DNA of 64,000 nt from an uncultured Planctomycetia bacterium (GTDB taxonomy: Bacteria; Omnitrophota; Gorgyraeia; Tantalellales; Tantalellaceae): NCBI GenBank assembly GCA_964431495.1, contig CAYSJU010000009.1:7205-71204 (forward strand), in the 5' to 3' direction. Shown piece by piece: positions 1 through 64,000 of the stretch. The notes under the pieces were generated by a model, which was not told where the DNA came from, made no database searches, and worked only from the letters and a program-made list of their open reading frames with translations. The translations under genes were made by a program, and so were the position numbers. How positions within the stretch are numbered: the stretch's first letter is position 1; each line of letters begins with the position of its first letter.

Positions 1-1317
1 GCGAGGAATGCCGGATTTGGTTTTATGCTTCTGGTTTCTGTCTTAACAGGGCTTGGCCTGTTGTCAGCGGCTCTGATCTTGAGAAATAAATTTCCTATTG
101 AAGTGATAGTCGGACTTTGCGCGCTTTCAGTTTATCTCGCACTCAGCAATGTATGCATTTTTTATCAGATCCTTTTAAGGACCAGGCATAATTTTTCCGT
201 GTTAAGCAAGTCCATAATATTTGAAGCCGTCATCAATCTTGTACTTGTAATTTTGCTTGTCAGGAATTTCAAGATATACGGTTTATACGCGGCCTTGATC
301 CTTGTCACTCTTCTTAATACTGTATTTATACATGCTCTCGCGAAATACAATTTTGTATTCCGTTTAAAATTTAGGAGGATCCTGAGCCTGGTAAAAGTGG
401 GTCTCCCGATAACAATAATAGGTTTCCTGCAATGGGGGTTGAACAGCCTGGATACAATAATGATAGCCAAGATGATAGGAGTGACGTTTGTGGGGTATTA
501 TAGCATACCCATTATGGCCAGAAGTTATATTGGACAGTTATCCGGTTTCGGGACCGTTCTTTATCCCAGGATATTAGAGGATTATGGCGCGAAACAGAGA
601 ATAGAGGACATTAAAAAATATACTATAGTTCCGCTGGCCATTAATGCTTATCTATTACCGGTAATATTAGGATTAATGTTTTTTGCAGCTGCGTTTATTG
701 TCCGGATAGTATTACCCAAATTCATACCTGGTATTTTAGCCATGCAGATCCTTCTTATCGGTATGTTTTTCCGCTCCTGTTCTTATCAGGCCGAACATTT
801 TTTGATCGCCCTGAATAAACAGACCAGGCTGATACCTGTTTTCTTAGGTGCTTTAGTATTGAATGCGGTCATGAATTATATTCTCATAAAAAGAGGTTTT
901 GGCATATATGGAGTAGCCTGCGCCACTTCGTTTGTTACGTTTTTGAACTTTATTGTGTTGCAAAGCTATGCGATGAGACATTTTTCCCGAACCAGGGAAA
1001 TCGCGTCATTTTTCGTCAAAATAATCGTTCCCTTTGTTTACACCGCCGCCATAGTGCTTTTTCTGCAAAAATTTCTGGTCATAAGCAATGAGTATATAGA
1101 AGTTACCGTTAAAAGCTGTTTGCTGGTGATATTTTCGCTGCCTTTATTTTTCTATATTAACAAGTCAACCCGGGTATTGAATTTGATACTTGATATGTTA
1201 ATAACAAAGTTCAATCGGACAGGGGTTAAGGACTTTTCGGATAAAAAAGATATTAACAGCGATCTTGGCGAACATGTGAAATCAGATAAGATCAAAGACA
1301 GGATAAAGGTGCTCTAA
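1..1317 (+). CDS. Wzx/MOP-type polysaccharide flippase, 5'-truncated by window edge
   Basis: Frame is open from nt 1 (first ATG at 25). About 12 hydrophobic helices. GLPITIIGFLQWGLNSLDTIMIAKMIG...VGYYS resembles the mid-protein motif of polysaccharide-biosynthesis (MOP) flippases but sits at about residue 125, so roughly 100 N-terminal aa seem to be missing. Confidence 0.6.
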   Translation, partial: ARNAGFGFMLLVSVLTGLGLLSAALILRNKFPIEVIVGLCALSVYLALSNVCIFYQILLRTRHNFSVLSKSIIFEAVINLVLVILLVRNFKIYGLYAALILVTLLNTVFIHALAKYNFVFRLKFRRILSLVKVGLPITIIGFLQWGLNSLDTIMIAKMIGVTFVGYYSIPIMARSYIGQLSGFGTVLYPRILEDYGAKQRIEDIKKYTIVPLAINAYLLPVILGLMFFAAAFIVRIVLPKFIPGILAMQILLIGMFFRSCSYQAEHFLIALNKQTRLIPVFLGALVLNAVMNYILIKRGFGIYGVACATSFVTFLNFIVLQSYAMRHFSRTREIASFFVKIIVPFVYTAAIVLFLQKFLVISNEYIEVTVKSCLLVIFSLPLFFYINKSTRVLNLILDMLITKFNRTGVKDFSDKKDINSDLGEHVKSDKIKDRIKVL

Positions 1318-1318
1318 A

Positions 1319-2056
1319 ATGAAATTTAAACCAGGATCGATCAAGAACAGGCTAAAGTCCTATGTGTGCGAGGCGATAAAAAAAATAAACATAATCCACA
1401 AGCTCGATTATGACAAGATCCCGATCTATTTACATGACAACATTCGATTGGCGTCATGCGCAAAGGAAGCCGATACCGTCAGGTGGATAGAGGGTTTCGG
1501 TAAAGATGATGTAGTTTTTGATATTGGCGCCAATGTCGGCGCTTATTCTTTGATAATGGCAAAATATGCCGGAAAGGTTTACGCTTTTGAGCCGTCGGTA
1601 TTTACTTTTAATACCCTGGTAAAGAATATCTATACGAATAAGGCCTTTAATATCGTCCCTTTGAATCTGGCGCTTTCACGGCGCAAAAAACTCGGAACAT
1701 TCTTATACTCTTCGACGGATCTTGGAAGTTCAAGTAATAGTTTCGATGGAGTTTCGGGGGGAGAGGCGTATAAACAAGAAATGCTTTCTTATAGTATAGA
1801 TGAGTTTATCGAATCCTTTGAAATAAGATCCCCCAATCACATTAAATTAGATGTCGATGGAATAGAGTTCGAGATCTTAAAGGGCGCTGCCAGGACCATT
1901 TCGGGGAAGACTTTTAAATCCTTGCTGGTGGAAGCTGGCGAGCAGGATGATCAGATGTTCTCCTATCTCGAAGATCTTGGCTTAAAAAGGACAGGCAAGT
2001 ATTACCTGGGAGACAGCAAGATACATAATTATCTTTTTACAAAAAAAACGAAATAG
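1319..2056 (+). CDS. FkbM-family SAM-dependent methyltransferase
   Basis: VFDIGANVGAYSLIMAKYAGKVYAFEPS is the typical FkbM-family glycine-rich SAM motif followed by FEP. Starts 2 nt after the flippase stop. Confidence 0.75.
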   Translation: MKFKPGSIKNRLKSYVCEAIKKINIIHKLDYDKIPIYLHDNIRLASCAKEADTVRWIEGFGKDDVVFDIGANVGAYSLIMAKYAGKVYAFEPSVFTFNTLVKNIYTNKAFNIVPLNLALSRRKKLGTFLYSSTDLGSSSNSFDGVSGGEAYKQEMLSYSIDEFIESFEIRSPNHIKLDVDGIEFEILKGAARTISGKTFKSLLVEAGEQDDQMFSYLEDLGLKRTGKYYLGDSKIHNYLFTKKTK

Positions 2057-2066
2057 ATACACAGGG

Positions 2067-3419
2067 ATGAGGGAAAAGAAAAAAATGGATCACGCCGAAT
2101 ACGACATTATTTTTTGGGCGCATGGACATAATGAAACAGAGCGGTTTCTGCCGCTTATTGTAAGCTTGAAAGAGAGGGGCATTAAAACATTGTTGTTTTA
2201 TCAGAATTATGATTTTCGGGATGGTTTATCTTGTGTCCAGCAGAAGATAGTCGGGAGGTACGGGCTCGACATCCTGGATTATTCATATTTTTTGAGAAAT
2301 GATCCGTTGTTAAGATTAACCACTTTGTTCGTTAAAATGTTCAGCCGCGCCCTCAAGGTGAAATTTCTTTATGACAAATTCAGGGGGTTGCGCACCAAGC
2401 TTTTACGGCCGCGTATTACGGAAAAATTCATCAGAAAAATCATTTTAGGGTTTGGCCAGAGAATAAGTTTCTTTGATAACCTTTATTTAACCGAGTACAC
2501 GGATTATCCTTATGGCAGTTATTATATCAAGAAGATTTCGGACGAATCCGGGATAAAATGCTTAAGCATTACTCATGGCGGGTCAGTGTACATAGGAAAG
2601 GTAAAAAATTGTAAAGAAGTTTTCGTGCATTTCGATAAGATCTACGTGCCGAATAGTTATGAAAAGGAATCATTTGAAGAACAGCGCAGATATCCCGGAG
2701 CCACCGAAGTCTTACCGCTGGGAGATCCGAGGTTTGATATCAAGTGGAAGAGTTCGATCAAAGAACTGTTTTCCGAAGAAGTCAGGAAAAAAATAGAAAA
2801 AATGAGATTCAAGAACGGTCTAAAGATACTATACCTGGCCCCTAATATCGAGGCGCGTGGAAAAGGGACATCAGATGCAACAAAATACCAAAGTTTGCGC
2901 GAAATAGCGAAGATATGCAGCTCGTCAGGTAATATCTCGTTACTGATAAAACCCCATCCCAGATACAGGAACGAAGGAAAGATCAGAAAGGTAATGGCGA
3001 AAGCCGGATTGAGGGATTTCTTTATTCTTGAAGACGACCCCCTGATCAGCTATCTGGATTACGTCGATTATATTATTTCTCCGGGAACAAGCGCGTTGGG
3101 GGATATTTTGCCCGAGGGGCACAGGAAGATCATTATTCTGGACACTTTTTTCCCGCCCGCGGGCGTGGAAAATATCTTCAAGGAACATTTCACGTATTTT
3201 GATTCTTATGAAGGAGTTGATGATTTCCTGAGGGGAAAGATCGCCGGCAACCGGGATATGGAGAATGAAACCGACAAGATCCTGCTTTTTTGCCGGAAAT
3301 GGATCGCCGCCGATAAAAGGCTGGATGCTATAATTAACAATCTTACGGACGATATCTGTAATGAAGTCGTCAAAAGCCAGGATGGGAGGCATGGACGGGA
3401 GAATGACGAAAGGGTTTAG
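2067..3419 (+). CDS. Putative GT-B-like transferase with HP motif (TagF / KpsS / sialyltransferase-like)
   Basis: 450 aa, soluble. LLIKPHPRYRN followed by a SPGTSALGD-type segment resembles the HP motif of cytidine-nucleotide-dependent GT-B transferases. No stronger motif recognised. Confidence 0.35.
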   Translation: MREKKKMDHAEYDIIFWAHGHNETERFLPLIVSLKERGIKTLLFYQNYDFRDGLSCVQQKIVGRYGLDILDYSYFLRNDPLLRLTTLFVKMFSRALKVKFLYDKFRGLRTKLLRPRITEKFIRKIILGFGQRISFFDNLYLTEYTDYPYGSYYIKKISDESGIKCLSITHGGSVYIGKVKNCKEVFVHFDKIYVPNSYEKESFEEQRRYPGATEVLPLGDPRFDIKWKSSIKELFSEEVRKKIEKMRFKNGLKILYLAPNIEARGKGTSDATKYQSLREIAKICSSSGNISLLIKPHPRYRNEGKIRKVMAKAGLRDFFILEDDPLISYLDYVDYIISPGTSALGDILPEGHRKIIILDTFFPPAGVENIFKEHFTYFDSYEGVDDFLRGKIAGNRDMENETDKILLFCRKWIAADKRLDAIINNLTDDICNEVVKSQDGRHGRENDERV

Positions 3420-4917
3420 AGTATTGCTTGTTTATCCTTCACTCTTCATGCAAACGGGTCTGCCCCTGGGGATCTCGTCCCTGGCAGCGGCGCTTAAGGA
3501 GAAGGGCATAGAGGTAAAGGTGTTTGATACCGTTTTTTACCAGCTTCCCGGTGATGTTGATGAAAATGTCGAACGGGCTACCGTGCATAGATCGTTCAAA
3601 CTTTTCGATTATAGATCCCTGGGCGTGGTCAAGAACGATTCAGACATGTTCGACGATTTCACAAAGACCCTGGCTGAATATGAGCCAGATCTTATAGGTT
3701 TGAGCTCGATGGAGTGCATTTTTGAGCGCGGGCTCAAATTGACAAGACTCGCGAAAGAACTGATGGATGTGCCGGTGATCGCGGGCGGTATTTTTGCTTC
3801 ATTGGCGCCCGAGGTGGTAATAGAAGAAGGTTCGATAGATATGGTCTGTATAGGAGAAGGCGAAGATGCGCTTGTTGAATTGTGTGAATGTCTGCGGGAT
3901 GGCAACGATCATTCGGGAATTAAAAGCTTATGGGTCAAGAAGAACGGCAAAGTCATGAAAAATGCGCTCGCTCGGCTAAGATCTCTCGATGAGGTGGTTA
4001 AGCCGGACTTTTCAGTCTTTGACCCCAGGATGTTTTACAAGCCGATGCAGGGAAACCTGTTTAAGACCATACCGATCGAGATCACAAGGGGTTGTCCATA
4101 CAGATGCACATATTGCGCGGCCCCGTCACTTAACAGACTGTACAAAAACAGCGGGAAGGACGGTTATTTCCGGGAAAAATCCATGTCCAATCTTTTTTCG
4201 GAAATAAAAGAGAGTATCGAAAAATATTCGCCCGAGTTCTTCTATTTCGCGAGTGAAACATTTTTGGCCATAAACAATGACACGTTCAATGAATTTATAG
4301 AACGCTATAAAGAGATAAAGGTCCCATTTTGGATACAGACACGCGTTGAGACCGTCACTTACGAGAGGATACGAAAGCTCCAGGATGTAGGGCTTTTCTG
4401 GTTGACCATTGGAGTGGAACATGGCAACGAGGGATACAGAAATAAATATTTGAAACGATATACAAAAAATGAAAAGACAATAGAGGTGGTTAAAATACTT
4501 GATAAGTGCGATCAGGGAGCTTCTCTGAACAATATCATAGGCCTCCCTTTTGAAACACGCGAGCTTATTTATGAGACGATCATGTTCAATCGAGAACTAT
4601 TCAAGATCAACGATCGCCTGAAAAGCAATGTATCCATATTTACCCCTTATAAAGGATGCGAATTATATGATCTGTGTGTTTCCAATAAATTGCTGGATCC
4701 CGTGCCTTATACGAATCATACAAATATAATCGGGGATCTGCCCCTTAAATCCGATCTGTTGACCCCGGAAGAGATCAACGGCCTTTTCAGGACTTTTAAT
4801 CTGTACGTATATCTGCCTGACGAATATCTTGATCGGATCCGATCAGCTGAAAGTTTTACGCCGGAAGGGAACAAAGAGTTTGAGTCTCTGAACGAGAAGG
4901 TCGGGGAGTATCTCTAA
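3403..4917 (+). CDS. B12-binding-domain radical SAM enzyme (class B)
   Basis: N-terminal FRVLLVYPS...LGISSLAAALKEKGIEVKVFD is B12-binding-domain-like. ITRGCPYRCTYCAAP is a CxxxCxxC cluster. Start is uncertain: in-frame ATGs at 3361, 3382, 3391 and 3403. Confidence 0.85.
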   Translation: MTKGFRVLLVYPSLFMQTGLPLGISSLAAALKEKGIEVKVFDTVFYQLPGDVDENVERATVHRSFKLFDYRSLGVVKNDSDMFDDFTKTLAEYEPDLIGLSSMECIFERGLKLTRLAKELMDVPVIAGGIFASLAPEVVIEEGSIDMVCIGEGEDALVELCECLRDGNDHSGIKSLWVKKNGKVMKNALARLRSLDEVVKPDFSVFDPRMFYKPMQGNLFKTIPIEITRGCPYRCTYCAAPSLNRLYKNSGKDGYFREKSMSNLFSEIKESIEKYSPEFFYFASETFLAINNDTFNEFIERYKEIKVPFWIQTRVETVTYERIRKLQDVGLFWLTIGVEHGNEGYRNKYLKRYTKNEKTIEVVKILDKCDQGASLNNIIGLPFETRELIYETIMFNRELFKINDRLKSNVSIFTPYKGCELYDLCVSNKLLDPVPYTNHTNIIGDLPLKSDLLTPEEINGLFRTFNLYVYLPDEYLDRIRSAESFTPEGNKEFESLNEKVGEYL

Positions 4918-4935
4918 TGAAGACGGAGGTTTACG

Positions 4936-5700
4936 ATGATCTGTAGCTTAGTATTGGGGAGAAAAGGAAGTGTAGGTTTTCCGGGGAAGAATCTTTTCCC
5001 GGTATTAGGCAGGCCCCTGGCATATTATCCCATAGTGGCTGCCAGAGAAGCAGAAACGGTTGATGAGGTCTATCTTTCCACGGATTCGGGAGAGCTTATG
5101 GCACTGGCTGAAAAAGAGGGAGTAAACGTAATAAAACGGCCGGTGAAACTCTGCACGGACCAGGCAACCGGGCTTGATGCCTTTGTACATGGTTATAATG
5201 TGATAAAGGAACTGCACAAGGACGGTGAAATAGAGTTCATGCTTTTAATGTTTTGTAACGCTCCTACAGTAATACCCGCGGCCATTAATGAAGGAATAAA
5301 GGTGCTGAGAGCGAATCCCGATTACGATTCGGCTGTTACTGTCTCTAAATATAACATGTGGAGTCCTTTAAGGGCGCGGCGGATAGAAGAAAACGGGTTA
5401 TTGCGGCCATTTGTCCCGTTTGAGACCTTCGGTGATCCAAAGAAGATGAACTGTAACCGTGATTCTCAGGGGGATGTGTGGTTCGCTGACGTGGCTTTGT
5501 CCATAGTAAGACCGCGATGCCTTGAAAATATCGAAAACGGCCTACTGCCGCAGAAGTGGATGGGGCAGAAGATCCATCCTCTTAAACAATGGGGAGGATG
5601 CGACGTGGATTATGAGTGGCAGGTGCCGCTTGTGGAATATTGGCTTAGAAAACACGGCTTCACGGAAGATACTACCCCTTATACGGAGGGATCATTGTGA
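4936..5700 (+). CDS. NeuA-type (CMP-nonulosonate/ulosonate) cytidylyltransferase
   Basis: N-terminal LGRKGSVGFPGKNL matches the acylneuraminate cytidylyltransferase family P-loop (xRxGSKGxPxKN). Length 254 aa. Confidence 0.75.
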   Translation: MICSLVLGRKGSVGFPGKNLFPVLGRPLAYYPIVAAREAETVDEVYLSTDSGELMALAEKEGVNVIKRPVKLCTDQATGLDAFVHGYNVIKELHKDGEIEFMLLMFCNAPTVIPAAINEGIKVLRANPDYDSAVTVSKYNMWSPLRARRIEENGLLRPFVPFETFGDPKKMNCNRDSQGDVWFADVALSIVRPRCLENIENGLLPQKWMGQKIHPLKQWGGCDVDYEWQVPLVEYWLRKHGFTEDTTPYTEGSL

Positions 5701-6680
5701 CGGAAGTAAAGCCGGACGCAAATTTTCATTCATTAGGAGGAGTTTCCGTTCATGACGGGAGGTCGGAAGAGTACGGGGAGTATAGAAGATGCTGGTCGGA
5801 ATACCCGTCAAATTTCATTTTAAGAGATTTCCCGATGCACCTGGACATTGAAATAACGAACCATTGTAATTTAAAGTGCACTTTTTGCGATAGACAGCCG
5901 TTTTTGGATAAAAATAAAACAGGGAACATGGATCTGTCATTATATAAAAAGATAATCGACGAAGGCGCGGAACATCGGTTGTGGGGGGTGAAGCTCAGTT
6001 ATAGAGGGGAGCCTTTGCTCAATAAAAACATTATGGAGATGATCTTATATGCTAAACGTAAAGGTATCATGGATGTATATTTTAATACCAATGGGATGTT
6101 GCTAAGCGAGGAAATGAGCAGAGAGATCATTGATGCCGGCTTGGACAGGATCTCTATATCAGTGGAAGGGACGGATCCGGATCTATACGAAAAAATGAGG
6201 ATCAATGCGAAATTTGACACTGTTCTTAAAAATGTCAATAGGTTGATGGAGTTAAGAGAAAAGATGAAAATCGGCCATCCAAAGATCAGGGTGCAGTCCG
6301 TGAATTACTCCGGTTTTGATATTGAAGATTACAGACACTTTTGGCTGGACTACTGTGACGAAGTGGCAATGCTGGATTTTACCGATATGTCAACGCGTGA
6401 CAGCGGACTGATCCGCGACTGGGCTTGTCCGCAATTGTGGCAGCGTATGACGATTGAATGGGACGGCACGGTTTTCCCCTGCAATAACGATGACCTGCGG
6501 CTTATTTCCCCGGGAAACGTAAATAACAGAACTGTTCATGAGTGCTGGCATGATGGCATGGTAAGTAATGTCCGCGTTTTGCATCAAAATGGCCGTTCTC
6601 ACGAGATCAAGGATTGCGATGGTTGTCCCTGGAGGACGGCTCAAATCAAGAAAAAGGAGATATCGGGTGAAGAACTTTGA
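5697..6680 (+). CDS. Radical SAM enzyme with SPASM/twitch-like C-terminal Cys cluster
   Basis: EITNHCNLKCTFCDRQ (CxxxCxxC). C-terminal CPQLWQRMTIEWDGTVFPCNND and CDGCPW. GTG start in a GTGA overlap with the upstream stop. Confidence 0.8.
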   Translation: MTEVKPDANFHSLGGVSVHDGRSEEYGEYRRCWSEYPSNFILRDFPMHLDIEITNHCNLKCTFCDRQPFLDKNKTGNMDLSLYKKIIDEGAEHRLWGVKLSYRGEPLLNKNIMEMILYAKRKGIMDVYFNTNGMLLSEEMSREIIDAGLDRISISVEGTDPDLYEKMRINAKFDTVLKNVNRLMELREKMKIGHPKIRVQSVNYSGFDIEDYRHFWLDYCDEVAMLDFTDMSTRDSGLIRDWACPQLWQRMTIEWDGTVFPCNNDDLRLISPGNVNNRTVHECWHDGMVSNVRVLHQNGRSHEIKDCDGCPWRTAQIKKKEISGEEL

Positions 6681-6684
6681 TCTG

Positions 6685-7668
6685 ATGCGTCCGGAAAAGG
6701 CATATAAAGAGGTTCTTAAACAAAGGGAACTTGACGGGAAAGCATTTTTTGAGAAATATAACAGCCATTTTGCCGATGTTCTTTGTCCGGCCTGCGGCAG
6801 TAAAGGCGCGGATATTTTTGAGAAATACGGGTTCAAGCACGACCTTTGCGAGAATTGTAAAACACTGTTCTGTTCCCCCAGACCTCCGGAGGAGTTGCTG
6901 GCGGTGTATTATAATAGTTATGAAGCGCCTAAAATGTGGACGTCTCTTTTGATCAGAGCTGATGTTGAGAGGAAGATCCTGCAGTATGAACCGCGTGTAA
7001 GAAAAATAGTTTCGGCCGTTAAAGCCCGCGGCGGGGAGAATGGCGGTATAGCCCTGGATCTAGGCGCCGGGTCCGGAGCCTTTTCCCTTTGTCTTAAAAA
7101 TACGGGATTTTTCAAGGATGTGATCGCGCTGGATTTTTCAGAATCCTGTGTTCGGGCCTGCATGGACCGGGGTCTGAATTCATTGCTGGGCGGGATAGAG
7201 AAAATAAGCGGCAATTCGGTGGATCTAATATGCATGAATGATCTTATCGAACACGTATTTGATCCGTTCTCTTTGTTGAAAGAATGTTTCAGGGTTTTGT
7301 GCGATGATGGATTCATCTCCGTTGCGACACCTAATGGAGAGGGCTTTGATTTTAAGATCCTCAAGAATAGAACGGGGAATATCACCCCGCCGGAACATCT
7401 TAATTATTTCAACCCGTATTCTTTAGAGCTTATCTTGACAAATGCCGGATTCCGCACGGTCTTTCTTGAGACTCCCGGTAAATTGGACGTAGAGATCATC
7501 TTGAAAGAGAAGATCTCCGGATTTCCGTTAAAAGAGAACAATGAATACATGGACCATATATTGGAGCAGGACGAAGGGGTTTTAGATAATTTCCAGAAGT
7601 TTCTTTCGGAAAATAAATTATCAAGCCATATGCTTGCTTTGGCCCAGAAGAGCGGAGGCCGGTTATGA
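6685..7668 (+). CDS. Class I SAM-dependent methyltransferase with N-terminal Zn-ribbon
   Basis: CPACGS...CENCKTLFCSP (4 Cys), then ALDLGAGSGAFSL and DLICMNDLIEHVFDP (Methyltransf_11/23-like). The ORF track starts at 6568 but that overlaps the upstream gene. ATG 6685 or GTG 6667 is more likely. Confidence 0.75.
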   Translation: MRPEKAYKEVLKQRELDGKAFFEKYNSHFADVLCPACGSKGADIFEKYGFKHDLCENCKTLFCSPRPPEELLAVYYNSYEAPKMWTSLLIRADVERKILQYEPRVRKIVSAVKARGGENGGIALDLGAGSGAFSLCLKNTGFFKDVIALDFSESCVRACMDRGLNSLLGGIEKISGNSVDLICMNDLIEHVFDPFSLLKECFRVLCDDGFISVATPNGEGFDFKILKNRTGNITPPEHLNYFNPYSLELILTNAGFRTVFLETPGKLDVEIILKEKISGFPLKENNEYMDHILEQDEGVLDNFQKFLSENKLSSHMLALAQKSGGRL

Positions 7669-8759
7669 TGGAACCCAAAAAAAATATCAAGAAATTGTTC
7701 AGGACACAGCCGTTTTCCGCGGACCGGATCGGAAAAATAAGGCTGGACAGGAACGAATGCACTGTTCCTTTTCCGGAAAAGCATTTTAAAAAGATATGGA
7801 GTGAAATGGACCCGGAGGAGATCGTTGCATATCCGGAACTCGAACCGTTTTATGAAAAACTTTCCGGGTGGTTAAAGGTGGACAGGGACCAGGTACTTGT
7901 TGTCAGCGGGTCAGATACCGGGATAAGAACGGTTTATGAAGTTTATATCGGTGAAGGCGATGAAGTGGTCATGCTTTCTCCCACATACGCGATGTATCCC
8001 GTATATTGCGAGATGTTCGGCGGCACAAAAAGAGAAGTAAAGTATGATGAGGATTTTACGTTATCCGTAGAAAAAATACTTGATGCTATAAACGATAAGA
8101 CAAGATTAGTGGCTATCGCGAACCCGAATAATACCGGCACTTCTTTCACGGAATCAGAGATCGTCCGGGTGATTGAGGCCGCTGAAGACGCGGGGGCTTT
8201 AGTGCTAATTGATGAAGCATACTACCATTTTTACGAAAGCACAATGCTGTCTCATATCGGCAGATTTGAGAATCTGGTCGTTGTAAGAACTTTTTCCAAA
8301 GCGTTTGGAATAGCGTCTTTGAGGGTAGGGTATATGGTCAGCAATAAGGACATCATTTCCGATTTAAATAAAGTTAAACTCACTCATGAGATAACAGGCG
8401 TCTCGGCGAAGTTTGGTGAATATCTCCTGGAACATTTGGAGATCATGGAAGAATACGTCAGTGATGTCAGGCTAGGGATAGAATATCTGGCAAAAGAATT
8501 CGGACAAATGGGGATCTTCACCCCGAAAACCTGCACCAACTTCATATTCGCGAAACTGCCGGAAGGCGTGGACGGTGAACGCGTAGTAAAACTATTACAA
8601 GAAAAAAAATTCTATATAAACGGCCCTTTTCAGGACGCGCCCATGAAAGGATGCATAAGGGTCACGGCGGGGCCGGTAGAACAGATGAGGGGATTCCTTT
8701 CCGTTTTTAAAGAGGTTTACGCGGGGGTGCGGGAGCGAAAGGTAACGGAGAAACGATGA
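7665..8759 (+). CDS. HisC/CobD-family PLP-dependent aminotransferase (class I/II)
   Basis: LDRNECT, NPNNTGT, IDEAYYHF and RTFSKAFGIASLRVGY match the histidinol-phosphate aminotransferase family signatures, including the PLP lysine context. Confidence 0.8.
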   Translation: MMEPKKNIKKLFRTQPFSADRIGKIRLDRNECTVPFPEKHFKKIWSEMDPEEIVAYPELEPFYEKLSGWLKVDRDQVLVVSGSDTGIRTVYEVYIGEGDEVVMLSPTYAMYPVYCEMFGGTKREVKYDEDFTLSVEKILDAINDKTRLVAIANPNNTGTSFTESEIVRVIEAAEDAGALVLIDEAYYHFYESTMLSHIGRFENLVVVRTFSKAFGIASLRVGYMVSNKDIISDLNKVKLTHEITGVSAKFGEYLLEHLEIMEEYVSDVRLGIEYLAKEFGQMGIFTPKTCTNFIFAKLPEGVDGERVVKLLQEKKFYINGPFQDAPMKGCIRVTAGPVEQMRGFLSVFKEVYAGVRERKVTEKR

Positions 8760-9511
8760 ACAGAAACATTAAATATAAGTCAAAGGAACTGCTGGAGATC
8801 TATAAGCACGACAGACAGAAGTGGGATGAATTCTATCCGTCGGAGCGATGGGTGTTTGAGAAAATAGGAGGGAATAACAGGGTTCTGGGAGATGTCCTGG
8901 ACGTAGGGTGCGCCTGTGGAGGGCTGGGGATCGCGCTAACTCAAGAGTTCATACTGAATTCATATACAGGGGTTGATATTAATGAAGATGCTGTTATCTG
9001 GGCGCGTAAGGAACGGAAGTTACCCGTATCGGCAACGTTCATAGCGCGGGATATCATTGAATTGCATCCATGTGAACAATATGATACGGTTGTTTCTTTA
9101 AGTTGCGCCGACTGGAACGTGGAGACCGGCAGGATGATAGATGCCTGCTGGAAAAGGGTAAGGAGCGGCGGGTATTTCGTGCTCTCGTTGAGGCTTTCTC
9201 CCGTGAAAGGGATAAATAACACAAAAATGAGTTATCAGCGTATCAGTATACCGGGGAGCGAAAAGGGGTCAGAGGTCGCCAACTATGTGGTTTTTGGTTT
9301 CAAGGAAGCCATGGAAATGATGGGGAAATTATCTCCATTACCGGATTCAGTGGGGGCCTATGGATACTGGGGAAGGCCTTCCCCCTCAGCCTTTACGCCT
9401 TTTGAAAGACTTGTTTTCGCGGTTTTTTACATCAAGAAGGGATCGAATGATCCGGATAGCGCCAAAGAAATGAAAACCGAGTTCAATTTCCCGCTGGATA
9501 TTTTTCTATAA
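8756..9511 (+). CDS. Class I SAM-dependent methyltransferase
   Basis: VLDVGCACGGLG motif I. ATGA overlap with the upstream gene. Confidence 0.7.
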   Translation: MNRNIKYKSKELLEIYKHDRQKWDEFYPSERWVFEKIGGNNRVLGDVLDVGCACGGLGIALTQEFILNSYTGVDINEDAVIWARKERKLPVSATFIARDIIELHPCEQYDTVVSLSCADWNVETGRMIDACWKRVRSGGYFVLSLRLSPVKGINNTKMSYQRISIPGSEKGSEVANYVVFGFKEAMEMMGKLSPLPDSVGAYGYWGRPSPSAFTPFERLVFAVFYIKKGSNDPDSAKEMKTEFNFPLDIFL

Positions 9512-9534
9512 CGATAAATAGGGAGAGTAATCTT

Positions 9535-10461
9535 ATGAAGATATTGGTCACAACAAGTTCGTTTGCTCGTCATGACCCGGCGCCTCTGGATCTATTGACG
9601 CGGAAGGGATACGAGGTGGTTTTAAATCCGTTTCACAGGACGTTGACGAAAGAAGAGGCCATGAGGATCTACGGGGATGATATAGACGGCGTCATCGCCG
9701 GGACCGAGATCATCGATAAGGATGTTTTGTCAAATGCCGGACGGCTGAAAGTTGTTTCTCGTTGCGGCACGGGGATGGATAATGTAGATGTCGATTTTGC
9801 TGAAGCTAATGGCATAAAAGTCTTCAATACCGCTGATGCGCCAACCGACGCGGTGGCGGAATTAGCCGTAGGGTTAATGTTGTCTTTATTACGGGGCATT
9901 CCGGCGGCAGACCGTCGGGTTCGCAATGGGATCTGGAAGAAGAATATGGGGAGTCTCCTGTGTGAAAAAACAGTTGGCATAGTGGGTTTGGGACGTATCG
10001 GAAAAAAGACGGCCTTGTTACTTAAAAACTTAGGCGCCCGGATAGTTTATTACGATCCCGGGGCGGGCAGCAAAAGCGCCGAAGGTTTTGTGGAATCGAG
10101 TATGGAAGGGCTTCTGAAAGAGGCGGATATCGTAAGTTTACACATGTCTTACTCAAAAGAGAATCGAAATCTCTTTGACGTAAAAGAGTTTTCTTTGATG
10201 AAAAAAACCGCCTTTCTCGTAAATGTTTCGCGCGGCGGCATAGTCAATGAGCAGGCTCTTTGCAGGGCTTTAAAGGAAGAAAGAATAGCCGGCGCCGCTT
10301 TTGATGTTTTCGGGAAGGAGCCATACGAAGGGCCGTTGAGGGAACTGGACAATGTTATTCTAACCCCGCATATTGGCTCGTACGCTAAAGAGGCAAGGAT
10401 AAAAATGGAGACGAAGGCATCAGAGAATGTACTGAAAGGATTGACGAAAAAAACAGAGTGA
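9535..10461 (+). CDS. D-isomer-specific 2-hydroxyacid dehydrogenase (SerA/PGDH-like)
   Basis: GIVGLGRIGKKTA NAD-binding motif, VNVSRGGIV, and LTPHIGS catalytic His context. Confidence 0.85.
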   Translation: MKILVTTSSFARHDPAPLDLLTRKGYEVVLNPFHRTLTKEEAMRIYGDDIDGVIAGTEIIDKDVLSNAGRLKVVSRCGTGMDNVDVDFAEANGIKVFNTADAPTDAVAELAVGLMLSLLRGIPAADRRVRNGIWKKNMGSLLCEKTVGIVGLGRIGKKTALLLKNLGARIVYYDPGAGSKSAEGFVESSMEGLLKEADIVSLHMSYSKENRNLFDVKEFSLMKKTAFLVNVSRGGIVNEQALCRALKEERIAGAAFDVFGKEPYEGPLRELDNVILTPHIGSYAKEARIKMETKASENVLKGLTKKTE

Positions 10462-10486
10462 TATTTTTTCCAGGAGGTGTTGTTGA

Positions 10487-12064
10487 GTGAAGGTCCTATT
10501 GATTTCTATCGATCTGGTCCTGGGGGCAAGGATTTTGGTGAATGTATTGAAAGAGAAGGATGTTGAGGCGAAGAATCTCCAGATCGTCGGGGTGAGATAT
10601 TCAGACCCTTTTTCGGAAGATGCCTTGCGGGACATCTATGAATTCAGCAGGGGATATGATGTTGTAGGATTGTCTTTCAATTCATTTTATTCGGTGTTGG
10701 CGGCTCGACTGGGAAAATATTTGAAATCCAGGGGAGTGAAATGGCTTATCGCCGGCGGCACTCACGTGACCGCCATGCCCGAAGAGGTTATGTCCTACGC
10801 GGATATGGCTGTTATTTATGAGGCAGAATTGACTTTACCGAGAGTTTTGAAAAACCTGGATTCACCCGGTTCATTGCGCGATATAGGCGGGATCGTTTTT
10901 AAGGACGGGAATGGACAGATCATCAGAACGGGTAACCCTCAGATCGAGCTTGATCTTGACAACATTCCATTCCAGAGTATCTCAAATGAAGACATAACCT
11001 ACTATAATGTACGGAACAATACTTTCGAGGAACCGACGGTCGATACTTTCTTTCCGCACGGCCACAGGAATTATTATGTCCTTACTTCAAGAGGTTGCCC
11101 GTTCAAGTGCACTTATTGTTCCAGCAGCTTTTTTGCGAAACTCGCCGAAGGTTCCCAAAAAGTGAGAAAAAGGTCTGTTGATAATATCATTTCGGAGATG
11201 AAAACAGCCAAGCAGGCGGGCTTCGAAGCGTTTTATATAGCGGATGATAATTTTTTATCCTTTACCCTTAAAGAGATCGAGAACTTTCTGGAACTGTATG
11301 GATCACAAATAAATTTGCCTTTTAGCGCCGGCGGCCTGAATCCGAACAATATGAGGGCGAAGGATTCGTCTAAAAAGATAGAGATACTTTTGAAGTGTGG
11401 ATTGTCGGATGTGAGAATAGGGGTGCAGAGCGGAAGCGATCGAACATTGAAAATTTTTAATAGAAGCTATACCGCCGAAGAGGTCCCTGAATTACTGAAA
11501 ATTTTTGAAAACCGCAAAACGATCTGGAAAGAACCCAATGATAAATTAAGAATAGCTGTTGATTTTATTTGTGACTCACCCTGGGAGGATGAAAGGGATA
11601 AATTAGACACACTGGGATTGGCGAATAATTTATTATCCACGTACGGGGTGTTTTTCAACACGCTGATCTATCTGCCGGCAACAGATATCTACAATTTAGC
11701 TTTAAAAGAGGGGTGGATCAAAGACAAGGAAAAAGATATATATCTAAGGGGCATAGGCGGGCTTGAAGATAATATATATAACCGTTTGCTGTATCTCATA
11801 GCTGTTCTCAAGGAACGCGGCGGCAAAATGCCCGATAAAATGATATCGCATATCTTGGATCTACACAAAAAGGATCCGGATCTGGCAGAAACACTCGTAG
11901 ACTTTATTATGAGAACCATAAACGATGTTGAAGACCACCATGGTTTTAATGCAAGCCATTTAACGTTACATCCTTACTTGAAAGGTTTTAAAACGTGGGA
12001 AAAGACCGTCGGGCAAAAAGGGAAAAAGGTTTTGTTTAGAAGTTACCACGAGTCATATGGTTAA
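10487..12064 (+). CDS. B12-binding-domain radical SAM enzyme (class B)
   Basis: GTG start 9 nt after AGGAGG. LTSRGCPFKCTYCSS. N-terminal Rossmann-like B12-binding segment (VVGLSF...LIAGGTH). Confidence 0.85.
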   Translation: MKVLLISIDLVLGARILVNVLKEKDVEAKNLQIVGVRYSDPFSEDALRDIYEFSRGYDVVGLSFNSFYSVLAARLGKYLKSRGVKWLIAGGTHVTAMPEEVMSYADMAVIYEAELTLPRVLKNLDSPGSLRDIGGIVFKDGNGQIIRTGNPQIELDLDNIPFQSISNEDITYYNVRNNTFEEPTVDTFFPHGHRNYYVLTSRGCPFKCTYCSSSFFAKLAEGSQKVRKRSVDNIISEMKTAKQAGFEAFYIADDNFLSFTLKEIENFLELYGSQINLPFSAGGLNPNNMRAKDSSKKIEILLKCGLSDVRIGVQSGSDRTLKIFNRSYTAEEVPELLKIFENRKTIWKEPNDKLRIAVDFICDSPWEDERDKLDTLGLANNLLSTYGVFFNTLIYLPATDIYNLALKEGWIKDKEKDIYLRGIGGLEDNIYNRLLYLIAVLKERGGKMPDKMISHILDLHKKDPDLAETLVDFIMRTINDVEDHHGFNASHLTLHPYLKGFKTWEKTVGQKGKKVLFRSYHESYG

Positions 12065-12082
12065 CGGACAGGGACAGGATCG

Positions 12083-12757
12083 ATGCGTGATTATAAAATA
12101 AAGTATCTTTCGCATATGTTAGAAAAAAAAGTGCCGGTTTACGGGAACAAAAAGGCTTCTTTGGAGATTAGTCCTGATAAATCTCTTGACAGAGGAGATT
12201 CCTGCAATACTTTCAGGTTTTCCATGCAAAATCACTGGGGAACACACATCGATGCGCCCGCGCATTTTTTTAAGGGCGCGAAGAAAGTATCGGATTATAC
12301 GGCCGGCAACTGGTTATTTAAGGAACCATGCGTGATCGAGCTGCCTTTACAAAAAGGCAGGGCGATAAGGCTGGATGAGGTAAGTGCGGAAATAAAGAAA
12401 TGTCATGACCTTTTGCTGTTAAAAACAGGGTTCGGACGCTATAGGGGCTCAAGAACTTACAGTTTCAAAGGTCCTTCGGTAAGTCCTGAGGTAGGGCTTT
12501 GGTTAAGGAGCGAAAGACCCAATATTCGGGCGATAGGGTTTGATTTCATATCTATCGGGTCATATCGGGACAGGGAAGAGGGCAGGCGAACGCACAGGGT
12601 TTTCTTGGACCCCGGGCAGAAAGGCTGCCCGGTCTTGATCATCGAGGACATGAAACTATCTTACGACCTGTCCAGGTTGAAGACGGCCTGGGTGGCGCCG
12701 TTGCTGATAGATCGGATAGACAGTTCTCCATGTACGGTGTTTGGTGTATTTGATTAA
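12083..12757 (+). CDS. Cyclase-family protein (kynurenine-formamidase-like metal amidohydrolase)
   Basis: HWGTHIDAPAHF matches the HxGTHxDxPxH motif of the putative cyclase family. Confidence 0.7.
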   Translation: MRDYKIKYLSHMLEKKVPVYGNKKASLEISPDKSLDRGDSCNTFRFSMQNHWGTHIDAPAHFFKGAKKVSDYTAGNWLFKEPCVIELPLQKGRAIRLDEVSAEIKKCHDLLLLKTGFGRYRGSRTYSFKGPSVSPEVGLWLRSERPNIRAIGFDFISIGSYRDREEGRRTHRVFLDPGQKGCPVLIIEDMKLSYDLSRLKTAWVAPLLIDRIDSSPCTVFGVFD

Positions 12758-12779
12758 AGACAATTTAAGAGGTGAAAAA

Positions 12780-13670
12780 ATGAAGAAAGTCATAATTTTT
12801 GGCGGTTCAGGTTTCATCGGCAGCCATGTCGCCGATGTTCTTACAGAAGAAGGGTTTGAAGTACGCATTTTTGATTTAAAGAAAAGCCCGTATTTGTCCG
12901 AGAAGCAGAGGTTTATCAAGGGTGATATACTTGACAGGAACAAAGTACAAGAGGCTGTTGCTGGGAACGATATTGTCTATAATTTCGCGGGACAATCTGA
13001 TATAGACGCCGCAATGAACGAGCCTCTGGATACCGTATCCACCAATATCATAGGGAATACCAATATACTGGAAGCATGCCGTAGACACGGGATAAAAAGG
13101 TTTATCTTCGCGAGCACAATATATGTCTACAGTGATACGGGATCTTTTTACAAGTCAAGCAAGCAGTCCTGCGAGCTTATTATAGAGGATTACCAGAAAC
13201 AGTTCGGTCTCGATTTCACCATTCTTAGATACGGCAGCCTTTACGGGCCGAGGTCGGATGGAAGAAATTGGATACACTCGATATTAAGACAGGCCCTCGA
13301 TCAGAAAAAGATAACAAGGAAGGGGGATGGTGAAGAAATAAGGGAATACGTGCATGTGCACGATGCAGCGAAGTTGAGCGTCAAGATATTAGATGGCGGA
13401 TATAAGAATCAACACGTAATGGTAACGGGGAACCAGCAGACGCGCATCAAGGATCTAATGATAATGATCAAGGAGATTTTAAATAATAAGGTGGATCTGG
13501 AGTTCGTTGATATCGGAAAAGATCTGCATTATGAGATAACGCCTTATAATTTCAGCCCTAAGTTGGCGAAAAAGATAGTGGGCGATCATTATATAGATCT
13601 TGGACAGGGGATACTGGACACCCTGAATCACATCTATAAAAAGAATACGGTTCATGGTAACAGGCTTTAG
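12780..13670 (+). CDS. NAD-dependent epimerase/dehydratase (extended SDR)
   Basis: MKKVIIFGGSGFIGSHV (GxxGxxG), YKSSK catalytic YxxxK. GAGGTG RBS before ATG 12780 (ORF track start 12741 is unlikely). Confidence 0.85.
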   Translation: MKKVIIFGGSGFIGSHVADVLTEEGFEVRIFDLKKSPYLSEKQRFIKGDILDRNKVQEAVAGNDIVYNFAGQSDIDAAMNEPLDTVSTNIIGNTNILEACRRHGIKRFIFASTIYVYSDTGSFYKSSKQSCELIIEDYQKQFGLDFTILRYGSLYGPRSDGRNWIHSILRQALDQKKITRKGDGEEIREYVHVHDAAKLSVKILDGGYKNQHVMVTGNQQTRIKDLMIMIKEILNNKVDLEFVDIGKDLHYEITPYNFSPKLAKKIVGDHYIDLGQGILDTLNHIYKKNTVHGNRL

Positions 13671-13681
13671 GGGGTTTCAAT

Positions 13682-14335
13682 ATGATACGAGCTTTGATTT
13701 TTGATTTTGACGGCGTTATAGCGGAATCCGTTGATGTGAAGACGGAAGCGTTCAGGGAGCTTTTTAAAGACTATCCTGATAGTGCTGACGCCATAGAGAA
13801 ATTCCATTTAGACAACGGTGGGATGTCCCGATACGATAAGTTCAGGCACATATACGCCAATATCCTGAAGCAGGAGCTGCCGGGGGAGAGGTTTAGCGAA
13901 CTCTGCGGATCTTTCCATAAGCTGGTTGTTGATAAGGTAGTCGAAGCTCCGTTTGTGGAAGGATGCATTGAGGTGCTGGATCTTTGTTCCGGGAAATATC
14001 CCATGTATATCGTTTCAGGGACTCCGGAAGGCGAGATGAAAGAAATAGTAAAACGGCGGGCGCTTGAGGGATATTTTCTCGAGATTTACGGTTCGCCGGA
14101 CAGTAAAACCAGATCAATAAGAAAGATCCTGGTTGATAACGGGTTCAAACCGGAAGAAGTTTTGTTCATAGGCGATTCAAAAAACGATCTTCAGGCCGCC
14201 GAAGAGACGGGTGTAATATTTATCGCCAGGGCGGTGGATGAAGAAGAGGACTGGCTTAGATCCGAAAGCGTGAAGACCTCTTTTCCGGATCTCAGGGGGG
14301 TGGAAGATTATATTGAGACGCATAACCATATTTAA
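13682..14335 (+). CDS. HAD-superfamily phosphatase (PGP/beta-PGM-like subfamily IA)
   Basis: LIFDFDGVIAES (DxDG motif I), VSGT, GDSKNDLQAA (motif IV). Confidence 0.8.
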   Translation: MIRALIFDFDGVIAESVDVKTEAFRELFKDYPDSADAIEKFHLDNGGMSRYDKFRHIYANILKQELPGERFSELCGSFHKLVVDKVVEAPFVEGCIEVLDLCSGKYPMYIVSGTPEGEMKEIVKRRALEGYFLEIYGSPDSKTRSIRKILVDNGFKPEEVLFIGDSKNDLQAAEETGVIFIARAVDEEEDWLRSESVKTSFPDLRGVEDYIETHNHI

Positions 14336-14389
14336 AAGGAAAGCTGCCGATATAAGGCGAGCAGGGAGTAAAACAGCTTTAGGAAGATC

Positions 14390-15811
14390 ATGTTTATTAT
14401 GCCCAGGTCTCAGGGGAGATATGGTAAGCCGAGTTCGCCACCGGTCGGGATAGCGTACCTGGCGACTTTTCTTAAAGCCCGGGGACATGAAGTCGGGGTA
14501 ATGGATCTAAGGGTAGAGAAAAAAGGATACGATCACATTTCCGCGATAAAGGCTTTTGGCCCGGAAACCGTGGGTGTGAGTTTCATGAGCAACGGGTACA
14601 AAGAGAGTTACACCCTTATTGATGAAATAAAGACAAAACTCGGAGTGACGGTTATTATCGGGGGAGCGCATCCTTCCACTTTAAGGGAAAAGGTCCTGGA
14701 GGAGTGCGGAGCCGATTACGCTGTTTATGGAGAGGGAGAATTCACCATGTTAGAGTTTTTGGAACAGAAAGCTCCCCCCGAAATAAAAGGACTGGTATGG
14801 CGCGACGGGGAAAATATCGTGGTAAACCCACCGCGTGAACCGTTGCTTGACCTTGATTCTTTGCCTTTTCCCGACCATGGGATGTTTAAACTTGACCGGT
14901 ATGGCCGGAAGAGGATCTCATTGAATACTTCCCGGGGGTGCCCGCATTTATGCACGTATTGCGCGGTCGATCTGGTTATCGGCAGAAGGTTCAGGGCGCG
15001 CAGCCCGGAGAACGTCGTGGACGAGATAGAATACTGGTACCGGAGGGGATACAGGAATTTTGGTTTTAATGACAGCACTTTTACCGAGGACATGAAACGG
15101 GCGGGCAGGATAGCGGAAGAACTGATAAGGCGGAATATTGAAATAGAATGGGATCTCAGGACGGGTATAAGGGTCGACAGGGTTAATAAAGAGCTGTTGC
15201 GCAAATTGAAGCAGGCGGGATGTAATTTTATAGCATTCGGGATAGAATCAATAGACCCGGAAGTTATTCAGTTAATGCGTAAGAAGACCACGTTTGAAAT
15301 GGCAGAGAAAGCCGTCCGGGACGCAAGAGCAAGTGGATTGGGTGTCGGCGGTTTTTTTATGATCGGGACGCCGGGTGATACATACAAAAAATTCAAAAAG
15401 ACTTACGATTTCGCTGACCAGGAAATATTCGATGAGGTAAGGTTCTATAATACAGAACCTTATCCCGGGACCGCCATCTATGAATGGATCAGGGCAAACG
15501 GCAGATTTCTTGCCGAGCCGGAAGAGTATCTTAATTCGCGGTCAAGATGGGACGAAGAACCCATATTTGAAACTGATCGTTTTGCCGCCAGAGAGAGAAA
15601 GAAGGCGTTTAACGAAGGTGAATTTCTCGTGGCCAAGAAACTGGCAATAAAGGTCCTCGGCAGGAAACTGGGGGTTTTTGTCTATTCCCCCTGCAGAAAC
15701 AGGATGATCAGGAAGGTTGTCCTCTTTATGGGGTTCAGGATGGCCCCCTTGATCTTCAAGTTTATGTCGTTGAAGAATAATTCATCAGCACCAAAGGAAA
15801 GTATCGGATGA
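14390..15811 (+). CDS. B12-binding-domain radical SAM enzyme (class B)
   Basis: PVGIAYLATFLKARGHEVGVMDL...IIGGAHPS, then NTSRGCPHLCTYCAV. Confidence 0.85.
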   Translation: MFIMPRSQGRYGKPSSPPVGIAYLATFLKARGHEVGVMDLRVEKKGYDHISAIKAFGPETVGVSFMSNGYKESYTLIDEIKTKLGVTVIIGGAHPSTLREKVLEECGADYAVYGEGEFTMLEFLEQKAPPEIKGLVWRDGENIVVNPPREPLLDLDSLPFPDHGMFKLDRYGRKRISLNTSRGCPHLCTYCAVDLVIGRRFRARSPENVVDEIEYWYRRGYRNFGFNDSTFTEDMKRAGRIAEELIRRNIEIEWDLRTGIRVDRVNKELLRKLKQAGCNFIAFGIESIDPEVIQLMRKKTTFEMAEKAVRDARASGLGVGGFFMIGTPGDTYKKFKKTYDFADQEIFDEVRFYNTEPYPGTAIYEWIRANGRFLAEPEEYLNSRSRWDEEPIFETDRFAARERKKAFNEGEFLVAKKLAIKVLGRKLGVFVYSPCRNRMIRKVVLFMGFRMAPLIFKFMSLKNNSSAPKESIG

Positions 15812-16608
15812 ACATGGATCATATTGAAAAGATGAACAGGGAGACAAAAGAGGCCTGGGATGAGAACTGGAAGGATATAAAAATAGAGACCATCCTCGAG
15901 ATGTTCGGATATCCGAGAGTGGAAAAGTTCCTGAACATCTTTACTCCTTATCTACCGGAGAACGGGCGCATACTGGAAGCCGGCTGCGGCTTGGGGCCAT
16001 GGGTCATAAAGCTGGGCGCGCTTGGGTATAAGATGGTCGGAATAGACTACCAGCAGGCCTGTATAGACAAGATCAAGGCATATGATAATGGGCAGGAGGT
16101 ATATACAGCCGATGTGTCGAATATTCCGTTTGAAGATAACAGTTTCGAGGCTTATCTGTCCTGGGGGGTCATAGAACATTTCGCTGAAGGGCCTGATAAA
16201 GCCCTTGAAGAAGCTCACAGGGTGTTAAAAGATGAGGGACGGCTGCTGCTCACGGTCCCGTATAAAAATATATTCAGGAGGATAAAGGAACCCTTTGATC
16301 ATGTAAAGCGCAACCCGTTCATTCGCAGGATACTCAATAAACCTCCGAAGGTATATTATTACCAGAAATTTTTCAGGGTCAGGGAACTCGAAGAAGTAAT
16401 ATCAAGGAGCGGCTTTCATGTAGAAAAGATCATACCCGTGGACCAGATATTCGGTCTTGTTGAATTTTCGAGCCTGTTCCGGGACAAGAACAGCCTGGAC
16501 GGGGAGAATAAATTTGCTGTTTTCGGGGGCAATATTCTGGAGAAAATATTGCCCTGGGCAAGCGCGGGTTCTACCTTTGTGGTGGCCCGCAAAAAGAGAA
16601 AAAAATAA
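15808..16608 (+). CDS. Class I SAM-dependent methyltransferase
   Basis: ILEAGCGLGPW, GVIEHFAEG, LKDEGRLLLTVP. ATGA overlap with the upstream gene. Confidence 0.75.
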   Translation: MNMDHIEKMNRETKEAWDENWKDIKIETILEMFGYPRVEKFLNIFTPYLPENGRILEAGCGLGPWVIKLGALGYKMVGIDYQQACIDKIKAYDNGQEVYTADVSNIPFEDNSFEAYLSWGVIEHFAEGPDKALEEAHRVLKDEGRLLLTVPYKNIFRRIKEPFDHVKRNPFIRRILNKPPKVYYYQKFFRVRELEEVISRSGFHVEKIIPVDQIFGLVEFSSLFRDKNSLDGENKFAVFGGNILEKILPWASAGSTFVVARKKRKK

Positions 16609-16636
16609 ATGCATCATAGATCCACAGGAGGCGAGC

Positions 16637-17578
16637 ATGAAGCTTATTATTCAGATACCCTGTTACAATGAAGAAAGAACTCTTCCTGTAACACTTAAGG
16701 ATCTACCCGAACGGGTTGAAGGTGTGGACGAGATAGAGACACTTGTGATCAATGATGGCTCCTCGGACGCTACGGTAGAAGTTGCGAGAGAACAGGGTGT
16801 TGACCATATACTGAATTTACCGTCCAGAGGAGGACTCGCGGAGGCTTTCAGGGAAGGGATAGAGAGATCCCTGGAACTCGGAGCTGATATCATTGTCAAC
16901 ACGGACGCCGATAACCAGTATTTCGGCCAGGATATCACAAAACTTGTCAAGCCGGTCCTTGAACGGAAGGCGGAAATGGTGATAGGATGCAGGGATATAA
17001 AGGACATCAAGCATTTTTCTTTTATGAAAAAGTCCTTACAAAGGTTCGGAAGCTATCTGGTCCGCCGGTTTTCCGGGACGGATATTCCTGATACCACAAG
17101 CGGGTTCAGGGCTTATTCCCGGGAAGCCGCGCTCAGGATCAATATCTTTTCTTCTTATACCTATACGCTGGAGTCGATCATCCAGGCCGGCCGGCAGGAG
17201 ATCCCCGTTACTCACGTGAACATAAGAACGAACGATAAGCTGAGAGAATCAAGGCTGATAAAAAGCATTCCTTCTTACGTCACAAGGTCAGCTGGCACGA
17301 TCCTGCGGATATATCTTATGTATGAGCCATTGAAGACGTTTCTCAGTATAGGTATTATTTTTATTATTCCCGGGGTTTTACTTATTCTGAGGTTTTTGTA
17401 TTTCCATTTTACGGCCGGCAGAAGCGGGCTGATCCAGTCTTTGATAATCGCGGCCGTTTTACTTATTATGGGTTTTGGAACGGTATTACTTGGACTTCTC
17501 GGGGATATAATTTCCGTAAATAGAAGGTTTAACCAGGAAATATTATACAGGCTGAAAAAGCAAAACCTGAAAAAATAA
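16637..17578 (+). CDS. GT2 polyprenyl-phosphate glycosyltransferase (ArnC/GtrB/DPM1-like) with C-terminal TM helices
   Basis: IQIPCYNEE, VINDGSSD, NTDADNQY (DxD), two C-terminal hydrophobic helices. AGGAGG RBS before ATG 16637 (ORF track start 16457 lies inside the upstream gene). Confidence 0.75.
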   Translation: MKLIIQIPCYNEERTLPVTLKDLPERVEGVDEIETLVINDGSSDATVEVAREQGVDHILNLPSRGGLAEAFREGIERSLELGADIIVNTDADNQYFGQDITKLVKPVLERKAEMVIGCRDIKDIKHFSFMKKSLQRFGSYLVRRFSGTDIPDTTSGFRAYSREAALRINIFSSYTYTLESIIQAGRQEIPVTHVNIRTNDKLRESRLIKSIPSYVTRSAGTILRIYLMYEPLKTFLSIGIIFIIPGVLLILRFLYFHFTAGRSGLIQSLIIAAVLLIMGFGTVLLGLLGDIISVNRRFNQEILYRLKKQNLKK

Positions 17579-17590
17579 AGGGCTATTTTT

Positions 17591-18814
17591 ATGGTTTCCA
17601 CAGACATCGCAAGGGGGAAGGAAAAGCTATTAATAGTTACGAGCACTTTTCCGAGGTATAGCGGGGATGCAGTGTCCGCGAGGTTCGTTCTTGACCTGGC
17701 GCGGGCGCTTACCGCGCATTACGAAGTGCATGTTTTGACTCCACATTCTCCCGGATCGCGGCGATCAGAGGTCCTTGATGGAATAAAGGTCCACAGGTTC
17801 CTTTATTTTGTGCCGACTAGATTAGAAAAATTGACGACCGGTGAAGGCATTTTAGCCAATTGCCGGAAGAACGGGTTCTTATTTTTACAACTCCCGTTTT
17901 TGTTCCTATCGGAGATCTTCCAGATAGTCCGGCTGGTCAAAAAAGAGGATATAAGTATTATCAATTCGCACTGGATAGTGCCGCAGGGGATAGCGGTGGC
18001 CCTGGTCAAGGGATATCTTGGAGTCAAACACGTCATGACCGTCCACGCGGCCGGGATATTTACATTGAAACGATGGGGAAGCCTGGGCAGGAAGCTGGCG
18101 GGATTTATTGTCCGGCGTTCTGACGCGGTCATGCCGGTCAGCAGTTATATAAAGGCTACATTGGACGGACTGGTCGACGGAAGATACGTTTGTAATATAT
18201 TGCCGATGGGGGCCAATACCGGACTGTTTAACGGCGGAGAAGAAGGTTATTTGGGGAAAAAGAAAAGAGGGTTCAGGGTTCTTTTTGTGGGGAAGATAGT
18301 CGAGAAAAAGGGACTAAAATATTTTCTGGAAGCGGTAAGTATTCTGAAAAAAAAGAGTATTCCGGTAGAACTTATCGTCGCGGGCGGTGGTCCGCTTGAA
18401 AAAGAACTAATGGATTACGCCATGGAACTGGAAATGGATGAAGACGTATCTTTTCTTGGCTGGATCCCCAATGAAAAGCTTCCCGAACTTTACAGGTCCG
18501 TGGATATGACAGTGGTCCCTTCGGTATTTGACGGAAAAGGGGAAACTGAAGGCATGCCGGTCGTAGTTTTAGAATCTATGGCAATGGCCAGACCTGTCCT
18601 CGCGAGCAGGATAAGCGGCATACCTGATATCGTGGAAGACGGGGTTAACGGCTGGCTGGTAGAACCCGGGTCCTCTAAAGCGTTCGCGGACAGGATGGAG
18701 AAGATCAGTGACGCCGATCTTAACAGGTGCCGGGAAGGCGCGTTGAACACTGCCTCAAGGTTCAGTTATGCGTCCATAGCATCCGGATACAGTGAGGTCA
18801 TCGATGCGTTGTGA
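17591..18814 (+). CDS. GT4-family (GT-B) glycosyltransferase
   Basis: ETEGMPVVVLESMAMARPVLASRISGIPDIVEDGVNGWLVEPG is an EX7E-type motif. Confidence 0.85.
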   Translation: MVSTDIARGKEKLLIVTSTFPRYSGDAVSARFVLDLARALTAHYEVHVLTPHSPGSRRSEVLDGIKVHRFLYFVPTRLEKLTTGEGILANCRKNGFLFLQLPFLFLSEIFQIVRLVKKEDISIINSHWIVPQGIAVALVKGYLGVKHVMTVHAAGIFTLKRWGSLGRKLAGFIVRRSDAVMPVSSYIKATLDGLVDGRYVCNILPMGANTGLFNGGEEGYLGKKKRGFRVLFVGKIVEKKGLKYFLEAVSILKKKSIPVELIVAGGGPLEKELMDYAMELEMDEDVSFLGWIPNEKLPELYRSVDMTVVPSVFDGKGETEGMPVVVLESMAMARPVLASRISGIPDIVEDGVNGWLVEPGSSKAFADRMEKISDADLNRCREGALNTASRFSYASIASGYSEVIDAL

Positions 18815-18838
18815 TACGCAATACATGAGGGGGCGATA

Positions 18839-19369
18839 ATGATAAGAGAAGATATCGTAAAAAGTTACGTTAAAGGTAAGGACGTGCTGGATGTCGGCGC
18901 CGTAGGTCAGACACGTCATTACAACTTGTGGGAAGACATCAAGGTGATGACGAGATCTTTGACCGGCATAGATATCGTGCCTTCTCCCGATAAGGATATA
19001 ATCCAGGGAAACATAGAAACGTATTCCTTCGGCAAGAAGTTTGACGTGATCGTGCTGGGGGATGTGATCGAACACGTGGATAACCAGGGATTGTTGCTCG
19101 ATAATCTGCGCAGGCACCTTAAAGAGGACGGTGTTATTATAATGACTACACCCAACGCGAAATGGCCCACTGTTTTTTTGCCGACAAACCCCACGCATAC
19201 ATTGTGGCATGACAGAAGGACCATAAGCGCCATAGTCGAAAGACACGGGTTAAATATAGTAGGATTCAGGTACTACTATGGAAACAAGTCGCGTTATAAT
19301 CCTTTGGTCAGGTTGTTTATAAAAAGGCAGCAGATGCTGGTCATCTGTAAACTCAAGAAAGAGCCGTGA
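18839..19369 (+). CDS. Small class I SAM-dependent methyltransferase
   Basis: VLDVGAVG, DVIVLGDVIEHVDN, LKEDGVIIMTTPN. Confidence 0.6.
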   Translation: MIREDIVKSYVKGKDVLDVGAVGQTRHYNLWEDIKVMTRSLTGIDIVPSPDKDIIQGNIETYSFGKKFDVIVLGDVIEHVDNQGLLLDNLRRHLKEDGVIIMTTPNAKWPTVFLPTNPTHTLWHDRRTISAIVERHGLNIVGFRYYYGNKSRYNPLVRLFIKRQQMLVICKLKKEP

Positions 19370-19373
19370 TATC

Positions 19374-20918
19374 ATGGGCGATAAAAATCACATAAGTTTC
19401 TGGATATTTATGTTTTTCCTGACATTTTTTGTCATTATCTCGTATGGCCGTTTCGGGGGTGATGGGCTGGAAAACTATCTCACGGCTGAAAGTATCGTGC
19501 TTGACGGGGATTTCTCGATACATGACCGGCCCTTCGATGTCGCAGAGATGAGATACGCCGACAGGGGCCGCACGGGCGCGGATGGAAAAAGATACTCGAC
19601 GTATGGTCTCGGTCTGGCATTTCTACTTGTGCCGTTCTACTGCCTGGGGCATATATTCTCTAATTTTATCGGCGGCGTCCCGCACGGTTACGTTACCCAG
19701 TTCACGGTGTCGTTCTTCAATCCGATTGTATTAGCTCTTTTGTCAGTGGTGCTGTTCAAATTACTTTTAAGATTAGGGTACAACGCTAAAACAGTTTTTT
19801 TCACCAGTTTGATCTACTCTTTGTGTTCCATGAACGTGGTTTACGCGCGTTCCGGCTTTGCCGAACCCGCGATAGCGCTATTGGTCCTGTTAGCGGCGTT
19901 GTCGATGTTTGACTATTCCCGTGATGGAAAAATTTTCCCGGTCGTTCTAACCGCGGTTTCCATAGGGTACATGTTGTTCATAAAAAAGAACTCTTTTATA
20001 TTATTTCCTGGTTTTGCCTTGTACTTTTTTTATTTATTGAGTAAGGACAAAAAGCTCTCACTCGGAGATAAAGTACGTCATTTCGCCTGTTTCGCGGGCC
20101 CCATCGTCCTGTCGGTTTTCGCCATTTTGCTGCAGAACAGGATACTTTACGGCGGCATAACGAGTACAGAGTACGGGACCGTCGGAGACCTGCTCTCAAA
20201 AGTAAGAACGGACGGGTATCCCGTCAAGGGCCTTTATTATTATTTGATAAGTTCCGGCAAGGGATACCTTATCTATAATATAGCACTGGTACTGGGGCTT
20301 TTTGCTTTGAGGGATTTTTATAGAAAACACAGGGATTACTGTATATTTATCGCGGCCCTTTTACTTTCCAACCTGTTATTTTACTCGTTCATATTTCTCA
20401 GGGGGTCATTATTTTCGTGGGGACCAAGGTATCTTTTTCCGACGCTTCCTTTGTTTGCTTTGTTCCTGGCTGAATTCATGAGCGGGAAAGATACCCTGAA
20501 GAGGAAGGTGACCGTCGCGTTTTTCGCGGCCGCGGGTTTTATCGTACAGCTGCCTAATCTCGTTGTCAGTTTTTCGAAATACCTGTTTTTTGTAAAAGAA
20601 AAACTTGGTCTCGAAGAGTTCCTCATCAATTTCATGCCCGAATTAAGCCCGGTAAAAGGGGTGTGGATGTTGCTGCTTTCTTTTATAAACAGGTTCCTGC
20701 GGGGGGTATCGCTGGATTTTTCATATAATCCCGATCTATGGTTTTTTGAAACAGTGAGGGCTTCTTTGGAAGGATACGATATAGCGGATATATGGTGGGT
20801 CAATGTGATAAAAATAGACCCCTCTTTGAAGATTCCCGTGTGTGTCGTGTTGGGCTTATTGTTGATATTGCTTATGTCCAGTTGCCGCAAAATAATTATT
20901 TACCTGAAAAGATGCTGA
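19374..20918 (+). CDS. Polytopic membrane protein, putative GT-C-fold (ArnT/PMT-like) glycosyltransferase
   Basis: More than 10 hydrophobic helices. First loop is acidic (GGDGLENYLTAESIVLDGDFSIHD), as in GT-C enzymes. No exact family motif recognised. Confidence 0.45.
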   Translation: MGDKNHISFWIFMFFLTFFVIISYGRFGGDGLENYLTAESIVLDGDFSIHDRPFDVAEMRYADRGRTGADGKRYSTYGLGLAFLLVPFYCLGHIFSNFIGGVPHGYVTQFTVSFFNPIVLALLSVVLFKLLLRLGYNAKTVFFTSLIYSLCSMNVVYARSGFAEPAIALLVLLAALSMFDYSRDGKIFPVVLTAVSIGYMLFIKKNSFILFPGFALYFFYLLSKDKKLSLGDKVRHFACFAGPIVLSVFAILLQNRILYGGITSTEYGTVGDLLSKVRTDGYPVKGLYYYLISSGKGYLIYNIALVLGLFALRDFYRKHRDYCIFIAALLLSNLLFYSFIFLRGSLFSWGPRYLFPTLPLFALFLAEFMSGKDTLKRKVTVAFFAAAGFIVQLPNLVVSFSKYLFFVKEKLGLEEFLINFMPELSPVKGVWMLLLSFINRFLRGVSLDFSYNPDLWFFETVRASLEGYDIADIWWVNVIKIDPSLKIPVCVVLGLLLILLMSSCRKIIIYLKRC

Positions 20919-20920
20919 TC

Positions 20921-21889
20921 ATGAAAAGCCGGATATTTAACAGGATAAAAGGGATCTACGGCAGGCACAAAGGATCCATTTCGATCATTTTTCTCCTGGT
21001 GATCTTTGTCCTGTTTCTTCTTTATATGAAAGACAGGAAAGATGACTTTGGGCTGTTGCTCGGGTTGTCTTTTAATGACATATTCCTGTTGTTGGCGGGC
21101 GCCTTATTGTTCAAGCTGATTTTAGGTTATAATTTCCGGGTGCTCATTTCGTTTTTTGGTATAAACCTCGGATTCAGACAATGGTTCGGCCTGACATGCA
21201 TGGCGGCAATGGCGAATTATCTCCTGCCAGTAAAGGCGGGCGTCGCGGCGCAGGCCGTTTATCTGAAAAAGATCTATGGATTCAGGTATACTGATTTTTT
21301 AAGTTCGATAACGGGTTTTTACGCGGTGACATTCCTGGTAAACGCTGTTTCGGGAGTGGCTTTAAGTTTTCTGCTTTTTCGTCGAGGGGTAGAGTCCGCC
21401 GGCATGATATTGATCTTTTTTCTTCTTTTCACGGTCGTGACAGGCGTTTTCTTGTTTTTTTTATATCATTCCACAAAACTCAGCCACAAGCTGAGCTTTG
21501 TGAAGGGATTTTTAGAAGGGTTGAAGAATTTTCATGGCAAACCCCGGCGCGCGTTTTATCTTGTCATTTCGCAGATAGGCGTGATAATCGCGATAGGTGT
21601 CAGGCTTTTGATCGCTTTCCGTGTTCTGGGAATAGAGATAGACATTGTTTCGTGCATGGTAATAGCCCTGATAACGTCTTTCTCTATATTCGTGAGCGTG
21701 ACCCCGGGAAATTTAGGGATAAAGGAGTTCCTGGTCACGTTCTCTGCCAGCGCGCTTGGTTTTACCCCTTCAGAGGGGCTTATGGTAGCCATGCTTGACA
21801 GGGGCGTTGATATAATTGTAAGTTTCGTGACGGGCTACGGGTTTACGTATATGCTCGCAAATAAAAAAGCAGTTCCACAGGACACTTAA
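20921..21889 (+). CDS. Flippase-like / LPG-synthase-TM (UPF0104) family membrane protein
   Basis: Eight or so TM helices. LLPVKAGVAAQAVYLKK and VTPGNLGIKEF resemble the UPF0104 family. ATG 20921 follows the upstream stop at 20918. Confidence 0.55.
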   Translation: MKSRIFNRIKGIYGRHKGSISIIFLLVIFVLFLLYMKDRKDDFGLLLGLSFNDIFLLLAGALLFKLILGYNFRVLISFFGINLGFRQWFGLTCMAAMANYLLPVKAGVAAQAVYLKKIYGFRYTDFLSSITGFYAVTFLVNAVSGVALSFLLFRRGVESAGMILIFFLLFTVVTGVFLFFLYHSTKLSHKLSFVKGFLEGLKNFHGKPRRAFYLVISQIGVIIAIGVRLLIAFRVLGIEIDIVSCMVIALITSFSIFVSVTPGNLGIKEFLVTFSASALGFTPSEGLMVAMLDRGVDIIVSFVTGYGFTYMLANKKAVPQDT

Positions 21890-21898
21890 GGGCCTTTT

Positions 21899-22837
21899 AT
21901 GAAAGTAGGTATTTTTATATTGAATTATAACGGCAGCGGACTTTTAAGGCTTTGTCTGCCTTCCATAGTTGAGGCTGCCGCGAGAAGCCGTTATCAGTGT
22001 GAAGTTGTAGTGGTTGACAACCGGAGCGTCGATGACAGCCGGGATCTGGTCGCGGCGGAGTTTCCCGGCGTGGGATTCCGCGTGATGAAGGAGAACAGGG
22101 TGCTTTGTTCTTTCAACGAAGTTGCCCGCGACTCTGACGCGGATAAAATAATTCTTCTAAATAACGACCTGGTGGTAGATAAGAATTTTATAGATCCTTT
22201 GATCGGTATTTTTTCAGAAAAAGAAAATGTGTTTTTATCCGCCGCGAGGGTATACAATTTCGACGGAACAGAACTGGAAGAGGGCAGGACAAAAGCCATA
22301 GTAAAGTGGGGGAGTTTAAAAGGGATTTCCAAGTATAAGGGTTACGAGAACGAACTGGAAAACATCGATTACACTTTCCAGGCCGGGTTCGGCGCGTTTG
22401 ACAGGAAAAAGTTTCTGGAACTTGATGGATACGATCCACTTTATCTGCCGGGGATACTGGAAGATACGGATATCTGTTTCAGGGCGTGGCGAAGCGGATA
22501 TAAATGTTTCTATCAGCCCAGGAGTCACATATACCATATTGGGAAAGCCAGTTTCAAGAAACGTTTTGGCAATAGAAAACTTTTGGCCATAAGCCACAGG
22601 AACACGTATTTTTTCATGTGGAAGAACATCACGGATAAAAAGATGCTTTTCATGAACATATTTTTTGCGGCCCCCAGGATGTTTTACGCGCTTGTTACCA
22701 TGAAGTGGGAGATAATATGGGGTTTTTTGTGGTTTCTTCAGAGGATCCCGGATGTATTGAAAAGAAGAAAACAGGAGTTCGAGAACAGAGGGTGTTATAT
22801 TAAAGGAGATAAAGAGGTTCTGGGGCTTTTTGGCTGA
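21899..22837 (+). CDS. GT2-family glycosyltransferase
   Basis: IFILNYNGSGLL, VVVVDNRSVDDS, LLNNDLVV, EDTDICFR. Confidence 0.75.
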   Translation: MKVGIFILNYNGSGLLRLCLPSIVEAAARSRYQCEVVVVDNRSVDDSRDLVAAEFPGVGFRVMKENRVLCSFNEVARDSDADKIILLNNDLVVDKNFIDPLIGIFSEKENVFLSAARVYNFDGTELEEGRTKAIVKWGSLKGISKYKGYENELENIDYTFQAGFGAFDRKKFLELDGYDPLYLPGILEDTDICFRAWRSGYKCFYQPRSHIYHIGKASFKKRFGNRKLLAISHRNTYFFMWKNITDKKMLFMNIFFAAPRMFYALVTMKWEIIWGFLWFLQRIPDVLKRRKQEFENRGCYIKGDKEVLGLFG

Positions 22838-22863
22838 AAATACTTATCAAGGACTTGTGGACC

Positions 22864-24594
22864 ATGGTGAAATTAGAGAAATTGATCGCTGAAAGATTTG
22901 ATGTTCTGGCAGACACATTCCCGTCTTTCATAGAAAAGGATGACGCGAGGCTCGGGGCTATTTTGCGCAATGCCGGGGATATTGCAGGAAAAAGGGTGCT
23001 TGAAGTGGGTTGCGGGAAGGGACGCGTTTCAAGGATATTTAAAGATCAAGGAGCGGATATATACGGAGTGGATGTATCGGAAAAACTCCTTCAGGAAGCA
23101 AAGAATATCAGCCCGTTTTCTTTTATAAAAGCGGAAGCGTATCAAATGCCGTTTAAAGATGATACCTTTGATATTGTGGTTATGCTTGAGGTATTCGAGC
23201 ACATACCGGATCCGCATTCAGCGTTGAGGGAAATAACAAGAGTTCTTAAGAATGACGGGAAATTGATCGTCGTCGACAGAAATAAGTTTTCGTTGAATAA
23301 CAGAAGGTTTTTAGTCCCGAATCTCCTGATAAAAAGATATCATGAGCTGAAAAACGAATGGATGTATCCAAAGGATTTTCCATACCGTGAACGCTGGTTC
23401 GATCCGGGAAGGGTCCACAGGACATTCAGGCGGTATTTTAAGGACGCGGGTTATGAATATATCATTTCAGATGGAGAAAGGAAGAGATGGTGGCATTTTG
23501 TCTTTAAACTGGTTCCTCAAACCCGCCACTTTGTATTATGGCACGGCAGGCGTAAACATAAGAGAGGCGAGAAAAGGCAATATCGTGAAGGGAAAAGGGC
23601 TGTGGTAAAAGAATTCGGCGCGGGGCATCTGCGGGTAAGGGAAAAAGTCGCGGAGACCCCCGGCATGCGAAGCCCGGCCGGCACAAAAAGTCGAATGAGC
23701 GGGATCTTTACGCTGAGGATAGATGCTGATGAGTATGAAGAAAAGTCTTTTTCCGGGTACTCGGGTCTATTTGAAAAATATAAGGATGCCATTACGATCT
23801 TCTTTAACGTTAACTCGTTCAAGAACGCTGCCGGTGAAATAAAAAAATGTAAGCAGATCGGACTTGATATACAATCGCACGGGTTTTATCACCATACTTA
23901 TAGCGACTACAAGAGCAACAGATACAACATAAGAAAGGCAAAAGTTTTTTTTGAAAACCTGGGTGTAAGAACAAAAGGATTCGCGTCTCCCATGGGCAGA
24001 TGGAACTTGCCGCTGATGAGAGCCCTGGAAGATGAAGGGTACGCATATTCTTCGGATTTCGCGTATGATTATCTCAGTTTGCCGACCAGGCCCAGCATGG
24101 ACCGCAGATACTGCGGCATATTAGAAATACCCGTGTTTCCAGTCGCCCCGGAACTTTTCTTTCAGAAAAGGCAATGTGAAATAAGCGATGTTTTAGGATA
24201 TTATAAAAGTGCGATAGATGAAATGATCGATTGCGGATTACCGGTAATTATATACGCTCACACGAGTGTGGATCACGGCGAGATACCCAAATTACTGGAG
24301 AAAATAGTCGACTATGCGGTTCCGGACAAAGGTCTAAGCCCTAAAAACATGACGGAGGTCCATGATCACTGGCAAAGGGGCGTTGACCATGAGAATGGAC
24401 CTGCCGGTAACATTGTTTCCGTTAAAACGCCGCATCCTGATTTTTGGGGACGGCCGGTGAACGAGCCGTTCTACAGAAAGATGAAAGACCGGCTGAAGGA
24501 TATTATTGACTTTGAACGGATCACACCGGTCGATGAATTAAGGTGTAATCGGATCAAGAAGGCAATGAAAATATTGGCGAGAAACATTTTATGA
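22864..24594 (+). CDS. Fusion protein: class I SAM methyltransferase (N-terminal) plus CE4/NodB-like polysaccharide deacetylase (C-terminal)
   Basis: N-terminal VLEVGCGKGRVS...DIVVMLEVFEHIPDP. Basic linker RRKHKRGEKRQYREGKR. C-terminal LRIDADEY, SHGFYHH (HxxxH-like), FASPMGRW. ORF track start 22855 is TTG; ATG 22864 used here. Confidence 0.6.
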   Translation: MVKLEKLIAERFDVLADTFPSFIEKDDARLGAILRNAGDIAGKRVLEVGCGKGRVSRIFKDQGADIYGVDVSEKLLQEAKNISPFSFIKAEAYQMPFKDDTFDIVVMLEVFEHIPDPHSALREITRVLKNDGKLIVVDRNKFSLNNRRFLVPNLLIKRYHELKNEWMYPKDFPYRERWFDPGRVHRTFRRYFKDAGYEYIISDGERKRWWHFVFKLVPQTRHFVLWHGRRKHKRGEKRQYREGKRAVVKEFGAGHLRVREKVAETPGMRSPAGTKSRMSGIFTLRIDADEYEEKSFSGYSGLFEKYKDAITIFFNVNSFKNAAGEIKKCKQIGLDIQSHGFYHHTYSDYKSNRYNIRKAKVFFENLGVRTKGFASPMGRWNLPLMRALEDEGYAYSSDFAYDYLSLPTRPSMDRRYCGILEIPVFPVAPELFFQKRQCEISDVLGYYKSAIDEMIDCGLPVIIYAHTSVDHGEIPKLLEKIVDYAVPDKGLSPKNMTEVHDHWQRGVDHENGPAGNIVSVKTPHPDFWGRPVNEPFYRKMKDRLKDIIDFERITPVDELRCNRIKKAMKILARNIL

Positions 24595-24608
24595 AACCAG
24601 GAGGAGAA

Positions 24609-25577
24609 ATGGCGAATTACTATAAGAACAAGAGAGTGCTTGTAACAGGCGCTGATGGATTCATGGGGTCGCATCTTACGGAGAGGTTGATCGCCGAAGG
24701 CGCGAAAGTGTCGGTTTTTATCCGCGGAAATTCAACCACAGGCACCACCCAGTATACTTTAAAGAACATAAAACATATTGAAGGAGAGATGGATGGCATC
24801 ATAACCGGCAACATCGCGAGCGCTGACGCCAGGGAACTGGTCATAAAAAACAGGCCGGATATTATTTTTCACCTGGCCGCTGACGCCTACGTACCGAATT
24901 CTTTTGATCATCCGCTGGAAGTGATGGAAACGAACGTAATAGGGACTCTCAACATGCTGCACGCGGTGAAGGAAGGGAAAGGCATAAAGAGGATCGTCTG
25001 CACTTCTTCCAGCGAGATATACGGTATGACCATAGGCGGCTCCATTGACGAAGAACACCCGCTTTATCCTTCATCGCCTTACGCCGCGAGCAAAGCCGCG
25101 GCGGATAAGTACTGTTATTCCTACTGGAACACCTATCACCTGCCAATAACCATAATAAGGCCGTTCAACACTTACGGCCCCAGGCATACATATGATGTGA
25201 TACCAAAGTTCATCGACCTGGCGCTGAAGGGGAGAAACCTTACCGTGCAAGGCACGGGCAGGCAGTCCAGGGATTTCACTTATATAGACGATATGGTCGA
25301 TGCTTTCATGATCATGGGGAGCCACAAGGACGCGATCGGGAAGGCGGTAAATTTCGGGACAGGCGAAGCAATAACCATAAATTACATCGCCAGAAAGATA
25401 AAAGAGTTTTCCGGTTCGAAGTCCAGCATAATACATACCAGGGAACGGAAAGCGCAGGTGCCCAAGCTCCTGTGCGATTATTCATTCGCAAAAAAACTTT
25501 TCAACTGGAAACCGAAAATATTCATTAATGAAGGATTAAGGAGGAATATCCAATGGGTAAAAGAGAACCAGACGTGA
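24609..25577 (+). CDS. NDP-sugar 4,6-dehydratase/epimerase (extended SDR)
   Basis: [31 protein letters not shown] (YxxxK). AGGAGG RBS precedes ATG 24609. Confidence 0.85.
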
Positions 25578-26035
25578 AGATACATCCGACGGCGCTGATC
25601 TCAGATAAAGCGAAGATAGGCAAAGGCACGGTTGTATGGGCTTACACGCAGGTCATGGACGGAACAGAGATAGGCGAGAACTGTATCCTTGCGAATGGTG
25701 TTTACATAGACAGGAACGTGAAAATGGGACGGAACGTGAGAGTGCAGAACAAGACGTCCATATACAACGGCACCATCATCGAGGACAATGTTTTTATAGG
25801 CCCCCACACATGCTTCACGAACGATAAATATCCGAGGCATGATACCACAAGAGACCTTGCGGACATTTCCTGGCGCGTTAAGGAAGGCGCCTCGATCGGG
25901 GCAAACGTAACGGTCCTGGCCGATGTCACTATCGGACGGAACGCTGTTGTAGGAGCGGGGTCCGTTGTCACAAAGGATGTGCCGGACAATGCGATCTGTT
26001 ACGGAAATCCCGCAAAGGTCATGGGAAAGGTGTAG
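25553..26035 (+). CDS. Hexapeptide-repeat (left-handed beta-helix) N-acetyltransferase, WbpD/WlbB-like
   Basis: [20 protein letters not shown] plus repeated [LIV]G motifs ([25 protein letters not shown]). Start is either ATG 25553 or GTG 25574 (GTGA overlap). Confidence 0.75.
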
Positions 26036-26041
26036 GATACC

Positions 26042-27214
26042 ATGGATAAGATCGTTTCAGGCGGTGAAATATTGCTTGCTCAAGACTGGTTAATGTGTTC
26101 CGGGATACAGGACCTGAAGGGACGTGAAGCCGGCGGTTTTAATGCATGGTTTGATCTGCGATCAGGGCAGTATCCCTATGTGTATTCGGAGATCACGGGA
26201 TACGGTATAACCTCTCTTTTGTTCCTGAAAGGTTTTTTTGATGAGGATTTTGTGGAAAGAGCCATCCTTGCCGCTGACTGGCTGCGGGACAAGGCGGAGC
26301 ACAAGCTCGGCGGTGTGAGGACCAGGCATTACCATCAGGATATGTCGGAATCCGACAGATATTCTTTTGAGAGCGAGAACATATACGCTTTTGACAACGG
26401 CATGGTATTATATGGACTCATCAATCTGTTCAAAGAATGCGGGGACAGGCAGTATCTTGAATTCTCAAAAAGGATCGCCGATCTCCTGATCGAAAAGATG
26501 CGAAGAGATGATGGGCTTTTTTGCGCGGTTTATAATCACAAGACAGGGGAGAAAACGGACCACACCTGGAAGTGGTCAACCCAGAGCGGCAGTTATCATG
26601 CCAAGCTGGCCCTGGGATTTACCGATCTTTATGACGTCACAAAGGACAATGTTTACAGGGATGCTGTTTTAACGCTTTGCCGGAAGTCCCTGGATTTCCA
26701 GGAGCCGGACGGAAGGTTCATTACTTCCCGCGCGGATAACAGCACGCATCTGCACCCGCATGCTTATTCAGCGGAAGGGCTGTTATACGCCGGTATGTAT
26801 TTCAAACGCGATGAGTTCATCCTCGCTGCGGTGAAAGCCGTAAAATGGGCGCTTGATAACCAATGCCGGGATGGCGGCATACCAAAGAAATTTGACGGCG
26901 AAAAGTTCATCACGCATTACAGGGTGGATATTCTGGCGCAGATACTCAGGCTGGGGGTGATCCTGGACGGCATAGGACAGCTGGATAAGAGCTATATTGA
27001 TGGGCTGAAAGAATTGAGAAGCAGGTTGCTCACTTTCCAGCACCTCCAGGAGGGTCTTCAAAAAGGAGGTTTTTATTATGGTTTTACACTGGAAGGTGAA
27101 AAAAGAAACCATATCAACTCCTGGTGCAGCATGTTCGCCATCCAGGCGCTTATTATGTTTGAAAAGATGGATTCAGAAAACGTGGATATCAACAGTCTGA
27201 GGTGTTTTGTATAA
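26042..27214 (+). CDS. Hypothetical protein, possibly alpha/alpha-toroid (AGE/six-hairpin or prenyltransferase-like) fold
   Basis: 390 aa, soluble, periodic aromatic/Gly segments (YSEITGYGITSLLF, YAFDNGMVLYGL, HAYSAEGLLYAG, DGGIPKKF). Fold guess only. Confidence 0.3.
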   Translation: MDKIVSGGEILLAQDWLMCSGIQDLKGREAGGFNAWFDLRSGQYPYVYSEITGYGITSLLFLKGFFDEDFVERAILAADWLRDKAEHKLGGVRTRHYHQDMSESDRYSFESENIYAFDNGMVLYGLINLFKECGDRQYLEFSKRIADLLIEKMRRDDGLFCAVYNHKTGEKTDHTWKWSTQSGSYHAKLALGFTDLYDVTKDNVYRDAVLTLCRKSLDFQEPDGRFITSRADNSTHLHPHAYSAEGLLYAGMYFKRDEFILAAVKAVKWALDNQCRDGGIPKKFDGEKFITHYRVDILAQILRLGVILDGIGQLDKSYIDGLKELRSRLLTFQHLQEGLQKGGFYYGFTLEGEKRNHINSWCSMFAIQALIMFEKMDSENVDINSLRCFV

Positions 27215-28335
27215 TGGGCATGAAGATAGGGTTCATATTCGGGACCAGACCGGAGATCATCAAGTTAAGCTCGATCATCCGCCATTGCATAAAGAAACAG
27301 ATCCCTTTTTTCACAATACATACCGGCCAGCATTATTCCCGCGGAATGTCCAGCTCTTTCCTGGAAGAACTTCAGCTGCCGGAACCCGACTATAACCTTA
27401 ACATAAGATCCAAGGCTCCGTTCAGGCAGGGGGACCATACCGGAAGGATGATGATAAAGCTGGAAGAGATACTGCTGAGGGAGATGCCTTCCGTGGCCCT
27501 TGTACAGGGTGACACCAATTCGGTGCTGGCCGGGGCGCTGGCGGTTTCCAAGATCTCGACCACAAGATCGTTTACGGGTTTTAACATAAAGCTGGGCCAT
27601 GTGGAAGCGGGACTCAGGAGTTATGACAGGGCCATGCCGGAAGAGATCAACAGGGTTATGGCGGATCATTTATCCGATTATCTCTTTGCACCCACGCGGA
27701 AGGCGAAAGATATCGCGAGCCACGAGGGCATAAAGAAGACAAAGGTATGGGTCACGGGAAATACCATAGTGGACGCGCTATATCACGGCCTTGAGGTAGG
27801 AAGGAAAAATAAAGACATCCTGTCCGGGAACGGCCTTAAAAAGGATTCCTATATTCTTTTGACACTTCACCGCCAGGAGAATGTCGATAACAGGAAGCGG
27901 CTGGATGAGATATTAAATGCAGTGAAGAAAATAGCGCGGAAACATAAAATGCCGGTGGTGTTTCCCATACATCCCAGGACGGTCAGAAAATTGAAAATGT
28001 TCGGTATTGACCCGAAAAGTTATCTCCACGTTATAGAGCCGTGCCCGTTCCTTGATTTTCTGCAGCTGGAAGCTAACGCGCGTCTTGTCCTTACCGATTC
28101 CGGCGGGGTTCAGGAGGAATCATGCGTGCTCAGGGTCCCCTGTGTCACCCTCAGGGATTCCACGGAAAGGCCAGAAACAGTGGAATCCGGGGCGAACATT
28201 ATCGCGGGAGCGCGCTCAAGAGAGATAGCTGATTCAGCGGAGATGATGCTTAACAGGAAGAGAGATTGGAGAAATCCGTTTGGAGACGGCACCGCGGGCA
28301 AAAGAATAATTGAAATATTGGTGAAACAGCATTAG
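27214..28335 (+). CDS. wecB: UDP-N-acetylglucosamine 2-epimerase
   Basis: KIGFIFGTRPEIIKL, HVEAGLRSYD, TDSGGVQEE. Whether it is hydrolysing or non-hydrolysing cannot be decided by eye. Confidence 0.9.
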   Translation: MGMKIGFIFGTRPEIIKLSSIIRHCIKKQIPFFTIHTGQHYSRGMSSSFLEELQLPEPDYNLNIRSKAPFRQGDHTGRMMIKLEEILLREMPSVALVQGDTNSVLAGALAVSKISTTRSFTGFNIKLGHVEAGLRSYDRAMPEEINRVMADHLSDYLFAPTRKAKDIASHEGIKKTKVWVTGNTIVDALYHGLEVGRKNKDILSGNGLKKDSYILLTLHRQENVDNRKRLDEILNAVKKIARKHKMPVVFPIHPRTVRKLKMFGIDPKSYLHVIEPCPFLDFLQLEANARLVLTDSGGVQEESCVLRVPCVTLRDSTERPETVESGANIIAGARSREIADSAEMMLNRKRDWRNPFGDGTAGKRIIEILVKQH

Positions 28336-28340
28336 TTTTG

Positions 28341-28396
28341 AGCTTTCAATCGTCAGCCTTCGGTAGCTGATAGCTGAAAGTTGAAGGCCGAAAGCT
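28341..28396 (+). other. Two-segment stem-loop between wecB and the next GT4 gene
   Basis: AGCTTTC/GAAAGCT (28341-47 / 28390-96) and GCCTTC/GAAGGC (28356-61 / 28383-88). The loop carries tandem TAGCTGA-TAGCTGA (28364-28377). No T-tract. Confidence 0.4.
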
Positions 28397-28420
28397 TTAT
28401 CATTGTTTAGGGAGATAAGA

Positions 28421-29461
28421 ATGAAGGTTACTTTTTTTGTTTATCCATCCGCTTTTCAGAACAAGGGAGGAGGAGAAATACTCCTTGAAAAGACGGAAAA
28501 GTACGTCAAAAGAGAAGGGGTCGCTGTAAAAAGGTTTAATATTTGGGATGACAGAATAGAGGATTTTGACATTTTACATATATTCGGATCAGTTAAAGAA
28601 TGCCTTGGCCTTATGCAGGTAGCCAGCGCAAGGGGCGTAAAAGTGGTGCTTGAATCGATTTTCTGGTCGGATTTTCGAAGGGCTCTTTTTGAGGAAGGGG
28701 AGGCATCCAAAAAGGCTGAGATGGTTTTTCGGCACGCGGCAAAGCTGGTTTTTCCGTTTTTTCCCTCACCAAGAAGGGAGATGTTCCGGACCGCGGACAT
28801 TATTTGCCCTAATTCTCAAAACGAAGCTCTACAGATATCGAAACTGTTTAAAATGCCCATGAACAAGATGTTCGTGGTCCCGAACGGAGTAGATTCCAGA
28901 TTTGGACGTTCTAAACCCGATCTTTTTCATGGAAAGTATGGATTGAAAAATTTTGTTCTATCTGTAGGAAGGATCGAGCCCAGGAAAAACCAGTTGAATC
29001 TTATCCGGGCCATGAAAGGCATAGACAGGGACCTTGTGATCATAGGGAAAGAGGTTTCCGGATATGAATGGTATCATGAAAAGTGTTTAAAGGAAGCCGA
29101 TAGTAAGGTCCATTTTCTGGGAAGCATCTCTCACGAGTCTTATCTTTTGGTGTCGGCATACGCGGCATGCGATGTTTTTGTTCTGCCGGGCTGGTTTGAA
29201 ACCCCGGGGCTCGCTGCTTTGGAAGCGGCCCTTGCGGGCGCTAAAGTGGTAGCTACCGACGGTGGCAGCACCAGAGAATATTTTGAGGATAAAGTTCTTT
29301 ATATAAAGCCCAATGACCCAAGGGACATACGCAGGATGATAGAGATCGCCATTTCCAGGGGAAAGACGGAGGATCTCAAGAGTTTAATAATGGATTCCTT
29401 TATATGGGAAAAGGTGGCCAAAAAAAGAGTGAAAGGGTATGAAGCAGCATTGGAAAGATGA
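28421..29461 (+). CDS. GT4-family glycosyltransferase
   Basis: ETPGLAALEAALAGAKVVATDGGSTREY. AGGGAG RBS before ATG 28421 (ORF track start 28403 is TTG). Confidence 0.8.
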   Translation: MKVTFFVYPSAFQNKGGGEILLEKTEKYVKREGVAVKRFNIWDDRIEDFDILHIFGSVKECLGLMQVASARGVKVVLESIFWSDFRRALFEEGEASKKAEMVFRHAAKLVFPFFPSPRREMFRTADIICPNSQNEALQISKLFKMPMNKMFVVPNGVDSRFGRSKPDLFHGKYGLKNFVLSVGRIEPRKNQLNLIRAMKGIDRDLVIIGKEVSGYEWYHEKCLKEADSKVHFLGSISHESYLLVSAYAACDVFVLPGWFETPGLAALEAALAGAKVVATDGGSTREYFEDKVLYIKPNDPRDIRRMIEIAISRGKTEDLKSLIMDSFIWEKVAKKRVKGYEAALER

Positions 29462-30144
29462 AGCTATCCATACTTATACCGGTCTATAATGAGAAGAAGA
29501 CGATCATGGATGTCCTGGACCTCATCAGGAACGTCGATATAGACAGGGAAATAATACTGGTGGATGATTTTTCCGTTGACGGGACCCGGGAGCTGTTAAA
29601 GGAACGGTTCGGGGACGGTTCAGGTAACGTCCGGGTATATTATCATGACAGGAACCGGGGGAAAGGCAGCGCGATCCGGACCGCGCTTTCGTATGCCGCG
29701 GGGGACTACGTTATTGTGCAGGACGGTGATATGGAGTATTTTCCGGAAGATATGGTGAAACTGGTTTCAGCGGCGGAAGGGACCGGCGCCAGAGCTGTCT
29801 ATGGTTCGCGTTTCCTGGAGTCATGGAGGGCAACGTCACTGTCTCATTACGCGGTAAACTGGTTCCTTACTAATTTAACCAACGTTCTTTTCGGCGCTTC
29901 TCTTACCGATATGGAGACCTGCTACAAGATGGTAAGGACGGACGTCATTCGAAGTCTTGATATCAGGGCTGAAAGGTTTGAATTTGAGCCGGAAGTGACG
30001 GCAAAGTTGTTGAAAAAAGGCGTAAAAATAGTGGAAGTTCCCATATCCTACCGCGGGCGCGGGTATGACGAAGGGAAAAAGATCACCTGGAAGGACGGGG
30101 TGGAGGCCCTGCTCGCGATCTTCCGATTGAGATTCTCGAAATGA
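29458..30144 (+). CDS. GT2 polyprenyl-phosphate glycosyltransferase (DPM1/ArnC-like, soluble form)
   Basis: LSILIPVYNEKKTI, ILVDDFSVDGT, VQDGDMEY (DxD). ATGA overlaps at both ends. Confidence 0.8.
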   Translation: MKLSILIPVYNEKKTIMDVLDLIRNVDIDREIILVDDFSVDGTRELLKERFGDGSGNVRVYYHDRNRGKGSAIRTALSYAAGDYVIVQDGDMEYFPEDMVKLVSAAEGTGARAVYGSRFLESWRATSLSHYAVNWFLTNLTNVLFGASLTDMETCYKMVRTDVIRSLDIRAERFEFEPEVTAKLLKKGVKIVEVPISYRGRGYDEGKKITWKDGVEALLAIFRLRFSK

Positions 30145-31493
30145 TGCGACGCGACATTCTGATTCTGATAGCAGTAGCTTCCGTTATATTGCTGTTCAAC
30201 CTGGGAGGTGGAAGTCTCAGTTCCTGGGACGAGGCTTTCTACGCCGAGGTTTCGAGGGAGATCCTGGAGACGAATAACTGGATAGACCTCACATGGGGAG
30301 GCTCGCCATGGAGCGACAAGCCGCCGCTATACATGTGGGTCACTGCCGTTTTTTACAAAATGTTCGGGGTGAATGAATTTTCCGCTCGCCTTTTTTCAGC
30401 CCTGTCGGGCACAGGGATAGTAATACTCACGTATCTCTTCGCCGCAAGGCTCTTTTCACGAAGGGCGGGCACGGTCTCCGCCGTCATGCTGTTAAGCACC
30501 TATCATTTTTTATGGTTAAGCAGGATGGGGACCCTTGATGTGACGTTCACGTTCTTTCTTTTGCTTTCCGTTTATTCCTTTTTGCGGTCGGAGATAAACC
30601 CGGTAAATATCGTCTATTCTTTTATCTGGTTCGGATTTGCTTTTTTGACCAAAGGCCCGGCGGCTCTCCTGATACCCATGATCCTCGGGCTGTATGTCCT
30701 GCTCGGAAGACAGTGGAGGATGGTATTGAACCGCTATACGGCATTCGGCGTTCTTGCTTTCCTGCTTATAACGGGCAGCTGGTATGTCGCGGCGTTCCTG
30801 CATTACGGACGGTCTTTTCTGGAAGGACATTTTCTCCAGCACCTGATAGGAAGGACGACCAGGACGATGGACGGTCATTACGGAAACTGGCTGACGTACT
30901 TTAATGTTGTCCTTTATAAGGGCAAGCCCTGGGGCTTCCTGGGACTGGTGTCATTTCCTTTTCTTGTTTTTTATACCGTTAAGATGCGGCACGCGAGGAA
31001 TTATCTTGTGATATCATGGGTGCTGGTCGTATTCCTGGTTTTCTGCCTTGTGAGGACGAAACTCCACTGGTATATAACCCCGGTCTACCCGGCCGTTATG
31101 GTAACGGCAGGATGGGGCATGACGAGGCTTTTTAAACGCAGGGCCCTGGTGATCACGGTAGTGATCTCTTTGCTGAGTATCATATATTTCGGCGCGAAAA
31201 AAGATGTTTTCGCGTTGGATTACAACCCGGCGATAAAGAATTTCGCGAGCGCTGTCAGGGACGTATCATCCGAAGACAAAGGTGTATATCTTTACAACAT
31301 AAGCGACCCCGCCATGCTGTTCTATTTCGGCGGGTTCAGTAAAAACATCCGCTCCGAAGCGGAACTGTCCGAAGCAGCGGATAGAAAGGGCGCTGTCATA
31401 GTGGCAAGCCCTGAAGAACTGGAAGGTCTTGAGGGTCGCGGCAGGATAGTGCCGGCCGTCCGGGCTGATTTCGCGGCGATAAAGATAAAATAG
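30141..31493 (+). CDS. GT-C glycosyltransferase, ArnT/PMT_2 (GT39/GT83-like)
   Basis: SSWDEAFYAEVSREI...DKPPLYMW...FLTKGPAAL, all typical of the ArnT/PMT_2 family. More than 10 TM helices. Confidence 0.75.
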   Translation: MMRRDILILIAVASVILLFNLGGGSLSSWDEAFYAEVSREILETNNWIDLTWGGSPWSDKPPLYMWVTAVFYKMFGVNEFSARLFSALSGTGIVILTYLFAARLFSRRAGTVSAVMLLSTYHFLWLSRMGTLDVTFTFFLLLSVYSFLRSEINPVNIVYSFIWFGFAFLTKGPAALLIPMILGLYVLLGRQWRMVLNRYTAFGVLAFLLITGSWYVAAFLHYGRSFLEGHFLQHLIGRTTRTMDGHYGNWLTYFNVVLYKGKPWGFLGLVSFPFLVFYTVKMRHARNYLVISWVLVVFLVFCLVRTKLHWYITPVYPAVMVTAGWGMTRLFKRRALVITVVISLLSIIYFGAKKDVFALDYNPAIKNFASAVRDVSSEDKGVYLYNISDPAMLFYFGGFSKNIRSEAELSEAADRKGAVIVASPEELEGLEGRGRIVPAVRADFAAIKIK

Positions 31494-31495
31494 CC

Positions 31496-32593
31496 ATGTA
31501 TGTGTACAAAAAGAAACTGTATGTTTTGCTTTTTTCCCTGATCGACGCGGCCGGTAATGCGATTTTCGGCGCAAGGAAGCTCTTCAGGCGGGAAATACCG
31601 CTTGAGTTTAACAGGATACTTCTTATCAGGGTCGATCACATAGGCGATGTCATCAACGCGGCCGTGGTCCTGGATCCTTTAAGAAGATCTTTCCCAAACG
31701 CCGCGATAGATCTCCTCGCCCCCTCATTGGCCTGTGACATCGTCAGGGACAATAAAGCGAATGTAAATGTCATCTCTTTCGATCCGCCGTGGTTTGACAG
31801 AGGTTCCTCAGGTTTTTTTAAACATCTTAAGGGCCTGCGCGAAATGGTGAAGATAATAAGAAACGGGCAGTATGACGTTTGTATGGACCTGAGAGGAGAT
31901 TTCAGGCATATAATGGCCATGTTCCTTGCGGGGGTAAGATGCAGGGTCGGTTATGGCATAACCGGAGGAGGTTTTTTGTTGACACACAACGTTCCGTATA
32001 AAGGCGTGATGCATGAAACGGACAGGAACATGGAACTTTTGAGAGCCATCGGGATAAAGGAGAAGACACCGGGAATAAAATTATATTTTTCAGATGAAGA
32101 TAAGAATACCGCGGATAAACTGCTAAGTGACTCCGGGGTCCGTTACAAGTATGCTGTGCTGCATATAGCTCCGGGGCATCCCGCGAAGGGATGGGATCTG
32201 GAGAAATTTGCGCCGGTAGTACAGTATCTTTTTCGCGAAAAACAGCTGGTCCCCGTAATGGTGGGAGTAATGAAAGACGGCAAAAAAGTGCAAAAGATCA
32301 GTGAATTAATAGATGCAAGGCTCATAGATATGACAGGGAAGACCCCTTTCGGTGTATTATATTATCTTTTATCTTCAGCTTCTTTGTTTATCGGAGTTGA
32401 TTCCGGCCCGGCTCATATAGCGGCTTTAGCGAATATTCCCGCGATAATACTTTTTAGCGGTATAAATGATCCTTGCCAGTGGGCGCCTAAAGGCAACAGG
32501 GTAAGGTTGGTCTATCGGGGGAAGGGGAAAGATTTGTCGGGAGTGCAGCCAGATGAAGTATGCAGGAAGATCGATGAAGTGATACGGGAGTAG
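31496..32593 (+). CDS. GT9-family glycosyltransferase (heptosyltransferase-like)
   Basis: ILLIRVDHIGDVINA, FIGVDSGPAHIAAALNIP-type motif (FIGVDSGPAHIAALANIPAI). Confidence 0.8.
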   Translation: MYVYKKKLYVLLFSLIDAAGNAIFGARKLFRREIPLEFNRILLIRVDHIGDVINAAVVLDPLRRSFPNAAIDLLAPSLACDIVRDNKANVNVISFDPPWFDRGSSGFFKHLKGLREMVKIIRNGQYDVCMDLRGDFRHIMAMFLAGVRCRVGYGITGGGFLLTHNVPYKGVMHETDRNMELLRAIGIKEKTPGIKLYFSDEDKNTADKLLSDSGVRYKYAVLHIAPGHPAKGWDLEKFAPVVQYLFREKQLVPVMVGVMKDGKKVQKISELIDARLIDMTGKTPFGVLYYLLSSASLFIGVDSGPAHIAALANIPAIILFSGINDPCQWAPKGNRVRLVYRGKGKDLSGVQPDEVCRKIDEVIRE

Positions 32594-32596
32594 CAT

Positions 32597-32619
32597 GGGC
32601 ATGGGGGGAGGGCGAGGGG
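32597..32619 (+). other. Canonical G-quadruplex motif on the sense strand
   Basis: GGGcatGGGGGGaGGGcgaGGGG is four G-tracts of at least 3 with loops of 1-3 nt. It lies between the GT9 stop (32593) and the SGNH hydrolase ATG (32636). Confidence 0.45.
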
Positions 32620-32635
32620 AGGAAGAGCGATAGAT

Positions 32636-33904
32636 ATGAGTAAAAGATTTATTTTTGGATCCATTATTCTATGCTTTAACCTTCTACTTGTTTTCTTTAT
32701 AGGTGAGCTATATGCGAGGACAAAACATGGCGATATGTTGGATATTCGAGCTCGTGAAGCATCTTACAGAAAAGTTGATTTTCAGCTCCACCATTCTTTT
32801 ATTCCCGATTCCACGGGACGGTCTATTACAAAGGAATGGGATGTAACATATGACATAAATTCATTTGGCCTTCGTGACCGGGATTATCCTGTTGTAAAAC
32901 CTGAAAGTACCTGCAGAATTTTAGTTCTTGGAGACTCTTTTACAGAGGGATACGGTGTGGAGATAGAGGATGCATTTGTTAAGATCCTGGAGAGAAGACT
33001 GAACGGGATATCCGGTGAGAAGCCCGTATATGAAGTAATTAACTGCGGGATCGCGGGTTATTCTCCGCTTCTGGAATACCTTTTCCTGGTAAAGAAAGGA
33101 CTACAGCTGAATCCTGATATGGTTGTTCTTTTTTATGATTTCGGGGATTTGAAGGATGATTATGAGTATGAGAGGGTTACTGTATTCGGAAAGGATGGAA
33201 TGCCGCTCGGATGTTCTCCGCTGAAACGTGTCAGGGCTTTCAGCAGCAATCCTGTTGAACATTTTTTGCTCAAATATTCGCGTTTTTATCTTTATATTGA
33301 AAACAGGATGAACAAGCTTCTCTACAAGTTGAAGAAAATCGGCTTTAAGCAGTATATAAACGATAATGTATCGTGTAAAGAGCATATCCTTTTTGACAAG
33401 AGTGAGAATTCAGATATTGACAGATTCGTGGTATTTCGTGAAAATAACGGGTATATACTAAGAAGATTGTGGCAGAAAAACGAGAAATATATAAGACTTA
33501 TTCATGAGATGCTTAGAGATAATGGGGTTGCCTTTGTGCTGGCGACGTATCCTTATGCGATCGAGATCAATGGGGTAGAATGGTCCGAAGGGAGAAGAGA
33601 GTATGGGTTTAAAGTAGGCGAGGAGTATGCCGAACCCATCGTTGTTGATTTTATGCGCCGGTATGCAGAGGAAGAAGGGATCCCATTCATAGACGTTTAT
33701 ACTTATTTCAAGGAAAGTGACCTTAAACCTTTATATTTTGATTTCGATGGCCATTTTACGGATAATGGACACAGGGTGATGGCAGAAAGCATGTTTAAGG
33801 AACTCAAGAAGGTGCTTTCCGAAGTGTTGCCTGATAACCAGTTTGCAGAGGGGAGAGTTCCAAGGGCAGAGCGCACATCAAATTTGTCCGAGGTGGAGAA
33901 TTAG
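32636..33904 (+). CDS. Membrane-anchored SGNH/GDSL-family hydrolase or acyl-esterase
   Basis: N-terminal TM helix. ILVLGDSFTEGYGV (block I Ser). C-terminal DGHFTDNGH (DxxH block V). Confidence 0.65.
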   Translation: MSKRFIFGSIILCFNLLLVFFIGELYARTKHGDMLDIRAREASYRKVDFQLHHSFIPDSTGRSITKEWDVTYDINSFGLRDRDYPVVKPESTCRILVLGDSFTEGYGVEIEDAFVKILERRLNGISGEKPVYEVINCGIAGYSPLLEYLFLVKKGLQLNPDMVVLFYDFGDLKDDYEYERVTVFGKDGMPLGCSPLKRVRAFSSNPVEHFLLKYSRFYLYIENRMNKLLYKLKKIGFKQYINDNVSCKEHILFDKSENSDIDRFVVFRENNGYILRRLWQKNEKYIRLIHEMLRDNGVAFVLATYPYAIEINGVEWSEGRREYGFKVGEEYAEPIVVDFMRRYAEEEGIPFIDVYTYFKESDLKPLYFDFDGHFTDNGHRVMAESMFKELKKVLSEVLPDNQFAEGRVPRAERTSNLSEVEN

Positions 33905-34993
33905 ATGCGAATAGGATTTGACGCGAGAATGATAACACATCCCGGGATAGGGAGGTACATAGGATGCCTCCTTCCGGAACTTGTAAGGCAGGCCCCTGAG
34001 CATAAGTTTGTGGTTTTCGGGGATCCGGGAAAACTCGGTGAGGTTTCCCGCGCCGGGAATATCCAGGTATCCAGCTGGGATGTGCCTATTTATTCGGTAT
34101 GGGAGCAGATCCCCCCGTTCCGTTCTTTTGCTGATATCGATCTTCTGCATGTGCCCCATTTCAACATCCCCCTTCTTTTCAGGAAAAAGATGGTAGTTAC
34201 GATCCATGATCTTATTTATTTATTGTTGCCCGAAGCGGTATCATCCCCCATGGCGAAACATTATGCCAGCTTTATGATAAATTCAGCCTTGAAAAAAGCG
34301 GAAAGGGTGATAACCGTCTCAAATCATACCAGGGAGGATCTCCTGGATGTTTTTGGAGAGCAGTATTCCGCAAAGATAAAAGTGATCCACGAGGCGTCCG
34401 GCAAGAATTTCCAAAGAGTAAACGACAAAGCCAGGATAGCGGATGTCCGGTGCAGGTACCGTTTATCAGAACGGATAATATTGTATGTGGGGAGCGTAAA
34501 ACCGCACAAGAACATCCCGACTCTCCTGGAGGTGTTTGCCCGGTTGAAGGCATGGGGAGTGCCTCACCAGCTGGTGATATGCGGGAGATGGGACAAGAAA
34601 GAGGAGCACCTGAAGGACAAGATAAGCGACCGCCACGTAAGATATCTAGGGGAAATACCCGTTGAAGACCTGGTCACCCTCTACAGTATAGCTGATGTCC
34701 TTGTTCACTTGTCACTTTACGAGGGGTTCGGGCTCACGGTGCTGGAGGCGATGCAATGCGGGGTCCCTGTTGTCGTGTCAGATTCCTCATCTCTCCCGGA
34801 AGTGGCCGGCACGGCCGCCTTTGTGGTTTCTCCTCATAATCTTGAACAGATAGCCGATACTGTATATAATGTACTCGTCAACAGACAGCTCAGGGCGGGC
34901 ATGATAGAAACAGGATTAGAACACGCCAAACGCTTTTCATGGAGCGAGACCGCGCGGCAGACCCTCGGGATATATCGGAGCGTGGTTCGATGA
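33905..34993 (+). CDS. GT4-family glycosyltransferase
   Basis: YEGFGLTVLEAMQCGVPVVVSDSSSLPEVAG. Confidence 0.85.
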   Translation: MRIGFDARMITHPGIGRYIGCLLPELVRQAPEHKFVVFGDPGKLGEVSRAGNIQVSSWDVPIYSVWEQIPPFRSFADIDLLHVPHFNIPLLFRKKMVVTIHDLIYLLLPEAVSSPMAKHYASFMINSALKKAERVITVSNHTREDLLDVFGEQYSAKIKVIHEASGKNFQRVNDKARIADVRCRYRLSERIILYVGSVKPHKNIPTLLEVFARLKAWGVPHQLVICGRWDKKEEHLKDKISDRHVRYLGEIPVEDLVTLYSIADVLVHLSLYEGFGLTVLEAMQCGVPVVVSDSSSLPEVAGTAAFVVSPHNLEQIADTVYNVLVNRQLRAGMIETGLEHAKRFSWSETARQTLGIYRSVVR

Positions 34994-36156
34994 ACAACAT
35001 TAAGATCGCGATCGCACATGACTGGCTCACGGGAATGCGGGGAGGAGAGAAGTGTCTGGAAGTATTCTGTGAATTATTTCCGGACGCGGCACTCTTTACG
35101 CTTTTACATAAGAAGGGAAGCGTTGCGCCGGTCATAGAAGAAATGGATATCCGCACTTCTTTTCTGCAGAAGATTCCGGGCATATCGCGGAACTACCGCA
35201 GGTTTCTCCCGTTTTTCACCCGCGCCATAGAAAGTTTTGATCTTTCAGGATATGACCTGGTATTGAGCTCCAGCCATTGTGTTGCAAAGGGGATAAAGAA
35301 GAAAGAGGGCTCTTTGCATATATGTTATTGTTATACCCCTGTCAGGTATGCGTGGAAATTCTTTCATGAATACTTTTCCGCTGAAAACCCTTTAAAACAG
35401 AGGGTTATAGCATATTACCTGCGTCGTTTAAGAAAATGGGACCTTGAGGCCAATAAAAAGGTTGATTATTTTGTGGCCATATCGGATAATATTAAGAACC
35501 GCATCAAAGAGTATTATTCCAGGGATGCGGATGTTATATATCCCCCGGTCGATGTTCTTCCCGGAAGTGGAGATGAGGTGAGGGATGAACCGGGCTATTA
35601 TCTGATAGTTTCGGCTTTGGTCCCTTACAAGCGTATCGATCTCGCCGTGGAAGCTTTCAATAAAAGCGGCAGGAGGCTTATAGTTATAGGCAGCGGGAGC
35701 GATCTTTCAAAACTCGCAAAAAAGGCCTCGGACAATGTGAAATTCCTTGGCTGGGTAAGCGGGGAGGAAGTGCGGAAGCATTATTCCGGGTGCCGTGCTC
35801 TTATTTTCCCCGGGGAAGAGGATTTCGGTATCGTCCCGGTCGAAGCGCAGTATTATGGGAAACCCGTAATAGCGTATGCCAGAGGCGGGGTGCTCGAGAC
35901 GATAGTCCCTCTGGGGGAGGAACAGCATCTGGACGCCGACAGAAGCCCAACAGGCGTGTATTTCCATGAACAGACCGTTAATGCGCTTAATGAAGCGATA
36001 ACCAGATTCGAGAAGAACGAACACGTGTTTGAGCCGGATGAACTGAAAAATAATGCGCGACAGTTCAACCGCGAACGCTTCAAGCGGGAAATAAGGGATT
36101 ATATTCAGGAGAAATGGTGGAGTCATATTGAAAGTCAGAGGGAAGAAGCCAGATAA
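34990..36156 (+). CDS. GT4-family glycosyltransferase
   Basis: IAIAHDWLTGMRGGEKCLE N-terminus and EEDFGIVPVEAQYYGKPVIAYARGG. ATGA overlap (ORF track start 34939 lies inside the upstream gene). Confidence 0.8.
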   Translation: MNNIKIAIAHDWLTGMRGGEKCLEVFCELFPDAALFTLLHKKGSVAPVIEEMDIRTSFLQKIPGISRNYRRFLPFFTRAIESFDLSGYDLVLSSSHCVAKGIKKKEGSLHICYCYTPVRYAWKFFHEYFSAENPLKQRVIAYYLRRLRKWDLEANKKVDYFVAISDNIKNRIKEYYSRDADVIYPPVDVLPGSGDEVRDEPGYYLIVSALVPYKRIDLAVEAFNKSGRRLIVIGSGSDLSKLAKKASDNVKFLGWVSGEEVRKHYSGCRALIFPGEEDFGIVPVEAQYYGKPVIAYARGGVLETIVPLGEEQHLDADRSPTGVYFHEQTVNALNEAITRFEKNEHVFEPDELKNNARQFNRERFKREIRDYIQEKWWSHIESQREEAR

Positions 36157-36184
36157 CAGAGGGCAGAATCTGATATCTGACTTC
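36130..36184 (+). repeat. Imperfect palindromic element spanning the GT4 stop codon
   Basis: GAAAGTCAG (36130-38) pairs with CTGACTTC (36177-84). Inner CAGAT/ATCTG (36150-54 / 36168-72). Confidence 0.35.
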
Positions 36185-36210
36185 TGGAACTTTACGTTTG
36201 GTTATCTATC

Positions 36211-37605
36211 ATGAGAATACGTAACGACATAAAACTAAGCTTTATCCTGATGCTCGGGGATATAGTGGCCATAAACGCGGGATTTTTGTTTTCCTACTGG
36301 CTGAGGTTCAATTCCGGCCTGCTGACGGTGGTTTACGGGGTCCCTCACATAAACGAATATATCAAGGCACTGCCGGTGCTCACCGTTATCTTTATATTCT
36401 TGATACGTTCCGAAAAGCTTTATTCAGTCAGGTCCAGGCTTTCCATTATAGACGAGTTCTTTCTTATAGTCCGGGCCGATACCATAGGCCTTTTAATTTG
36501 TATGGCAGCGACCTTTATATACAGGGAATACTCATTCTCCAGGGGAATGCTGCTTATTGCGTGGATGGTCCTGCTTTTATCCTTGGGCAGCTGGAGATTT
36601 TTAGTCAACAGGATCAGGTTTACGGCAAGAAGACGGAGGGAAAAAACACGGAATCTACTTCTCGTTGGAGACGGGCCCATGATCGACCGTCTGATAAGAC
36701 ATATATCCCATGACCCGCACTGGGATTATAACATAAAGGGTGTAATGCGGTTAAGGGGAGATATCCCTGATGCTCCTGAGGGGGTTCCGGTGCTTGGGAC
36801 TTTAAACAATTTCACCAGTGTCGTGGATTCCGAAAAAATAGAAGAAGTCATCCTGACAGAGGCGGAGATACCCCGCAACGAGGTGATCAACATAATGATG
36901 GAGTGCGAAAAACGCATGATCGAGTTCCGTCTGGTGGCTGATCTCATGGGGATGATGACGTCCCAGGTGGATATGCGCACCATAGACGGCGTGCCGCTTC
37001 TGGGATTGAAGGAGTCTACCCTGGTCGAAGGACATAACCGTTTTATTAAGAGGGCGATGGACGTGGGTTTTTCAGCTTTTGGGCTTGTCCTTCTTTCTCC
37101 GGTATTTCTGATCATAGCGGCCATTGTAAAACTGAATTCTCCTGGTCCGGTCTTCTATCTGCAGAAACGTGTCGGGGAAGACGGACGGAGGTTCGCTATT
37201 ATAAAGTTCCGGACCATGGTGGAGAACGCGGAAAAAGGCGTGGGCCGCGTATGGGCGCAGAAGGACGATCCCAGAAGGACGAAGATCGGAGCATTCTTGA
37301 GAAGTTTTAATCTGGATGAACTGCCCCAGCTTTTCAATGTCCTCAAGGGGGAAATGAGCCTTGTGGGGCCCAGGCCCGAGCGCCCCCATTTTGTCGGGAT
37401 GTTCAAGGAAGATATCCCGAGGTATATGGCCCGCCACAAGATAAGATCCGGTATGACAGGATGGGCGCAGGTCAACGGCCTCAGGGGAAATACTTCCATT
37501 GAGGAAAGGACCAAGTACGATATTTATTATATCGAGAACTGGTCGGTTTTTTTCGACCTCAAAATACTGTTCATGTCTATCTTCGCGATGAAAAACGCGT
37601 ATTAG
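36211..37605 (+). CDS. Polyprenyl-phosphate hexose-1-phosphate transferase (WbaP/WcaJ-type initiating enzyme)
   Basis: N-terminal TM helices. C-terminal KFRTM...DELPQLFNVLKGEMSLVGPRP...GWAQVNG is the bacterial sugar transferase signature. Confidence 0.9.
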   Translation: MRIRNDIKLSFILMLGDIVAINAGFLFSYWLRFNSGLLTVVYGVPHINEYIKALPVLTVIFIFLIRSEKLYSVRSRLSIIDEFFLIVRADTIGLLICMAATFIYREYSFSRGMLLIAWMVLLLSLGSWRFLVNRIRFTARRRREKTRNLLLVGDGPMIDRLIRHISHDPHWDYNIKGVMRLRGDIPDAPEGVPVLGTLNNFTSVVDSEKIEEVILTEAEIPRNEVINIMMECEKRMIEFRLVADLMGMMTSQVDMRTIDGVPLLGLKESTLVEGHNRFIKRAMDVGFSAFGLVLLSPVFLIIAAIVKLNSPGPVFYLQKRVGEDGRRFAIIKFRTMVENAEKGVGRVWAQKDDPRRTKIGAFLRSFNLDELPQLFNVLKGEMSLVGPRPERPHFVGMFKEDIPRYMARHKIRSGMTGWAQVNGLRGNTSIEERTKYDIYYIENWSVFFDLKILFMSIFAMKNAY

Positions 37606-37637
37606 TAGAAGGGGTCTGACCCCTATACTGCAATCAA

Positions 37638-38849
37638 ATGGTTATGTCAAAAGACAGAATAATAAACTTTTTCGACTGGGTAATAGAAGTATGTTTTTAC
37701 GCACTGGTTGTGGCCGTGACTTTCTCCACGTCGTTAGTGGAGATCTTTTCAAGCATAATGATAGGGGCGTGGCTCATCAAGAAGGCCATTGACAGGGACT
37801 GGAAAGGGCTGAACTCGGCCCCGTTCAAGATCCTGCTGATCTTCTTCTTGTGGACCGTCCTTTCCACCGTTAACAGCGATTATTTCAAGGAAAGTTTCCG
37901 GGGGATCTTCAAGGTGGTGGAATATTCATTGATCTTTGTGGTTGCCGCGACAAGTCTTGGAGAAGAAAAGGTCGCGAGAAGGTTTCTTTACGTCCTGTCA
38001 GCAAGCGCCTTTCTCATCTGTATCAACGGACTTATTCAGTATTATACGGGATTCGATCTCATCAGGCACAGGGGGCTGATAACAAAGGATTCTCTGCACA
38101 GGATATCCGCTTCATTTGTCCATCCGAATGATTTTGGCACGTATCTCTTTGTCGTGGGAACGATATTCATATCGTTTCTTATATCAAGGGGCGCCAGGTT
38201 AAGAGAAAGAGTAATGGTCTTCATACCTCTGGTTCTTTCCATGGTCAGCCTGTTCCTGACCAAGTCGCGCGGGGCATGGATATCTTTCGCGGCCGCTTTT
38301 CTGGTCCTGGGGGCGATAAAGGCGAGAAAGGTGTTAGCCGTGTTCATCGCGGTTTTGCTGGTGCTGTTCCTGGTGCTTCCTTACACGGCGCAGGAACGGA
38401 TCTTTGCTCTGGCGGACTTTAAAAGCGGGACCGCTTGGGAACGGGTTATGCTGTGGAAAGGAACGATAAACATGATAATAGAGCATCCGATCCTCGGGTT
38501 TGGCGTTAACACCTATAGCCGGAACTTCCCCAGGTATAAACCGCCCGAATATCCGGATGTCAGGTATACACATAATTCTTATCTGCACATGGCTTCGGAA
38601 GTAGGTCTCGTAGGCGCGCTGCTATTTTTGATATTTTTGGTAACGGTCTTGATGCATTCATTTAGGAATATTTTAACGATGGATGAAGGCAGGCGCAGGG
38701 GCCTCACCGCGGGCCTGTTCGCGGGCATGGTCGGATTTTCCATGAACTGTATGGTGGATACGCATCTTTATTCGGTCACTCTCGCGGTTTTCTTTCATCT
38801 TCTGCTTGGTTTCTGTTATGCCCTAAGTTGTCATGCAAGAGAGAGATAA
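37638..38849 (+). CDS. O-antigen ligase/polymerase family (Wzy_C domain) membrane protein
   Basis: Polytopic. LTKSRGAWISF and HNSYLHMASEVGLVG match the O-antigen ligase family periplasmic loop. Confidence 0.75.
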   Translation: MVMSKDRIINFFDWVIEVCFYALVVAVTFSTSLVEIFSSIMIGAWLIKKAIDRDWKGLNSAPFKILLIFFLWTVLSTVNSDYFKESFRGIFKVVEYSLIFVVAATSLGEEKVARRFLYVLSASAFLICINGLIQYYTGFDLIRHRGLITKDSLHRISASFVHPNDFGTYLFVVGTIFISFLISRGARLRERVMVFIPLVLSMVSLFLTKSRGAWISFAAAFLVLGAIKARKVLAVFIAVLLVLFLVLPYTAQERIFALADFKSGTAWERVMLWKGTINMIIEHPILGFGVNTYSRNFPRYKPPEYPDVRYTHNSYLHMASEVGLVGALLFLIFLVTVLMHSFRNILTMDEGRRRGLTAGLFAGMVGFSMNCMVDTHLYSVTLAVFFHLLLGFCYALSCHARER

Positions 38850-39882
38850 GTTTAAGAATTTTGTTATAATGCGGACGGACCGCATCGGAGAAGTCCTTCT
38901 TTCAACGGTAGCCGTCGACAGTATAAGGAAGGCTTACCCCGGGGCCCGCGTTACCTTCGTTACGTCCGAATATTCCAGGGACATTGTAGAAGGAAGGGAA
39001 GACGTGGAAGAGGTCATCACGGTTGATACGGCAAATAAGGACAAGTGGCTGCTGAGATCCGTGCGTCTCTCGGGATTGCTGAGGAAGAAGCGTTTTGACA
39101 CCGCGATAATACTGAACCCGCACAAGCTGTTGCATACCGCGTGTTTTCTGGCGGGAATAGCCCGCCGCGTGGGATATGACAGGAAATGGGGTTTTTTATT
39201 GAACAAGAAGGTCTCTGATGAGAGGGCGAGAGGCGAAAAGCACGAGATAGAATATACCATGGACCTGTTGCGGGGGCTGGGAATAGATACCACGGCGCCG
39301 GATCCAAGGATGGTTATCGACGGGGCGGCTGAAAAGTTTATCAAGGACCTTCTGGGTAAGATGAAGATATACCCGGACAGGGCCTTGATAATTATCCATC
39401 CGGGTAGCAGCAACCCTGCCAAGATGTGGCCCGGGAAGCATTACGCGGACTTGATCCGAAGGATCAAGTCGGTATTGGATTGTCATATTGCCATGATCGG
39501 AGATGAAACAGAAAAAGGCCTTGTCAAAGGGGTTATTAATGAGGCAGGAGTGGATATCCTGGATTTTTCAGGGATGTTTGACATTAAAAAACTGGCCGCT
39601 TTTTTAAAAAAAGCAGGTCTTTTCATAGGAAATGATACCGGACCGATGCATATGGCCGCGGCCATAGGGGTGCCTGTAGTGGCGATCTTCGGGAGGAATA
39701 TCCCGGGCGTCAGCCCGGTCCGGTGGCGGCCATGGGGTGAGAAACACGCGGTATTACATGAGAGCCCGGGATGCGATCCATGCCTCGATACCGCCTGTCC
39801 GTACGATTACAAGTGTATGCGTGCGGTAAAAGTTGACGCGGTGCTCGGCGCCGCGATGAGAATTTTGTCAAAAAGACAGTAA
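38833..39882 (+). CDS. GT9-family glycosyltransferase (heptosyltransferase-like)
   Basis: FVIMRTDRIGEVLLS, FIGNDTGPMHMAAAIGVPVVAIFG. Confidence 0.8.
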   Translation: MQERDKFKNFVIMRTDRIGEVLLSTVAVDSIRKAYPGARVTFVTSEYSRDIVEGREDVEEVITVDTANKDKWLLRSVRLSGLLRKKRFDTAIILNPHKLLHTACFLAGIARRVGYDRKWGFLLNKKVSDERARGEKHEIEYTMDLLRGLGIDTTAPDPRMVIDGAAEKFIKDLLGKMKIYPDRALIIIHPGSSNPAKMWPGKHYADLIRRIKSVLDCHIAMIGDETEKGLVKGVINEAGVDILDFSGMFDIKKLAAFLKKAGLFIGNDTGPMHMAAAIGVPVVAIFGRNIPGVSPVRWRPWGEKHAVLHESPGCDPCLDTACPYDYKCMRAVKVDAVLGAAMRILSKRQ

Positions 39883-39886
39883 AATT

Positions 39887-40996
39887 ATGAAAAAAATCCT
39901 GATCGCTAATATATTTGGGGTAGGCGATGTGCTGTTCACTACGCCTCTTATAGCTAATCTGCAAAAGGAAATAAGCGGCGCGTCGATAGATTATCTGTGT
40001 AATGCCAGGACAAGAGCCGTCGCGGAAAGCAATCCGGATATCGACAGGGTGTTCGTGTATGAGAAAGACGACTTTCTGGCGTTGTGGAAAAATTCCAAAC
40101 CCGCTTTTTTCTCGGCGTTAGGCAGACTTTTTGGTGAAATACGCCGCGGGAATTATGACGCGGTTTTTGACTTTACATTATCACGCGAGTTCGGTTTTGC
40201 CTTTTTACTGGCCGGCATCAGGGAGCGGATAGGGCTGGATTACAGGAACAGGGGTATTTTTCTGACGCGTAAACGGAAATTCGAAGGGTTCCAGGACAAG
40301 CATGTCATTGAATATTATCTTGATCTCCTTGGGCTTGTGGGAATGAAGGTGTCCATCCGGGAAATGCGGATCGTCCTTGATGAAGACCTGCGGCAATGGG
40401 CCGTGGATTATCTGGGAGACAAGAACGCCGGTGAAGGCCGGGTTGTGGCGGTTATCCCCGGAGGCGGTGCCAGCTGGGGGGTGAGCTCTTCCCGCAAAAG
40501 ATGGAGCGCGGACGGATTTGCCAGGGCCGCGGACGCGCTTACGACGGAAAATTCCGGAGCGGTAGCGATTCTGGGGGATAGTTCTGAAAAGGGCCTGTGC
40601 GATGAAGTCGCGGGAAAAATGACGGCAAGCCCTTTGTTTGTCGAAACCGGCCTCAGCCTCGAAAAATATATGGCATTGTTAAGCAAGTGTGATCTGGCGG
40701 TATGTAATGACGGAGGGCCTTTACATATAGCCGCGGCGCTCGGGTTGAAGACAGTATCCATATTCGGGCCGGTGGATGAAAAGGTCTATGGACCGTATCC
40801 TCCTTCAGCGACACATAAAGTTCTGGTCAGCGGGGAAACTGATTGCCGTCCATGTTATCGTCGTTTCAAGCTGCCCGAATGCAAATATGATAATCATTGT
40901 CTTGCCGGCATTGCGCCTGAAGCCGTTATAGACGAGTGCCTGAAACTTTTGGAGAAAGGGAACAAGACAGTTCGCAGTTCGCAGAAAGAGATATGA
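39887..40996 (+). CDS. GT9-family glycosyltransferase (heptosyltransferase-like)
   Basis: ILIANIFGVGDVLFTTP, AVCNDGGPLHIAAALGLKTVSIFGP. Confidence 0.8.
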   Translation: MKKILIANIFGVGDVLFTTPLIANLQKEISGASIDYLCNARTRAVAESNPDIDRVFVYEKDDFLALWKNSKPAFFSALGRLFGEIRRGNYDAVFDFTLSREFGFAFLLAGIRERIGLDYRNRGIFLTRKRKFEGFQDKHVIEYYLDLLGLVGMKVSIREMRIVLDEDLRQWAVDYLGDKNAGEGRVVAVIPGGGASWGVSSSRKRWSADGFARAADALTTENSGAVAILGDSSEKGLCDEVAGKMTASPLFVETGLSLEKYMALLSKCDLAVCNDGGPLHIAAALGLKTVSIFGPVDEKVYGPYPPSATHKVLVSGETDCRPCYRRFKLPECKYDNHCLAGIAPEAVIDECLKLLEKGNKTVRSSQKEI

Positions 40997-40997
40997 C

Positions 40998-41984
40998 ATG
41001 TACATTTCACTTTTAAACGGTATTTTTAAGTCTTTGCAGAAAAGGAATTCAGCAAGGCTTTTTTACGCGCCTTCAAAGATCTCCATAGAGACCGGGAATG
41101 TGTGTAATTTGCGATGCCCTTTGTGCCCTACAAATGATGAAGAGCAGGGCGGGGTTGAGAAGGGGCTGATGTCTTTTGAGGATTTTAAGGTCATTTTTGA
41201 CAAGATAGGACCTTTCGTGAAAACGATCGATCTTTTCAGCTGGGGCGAGCCTTTTCTCAACAAGGACATAGGGAAGATGATCAGGTACGCGAGGGAAAAA
41301 AAGCCGGCTCTCAGGATGTTCATAGACAGTAATCTTAATGTTCTTTCCGAAGAGCAGCTGGACGCGGCGGTAAGATATGAACTGGACGTCCTGAAAGTTT
41401 CCTGTGACGGCGCGACCCGGGAGATCTATGAGAAGTACAGGGTGGGGGGAGATCTGGCCCGGGTCATGGAGAACATACAGAGGATCATATCCAGGAAAAA
41501 GGAACTGGCAAGCGGCAAGCCAAGGATCATATGGAAGTATCTTGTATTCAAGCATAACCAGTTTGAGGTCGAGAAGGCGCGTGAGATGTCCGGGAAAATG
41601 GGGATAGAATTCGAAGCAAGCGGCATGCGGACCGATTGCGCAAAGGAAATATTCGAGAAAGTGGAGGATTCCGTAAAACGCGACGGGAGCTGGATACCGG
41701 ACAGGCCCGAATACAATAATTACGGTGACCTCGGAAAAATGAAAAATACGTGTGAAAAGCCGTGGCGGACCTTGACTGTCAACTGGAACGGCGATGTCGT
41801 GCCGTGCGGCGCCATATATGACTGCGCCCGTTACAGTTTCGGCAACCTCTTGAAGCAGGATTTTAAAGAGATCTGGAACGGCGAAATGTTTATCCGGGCA
41901 AGGAAGGCAATATCCGGAAAAAGCGGCGGGAGTCCGGACATAATATGTTCTATATGCAAAGAGAACGGTTATCAGTTTTTTTGA
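40998..41984 (+). CDS. Radical SAM enzyme with SPASM/twitch-like C-terminal Cys cluster
   Basis: IETGNVCNLRCPLCP (CxxxCxxC). C-terminal CEKPWRTLTVNWNGDVVPCGAIYDC and CSICKENG. Confidence 0.8.
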   Translation: MYISLLNGIFKSLQKRNSARLFYAPSKISIETGNVCNLRCPLCPTNDEEQGGVEKGLMSFEDFKVIFDKIGPFVKTIDLFSWGEPFLNKDIGKMIRYAREKKPALRMFIDSNLNVLSEEQLDAAVRYELDVLKVSCDGATREIYEKYRVGGDLARVMENIQRIISRKKELASGKPRIIWKYLVFKHNQFEVEKAREMSGKMGIEFEASGMRTDCAKEIFEKVEDSVKRDGSWIPDRPEYNNYGDLGKMKNTCEKPWRTLTVNWNGDVVPCGAIYDCARYSFGNLLKQDFKEIWNGEMFIRARKAISGKSGGSPDIICSICKENGYQFF

Positions 41985-42002
41985 ATCGGATAAGGAGACC
42001 GG

Positions 42003-42830
42003 ATGGGTAAAACACCAGTGACTGTAGTAGTGATAACAAAGAATGAAGAAGAAAATATAACGGAATGCCTTGAAAGCGCGGTCTGGGCGGACGAGATCAT
42101 CGTTGTGGATGATGAAAGTACGGACACAACACGGGAGATAGCAGGAAGATACACGGACAAGGTTCTCCTCAGAAGAATGGAAAATGAAGGAAAGCACAGG
42201 AACTGGGCGTACGCGCAGGCCGCAAACGACTGGGTCCTCAGCCTGGACGCGGATGAAAGGGTGACCGAAGGGCTTTCAGGGGAAATAACCGACCTTTTAA
42301 AAGGGACACCGCAATATAAGGCGTACACCATCCCGAGGAGGAACCATATCGGCGATTACTGGCTGCGTTACGGCGGGGAATATCCCGCTCCCCAGACAAG
42401 GCTTTTCCTGAAGAAGGAGTTCAAGTACGAAGAGGCTGAGGTCCATCCCCGCGCGTTCATGGAAGGGGATACAGGCCATCTTAAAGGGGACCTCATCCAT
42501 TATTCGCATAAAGATATCACGGATTATTTGAGGAGCCTGAATAGCCACACTACGCTCGAAGCGCGGAAGTGGTATCTGACTGGCCGCAAGATGAGCATGG
42601 GACACGCAATATGGCGGACACTTGACCGCTGTTTTTACAGGCGACTTCTCAGGAAGAAGGCTTACAAGGACGGCATTTACGGATTAACGGTGGCCTTTTT
42701 CAGCGGAATATATCAGTTCGTAAGTTATCTTAAGTATCGTGAGCTTATGCTGAAAGCAGTGGACGAGGGACAGAAGTCAGAGAACAGAGGTCAGAGTCAG
42801 GAGCTAAGATACAGGAAGTCTGATTCCTGA
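42003..42830 (+). CDS. GT2-family glycosyltransferase (LPS-core type, WaaE/KdtX-like)
   Basis: VVVITKNEEENI, IIVVDDESTD, WVLSLDADE. The C-terminal ~20 aa are encoded by a palindromic element. Confidence 0.8.
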   Translation: MGKTPVTVVVITKNEEENITECLESAVWADEIIVVDDESTDTTREIAGRYTDKVLLRRMENEGKHRNWAYAQAANDWVLSLDADERVTEGLSGEITDLLKGTPQYKAYTIPRRNHIGDYWLRYGGEYPAPQTRLFLKKEFKYEEAEVHPRAFMEGDTGHLKGDLIHYSHKDITDYLRSLNSHTTLEARKWYLTGRKMSMGHAIWRTLDRCFYRRLLRKKAYKDGIYGLTVAFFSGIYQFVSYLKYRELMLKAVDEGQKSENRGQSQELRYRKSDS

Positions 42831-42843
42831 CATCTGCCTTCTG
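42771..42843 (+). repeat. ~73-nt imperfect palindromic element overlapping the 3' end of the GT2 gene
   Basis: CAGAAGTCAGAG (42771-82) pairs 10/12 with ATCTGCCTTCTG (42832-43). Inner GTCAGGA/TCCTGAC (42796-802 / 42825-31). Multiple TCAGA/TCTGA units. Confidence 0.4.
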
Positions 42844-42859
42844 AAAAGAGGGGGGAAGG

Positions 42860-43657
42860 GTGAAGATGTCTACTGGTGTTGAGAATCGTGAAAAGCTGTC
42901 GGTCGTGATAATCGCAAAAAATGAGGAAGACAAGATCAGGAATTGTCTGGAAAGCATCAAATGGGCCGATGAGGTAGTGGTTGTCGACGGATTCAGTACG
43001 GATTCGACGGTGGATATATGCAGGAAATACGGGGCCAGGGTCGTCCAGCACCGGTTTGGAGGGGACTTCGGCGAAGAAAGGAACATAGGGATCGACAACT
43101 CATCCGGGGACTGGGTGCTGCAGCTTGACGCTGATGAGGTGGTGACCGAGGATTTCAGGAAAAAGGTCATGAAGATACTCCGTGGCGAAGGGAAGTTCAC
43201 CGCATATAAGTTTTTGCGCAAAAATTTTTTTCTCGGACGATTCATGAAACACGGCGGGTGGTATCACTATTCGGCGCACTTCTTTAAGAAAGGGTTCGCC
43301 AGGTATGACGGAAGAGTTCACCATAAACTTGTAGCGGACGGCGAGATAGCGCCCCTGGACGCGGAGATCGAACATTATCCTTTTGACAATATAGCCCAGC
43401 TCATCACCAGGCAGAACAGGTATACGACGATCGAAGCAAAAGAGATCTTTGAGCTGAGGGGAGTGATAGACGAGAAAGAGATCCGGTATAACGTAAAAGT
43501 GAAACCGGCTAAACTCTTCTGGAAATTCTACGTCAAGAAAATGGGCTTTAAGGAAGGGATGCACGGGTTTGTTTTTTCTGTCCTTTTCGCGTGGGTCCAT
43601 TTCCTGAAATGGGCTAAATACTGGGAGCTGGTCCGGAAAAGTGAAAAAAACAGTTGA
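42860..43657 (+). CDS. GT2-family glycosyltransferase, tandem paralog of 42003..42830
   Basis: VVIIAKNEEDKI, VVVVDGFSTD, WVLQLDADE. Colinear similarity to the preceding gene. Start is GTG 42860 or ATG 42866. Confidence 0.8.
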   Translation: MKMSTGVENREKLSVVIIAKNEEDKIRNCLESIKWADEVVVVDGFSTDSTVDICRKYGARVVQHRFGGDFGEERNIGIDNSSGDWVLQLDADEVVTEDFRKKVMKILRGEGKFTAYKFLRKNFFLGRFMKHGGWYHYSAHFFKKGFARYDGRVHHKLVADGEIAPLDAEIEHYPFDNIAQLITRQNRYTTIEAKEIFELRGVIDEKEIRYNVKVKPAKLFWKFYVKKMGFKEGMHGFVFSVLFAWVHFLKWAKYWELVRKSEKNS

Positions 43658-44810
43658 TATAGTACTTCTGAGTTACGAGAACCCCGGCCTTTTGAAGAAA
43701 TGCGTCGCGAGCGTTCTTGAGAACACGCGGGTAAGCGCTAATCTCATCATAGTGGACAATGGCAGCAAGGATCCTGAAGTGAAGCGTTACCTCGGTGCTG
43801 TGCACGGGAGCGGCACGGTCTATATCGAAAAGGTCTTCTCTGAGGAAAACGCCGGCTTCGCCGGCGGGATGAACAAGGGCATGCGGCTTTCGGACGCGCC
43901 TTTTATTTGTCTCCTGAATAACGACTGCGTGGTGGCGGAGGGGTGGCTCGAGGAGATGATATCCGTTGCGGAACAGAGGGGCGACATAGGGATTGTTAAC
44001 CCCCAGAGCAATACATTCGGTTCGTTCCCGGATCAGAGCGTTTCTATCAACGAGCACGCCAGGCTGCTCGATGATAAGAAAGGCAGGTTCGTAGAGCTCG
44101 GACACGCCATAGGTTTTGCCTGTCTGATAAAGCGTGAAGTGATCGAAAAAATAGGTTATCTGGACGAAGCCTATGAAGGAGTGTGTTATGAAGATACGGA
44201 TTTTTCGGTCAGGGCGCAAAAAGCGGGATATATCCCGGCGATGGCCGAGGGATCTTATGTGTTTCACGCGGAGCAGGCCTCACGGAAGGATCTTGAAGGA
44301 AAAGAAGAGATATATTCCAGGAACAGGGCCTTATTCGAGAATAGATGGGGGAAGCTTCTCCGGGTCCTTCACATGGACCACTCCAGTGACTTTCATGATG
44401 ACCGGGAACGGGTTAGAGAGGATTACGAGCTGATGAAAAGCCTGGCGCGCCAGAGAGTGATCGTTGATTTCTGGGTCCGGGACAGAAGGAGCAGCGCAAA
44501 GCCCGGCACGGCGGGAGAAAGCATGAGTTCGATAAGACATGCCGACGTCGGTGTCCGGGTCATACAGCATGGTTTTGTTAACGCGTTGTTATTTTGGAAA
44601 ATACTGACGAAAAAGAAAAAATACGACGCCGTCATTCTCAGAAAAGGGGTTATCGCGAGTGTCCTGGGCCTTCTTAGACCAGTGCATGGATCCAGGCTGT
44701 TTTTTCGCGGCCACGGCTCAAAGATCAGTTTTGAGAAAGACAGGACATTCGACCTCAGGGAACCGTCAGAATTCGCAGATTTTCTTAGAGAGAAGAAGAA
44801 TGTTAACTAA
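43641..44810 (+). CDS. GT2-family glycosyltransferase with C-terminal extension
   Basis: DIVLLSYENPGLL, IIVDNGSKD, LLNNDCVV, EDTDFSVR. About 130 aa of unassigned C-terminal domain. Confidence 0.75.
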   Translation: MKKTVDIVLLSYENPGLLKKCVASVLENTRVSANLIIVDNGSKDPEVKRYLGAVHGSGTVYIEKVFSEENAGFAGGMNKGMRLSDAPFICLLNNDCVVAEGWLEEMISVAEQRGDIGIVNPQSNTFGSFPDQSVSINEHARLLDDKKGRFVELGHAIGFACLIKREVIEKIGYLDEAYEGVCYEDTDFSVRAQKAGYIPAMAEGSYVFHAEQASRKDLEGKEEIYSRNRALFENRWGKLLRVLHMDHSSDFHDDRERVREDYELMKSLARQRVIVDFWVRDRRSSAKPGTAGESMSSIRHADVGVRVIQHGFVNALLFWKILTKKKKYDAVILRKGVIASVLGLLRPVHGSRLFFRGHGSKISFEKDRTFDLREPSEFADFLREKKNVN

Positions 44811-45213
44811 AAAGAACCTGTTCAGGTCAATTTTTGTAATATGGTGTGTCCTGTGGTTATTTTTTCTGGTAAGGGAGGACAAGGATGGACAGTACCGCGC
44901 GCTGCGTGAACTGTATCGCCTGAAAGGTGAAGCCAGAACCCGCCATGTTATGGGGGGCGACCTTTACGATTTTCTGGCCTTCGCCCGTGAAAAAATACCG
45001 GCAGGTTCTACCTGCGAGATCATGGGATTTGAAAAATATTCCATAGACGAGGTAAGAGCCAGGTATTTTCTCTGGCCCTTAAAGGCAGGCAAGGGTGTCA
45101 CCGATTTTAAGATAGTTTATGGACAAGGCGTTCGCGTGCCGGCGGGATATGAAGAGTTCGGGCGTTTCGGTAAAAAGGGATATTTATTTATAAATCAGGG
45201 GAAAAGGTCGTGA
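44800..45213 (+). CDS. Small N-terminally anchored hypothetical protein
   Basis: MLTKKNLFRSIFVIWCVLWLFFLV (one TM helix), then ~110 aa of soluble domain. Overlaps neighbours on both sides, which suggests translational coupling. No motif recognised. Confidence 0.35.
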   Translation: MLTKKNLFRSIFVIWCVLWLFFLVREDKDGQYRALRELYRLKGEARTRHVMGGDLYDFLAFAREKIPAGSTCEIMGFEKYSIDEVRARYFLWPLKAGKGVTDFKIVYGQGVRVPAGYEEFGRFGKKGYLFINQGKRS

Positions 45214-46595
45214 GTCTTGTCATATCTTTTCTGGCGCTTGAGATCACCGGCGCGGTTTTTGTTTTCATGGTCATGCTGAGCGTCAGGTCCGGGTGCGGGC
45301 TGTCGGAGCTCATGCCGCTTTCTTTTTTGACAGGCACAGGTATAGCGGCATACCAGCTTTTCGTGTATCATCTTGCCGGCGTGAGATTCACGTTCCAGAG
45401 CGTTTCCATGATCCCTCTCATTTTTGTCCTGCTCGCCGGTTTCTTTCTTGTTTTTAAGAGGGCCGATCTAAAGCAAACCTTTCTTTTTTCAAGGCCGCTG
45501 GAGGGGGCGACACTGCTGGAGAAGCTGCTTTTTGCCGGCGTAGTCCTGCAGATATTATGGGTCTTGTTCCTGGTCCTGCCGGTCCCTGTTCATTCGCACG
45601 ACGCGGTCGCCAATTACGCGCTGAAAGCGAAGATCTTTTATTTTAATCAGGGCATGCCGGCGCACTTTCTGAACTGGCCCGAAGAGGTGATAGCCCACCC
45701 GGACTATCCGCTTCTTTTGCCTTTTCTCATGACATGGATATATGAATTCACGGGATTTAATGATTTCCTGGTGAACCTGGTGATGCCGCTTATTTACGTG
45801 GCTTTTCTCGCGCTGTTTTACGCCTTGATGAAAAAATTCTTTAAAAGGGCCTATTCAATGTTGATCGTGTTTTTTCTTGCCACCGTACCACAGCTGGCTG
45901 ATTATGCCACGGTGATCCATGCGGACCTTATTTTCACGGCATTTATCACCTGCGCGTTCATCTATTTCGTGACGTATATGCGGAATACGGAAAGGGCCGC
46001 CCTGGTCTTTTCATCGGTTTTATTCGGGGTTTCCCTGTGGGTAAAGAACGAAGCCATGGTATTCGTAGCGGCTTTTTTTATGGCGCTCATCATTTTTTGC
46101 ATAAAGACATCCAGGCGCGCCGGTAAGTTTAATTTTATGGATATATTTGTCGCCTTTGTTATAATAGCGGTCATCGCGGCGCCGTGGTTTTGCTTGAAGA
46201 TATCAGCAGGTGCGGTCAACAGCGATATGGATCTCTCAAAAGTCACCATGGGGAGCATCTGGCAGAACGTGAAAGATATCCCGGTTTTGCTCAACCTGTT
46301 CCAGCAGGAAGTTTTCGGCCCCAAGAAATGGAATATTTTCTGGATACTCGTGTTTGGCTGCGCGATCTGGAAACACAAGTCTTTATGGAAGGGAGAGGTC
46401 TTCTATATAACTTTTTTCCTGCTGGTTTCTGCGATAGGATATTTTGCCGCGTACATGTGTATAACAGGAGGCGATCTGTATTTTTACGTAAACACTACCA
46501 TTTCGCGTTTCATGCTGCACTTTACCGGCGTAGCCGCCTTTTTACTGGCGAACCTCATATGGGATGATGCGCGAGTTGTGATGAGCAGGGGATAG
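45210..46595 (+). CDS. Polytopic membrane protein, possible GT-C-like glycosyltransferase
   Basis: More than 10 TM helices. Loop VHSHDAVANYALKAKIF is reminiscent of the WDE..Y loop of the ArnT-like gene at 30141. GTGA overlap start. Confidence 0.4.
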   Translation: MSLVISFLALEITGAVFVFMVMLSVRSGCGLSELMPLSFLTGTGIAAYQLFVYHLAGVRFTFQSVSMIPLIFVLLAGFFLVFKRADLKQTFLFSRPLEGATLLEKLLFAGVVLQILWVLFLVLPVPVHSHDAVANYALKAKIFYFNQGMPAHFLNWPEEVIAHPDYPLLLPFLMTWIYEFTGFNDFLVNLVMPLIYVAFLALFYALMKKFFKRAYSMLIVFFLATVPQLADYATVIHADLIFTAFITCAFIYFVTYMRNTERAALVFSSVLFGVSLWVKNEAMVFVAAFFMALIIFCIKTSRRAGKFNFMDIFVAFVIIAVIAAPWFCLKISAGAVNSDMDLSKVTMGSIWQNVKDIPVLLNLFQQEVFGPKKWNIFWILVFGCAIWKHKSLWKGEVFYITFFLLVSAIGYFAAYMCITGGDLYFYVNTTISRFMLHFTGVAAFLLANLIWDDARVVMSRG

Positions 46596-46631
46596 GATAT
46601 CAGAATATCAGGCAAGAAGCCGGATATCCTG
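46593..46631 (+). repeat. Hairpin immediately after the membrane-protein gene
   Basis: (TA)GGATATC ... GATATCC(TG) at 46593-46601 / 46623-46631, with a 21-nt loop. A TTTT tract lies 12 nt downstream. Confidence 0.35.
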
Positions 46632-46662
46632 CTAACTGCTGATTTTAAAAGTGAGGAGATAG

Positions 46663-47229
46663 ATGGAGGAGAAATATGTATTCCTGGACAGGGATGGAGT
46701 GATCAATGAGGACGGCTGGGGATGGACCGAATACGGCTATATAACTCGACGGAAAGACTTTCGTTTTTTACCCGGCGTTTTGGAAGCGTTAAAGAAAATA
46801 GCGGATGCCGGTTACAGGTGCGTGATCATTTCCAACCAGCAGGGTGTTGGCAAAGGGTATTTCACGGACAAAGAGCTTTCTGAAGTAACAAACGGGATGA
46901 TAGATGTCATAAATGAGGCCGGCGGGGATATCGCCGGTGTTTACTATTGCACTCATACGGAAGAAGAGAAGTGCGGCTGTCGTAAGCCTGAAGCCGGACT
47001 TTTTTTCAAGGCAAGGGAGGAGCTTGGGATAGGCGACCTGCGGGATAAATATTATATAGGAGACACTGAACGCGATATCAAGGCCGGCGAGAAAGCGGGC
47101 CTGAGGACGATCCTGGTCCTTTCGGGGAAAACTTCCGGGGAAGAGGCGCGGGAGTGGAAGCATAAGCCCGGCGATATATGCGAGGACCTGACCGAAGCGG
47201 TCGATCTGATAATAGAAAGGAGATCATGA
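46663..47229 (+). CDS. gmhB: D-glycero-D-manno-heptose 1,7-bisphosphate 7-phosphatase (HAD-IIIA)
   Basis: FLDRDGVIN, ISNQQGV, CTHTEEEKCGCRKPEAGLF (Zn-binding CxHx..CxCRKP), IGDTERDIKAG. Confidence 0.85.
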   Translation: MEEKYVFLDRDGVINEDGWGWTEYGYITRRKDFRFLPGVLEALKKIADAGYRCVIISNQQGVGKGYFTDKELSEVTNGMIDVINEAGGDIAGVYYCTHTEEEKCGCRKPEAGLFFKAREELGIGDLRDKYYIGDTERDIKAGEKAGLRTILVLSGKTSGEEAREWKHKPGDICEDLTEAVDLIIERRS

Positions 47230-48359
47230 AGAAGATCCTTATTCTTTACTCAACAGGAGGCATGGGGCACAAAAAAGCGGCGGTCGCGATACTGAAGGCT
47301 TTCCAGAAAAAAGCAGGCGGGGACATAGAGGTAAAGAACATAGACACGCTTGATTACGGGAACAGTTTTTACAGGTTCCTTTACATTAATTTTTATGTTT
47401 TCATGATGACCCGCGGCAGATGGCTCTGGGGCATCCTGTACCATCTCTCCAATAACCGTATTGCGGATAGTATGCTGCGCAGGGTCCGCCAGTCCCTGGA
47501 CTTGAAGAACCTGATAGGTTTTGAGGACATGCTTTTAAAGGAGAGGCCCGACGCGATAGTTACGACGCATTTTATACTTCCGGGAATTGCGGGCGCGATA
47601 AAGAGGTACAAGGATTTCGATCCGAGGCTGTACGTGGTAATAACCGATTATGGGCCGCATTCCTTCTGGCTGTCGGATCATATAGACAAGTTCTTTATCG
47701 GGGCGGAAGCAGTGTTGCCTGAACTCGTGAAAAGGGGGATACCGGAGGAGAAGGTAGCCGTTACCGGGATCCCGACGGTCGAGGAATTTTCCAGGGAGTT
47801 TGACGTCGATGAGTTGCGCAGGACCTATGGTCTGGACGCGGGCAAAAGCACTATATTTATTTTAAGCGGTGGGTTCGGGGTCGGCCCCCTGGAGTCTATC
47901 CTGCTTTCGCTGTGTTCCTGCCGTCCCGACATACAGGTGATGATCGTCTGTGGGCACAATAAAAGAGCGTTTGATAATATCAGCCTGTTAAAGGAAAAGC
48001 TGAACTACCCGGTGAAGCTTTTCGGGTTCACGGATAAGGTCCCCGAGCTTATGGCCGCCTCGGACCTCATGATAACCAAGGCCGGCGGCATAAGCGTTAC
48101 AGAGGCGTTGAATATGCGGCTTCCCATGATATTGTTCGAGTCGATCCCCGGGCAGGAAACATGGAACGAAGAGCTCCTGCTCAGAGCCGGTGCGGCGGAA
48201 AGAGCCGGCAGCATGAAGGAAATACCCGATCTGGTAAACCGTTTGCTTTTGTCAGCGGAGGCTTATAATTCGGTCAAGGCCGGGATCGATAAGATCCGCC
48301 GCCCCCGCGCCGCGGAGACGATCGTAGACGTGGTGTTAAAGGAGCTGGGAGAGGTCTAG
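47226..48359 (+). CDS. GT28 MGDG-synthase/UgtP-like diacylglycerol glycosyltransferase
   Basis: MKKILILYSTGGMGHKKAA N-terminus is typical of the MGDG_synth domain. ITKAGGISVTEAL...PGQE. ATGA overlap with gmhB. Confidence 0.75.
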   Translation: MKKILILYSTGGMGHKKAAVAILKAFQKKAGGDIEVKNIDTLDYGNSFYRFLYINFYVFMMTRGRWLWGILYHLSNNRIADSMLRRVRQSLDLKNLIGFEDMLLKERPDAIVTTHFILPGIAGAIKRYKDFDPRLYVVITDYGPHSFWLSDHIDKFFIGAEAVLPELVKRGIPEEKVAVTGIPTVEEFSREFDVDELRRTYGLDAGKSTIFILSGGFGVGPLESILLSLCSCRPDIQVMIVCGHNKRAFDNISLLKEKLNYPVKLFGFTDKVPELMAASDLMITKAGGISVTEALNMRLPMILFESIPGQETWNEELLLRAGAAERAGSMKEIPDLVNRLLLSAEAYNSVKAGIDKIRRPRAAETIVDVVLKELGEV

Positions 48360-48446
48360 GCGGTGATTTATCCGCCCTGACGCAGGGGCTCGATTTATCG
48401 GGCCCAAGAATAATACGTGATTTGATTTATTAAACCCTGAATCATA

Positions 48447-49157
48447 ATGAATAACGAGATCCGAGAAATAATCGAGGGATTAAAGTTAGCGATCGAATCC
48501 GAGAAATTGGCGGGTAATGACGAGATATGTTTTCCGGAAAAAAGGAAGGAAGAAAACGTGCCCGGGGAAAAGGAATTAAAGACGCTTGAGAAAGAGGTGC
48601 TGAATTGCCGCCGGTGTCCGCTCTCCAAGACCAGGACAAACGTTGTGTTCGGCGAAGGCGATCCCAATGCGAAACTGATGTTCGTAGGAGAAGCTCCCGG
48701 AGCTGATGAAGACATACAGGGGCGGCCATTTGTCGGCCGGGCCGGGCAGTTGCTGACAAAGATCATAGGATCCATAGGGCTGAAGCGGGAGGATGTTTTC
48801 ATAGGGAATATCCTGAAGTGCCGTCCTCCGGGTAACAGGAACCCATTGCCGGCCGAGATCGCGGTCTGTAAGGCTTATCTTGAGGAGCAGATCGATCTTA
48901 TACGACCCGAAGTTATCTGCGCGCTCGGAAAGTTCGCGGCCCAGACCCTTTTGAACACCGAGACGCCCATAAGCAGGCTGCGCGGGAAGTTCTATGATTA
49001 CCGGGGAGTCAAACTCATGCCCACCTACCACCCAGCGTATCTTTTGCGCAATCCTGATGGCAAGGGGGCCGTGTGGGAGGATATGAAGTTGGTGGCCAGG
49101 GAATTGGGCCTGAAGATCCCACGGGGACGCAGGGACTCAGGTAGGGGTGTGGGGTAA
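48447..49157 (+). CDS. Family-4 uracil-DNA glycosylase (Fe-S type)
   Basis: CRRCPL, FVGEAPGADEDIQGRPFVGRAGQLL, HPAYLLRNP. About 50-aa N-terminal extension. Confidence 0.85.
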   Translation: MNNEIREIIEGLKLAIESEKLAGNDEICFPEKRKEENVPGEKELKTLEKEVLNCRRCPLSKTRTNVVFGEGDPNAKLMFVGEAPGADEDIQGRPFVGRAGQLLTKIIGSIGLKREDVFIGNILKCRPPGNRNPLPAEIAVCKAYLEEQIDLIRPEVICALGKFAAQTLLNTETPISRLRGKFYDYRGVKLMPTYHPAYLLRNPDGKGAVWEDMKLVARELGLKIPRGRRDSGRGVG

Positions 49158-49168
49158 AACGGTGTATA

Positions 49169-49313
49169 GGCACAAATGGGATGTTTCTACCAGAGGATTA
49201 AAACTTCTATTTCGGTGATATGTAAAAGAAAATTAGTTTTTCCAAGGTCGGCCGCATGGTGGTATTAATGAGTTAGGACGTCAATCCTCTGTACGAAACA
49301 CCCCATTTGTGCC
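49169..49313. repeat. 145-bp element bounded by ~31-bp imperfect inverted repeats (MITE-like or long-hairpin RNA)
   Basis: GGCACAAATGGGATGTTTCTACCAGAGGATT (49169-49199) against the reverse complement of AATCCTCTGTACGAAACACCCCATTTGTGCC (49283-49313). One mismatch plus two 1-nt bulges. 83-nt AT-rich interior. Confidence 0.6.
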
Positions 49314-49507
49314 CCTGCTCCATTATAGAGGGGCGGGGCCGACAGCTGAAAGGCCGAGTCGAGGAATCTAAGCTAGTGGATCAAGGTATCGGGACACCAG
49401 GGTGCAGGATACCAGGGTATCAGGGAAAAAAGGCGCAGAGAGATGCTGGATGCTAGATGAAAATCCATGCCCTGCTCAAACCAGTTCAAACATGCTTGGA
49501 GTTTAAC

Positions 49508-51499
49508 ATGGCTGAATATGTAGAAGTTGCGACGAGTTTGCCCATTGACCGGACCTTTCAGTATAAGGTGACGGGGAAGGAGCAGTATGCCCCTGAAGTG
49601 GGGAAGCGGGTTTTCATCCCTTTCCGCAACAAGAAGCGCGTGGGGTATATCGCGGAACTGGAAGACGAACCAATGGTCGAAGACCCCAGGCCCCTTATTG
49701 ACGTGATCGACGAGTATCCTGTCTTTACGCCGGAAATGATAGCTCTGGCAAGATGGATGAAGGACTATTATCTGTGTTCATGGGGCGAGGCCCTGGAAGC
49801 CATGATACCCGGGGCGCTGAAAAGGGGAAAAACCTCCATGGTTTCCCGTATCGAGGAAAAGAGGGAGGTTGTAGCGTCCACTGAACCGCACAAACCGAAC
49901 AGGGAACAGGCCATAGTCCTGAAAGACGTCAATAAATGTATTGATGAAGGCAGGCACGAGGTCTTTCTGCTTCACGGCATTACCGGAAGCGGTAAGACAG
50001 AGATATACCTCCAGGCAATGGACCATGTCCTTGAAACAGGACGATCCGGGGTAGTGCTGGTGCCGGAAATATCACTCACGCCCCAGACCGTTGAGCGCTT
50101 CACCTCGAGGTTCGGGGATAAAGTAGCGGTATTCCATTCAAAGATGCTGCAAAGCGCCAGGTTCAAAGAATGGAAAAGGATCAGGGACGGAGAAGCGCGG
50201 ATAGTGGTCGGACCCCGTTCCGCTGTTTTCAGTCCGTTCAAGGACCCGGGGATATTCATCGTGGACGAAGAGCATGAGCCGAGTTATAAACAGGAAGACG
50301 TGCCGAGGTATCATGCCCGCGAGGTTGCTATAAAGAGAGCCCGGATAGCGGGTGCGCCTGTTATTCTCGGCAGTGCGACGCCGTCTCTGGAGTCATATTA
50401 CAAGGCCGTGCACGGAGAATATCATCTTGTGGAACTGACCCAGAGGATCAAGGAAAAAAAGCTTCCCAGGGTCAAGCTTGTTGACATGAGGATGGAGTTT
50501 GATACACGAGTGGGAAGAGAGGTCATATCCCATGTCATGGCAGAAGCTTTGTCCGGTGATATCAAAAAAAAGCAGCAAGCCCTTATTTTTCTGAACCGGA
50601 GAGGGTTTTCGACCTTTGTGAACTGCCGGAAGTGCGGGTTCGTGATCAAATGCTCCAAGTGCGATTCACCCATGGTGTTCCATCATGAGAAGAATGAGCT
50701 CATATGTCATTACTGCAACAGGAGGACCCCTCCTCCCAGGCTCTGCCCTGCCTGCGAAGAGGATTACCTGATGTATAAGGGGACAGGGACGCAGAAGGTG
50801 GAGTCTGAATTAAAACAGATACTGCCTGGAGCGAGGATCTCCCGGATGGACAGTGATACAATGGCGAAAAGAGGGGCGCACGCCAAAGTGTTGAAGGATT
50901 TCAAGGACCATAAGATAGACATAATCGTCGGTACCCAGATGATAGCCAAGGGGCTGGATTTTCCCAGGGTCACGCAGGTGGGCGTTGTTTCGGCTGATGC
51001 AAACCTGAACCTGCCAGACTTTCGTTCCGGGGAACGGACGTTTAACCTTATTACCCAGGTCGCGGGCCGCGCCGGAAGAGGGGATCTGGTGGGAGAGGTC
51101 ATCGTGCAGACGTATACACCGGAGCATTACGCGGTAGGCCTGGCTGCCAAGCATGATTATCGAGCTTTCTATAAAAAAGAAATAGAAGCCCGGCGCGAAC
51201 TGGAGTTCCCTCCTTTTGTCAATCTAATAAAGATGACATTGAGGGCCAGGAAGGAAGACAACGTGATGAAGAGCGCCGAACGCCTCGCGAAACGGCTTTT
51301 AAAGAAATTTCCGGAGGAGAGCATCATCGGGCCGGCCCCATCGCCCATGGCCAGGCTGCGGGGTTATTACCGGTGGAATATTCTTATCAAGACAAAAGAC
51401 CTGGGCAAGACGACTAAAGACTTGCGTAAGGTTTTAAGAGGCTTTTCTAAAGGGACCGGTGTGCTCATGGCCGTTGACGTTGATCCCATGAGCATGTGA
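49508..51499 (+). CDS. priA: Primosomal protein N' (replication restart helicase)
   Basis: LLHGITGSGKTE (Walker A), VDEEHE, Zn-finger array CRKCGFVIKCSKCDSPMVFH...CHYC...CPAC. GGAG RBS 6 nt before ATG 49508. Confidence 0.9.
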   Translation: MAEYVEVATSLPIDRTFQYKVTGKEQYAPEVGKRVFIPFRNKKRVGYIAELEDEPMVEDPRPLIDVIDEYPVFTPEMIALARWMKDYYLCSWGEALEAMIPGALKRGKTSMVSRIEEKREVVASTEPHKPNREQAIVLKDVNKCIDEGRHEVFLLHGITGSGKTEIYLQAMDHVLETGRSGVVLVPEISLTPQTVERFTSRFGDKVAVFHSKMLQSARFKEWKRIRDGEARIVVGPRSAVFSPFKDPGIFIVDEEHEPSYKQEDVPRYHAREVAIKRARIAGAPVILGSATPSLESYYKAVHGEYHLVELTQRIKEKKLPRVKLVDMRMEFDTRVGREVISHVMAEALSGDIKKKQQALIFLNRRGFSTFVNCRKCGFVIKCSKCDSPMVFHHEKNELICHYCNRRTPPPRLCPACEEDYLMYKGTGTQKVESELKQILPGARISRMDSDTMAKRGAHAKVLKDFKDHKIDIIVGTQMIAKGLDFPRVTQVGVVSADANLNLPDFRSGERTFNLITQVAGRAGRGDLVGEVIVQTYTPEHYAVGLAAKHDYRAFYKKEIEARRELEFPPFVNLIKMTLRARKEDNVMKSAERLAKRLLKKFPEESIIGPAPSPMARLRGYYRWNILIKTKDLGKTTKDLRKVLRGFSKGTGVLMAVDVDPMSM

Positions 51500-51512
51500 A
51501 GGAGATGTGATT

Positions 51513-52448
51513 ATGAAAATTATTTTTTTTGGAACAGGAAAGTTCGGTTTGCCAACGCTGAAGAAGCTGCTGCAAAGCCGGCATGATGTCCTGGCAGTGG
51601 TGACCCAGCCAGACGCCAGCAAGGGGCGCGGTTGGAACGTGTTTCCCACTTCGGTAAAAGCGTTCATAGAAAAAGCGGCCCCTGATATTGAGGTGCTTCA
51701 GCCTTCAGAAGTATCGGATCCGGTATTCATCGGACACATAAGGTCAATAGACGCGGATGTATTTGTGGTAGTTGATTACGGCCAGATTTTGGATAAGCAG
51801 CTACTGGAACTTCCGAAAGAATACAGCGTAAATCTTCACCCCTCGCTTTTACCCGCGTACCGCGGCGCAGCGCCCGTGAACCGGGCAATATTGAACGGGG
51901 ACAGGGAGACGGGTAATACCGTGATAAAGATGACGGAAAAAATGGATGCCGGTGCTATAATCGCCCAGGAGAAAACGTTGATAGGCGACGAGGAGAACGC
52001 CCCCGAACTTATTGAACGGCTTGCGAAAAGCGGAGCCGACCTTTTGTTGAAGACCCTCGATCTGATCGGATCAGGAAAGGCGCGGCCAATATCACAGGAC
52101 GAAGCAGATGTTTCTTACGCTCCCAAGCTTCAGAAAAAAGAAGGAAAGATAGACTGGGGAACCCCCGCCTCTGATCTTGCGCGCAAAATAAGGGCCATGC
52201 AGCCCTGGCCGGGCGCTTTCACTTTGATCGACGGAAAGGTGCTGAAAATATTCAAAACCTGTGTAATTGCCTCGGGTGAAGAAGAGGGAACACCCGGCAC
52301 GGTCATAGACGAGAACGAATTTGTCGTAAAAGCCGGTAGAGACGCTTTGCGTATAGACGTACTCCAGATCGAAGGTAAAAGAAAAATGCCCAGGGATGAG
52401 TTCCTCAGGGGACAGAAGGTCACAAAGGGAAAAGTACTGGGAGTTTGA
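51513..52448 (+). CDS. fmt: Methionyl-tRNA formyltransferase
   Basis: MKIIFFGTGKFGLPTL, NLHPSLLPAYRGAAP, MDAGAII. Confidence 0.9.
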   Translation: MKIIFFGTGKFGLPTLKKLLQSRHDVLAVVTQPDASKGRGWNVFPTSVKAFIEKAAPDIEVLQPSEVSDPVFIGHIRSIDADVFVVVDYGQILDKQLLELPKEYSVNLHPSLLPAYRGAAPVNRAILNGDRETGNTVIKMTEKMDAGAIIAQEKTLIGDEENAPELIERLAKSGADLLLKTLDLIGSGKARPISQDEADVSYAPKLQKKEGKIDWGTPASDLARKIRAMQPWPGAFTLIDGKVLKIFKTCVIASGEEEGTPGTVIDENEFVVKAGRDALRIDVLQIEGKRKMPRDEFLRGQKVTKGKVLGV

Positions 52449-52506
52449 TTTTCTAAAAACAGATCCCCGCCGGGATGACATCCCCCCCGTGATATGTATT
52501 TTTTTA

Positions 52507-52535
52507 TTGCATATTTTTTTTCATGAGTATATAAT
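52507..52535 (+). promoter_or_regulatory. Candidate sigma70-type promoter for gap
   Basis: TTGCAT (52507-52512), 17-nt spacer, TATAAT (52530-52535). About 90 nt upstream of the gap ATG, which has an AAGGAGG RBS at 52613-52619. Confidence 0.35.
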
Positions 52536-52625
52536 CACTTTTCAATTAGATCATTTTGGGTATCATTGGAAATACCCGTTGGAAGCAGGCGAATTATTTT
52601 TAAATGAATAAGAAGGAGGATCGAA

Positions 52626-53633
52626 ATGGCAGTGAAAATAGGGATCAATGGTTTTGGAAGAATAGGGAGAATGGTATTCAGGATAATCGAAAAAAGGGAC
52701 GACATGCAAGTTGTTTCCATCAATGATCTTACCGATGCTAAGACCCTGGCCCATCTATTGAAATACGATTCGGTTCACGGGAAGTTTGACGGAACCGTGG
52801 AGGCCAAGGACAGCAGCATCGTGGTGGACGGCAGGGAGGTCCAGATCACGAGCGTCAAAAGTCCCACTGAGCTGGGATGGGGTAAACTGGGAGTCGATAT
52901 AGTACTGGAGGCAACCGGCGTTTTCAGGAAGAAAGCGCAGATAGAACAGCATATCCAGGCCGGGGCGAAAAAGGTGCTCCTCACGGTCCCCGCGAAAGAT
53001 GAGATAGACAACATGATAGTCATGGGCGTTAATGAGGATGCATTAAAAGAATCTGATAAGATCGTTTCCAACGCGTCATGTACTACCAACTGTCTGGCCC
53101 CGATGGTAAAAGTCCTGAACGATACTTTTAAGCTCAAATACGGTCTTATGACCACTGTCCACGCGTACACGAATGACCAGAGGATACTGGACCTTCCGCA
53201 CAGTGACCTGAGAAGGGCGAGGGCCGCGGCGGAAAGCACGATCCCGACCACGACCGGCGCGGCTAAGGCGGCCGGTAAGGTCATTCCGGAATTAGCAGGC
53301 AAACTTAATGGTATGGCCATGAGGGTTCCGGTAAAAGACGGTTCTATCGTGGATTTTGTGGCGGAAGTCGAAAAGGAAGCTACGATCGAGGCGATAAATG
53401 AAGCCATGAAACAGGCCGCGCAGGGTCCAATGAAAGGGATCATGGAATATACCGATGAGCCGATAGTATCGGTCGATATTATCGGGAACACACATTCCTG
53501 TATATTCGATTCCCTTTGCACGATGACCATGGGTAAGACAATGGTAAAGGTCATCGGCTGGTATGACAATGAATTCGGATATTCCTGCAGGGTGGTGGAC
53601 CTTATGGGGCTTCTCATAAAAAAGGGCCTGTAG
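52626..53633 (+). CDS. gap: Glyceraldehyde-3-phosphate dehydrogenase, type I
   Basis: KIGINGFGRIGR, SNASCTTNCLAP active site, WYDNEFGYS. Confidence 0.95.
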   Translation: MAVKIGINGFGRIGRMVFRIIEKRDDMQVVSINDLTDAKTLAHLLKYDSVHGKFDGTVEAKDSSIVVDGREVQITSVKSPTELGWGKLGVDIVLEATGVFRKKAQIEQHIQAGAKKVLLTVPAKDEIDNMIVMGVNEDALKESDKIVSNASCTTNCLAPMVKVLNDTFKLKYGLMTTVHAYTNDQRILDLPHSDLRRARAAAESTIPTTTGAAKAAGKVIPELAGKLNGMAMRVPVKDGSIVDFVAEVEKEATIEAINEAMKQAAQGPMKGIMEYTDEPIVSVDIIGNTHSCIFDSLCTMTMGKTMVKVIGWYDNEFGYSCRVVDLMGLLIKKGL

Positions 53634-53695
53634 AACCAATTACATTATGTTATGGGCAATGGGTATACTTTTCGGTGTAAAATAAACGTAGTTGT

Positions 53696-53759
53696 AGGCC
53701 ACCCTTAAGGGTGGCCTGCTACGAGTAATCAGAAAAATAGGTGTCTGTCCCTATTTTTC
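53696..53759 (+). terminator. Two stem-loops downstream of gap (candidate intrinsic terminator)
   Basis: AGGCCACCC-TTAA-GGGTGGCCT (53696-53717, 9-bp GC-rich stem). Then GAAAAATAGG / CCTATTTTTC (53732-53741 / 53750-53759), running into a T-rich tract. Confidence 0.4.
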
Positions 53760-53838
53760 CTATTTTTCTAAGGATCCCGCCCGATAAATTAATCAAAAGT
53801 TAACTTAAAATTAACACAGCTGACACGTAAAAAATCCG

Positions 53839-53867
53839 TTGCCTTATGTCCTGATTTATGTTATATA
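53839..53867 (+). promoter_or_regulatory. Candidate sigma70-type promoter for pgk-tpiA-secG
   Basis: TTGCCT (53839-53844), 17-nt spacer, TATATA (53862-53867). Confidence 0.3.
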
Positions 53868-53937
53868 TAGTCACTTATTGGACATGGACACGGCAGGCAA
53901 TATGCCGGTATCCCTGCTCTAACCACGGAGGTAAGGT

Positions 53938-55116
53938 ATGAAAAAGAGCGTTACGGATATTCAGGTCAAAGGCAAAAGGGTCTTGATGCGTGCTGATTTT
54001 AACGTCCCTCTGGGAGAAAAATTCAATATCACCGATGACAGCCGCATTACAGCAGCTATTCCGACCATAAAATATATAATAGATAACGGGGGGAAGCTCA
54101 TACTTATGAGCCATCTGGGCCGTCCAAAGGGCGAGGTAAAACCCGAATTCAGTCTGGCGCCTGTTGCCGAAAGGCTTTCTGAACTGCTGAAGAAAAATGT
54201 AAAGAAAATGGATGATTGTGTCGGAGAAGACGTGAGGGAAGCCGTAGCCAGTATGAAGGAAGGTGACGTCATACTTCTCGAGAACCTGAGGTTCCACAAG
54301 GAAGAGACGAAAAATGACCCCGATTTCGCCAAACAGCTTGCTTCTCTCGGAGACGTGTTCGTAGAGGACGCGTTCGGGACATGTCACCGGGCCCATGCTT
54401 CGACCGTGGGGGTAACGGAGTACCTTCCGAGCGTCGCGGGTTTTCTTGTGCAGAAGGAGATAGAATATTTTGAAAAGGTCACCAAAGATCCTGAGCGGCC
54501 GTTTTCCCTGATACTCGGCGGCGCGAAAGTGGCCGACAAGATACCCGTTATAGAGAACATGCTGGACAAGATAGATTTCCTGTTGATAGGCGGGGCAATG
54601 GCATATACGTTTTTGAAGTCCAGGCTTAAAGGCGTGGGAGCGTCCAGGGTAGAGGAGGACATGCTCGATACGGTCCAGAAGATATTCGAATTAGCAAGCG
54701 TGAATAAAGTGGGCATATTCCTGCCAAAAGATCATGTGGTTGCCAGGGAGATGAAGGCGACCGCCAAGCATAAGATAGTGAAGGAACATATACCGGACGG
54801 ATGGATAGGCCTTGATATCGGACCGGAGACCATTAAAAGCTTTGAATCCGTTCTCAAGGATTCAAAGACGATCGTGTGGAACGGTCCTATGGGACTTTTT
54901 GAGATGAAGCCTTTTGCTGCCGGTACGAGGGAAATTGCCGGGTATATAGCCAGGCTTGATGCCACTACGGTCATCGGCGGCGGAGACACGGCTGCCGCTG
55001 TCCACCAGATGGGATTAGCGGATAAGTTGTCGCATATATCCACGGGAGGGGGAGCCTCTCTTGAGTATCTTGAGGGGAAAGAGCTCCCGGGTATCGCGGC
55101 TTTGAACGACAGGTAG
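53938..55116 (+). CDS. pgk: Phosphoglycerate kinase
   Basis: VLMRADFNVP, MSHLGRPKG, GGGDTAAAV, STGGGASLE. Confidence 0.95.
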   Translation: MKKSVTDIQVKGKRVLMRADFNVPLGEKFNITDDSRITAAIPTIKYIIDNGGKLILMSHLGRPKGEVKPEFSLAPVAERLSELLKKNVKKMDDCVGEDVREAVASMKEGDVILLENLRFHKEETKNDPDFAKQLASLGDVFVEDAFGTCHRAHASTVGVTEYLPSVAGFLVQKEIEYFEKVTKDPERPFSLILGGAKVADKIPVIENMLDKIDFLLIGGAMAYTFLKSRLKGVGASRVEEDMLDTVQKIFELASVNKVGIFLPKDHVVAREMKATAKHKIVKEHIPDGWIGLDIGPETIKSFESVLKDSKTIVWNGPMGLFEMKPFAAGTREIAGYIARLDATTVIGGGDTAAAVHQMGLADKLSHISTGGGASLEYLEGKELPGIAALNDR

Positions 55117-55137
55117 GAACGCGAAGAGGAGAAGATA

Positions 55138-55911
55138 ATGAGAAGACCGATCATAGCCGGCAACTGGAAGATGTATAAAAACGTCAACGAAGCGATCGAG
55201 CTGGCGAACAATATCAAGCGGGCCGTGTTTAACGTTGATAACGTGGAGATAGTGATATGCCCTCCTTTTATTGATCTTGGTGATGTCGGTGAGATGCTGG
55301 GAGAGACCAATATAGCCATGGGAGCGCAAAATTGTTACTGGGAAAAGGAAGGGGCGTTTACCGGAGAGATCTCCCCGCAGATGCTGGAAAGCGTGGGATG
55401 CCGGTATGTGATTATCGGTCATTCCGAAAGGCGCAAGTATTTTGGCGAGACAGATGAAACAGTGAACCGCAAGATAAGGGCGGTCTCTGACAGCGGGTTG
55501 ATCCCCATAATGTGCGTCGGCGAAATACTTGAAGAGAGGGAAGCGAACAAGACCCTGGAAGTGGTCAGGACCCAGGTAACGGAAGGGCTCAAAGGGTTTG
55601 ATGAACAATATCTTGAACAGCTTGTCATCGCGTATGAGCCGGTGTGGGCAATAGGAACGGGAAGAACAGCGACACCGGAACAGGCCCAGGAGGTCCAGGC
55701 GGTGATAAGGGGGCTTCTTAGGGAGATGTATTCAGGGCCTTTTTCGCAAAGCAAACGTATTTTATACGGCGGCAGTGTCAAGCCCGAGAACATCGAGGCC
55801 CTTATGAAGGAAGAGGATATAGACGGGGGTCTTATAGGCGGGGCAAGCTTGAAATCGGACAGTTTTATTGATATAATCAAGACAACATCCAGGCTTTATG
55901 CCGAAAAATAA
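55138..55911 (+). CDS. tpiA: Triosephosphate isomerase
   Basis: IIAGNWKMY, IIGHSERR, IAYEPVWAIGTG. Confidence 0.95.
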   Translation: MRRPIIAGNWKMYKNVNEAIELANNIKRAVFNVDNVEIVICPPFIDLGDVGEMLGETNIAMGAQNCYWEKEGAFTGEISPQMLESVGCRYVIIGHSERRKYFGETDETVNRKIRAVSDSGLIPIMCVGEILEEREANKTLEVVRTQVTEGLKGFDEQYLEQLVIAYEPVWAIGTGRTATPEQAQEVQAVIRGLLREMYSGPFSQSKRILYGGSVKPENIEALMKEEDIDGGLIGGASLKSDSFIDIIKTTSRLYAEK

Positions 55912-55922
55912 GGGATAGAAAG

Positions 55923-56303
55923 ATGTATCTTATATTGCTCGTTATTTACGTTATCGTATGCCTTTTCCTGATCGCTGTAATATTGCTTCAGGCGGGAAGA
56001 GGAGGAGGATTGACCGAAGCGTTCGGTGGATCAGCAGAGTCCGTGCTGGGAACACAGGCGTCCACTTTGCTGAAAAGGGCCACAGAGGTCGGGGCCGTGC
56101 TCTTCCTGGTACTTTCGTTAGTGCTGGCCATGGTGACCTCAAGAAGAGGTAGGTCGCTTTTCCGGCACACGAAAATGCCTCAAGCCAGGACAACAGCGCC
56201 GCCTCCCGGTATTACAGAGCCGGTGCCAGAGGCGATTCCGGTCGATGGCGAAATTCAACCAAAGCCCGAAGCACCCACTGGACCAGCTCCTGCAGAAGAA
56301 TAG
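55923..56303 (+). CDS. secG: Preprotein translocase subunit SecG with Pro-rich C-terminal extension
   Basis: LLQAGRGGGL motif between two TM helices. Position after tpiA is a common arrangement. About 45-aa Pro/Ala/Glu-rich tail. Confidence 0.8.
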   Translation: MYLILLVIYVIVCLFLIAVILLQAGRGGGLTEAFGGSAESVLGTQASTLLKRATEVGAVLFLVLSLVLAMVTSRRGRSLFRHTKMPQARTTAPPPGITEPVPEAIPVDGEIQPKPEAPTGPAPAEE

Positions 56304-56346
56304 CCTGCAGCTGAAGAATTACCTCTTCCCACTCCGGAAGAATTCA

Positions 56347-57984
56347 ATGGGACAGCATAATCGCGTATATACGCTTAAAAGATCACTGTTCTTTAAAAAG
56401 ACAGTGATCTTTTTTTTATGGTTTTTTATGATCTGTCACTGCGCGTTCTCCCAGCAAAAGTGGATTTCGCGCGGCGCGTATGTCACCGCGAGCATAGGGG
56501 ACGCGAGGATACTGATCCCGTTCCTGGCGGATGACACGTCTTCAAGCGCCATCTGCGGGCTCGTGTATAACGGGCTCACAAAGGTTGACAGGGACCTGAA
56601 CATCGTCCCTGACCTTGCGGAGAGATGGGAAGTCACCGATGACGGGCTTGTGATAGTCTTTTATCTCCGCAAGAACGTCCGCTGGCATGACGGTGTGCCG
56701 TTCACTGCCGCGGATGTCCGTTTCACTTTTGAGAGAATCCTGGATCCCGAGGTCGGCTGTCCTTATATTTCTGGTTTTACGGATATAAAAGATATCCGGG
56801 TCATAGATGATCATACAATACGTTTTGAGTATAACCAGCCTTATGCCCCGGCCTTGCTCAAACTGGGCATGGGTGTGATCCCCAAGCATCTTTTTAAGGA
56901 TGTAATGGATATAAGGAATTCCCCTTACGCGAGAGCGCCAGTCGGCACCGGGCCATACCGGTTCATAAAATGGGAAAGCGGACAATACATAGTGCTGAAA
57001 GCCAATCCTGACTACTTTGAGCATGTCCCCGGGATAAAGCGGTATGTTTACAGGATCATACCGGACCAGGCGGTCGAGTTCCTTGAACTTGTATCAGGCG
57101 GGATAGATTCCATGCAGCTGACCCCCTATCAATACCGGTACAGGAGCGATACGCCCGAATTCAAACAAAGGATAAACAAATATTTTTACCTTGCTCCTTC
57201 CTATACATATATAGGTTACAACCTTAAAGATCCTATCCTGAAAGACAGGAAAGTAAGACAGGCTTTGAGCTACGCGATCAATAAAAAAGAGATCATAGAT
57301 GCCGTGCTCCTGGGTCTCGGGGAAGTCTCGACCGGCCCTTTTCGGAGGGATTCCATGTATTACGATGATTCCGTGTCTTTATACGGGTATGACCCTGAAA
57401 AAGCCGCCTCTCTTTTGCGTGAAGCGGGATTGGTTGATAGTGACGGCGACGGGATACTGGAAAAGGACGGCATGGAGTTCAAGATCAAGATCGTGACAAA
57501 TCAGGGCAACCAGGTAAGAGAGGATGTCGCTACCATAGTCCAGAAACAGTGGGCCGACCTGGGAATAAAGACGGAGATCCAGGTAGTGGCATGGGCGGCT
57601 TTCCTTGACCAGTTTGTCAGCAAGAAGAATTTTCAGGCCGTTATCCTGGGATGGGCGCTTTCCATTGATCCGGATTGTTATTTCGCGTGGCATTCCGATT
57701 CAATGCGGGAGGGAGGATTGAATTTCATTTCATATTCCAACAAGCGGGTCGACGGACTGATAGAAGAAGGAAGACGGGAGTTCGACACTGAGAAACGCAG
57801 GGAGATATACCACGAGATACACCGTCTTGTCGCGGAAGACGCGCCTTACACGTTTTTGTTCTCCGGTTACGCGACCCCGGGGATAAACAAGCGCTTCAAG
57901 GGGATCGATCCGGCTCCTGCGGGAATAGGCTATAACTTCATAGACTGGTATGTTCCGAAACGGGAAGCAAGATATAAGTTCTAG
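56347..57984 (+). CDS. ABC transporter substrate-binding protein, family 5 (Opp/Dpp/Nik-type)
   Basis: Signal-peptide-like N-terminus from ATG 56347. LVYNGLTKVD, RWHDGVPFTAADV, VLKANPDYF are typical of SBP_bac_5. Confidence 0.85.
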   Translation: MGQHNRVYTLKRSLFFKKTVIFFLWFFMICHCAFSQQKWISRGAYVTASIGDARILIPFLADDTSSSAICGLVYNGLTKVDRDLNIVPDLAERWEVTDDGLVIVFYLRKNVRWHDGVPFTAADVRFTFERILDPEVGCPYISGFTDIKDIRVIDDHTIRFEYNQPYAPALLKLGMGVIPKHLFKDVMDIRNSPYARAPVGTGPYRFIKWESGQYIVLKANPDYFEHVPGIKRYVYRIIPDQAVEFLELVSGGIDSMQLTPYQYRYRSDTPEFKQRINKYFYLAPSYTYIGYNLKDPILKDRKVRQALSYAINKKEIIDAVLLGLGEVSTGPFRRDSMYYDDSVSLYGYDPEKAASLLREAGLVDSDGDGILEKDGMEFKIKIVTNQGNQVREDVATIVQKQWADLGIKTEIQVVAWAAFLDQFVSKKNFQAVILGWALSIDPDCYFAWHSDSMREGGLNFISYSNKRVDGLIEEGRREFDTEKRREIYHEIHRLVAEDAPYTFLFSGYATPGINKRFKGIDPAPAGIGYNFIDWYVPKREARYKF

Positions 57985-57989
57985 AGAAA

Positions 57990-58970
57990 ATGCGTAGATA
58001 CATAATCAGACGATTATTGCTTATCATTCCCATGCTGATAGGCATATCCTTCATCCTTTTCGTGGTGATGCACTTTGCGCCGGGTGACCCAACGAGCGTA
58101 AGGTATGGTTTGAACCCCGAGGTCTCGGCGAGCGCCAGGGAAAGTTTTAACAGGTTATACGGCCTGGATAGACCGGCCATTGTCCAGTACGGCATGTGGC
58201 TGAGGAGATTTGTGTTTCTGGATTTCGGAAGGTCCTTTATAGACAACCGTCCTGTCATTTCCAAGATCATGTCAGCGCTTCCGGCAACGCTTCTTCTGCA
58301 GGTGATATCCCTTTTGATAATTTTCTGCGTGGCGCTTCCCATAGGGATAATCAGCGCGGTCAGGCGGGGCAGCCGGTTTGACAGGACAATGACAGTATTT
58401 GTTTTTATCGGGTATGCCATGCCCACGTTCTGGCTGGCGCTTCTTCTCATATTTTTATTCGGTTTTAAACTGCAATGGTTCCCGGTATCCGGGATGAGCC
58501 CCTGGTATGTCGAGTATATAGGCGCGTTTGAGAAAGTGAAGGACCTCTTGTGGCACCTTGTCCTTCCCGCGTTCACCACTGCGTTCGGCGGGCTGGCTGC
58601 TCTCTCCAGGTATTCCCGGTCAAGCATGATAGAAGCCCTGGGACAGAATTACATACTTACGGCCAGGGCCAAAGGCCTGCCTGAGACCAGAGTGATAATG
58701 GTGCATGCCCTGAAGAACGCGCTTTTGCCCATAGTCACCATAATGGGGCTCACATTACCCGGGCTTATTTCAGGCAGTTTTATCTTTGAGACGATCTTCG
58801 CGTGGCCTGGTATGGGGAGGCTCGGTTACGAAGCGATAATGAGTTACGATTATCCAGTGGTCATGGGCGTGGCGGTCATTTCCACTTTTCTCACGCTTCT
58901 GGGGATATTTTTGTCGGATGTCGCATACGCGGTCGTGGACCCGCGTATCAGATACGAGGCGCACCGGTAG
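57990..58970 (+). CDS. ABC transporter permease (DppB/OppB-like)
   Basis: MRRYIIRRLLLIIPMLIGISFILF N-terminus. EAA-like loop YILTARAKGLPETRVIMVHALKNA. Confidence 0.85.
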   Translation: MRRYIIRRLLLIIPMLIGISFILFVVMHFAPGDPTSVRYGLNPEVSASARESFNRLYGLDRPAIVQYGMWLRRFVFLDFGRSFIDNRPVISKIMSALPATLLLQVISLLIIFCVALPIGIISAVRRGSRFDRTMTVFVFIGYAMPTFWLALLLIFLFGFKLQWFPVSGMSPWYVEYIGAFEKVKDLLWHLVLPAFTTAFGGLAALSRYSRSSMIEALGQNYILTARAKGLPETRVIMVHALKNALLPIVTIMGLTLPGLISGSFIFETIFAWPGMGRLGYEAIMSYDYPVVMGVAVISTFLTLLGIFLSDVAYAVVDPRIRYEAHR

Positions 58971-58975
58971 ATATT

Positions 58976-59791
58976 ATGAAAAAGCGGTTGATATTCGGGA
59001 TAACAATAGTCGTGATAATGGGATTGACAGCGGTCTTTGCGCCGTTCATCGCGCCGTCCGATCCTCTGGAGATGAACCTTTCTCCCCAGGGGATGCTCCA
59101 GCCTCCTTCACTGGAGCATCTTTGCGGGACAGATAATCTTGGAAGGGACGTTTTCAGCCGCATGGTGTATGGAGCCCGCGTGTCCTTGAGCGTGGGATTC
59201 ATAGCTGTTTTTATCTCTATGGTCATCGGGGTGTTTCTGGGAGGGGTGAGCGGATATTACGGAGGACGGCCGGACGCTTTTATAATGCGTTTCGTGGAGG
59301 TCATGTACTGCTTTCCCACGCTTTTTCTCATAATGATCGTTGTGGCATTTCTGGGGCCCAATATAGTCAATGTGATGATCGTTATCGGGATAACAAGCTG
59401 GGCGGGATTATGCCGCCTTGTGCGCGCGGAATTTTTCACTCTGAGAGAGAGGGATTTTGTGCACGCGGCAAAGGTCCAGGGGGTTTCTGACATGCGGGTG
59501 ATATTCAGGCATATTCTCCCCAATGCCATGGGGCCGGTATATGTAAGCGCGACGCTCAGCGTTGGAGCCGCGATACTTATAGAAAGCGCTTTAAGTTTTC
59601 TCGGGCTGGGTGTGCAGATCCCCACCCCGAGCTGGGGCAATATATTGACCGCCGGCAAGAATTACATTGATTACGCATGGTGGCTTACATTGTTCCCGGG
59701 CCTGGCTATATTAGTAACAGTGCTCAGTTTTAACCTTATCGGCGAAAGTTTAAGAGAGATGCTGGACCCCAGGTTAAGGGAACGGAAATAG
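58976..59791 (+). CDS. ABC transporter permease (DppC/OppC-like)
   Basis: HLCGTDNLGRDVFSRMVYGARVSL and FVHAAKVQGVSDMRVIFRHILPN. ATG 58976 follows the upstream stop (ORF track start 58802 is internal to the upstream gene). Confidence 0.85.
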   Translation: MKKRLIFGITIVVIMGLTAVFAPFIAPSDPLEMNLSPQGMLQPPSLEHLCGTDNLGRDVFSRMVYGARVSLSVGFIAVFISMVIGVFLGGVSGYYGGRPDAFIMRFVEVMYCFPTLFLIMIVVAFLGPNIVNVMIVIGITSWAGLCRLVRAEFFTLRERDFVHAAKVQGVSDMRVIFRHILPNAMGPVYVSATLSVGAAILIESALSFLGLGVQIPTPSWGNILTAGKNYIDYAWWLTLFPGLAILVTVLSFNLIGESLREMLDPRLRERK

Positions 59792-59799
59792 CTTTGGGC

Positions 59800-60654
59800 A
59801 TGGAGCATGGGTTAATGGAGAAAGATAAGAAGATACTTGAGATAAGCGACCTGACCGTATCGTTCGGCGCAAGAAGGGTCATAGATAATGTAAGCTTTTC
59901 GCTTTATTCCGGAGAAGTCCTGGCTCTCGTGGGCGAATCAGGGAGCGGTAAGACCCTGACAGCGTTCTCGATATTGGACCTTCTTCCGCGGACGGCAGCT
60001 CTTGAGAAAGGGAAAATAATGTTCAACGGAAAAAACGTCCTTGACCTTGATCATGAAGAGATAAGGGATATAAGGGGTAATGAGATCGCCATGGTCTTTC
60101 AGGAACCGTTCACCGCGCTTAATCCCGTGATGCGTGCCGGTGACCAGATCATGGAGGTAATGTCCGCTCATGATGCCGTTTCCAGGAAAAACAGAAAAGA
60201 GCGGATGAAGGAACTCCTGCATACAGTGAAACTTCCGGCGGAAATAAGTTCTCATTATCCCCATGAACTTTCCGGGGGTATGCGGCAGAGGGTGATCCTG
60301 GCCATGGCGCTTTCCTGCGATCCTTCGGTATTGATACTTGACGAACCCACCACTGCCCTGGATGTATCTATCCAGAAGCATGTGCTGGACCTTATCAAAC
60401 AGATACAGAAGGAGAGACGTCTTACGATCCTGTTCATAACGCATGACTTCTCCATTGTGAACATGATCGCGGACCGGGTATGCGTGATGAGGAACGGCAG
60501 GATATTAGACGAGGATGGTAAGGAAGAAGTGTTCACTAACCCGGTCGATCCGTATACCAGACAGCTTATAGCGTGCATACCGAGGCTGGGGGATAAGAGG
60601 GAGAGGCTGCCGGTGGTTGAAAATGCTCAAGATGCGGGACGAGAAAATGGTTGA
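59800..60654 (+). CDS. ABC transporter ATP-binding protein (DppD/OppD-like)
   Basis: GESGSGKT (Walker A), LSGGMRQRV signature, LILDEPTTALD (Walker B). Confidence 0.9.
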   Translation: MEHGLMEKDKKILEISDLTVSFGARRVIDNVSFSLYSGEVLALVGESGSGKTLTAFSILDLLPRTAALEKGKIMFNGKNVLDLDHEEIRDIRGNEIAMVFQEPFTALNPVMRAGDQIMEVMSAHDAVSRKNRKERMKELLHTVKLPAEISSHYPHELSGGMRQRVILAMALSCDPSVLILDEPTTALDVSIQKHVLDLIKQIQKERRLTILFITHDFSIVNMIADRVCVMRNGRILDEDGKEEVFTNPVDPYTRQLIACIPRLGDKRERLPVVENAQDAGRENG

Positions 60655-61378
60655 AGTAGCAGAACTTAAAAAATATTTCTGGAGGAGCGGGACTTTTTTC
60701 GGTATTAAAACAGAACCGGTAAAAGCCGTGGACGGGGTGAGTTTCCGCGCAGCCAGAGGACAGACCTTTGGTCTTGTGGGCGAGTCCGGATGCGGTAAGA
60801 CAACCATTGCCAAACTGATAGCAGGTATCCTTAGAGCGGATTCCGGCCGAATAATAGTGAACGGTGATATAGATATTGTCTTCCAGGACCCGTTCAGCTC
60901 TTTGAATCCCCGCATGAAAGTAAAGGACATAATCGGCGAGTCTTTACTGATCCGCGGGACAGGTGGCAAAGAGACGGAAGAGAGGGTCAGGGAAACACTT
61001 TCCCTGGTCAGGCTGGGGGATCCGGGCTGCATGGATAAATATCCCCACCAGTTTTCCGGAGGTGAAAGACAGAGGATCGCGATAGCAAGGGCGGTTATAC
61101 GGCGTCCCGCCATGCTTGTCCTGGATGAACCGGTGTCAAGCCTTGACGTGTCTATTCAGGCGAGTATCCTGAACCTTTTAAAGGACCTTCAGCAGGAGCT
61201 GGGGCTGACATATCTTTTTATTTCCCATGATCTAAGAGTAGTGGAGTTCATGTCCGATGATGTCGGCGTGATGAAGGCCGGAAGGATTGTGGAGATCGCC
61301 TCCAGAGATGAGATATACGCCGCTCCAAAGGCTGAATATACCCGGCAGCTCCTGGCGTCTATCCCGCGCCTGGCCTGA
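60647..61378 (+). CDS. ABC transporter ATP-binding protein (DppF/OppF-like)
   Basis: GESGCGKTT, FSGGERQRIAIARA, LVLDEPVSSLD. Confidence 0.9.
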   Translation: MVEVAELKKYFWRSGTFFGIKTEPVKAVDGVSFRAARGQTFGLVGESGCGKTTIAKLIAGILRADSGRIIVNGDIDIVFQDPFSSLNPRMKVKDIIGESLLIRGTGGKETEERVRETLSLVRLGDPGCMDKYPHQFSGGERQRIAIARAVIRRPAMLVLDEPVSSLDVSIQASILNLLKDLQQELGLTYLFISHDLRVVEFMSDDVGVMKAGRIVEIASRDEIYAAPKAEYTRQLLASIPRLA

Positions 61379-61387
61379 ATTAAAGCA

Positions 61388-61416
61388 TTGATTTTCATGA
61401 GAAAATTTGGTAAACT
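61388..61416 (+). promoter_or_regulatory. Candidate promoter for leuCDB
   Basis: TTGATT (61388-61393), 17-nt spacer, TAAACT (61411-61416). Weak match only. Confidence 0.25.
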
Positions 61417-61463
61417 TCTGTTTTCAAATAACTGGAGGTATTAATAATAATTAAGGGGATTAT

Positions 61464-62744
61464 ATGGGATATACAATAACCGAGAAGATATTGCTGGCAC
61501 ATGCTCCGGGAGCAAAGACCATGGCTCCCGATGATTTCATAATGGCAAAAGTGGACTTTTGTTTCGGCAATGACATAACCGCGCCTATAGCCATCCGGGA
61601 GTTCAAAAAGCTGGACAAGAAAACGGTCTTTAATCAGAACCGCATAGGGCTTATCCCCGATCATTTTCTTCCGGCTAAAGACATGATGAGCGCAAACCAG
61701 GCGGCCATACTGAGAGATTTCGCCAAAGAGCACGGGATCACCAATTATTTTGAAGTCGGTGAGATGGGGATAGAACACGCTCTTCTTCCGGAAAGAGGGC
61801 TGATAATGCCGGGCGATCTCGTGATAGGGGCTGATTCCCACACCTGCACGCACGGAGCTCTGGGAGCTTTTGCCACAGGCGTGGGAAGCACTGATCTGGC
61901 TTATGCCATGGCGTTCGGCGAGTGCTGGCTCAAGGTCCCCGCATCCATCAAAATGGTCTTTACCGGAAAGACAAAAAAGTGGGTGAGCGGTAAGGACCTT
62001 ATCCTTCACGCTATCGGCGATTTGGGGGTTTCAGGCGCGCTTCATAAATCTCTTGAATTCACAGGAGATACCATTGATACCCTTTCCATGGATGAAAGGT
62101 TCACGATGTGCAATATGGCCATAGAAGCGGGGGCCAAGAACGGTATTATCGCTCCGGATAAGGCCACTGAAAGGTATATTAAAGCCGCTGTCAGAAAATA
62201 CAAACCTCCGAGGAAGTCATATAAGCTGTATAAGAGCGATGAGGACGCTGTGTATGAAGATGTCCGGGAATATAATATATCCAAACTGGAGCCGGTAGTG
62301 GCTGCTCCCCATTTGCCTTCGAACAGCAAGCCTGTCAGGGAGCTCAGCAATATAAAAGTTGACCAGGTGGTCATCGGATCGTGCACTAACGGCAGGATAT
62401 CGGACCTGAAACAGGCGGCCACCATCCTGAGAGGCAAAAAAGCAGATCCCGATACGCGTCTTATCGTGATACCCGCTACTCAGGCGGTCTATGCCGAGGC
62501 TGTCAAGGAAGGATACGCTGAAGTATTCATCAAGGCCGGCGGTGTTTTCTGCACGCCGAATTGCGGACCCTGTCTGGGCGGGCACATGGGTGTGCTGGCC
62601 GAAGGTGAAGTCGCTCTGGCCACGACGAACAGGAATTTTGTCGGCCGGATGGGGCATCCGAAGAGTTTTGTATACCTGGCAAACCCGGCGATCGCCGCGG
62701 CAAGCGCGGTTAAAGGCAAGATCACGCACCCGTCGGATCTATGA
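61464..62744 (+). CDS. leuC: 3-isopropylmalate/homoaconitate dehydratase large subunit (short, archaeal-type)
   Basis: GADSHTCTHGALGAFATGVG, GSCTNGRISD, NCGPCLGGH (three Fe-S Cys contexts of the aconitase family). 426 aa. Confidence 0.9.
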   Translation: MGYTITEKILLAHAPGAKTMAPDDFIMAKVDFCFGNDITAPIAIREFKKLDKKTVFNQNRIGLIPDHFLPAKDMMSANQAAILRDFAKEHGITNYFEVGEMGIEHALLPERGLIMPGDLVIGADSHTCTHGALGAFATGVGSTDLAYAMAFGECWLKVPASIKMVFTGKTKKWVSGKDLILHAIGDLGVSGALHKSLEFTGDTIDTLSMDERFTMCNMAIEAGAKNGIIAPDKATERYIKAAVRKYKPPRKSYKLYKSDEDAVYEDVREYNISKLEPVVAAPHLPSNSKPVRELSNIKVDQVVIGSCTNGRISDLKQAATILRGKKADPDTRLIVIPATQAVYAEAVKEGYAEVFIKAGGVFCTPNCGPCLGGHMGVLAEGEVALATTNRNFVGRMGHPKSFVYLANPAIAAASAVKGKITHPSDL

Positions 62745-62769
62745 TGCCGCATAAACAAAGGGAGCAGAA

Positions 62770-63318
62770 ATGAAGTTAAAAGGGAAAGTATTTAAGTTTG
62801 GCGATGATGTCAATACGGACGAGATAATCCCCGCGCGGTATTTGTATACATCCCATCCCGAAGAACTGGCAAAGCACTGCATGGAAGACGCGGACCCGGA
62901 CTTCGTGAAAAAGACGAAGAAAGGCGATATGATCGTGGCCGGCGAGAACTTCGGCTGCGGTTCCAGCCGCGAACACGCTCCCTTAGCCGTAAAATCAGCC
63001 GGTATTTCGTGCGTGATCGCCAAAAGTTTTGCCAGGATATTTTACAGGAACGCTATAAACATAGGGCTTCCCATATTCACGAGCCCGGAAGCCGCTGAAG
63101 CGTTTAAACAGGGAGACAACATTGTAGTCGACGTGAATAAGGGAGAGATATCAAAAGCTGATCAGGAAAAAAGCTACAGGTCCGAGGCCTTTCCAGATTT
63201 TATCAGGGAAATAGTTAAAGACGGCGGACTGATATCCTATGCGAATAAGAAGACAGCTTCGTCTAAAAAGAAGACGGTAAAAAGGAAGACCCGCGCTAAA
63301 AAGAAAGAGAAGAAATGA
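62770..63318 (+). CDS. leuD: 3-isopropylmalate dehydratase small subunit with Lys-rich C-terminal tail
   Basis: GENFGCGSSREHAP motif. Last 24 aa are NKKTASSKKKTVKRKTRAKKKEKK. Confidence 0.85.
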   Translation: MKLKGKVFKFGDDVNTDEIIPARYLYTSHPEELAKHCMEDADPDFVKKTKKGDMIVAGENFGCGSSREHAPLAVKSAGISCVIAKSFARIFYRNAINIGLPIFTSPEAAEAFKQGDNIVVDVNKGEISKADQEKSYRSEAFPDFIREIVKDGGLISYANKKTASSKKKTVKRKTRAKKKEKK

Positions 63319-63325
63319 AGGAGGG

Positions 63326-64000
63326 ATGGTGTATAAAATAGCAGTTATACCCGGAGACGGCACCGGGCCCGAGGTGGTCGGGGAAGGATTGAAAGTCATG
63401 GACGCGGTCGCGGGCAAGACCGGTCTGAAATACGAAAAGATCATGTATGATGTGGGAGGAGAGCGATACAAGAAAACGGGAGAGGTGCTTCCGGACAGCG
63501 TGATCGAAGAGCTTCGCACAGTAGATGCGATATATCTCGGCGCCGTAGGCCACCCTGATGTCAAACCCGGTATTCTGGAGAAGGGACTCTTGTTAAAACT
63601 GAGATTTTCTCTGGAACAGTACATAAATCTGCGACCGATAAAACTTTACCCGGGGGTCTGGACCCCGATAAAAGACAAGGGCCCGGAAGACATAGATTTT
63701 GTTGTTGTTCGTGAGAACAATGAAGGGCTGTATGTCGGCGAGGGTGAGTTCATCAATAAGGATACCCCGGAGGAGGTCGCCATCCAGGTATCGCGCAACA
63801 CCAGGAAGGGTGTGGACCGGTGTCTCCGATACGCGTTCGAATACACCAAAAGGCGGAATAAGAATAACAGGCTGACCCTTGTGGGTAAAACGAACGTTCT
63901 GACATACGCGTTCGATCTCTGGGAAAGGGCTTTCAACGAGATGGCAAAGGAATATCCTTCTATCAAGACGGGTTACGCGCATGTTGATGCCACGTGCATG
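63326..64000 (+). CDS. leuB: 3-isopropylmalate dehydrogenase family enzyme (3'-truncated by window edge)
   Basis: Not in the ORF track because no stop falls within the window. AAGGAGGG RBS then ATG 63326. MVYKIAVIPGDGTGPEV, NLRP, VRENNEGLY. Context after leuCD. Confidence 0.85.
   Translation, partial: MVYKIAVIPGDGTGPEVVGEGLKVMDAVAGKTGLKYEKIMYDVGGERYKKTGEVLPDSVIEELRTVDAIYLGAVGHPDVKPGILEKGLLLKLRFSLEQYINLRPIKLYPGVWTPIKDKGPEDIDFVVVRENNEGLYVGEGEFINKDTPEEVAIQVSRNTRKGVDRCLRYAFEYTKRRNKNNRLTLVGKTNVLTYAFDLWERAFNEMAKEYPSIKTGYAHVDATCM

Follow-up and report, generated by a model that had tools for sequence, protein, structure and literature searches.

What is made by the 16 genes that open the 64,000-nucleotide stretch of DNA analysed here (the window), the rest of which is an LPS/O-antigen locus? 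A sequence-only reading had proposed that they stand at the head of the locus as a natural-product tailoring cluster grafted onto an LPS pathway, with a methylated, possibly CMP-activated sugar acid or non-carbohydrate substituent as the product. Our analysis retains the CMP-activated methylated sugar acid and finds the genes co-conserved, and parts with that reading on the graft and on the head position. The open reading frame check, Pfam and NCBIfam profile searches and inspection of the catalytic motifs, which are intact across the block, bear out the consecutive same-strand arrangement and each of the enzyme classes it had named: all 16 reading frames lie on the forward strand between positions 1 and 16608, with intergenic gaps of -59 to +54 nt, and terminator-like sites are not enriched over shuffled sequences (21 found, 19.1 expected). 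None of the enzymes reached a curated equivalog cut-off in the NCBIfam search of the block, and a full-text literature search found no characterised pathway that matches it. We consider the chances evenly balanced that the block is a single operon-like cassette whose enzymes build a second acidic sugar, a CMP-activated, sialic-acid-like 2-ulosonic donor, modify it and transfer it for the LPS/O-antigen of this uncultivated Omnitrophota bacterium, and that this product is distinct from the legionaminic-acid-type nonulosonic acid (NulO) encoded just upstream.

The head position fails on what lies directly 5' of the block, namely genes for NeuB, Epimerase_2, a PtmE-like CBS-NTP-transferase, a first CTP_transf_3 protein (u3) and an LIC12162-like transferase, which form a legionaminic-acid-type NulO cassette with its own cytidylyltransferase. 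The window edge falls inside the Wzx-type flippase gene g01 (1..1317, + strand), which is confirmed as a flippase by its Polysacc_synt_3 match (25-1317, 32 bits) but is present in the window only as a copy cut at its 5' end; at full length it encodes 521 aa on L004 (5087-6652), a contig matching the window at 99.9% identity along 12 kb. Three Omnitrophota relatives, L085, L088 and L089, have flippases 55-73% identical to it, and in all three the flippase is followed by g03 (2067..3419, +), a GT-B fold protein with an invariant K-P-H-P-R-Y-R motif and a weak TagF-like match (PF04464, 22.2 bits, at the cut-off). Only 23 homologues of g03 were found, the named ones all from Omnitrophota. Foldseek pairs its AF2 model (pLDDT 85, pTM 0.87) with GT-B glycosyltransferases, TagF, a capsule polymerase and a polysialyltransferase; this likeness is generic for the GT-B fold (TM about 0.5) and does not distinguish glycosyl from phospho transfer. 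We take g03 as a putative transferase for the CMP-activated product. Just beyond the block, an ArnC/AglJ-like GT2 and a GT4 (16457..18814, +) frame it on the other side. The GT2 is 62-65% identical to the L085 and L088 copies, and the pair comes after the cassette in both, closing the cassette slot in Omnitrophota relatives.

The cytidylyltransferase g05 (4936..5700, +; CTP_transf_3) is NeuA-like but forms a distinct subfamily. In the PDB, NeuA enzymes come closest to it (E 1e-12); it scores 72 bits against a PseF cut-off of 206, and only 103 of 9028 representative matches reach E <= 1e-30. Copies from Lachnospiraceae and Methanoregula are 61-64% identical to it, and those across the 27 loci that carry the core module described below, every one of which contains g05, are 51-66% identical, while the NulO-type u3 shares about 26-33% identity with it over partial alignments of 85-161 residues. 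Natural fusions join CTP_transf_3 to 2-Hacid_dh (P0327, P0330, P0390 and about 20 full-length metagenomic loci) or to Glyco_transf_29, a GT29 sialyltransferase domain (P0318, P0365). With these fusions of the cytidylyltransferase to GT29 and PGDH-like partners, the product of the block is best read, as originally suspected, as a sugar acid that is CMP-activated and predicted to be methylated on C, N and O. In the 27 loci g05 is always accompanied, usually in the adjacent position, by a radical SAM enzyme with a BtrN-like auxiliary-cluster (twitch/SPASM) domain, here g06 (5697..6680, +; PF04055 and PF13186), which carries the motif CNLKCTFC and the invariant cysteines C244, C262, C307 and C310. 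In a set of 47 loci, 40 have the pair adjacent, and in 34 an either/or partner, HisC-like or FabG-like, lies within 1.5 kb of it.

In our block this partner is g08 (7665..8759, +; Aminotran_1_2), a HisC-like class I/II PLP aminotransferase with the lysine motif SKAFG (hisC 237 bits against a cut-off of 277, CobD 130 bits); the usual substrates of HisC-like enzymes are keto acids or phospho-ketones rather than sugars. Aminotransferases of this type occur in 12 of the 27 loci, and the HisC-like partners in other loci are just ~30-37% identical to g08. A locus mostly has either this enzyme or a FabG-like SDR: FabG alone in 15, HisC alone in 10, both in 2 and neither in 0 (Fisher p = 8e-6, kinship not accounted for). 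Four further enzymes belong to the core. The short D-3-phosphoglycerate-dehydrogenase-like 2-hydroxyacid dehydrogenase g10 (9535..10461, +; 2-Hacid_dh(_C)) reaches 249 bits against the PGDH model TIGR01327 over its catalytic part, matches PDB entry 1wwk (E 1e-58) and shares 43% identity with the C-terminal part of the P0327 fusion, its 2-Hacid_dh domain. As it scores best as a 3-PGDH, a C3 branch (serine or glycerate) would fit at least as well as aldonic-acid oxidation. The cyclase-family metal-dependent hydrolase g12 (12083..12757, +; PF04199, 75 bits) retains its HWGTHIDAPAH motif; tblastn detects it in 11 of the 27 loci, and clustering in 17 loci. The extended SDR g13 (12741..13670, +, with the true start likely the ATG at 12780; PF01370, 167 bits) resembles GalE and 4,6-dehydratases, has the motifs GGSGFIG and YKSSK, and has GalE-type epimerases as its closest PDB relatives. 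The HAD-IA phosphatase g14 (13682..14335, +) matches HAD_2, exceeds the TIGR01549 cut-off and carries the motif DFDGV.

The genes keep company well beyond this organism. In L085 the 14 genes g01-g14 are syntenic, its g06 being 80% identical to ours, and across 27 orthologous loci with flanks of at least 7 kb, from more than 10 phyla, g05 recurs in 27, g13 in 24 and g10 and g14 in 22 each (kinship not accounted for), so that each of g10, g14 and g13 is present in 81-89% of the loci. At 17 paralogue control loci g05, g10, g14, g12 and g08 all score 0. The grouping therefore exceeds chance, given the synteny in relatives, the cross-phylum co-occurrence and the zero-scoring control, and the chance juxtaposition that the sequence-only reading had allowed for is not borne out. 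We observe g05, g06, g10, g12, g13 and g14 to be a co-conserved core, and this core is an uncharacterised module of surface-glycan loci common to many bacterial phyla and some archaea. Because the core itself is so widespread in such loci, the idea that a natural-product cluster was grafted onto an LPS pathway does not hold.

The lineage-specific additions to this core are only extra B12-binding radical SAM enzymes and methyltransferases. Three enzymes combine PF02310 with PF04055: g04 (3361..4917, +; class B, methyltransferase-like; motif CPYRCTYC), found in 10 of the 27 loci and 80%, 63% and 40% identical to its copies in L085, L089 and L088; g11 (10487..12064, +; CPFKCTYC), lineage-specific, with no more than 24-28% identity to g04 and g15 and with an orthologue seen in L085 only (79-80%); and g15 (14390..15811, +; CPHLCTYC), also lineage-specific, whose best NCBIfam matches (HpnJ, ladderane-type) fall far under their cut-offs and which has no close orthologue at the corresponding position in L085. 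Four SAM methyltransferases complete the set: the FkbM-family g02 (1319..2056, +; PF05050; TIGR01444 at 96 bits, over its cut-off), in only 3 of the 27 loci; the class I g07 (6667..7668, +, start from the gene call on L001; Methyltransf_23/11), in 6, with an N-terminal Cys4 zinc ribbon (CxxC...CxxC; CPACGS...CENCKTLFC); the class I g09 (8756..9511, +; Methyltransf_25/12/11), in 5 at 39-65% identity; and the class I g16 (15808..16608, +; Methyltransf_11/23), 47-53% identical to copies in L088 and L089 that precede the same GT2-GT4 pair. In the proposed pathway, g13, g12, g10 and g14 would start from a phosphorylated sugar or aldonic acid and arrive at a free 2-keto (ulosonic) acid, with g10 making the 2-keto function and g14 removing the phosphate, and g05 would join the acid to CMP. 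The radical SAM enzyme g06, in the manner of BtrN, would turn a secondary alcohol into a ketone with no need of NAD or O2, and g08 would transaminate this ketone to an amine in this organism, where a FabG-like enzyme would reduce it in other lineages. N- and O-methylation would fall to the class I enzymes g02, g07, g09 and g16, methylation of unactivated carbons to g04, g11 and g15, and transfer from CMP onto the growing glycan to g03. Domain searches of the block found no C-C-forming synthase of the NeuB, KdsA or HpcH type, and for this reason any account of how the carbon skeleton arises is conjecture.

An unlikely alternative is that the block builds no independent sugar and instead tailors the upstream NulO, with g10, g08 and g14 supplying an N-acyl side chain derived from serine or glycerate, the radical SAM enzymes and methyltransferases modifying CMP-NulO, and g05 serving as a second, derivative-specific CMP-NulO synthetase. 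The NulO genes do directly precede the block, L088 and L089 share that arrangement, and CMP-activated C10 ulosonic acids, such as B12 radical SAM C-methylation of a NulO would yield, have been reported without assigned genes (bioRxiv 10.64898/2026.04.20.719630). A minority of the core loci have NulO genes no more than 10 kb away (u3-like in 7 of 27, NeuB-like reading frames in 6 clustered loci), but most, Gram-positive and archaeal ones included, lack them within that distance; the module owns a highly conserved cytidylyltransferase subfamily far from u3, and an acyl-activating enzyme (ATP-grasp, acyl-CoA ligase or ACP) is absent from the block.

A product of another kind, a non-carbohydrate, phosphodiester-linked substituent such as an N-methylated phosphoserine, serinol or amino-alcohol, is distinctly improbable. 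Phospho-N-methylthreonine on Clostridioides difficile flagellin or teichoic-acid-type decorations would be comparable. Here the SerA/SerC/SerB-like trio g10, g08 and g14 would feed CTP activation by g05 and phospho-group transfer by the TagF-like g03, in keeping with the nearness of g10 to true 3-PGDH, the phosphate-bearing substrates of the HisC/CobD family to which g08 belongs, the HAD phosphatase, the borderline PF04464 matches of g03 and of a 618-aa protein encoded upstream, and TagF among the fold matches of g03. However, more than half of the core loci exchange the aminotransferase for a FabG-like reductase while keeping g10 and g14; g05 belongs with the NeuA/KdsB enzymes, which activate keto-acid hydroxyls, and not with the TagD/LicC enzymes that make CDP-alcohols; and its relatives are fused to GT29 domains. 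The strictly adjacent BtrN-like enzyme and the extended SDR would be left without a role, and the phosphatase would destroy the phospho-donor. It is very improbable, and largely refuted, that a hypervariable glycan locus has here gathered unrelated tailoring genes into a mosaic with no single product or pathway logic: few or none of the cross-phylum loci have g02, g03, g07, g09, g11, g15 or g16, and the GC content of the block (0.40-0.47 against about 0.50 in the housekeeping part of the window) recalls exchanged glycan islands, but 14 genes are syntenic in L085, the core is present in 81-100% of the 27 loci against 0 of 17 controls, and two core functions are joined in fusion proteins.

In L088 and L089 the slot after the flippase and g03 is filled by a different cassette, comprising an HpcH/HpaI aldolase, a third CTP_transf_3 subfamily, a phosphatase and a 2-Hacid_dh, whose logic is Kdo-like. 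In our block g06 has BtrN as its best PDB match, both in sequence (profile E 7e-17) and in fold (E 7e-14, TMt 0.72), and resembles it in its auxiliary-cluster cysteines as well. The best reading is a NeuB-independent cassette for a second ulosonic-type acid, which would be oxidized and transaminated along BtrN/BtrS lines.

Our findings define a real, widespread and uncharacterised enzymatic module that is elaborated, in this uncultured Omnitrophota bacterium, with three B12-binding radical SAM enzymes and four methyltransferases. It lies in a block of 16 consecutive open reading frames on the forward strand (window positions 1-16608; g01 to g16) with intergenic gaps of -59 to +54 nt. Pfam and NCBIfam profile searches recovered all of the enzyme classes that the sequence-only reading had named there: a Wzx-type flippase (g01), an FkbM methyltransferase (g02), a weakly TagF-like protein (g03), B12-binding radical SAM enzymes at 3361-4917 (g04), 10487-12064 (g11) and 14390-15811 (g15), a CTP_transf_3 cytidylyltransferase at 4936-5700 (g05), a radical SAM/SPASM enzyme at 5697-6680 (g06), three class I methyltransferases, one with an N-terminal Cys4 zinc ribbon (g07, g09 and g16), a HisC-like aminotransferase of the Aminotran_1_2 family (g08), a PGDH-like 2-hydroxyacid dehydrogenase (g10), a cyclase-family hydrolase (g12), an extended SDR (g13) and a phosphoglycolate-phosphatase-like HAD-IA phosphatase (g14), all on the + strand. 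The CxxxCxxC motif is intact in all four radical SAM enzymes, and catalytic motifs are intact in g12 (HWGTHIDAPAH), g14 (DFDGV), g13 (GGSGFIG and YKSSK) and g08 (SKAFG). None of the 20 genes scanned against NCBIfam reached a pathway-specific cut-off, the only passes being to generic FkbM and HAD-IA models. Terminator-like sites were not enriched (21 found versus 19.1 expected from shuffles), and promoter, terminator, tRNA and tandem-repeat scans gave nothing informative. GC skew is above zero in every 2-kb window of positions 1-64000, where all called genes are on the + strand, and GC content is 0.40-0.47 in the block, rising to ~0.50 among the housekeeping genes.

The extent of the module is apparent from comparison of loci. 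More than 1000 close homologues of g06, 55-65% identical, are distributed across phyla, and a scan for this gene over species-representative genomes yielded 79 loci, which were compared by tblastn with all window proteins and by all-versus-all clustering of locus ORFs. Counts were taken from the 27 orthologous loci flanked on either side by 7 kb or more. There, g05 is present in all 27, g13 in 24, g10 and g14 in 22 each, and a FabG-like SDR, which does not occur in the window, in 17; less frequent are g08 (12), g12 (11, or 17 loci by clustering), g04 (10), g07 (6), g09 and g15-like genes (5 each), g02 (3), and g03, g11 and g16 (1 each). As a control, g05, g10, g14, g12 and g08 were sought in 17 loci around ~30%-identical g06 paralogues, mostly from Nitrospinota, and were found in none. 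The FabG-like and HisC-like partners tend to replace one another, with 15 of the 27 loci carrying the former only, 10 the latter only, two both and none neither (Fisher's exact p = 8e-6, uncorrected for phylogeny). Across 47 fetched loci holding a g05 orthologue and a g06-like gene, the pair is adjacent in 40, and one or other of these partners lies within 1.5 kb of it in 34. Among close relatives, L085 (g06 80% identical) retains the order of g01-g14, with GT2 and GT4 genes after them, and L087 (g06 ~70% identical) has g05, g06, g07, g08, g10, g13, g12 and g14 without a B12 enzyme. The conservation of gene neighbourhood that had been proposed as a check on the block is thus borne out by the order in L085, the counts of the core genes and the empty controls.

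Carriers include Omnitrophota, Desulfobacterota, Syntrophus, Lachnospiraceae, Ruminococcus, Elusimicrobiota, Nitrospirota, Planctomycetota, CPR bacteria, a Campylobacterota MAG and Methanomicrobiales. Gut Lachnospiraceae, sulfate reducers, CPR bacteria and methanogens thus all have members with the module, and as some of the carriers are cultured isolates, among them Lachnospiraceae MGBC000131 and MGBC000137 (loci L019 and L023) and Salidesulfovibrio brasiliensis JCM 12178 (L047), it is experimentally addressable. The g05 proteins of the window, a Lachnospiraceae isolate and Methanoregula are 61-64% identical. Bacterial copies of the g05/g06 core share 43-63% identity with those of methanogenic archaea (L039, L040 and L043 from Methanomicrobiales/Methanoregula; L029 and L031 from CPR bacteria; L035 from the Campylobacterota MAG, labelled Helicobacter cetorum), which implies inter-domain horizontal transfer of the module.

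The cytidylyltransferase g05 has NeuA CMP-sialate synthetases as its closest PDB relatives (E 1e-12) and falls far under the PseF, NeuA and KdsB cut-offs (72 bits versus 206 for PseF); being below every equivalog cut-off, it is assigned to the NeuA/KdsB family at the family level only. An exhaustive search of 1.84 billion representatives returned 9028 hits, and since only 103 of these reached E <= 1e-30 we regard g05 as a discrete subfamily. Several members are natural fusions. CTP_transf_3 is joined to a 2-Hacid_dh domain in P0327, P0330 and P0390, the C-terminal half of P0327 aligning with full-length g10 at 43% identity, and this ties g10 directly to the cytidylyltransferase step. In P0318 and P0365 the same domain is joined to Glyco_transf_29 (GT29, the sialyltransferase family); two further g05-like proteins carry the start of an aminotransferase (P0264) or a methyltransferase (P0265). 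A metagenome scan revealed ~20 full-length copies of the dehydrogenase fusion (loci L090-L105) adjoining g06-like genes, in the company either of a true g05 orthologue, FabG, g13 and g14, or of HisC and a g04-like B12 enzyme. Several fusion loci also hold a separate true g05 orthologue, giving two cytidylyltransferase-like domains in one module. Judged from these domain architectures, the fusions indicate that the product of the g05 subfamily is probably a sialic-acid-type glycosyl donor linked to CMP.

The block is embedded in a surface-glycan locus. The window starts within the flippase gene, and a contig 99.9% identical to it over 12 kb (L004; window 1319 corresponds to L004 6654) reaches 5.3 kb further upstream and holds the full flippase of 521 aa. 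Its upstream genes (L004 1-6652) encode, in order, a NeuB-like synthase (C-terminus only), an Epimerase_2 protein (UDP-GlcNAc 2-epimerase of the hydrolysing type), a CBS+NTP-transferase, the first CTP_transf_3, a TagF/LIC12162-like protein of 618 aa and the flippase. The CBS+NTP-transferase we take to be PtmE-like, a hallmark of the legionaminic acid route. The window is immediately preceded by the end of a legionaminic-acid-type nonulosonic acid (NulO) cassette, and because this cassette, with its own cytidylyltransferase and transferase, precedes the block, the block does not stand at the head of the locus as the sequence-only reading had it. Nor does its proposed natural-product character hold: among the 59 window genes scanned there is no scaffold-forming enzyme (PKS, NRPS, RiPP precursor, cyclitol or terpene synthase), and the context is one of GT2, GT4, GT9, WbaP-like and WaaL/Wzy_C genes. 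Downstream, an LPS/O-antigen region (16.4-48.4 kb) encodes GT2, GT4, three GT9 heptosyltransferases, three PMT/ArnT-like GT-C proteins, a WbaP-like initiating transferase, a Wzy_C/WaaL protein and a second radical SAM/SPASM enzyme, with housekeeping genes from 48.4 kb onward. All named close homologues of the window phosphoglycerate kinase (75-85% identity) are from Candidatus Omnitrophota, as are all named ones among the 23 detected homologues of g03.

Several other features of this region are of separate interest. The second radical SAM/SPASM gene (40998-41984, +) lies in the LPS core region, among genes for GT9 heptosyltransferases and GT2 enzymes, and encodes a g06 paralogue of 26% identity, a distance similar to that of the Nitrospinota control paralogues. 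An ArnC/AglJ-like GT2 of the polyprenyl-phosphate sugar synthase type, the three PMT/ArnT-like GT-C proteins and an MprF-like transmembrane protein (LPG_synthase_TM) are encoded at 16457-21889, 30141-31493 and 45210-46595 (+), and together suggest periplasmic, lipid-carrier-dependent decoration of the LPS besides cytoplasmic assembly. At 22855-24594 (+), a 579-aa protein joins a class I methyltransferase to a polysaccharide deacetylase domain; the genes after it encode a GDP-mannose-dehydratase-like SDR, a hexapeptide acyltransferase and a WecB-type 2-epimerase.

Two Omnitrophota relatives (L088 and L089) share the frame of the window, namely NulO genes, CTP_transf_3, LIC12162-like protein, flippase, g03 and then a variable cassette, which in L088 is followed by a GT2-GT4 pair. 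In both, the slot after g03 (L088 11284-18419; L089 11320-20703) is without g05, g06 and g08 and instead contains a class II aldolase (HpcH/HpaI), a 2-Hacid_dh, a phosphatase and a CTP_transf_3 of a third subfamily (21-25% identical to g05); L088 adds SIS sugar-phosphate isomerase, GFO_IDH_MocA and Inositol_P domains, and L089 adds orthologues of g04, g10, g12, g13, g14 and g16. By analogy, the set of isomerase, aldolase, phosphatase and cytidylyltransferase is the logic of Kdo synthesis. As Kdo-like cassettes occupy the same slot, the window cassette should, by position, also make a CMP-activated ulosonic-type acid that is transferred by g03, and cassettes for a second CMP-activated acid look interchangeable in Omnitrophota. 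Aldolase-based synthesis was considered for the block itself and rejected, HpcH/HpaI being limited to these alternative cassettes, with no copy in the window or in any g06 locus.

The reading that we favor, at roughly even chances, is that the block is a cassette for a CMP-activated ulosonic-type acid transferred by g03. In the route that we propose, g13, g12, g10 and g14 would form a sub-module converting a phosphorylated sugar or aldonic acid to a free 2-keto acid. Oxidation of C1 to a lactone by g13, for which the one basis is a weak Azf-type G6PDH match, would be followed by opening of the lactone by g12, formation of the 2-keto group by g10 and removal of the phosphate by g14. The CMP-sugar would then be formed by g05, a secondary alcohol oxidised by g06, and the ketone transaminated by g08 or, in other lineages, reduced by the FabG-like enzyme. 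Class I methyltransferases may methylate N and O atoms, and the B12 radical SAM enzymes unactivated carbons, before g03 transfers the product. The individual steps are tentative, and any one of them is more probably wrong than right. The closest relatives of these enzymes are a short Pyrococcus PGDH for g10 (E 1e-58), GalE-type enzymes for g13 and, weakly, metal hydrolases and kynurenine formamidase for g12. The cassette reading is weakened by the want of a C-C-forming synthase: no PEP- or pyruvate-dependent synthase domain (NeuB, KdsA, aldolase) occurs in g01-g16 and no NeuB-like or HpcH-like match anywhere in the window, the NeuB upstream belonging to the first NulO cassette. It is further weakened by the best match of g10 to a true 3-PGDH and by the usual action of HisC-like enzymes on keto acids or phospho-ketones.

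The proposed transferase g03 was modelled as a GT-B fold (pLDDT 85) with an invariant K-P-H-P-R-Y-R motif. The fold search confirmed GT-B, with TagF, a capsule polymerase and a polysialyltransferase appearing among generic GT-B matches, and did not discriminate a sialyltransferase-like from a TagF-like enzyme; TM-scores are only ~0.5, and UDP-GlcNAc 2-epimerases match equally well. Its identification as a TagF-like CDP-glycerol glycerophosphotransferase is not supported, given that the PF04464 match is borderline and partial (22.2 bits versus a cut-off of 22.1) and that the cytidylyltransferase of the block is of NeuA type, with no TagD/LicC type present.

A first alternative to the cassette reading is that the block tailors the legionaminic-type NulO made upstream. 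Its position directly after the NulO cassette speaks for this, as does the report of CMP-activated C10 ulosonic acids without assigned genes (bioRxiv 10.64898/2026.04.20.719630); most core loci, however, lack NulO genes in their vicinity, the module owns a separate cytidylyltransferase, and we consider such tailoring rather unlikely. Less probable still is a phosphodiester-linked substituent of the serine or amino-alcohol type, built by the SerA/SerC/SerB-like trio and attached by TagF-like transfer, against which stand the FabG alternative to the aminotransferase, the NeuA type of the cytidylyltransferase and the GT29 fusions of g05-like domains. That the block is a mosaic without a product is contradicted by synteny, control loci and fusions, and is very improbable.

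The radical SAM enzyme g06 finds its best match in BtrN, both by profile (E 7e-17) and by pairwise alignment over the core and auxiliary domain, and BtrN is also the top Foldseek match to its predicted fold (AF2 pLDDT 83; E 7e-14, TMt 0.72); the sugar-acting radical SAM enzymes BlsE and DesII match as well. Its cluster motif is CNLKCTFC, and C244, C262, C307 and C310 are invariant in 21 homologues, the last three aligning with the BtrN auxiliary domain. The protein thus carries the BtrN-like twitch-domain signature, a CxxxCxxC cluster with a single four-Cys auxiliary [4Fe-4S] site in a short C-terminal domain. By analogy with BtrN, g06 is predicted to oxidise a secondary alcohol of a carbohydrate-like substrate to the ketone by removal of two electrons, with indirect support from its neighbour, which is either an aminotransferase or a ketoreductase. 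Two other identities were rejected: a viperin-like defence enzyme, as its score with the viperin model is 42 bits where 180 is the cut-off, its best match is BtrN, auxiliary cluster included, and it sits in a glycan locus; and a RiPP maturase, there being neither a precursor nor a PqqD-like gene and the neighbours being sugar-type enzymes.

Microbial surfaces are capped by ulosonic acids, of which sialic, legionaminic and pseudaminic acids and Kdo are examples, and these influence phage, immune and cell-cell recognition. To our knowledge, all characterised routes to them use a condensation of the NeuB/KdsA type. If the cassette reading is true, the module represents a new biosynthetic logic for these sugars, in which its own cytidylyltransferase, a BtrN-like radical SAM enzyme and a PGDH-like dehydrogenase operate with no NeuB/KdsA-type synthase. 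A bolder proposal, which we advance speculatively and think more apt to fail than to hold, is that g05, g06, g10, g12, g13 and g14 constitute an oxygen-independent, radical-SAM-dependent and NeuB/KdsA-independent route to a new class of CMP-activated sialic-acid-like sugars, spread horizontally across bacteria and methanogenic archaea, with attached B12 radical SAM enzymes (three in the window) extending or branching the carbon skeleton and supplying the missing genes for C10 CMP-ulosonic acids. Three such enzymes in one glycan operon are concrete candidates for these unexplained compounds. Searches of 8.3 million full texts, combining radical SAM with legionaminic or nonulosonic acid, cytidylyltransferase, O-antigen, Omnitrophota and LIC12162, found the gene set described nowhere. 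The only relevant lead was the SugarBase preprint, which reports 'higher-carbon' C10 CMP-ulosonic acids by mass spectrometry in environmental bacteria (bioRxiv 10.64898/2026.04.20.719630).

Compared with known systems, the block shares with the phosphoserine pathway (SerA-SerC-SerB) the conjunction of a PGDH-like dehydrogenase, an aminotransferase and a HAD phosphatase. Its membership in that pathway is not supported, since g08 is a class I/II HisC-like enzyme whereas SerC is of class V, and g14 is HAD-IA and not of SerB type; in most loci, moreover, the aminotransferase is swapped for a FabG-like reductase, and the g10-like dehydrogenase is found fused to a cytidylyltransferase. TagF, bacterial polysialyltransferases and the LIC12162 family are HP-motif GT-B enzymes acting on CMP- or CDP-linked donors, and g03 shares with them the GT-B fold, weak PF04464 similarity, a PHP(R) motif and an adjacent cytidylyltransferase, but differs in its low TM-scores and its small number of homologues.

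There are parallels, too, with the CMP-Kdo (KdsD/KdsA/KdsC/KdsB) and CMP-NulO (NeuB/NeuA, LegI/LegF, PseI/PseF) routes, which the block resembles in its CTP_transf_3 of the NeuA/KdsB family, its phosphatase, its LPS/O-antigen location beside an HP-motif GT-B protein and the fusion of its g05 subfamily to GT29 in other organisms. It departs from them in having no NeuB, KdsA or aldolase-type synthase, the defining enzyme of these routes, in its HAD-IA phosphatase where they use a KdsC/NANP type, and in the addition of g06 and a PGDH-like dehydrogenase (g10) as obligatory partners. In the biosynthesis of 2-deoxystreptamine aminoglycosides, the radical SAM dehydrogenase BtrN is followed by the aminotransferase BtrS; g06 recalls this pair in sequence, fold and four-cysteine auxiliary pattern and in the proximity of an aminotransferase or ketoreductase. 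Structural alignment identity to BtrN is, however, only ~18%, the partner g08 is HisC-like where BtrS is a DegT/BtrS-type sugar aminotransferase, and the setting is a surface glycan with CMP activation and not an aminocyclitol antibiotic. GenK, GenD1, Fom3 and TokK are class B radical SAM methyltransferases acting on sugars and small molecules, and g04, g11 and g15 have the same architecture of an N-terminal B12-binding domain and a radical SAM core (PF02310, PF04055 and CxxxCxxC), from which methylation of unactivated carbons (or phosphorus) is predicted; ring contraction, cyclisation and dehydration are among the other chemistries of B12 radical SAM enzymes. Unlike those enzymes, they are three divergent copies (24-28% mutual identity) in one glycan operon and reach no family cut-off, their best NCBIfam matches being BchE, HpnJ, MJ_1487 and ladderane-type models, all far below threshold; non-methylases (BchE, HpnJ and AprD4) are among these sub-threshold matches. 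By analogy with these systems, the block would work like a CMP-ulosonic acid cassette joined to aminoglycoside-style tailoring, with oxidation and transamination of the BtrN/BtrS kind and B12-dependent methylation of the GenK/Fom3 type.
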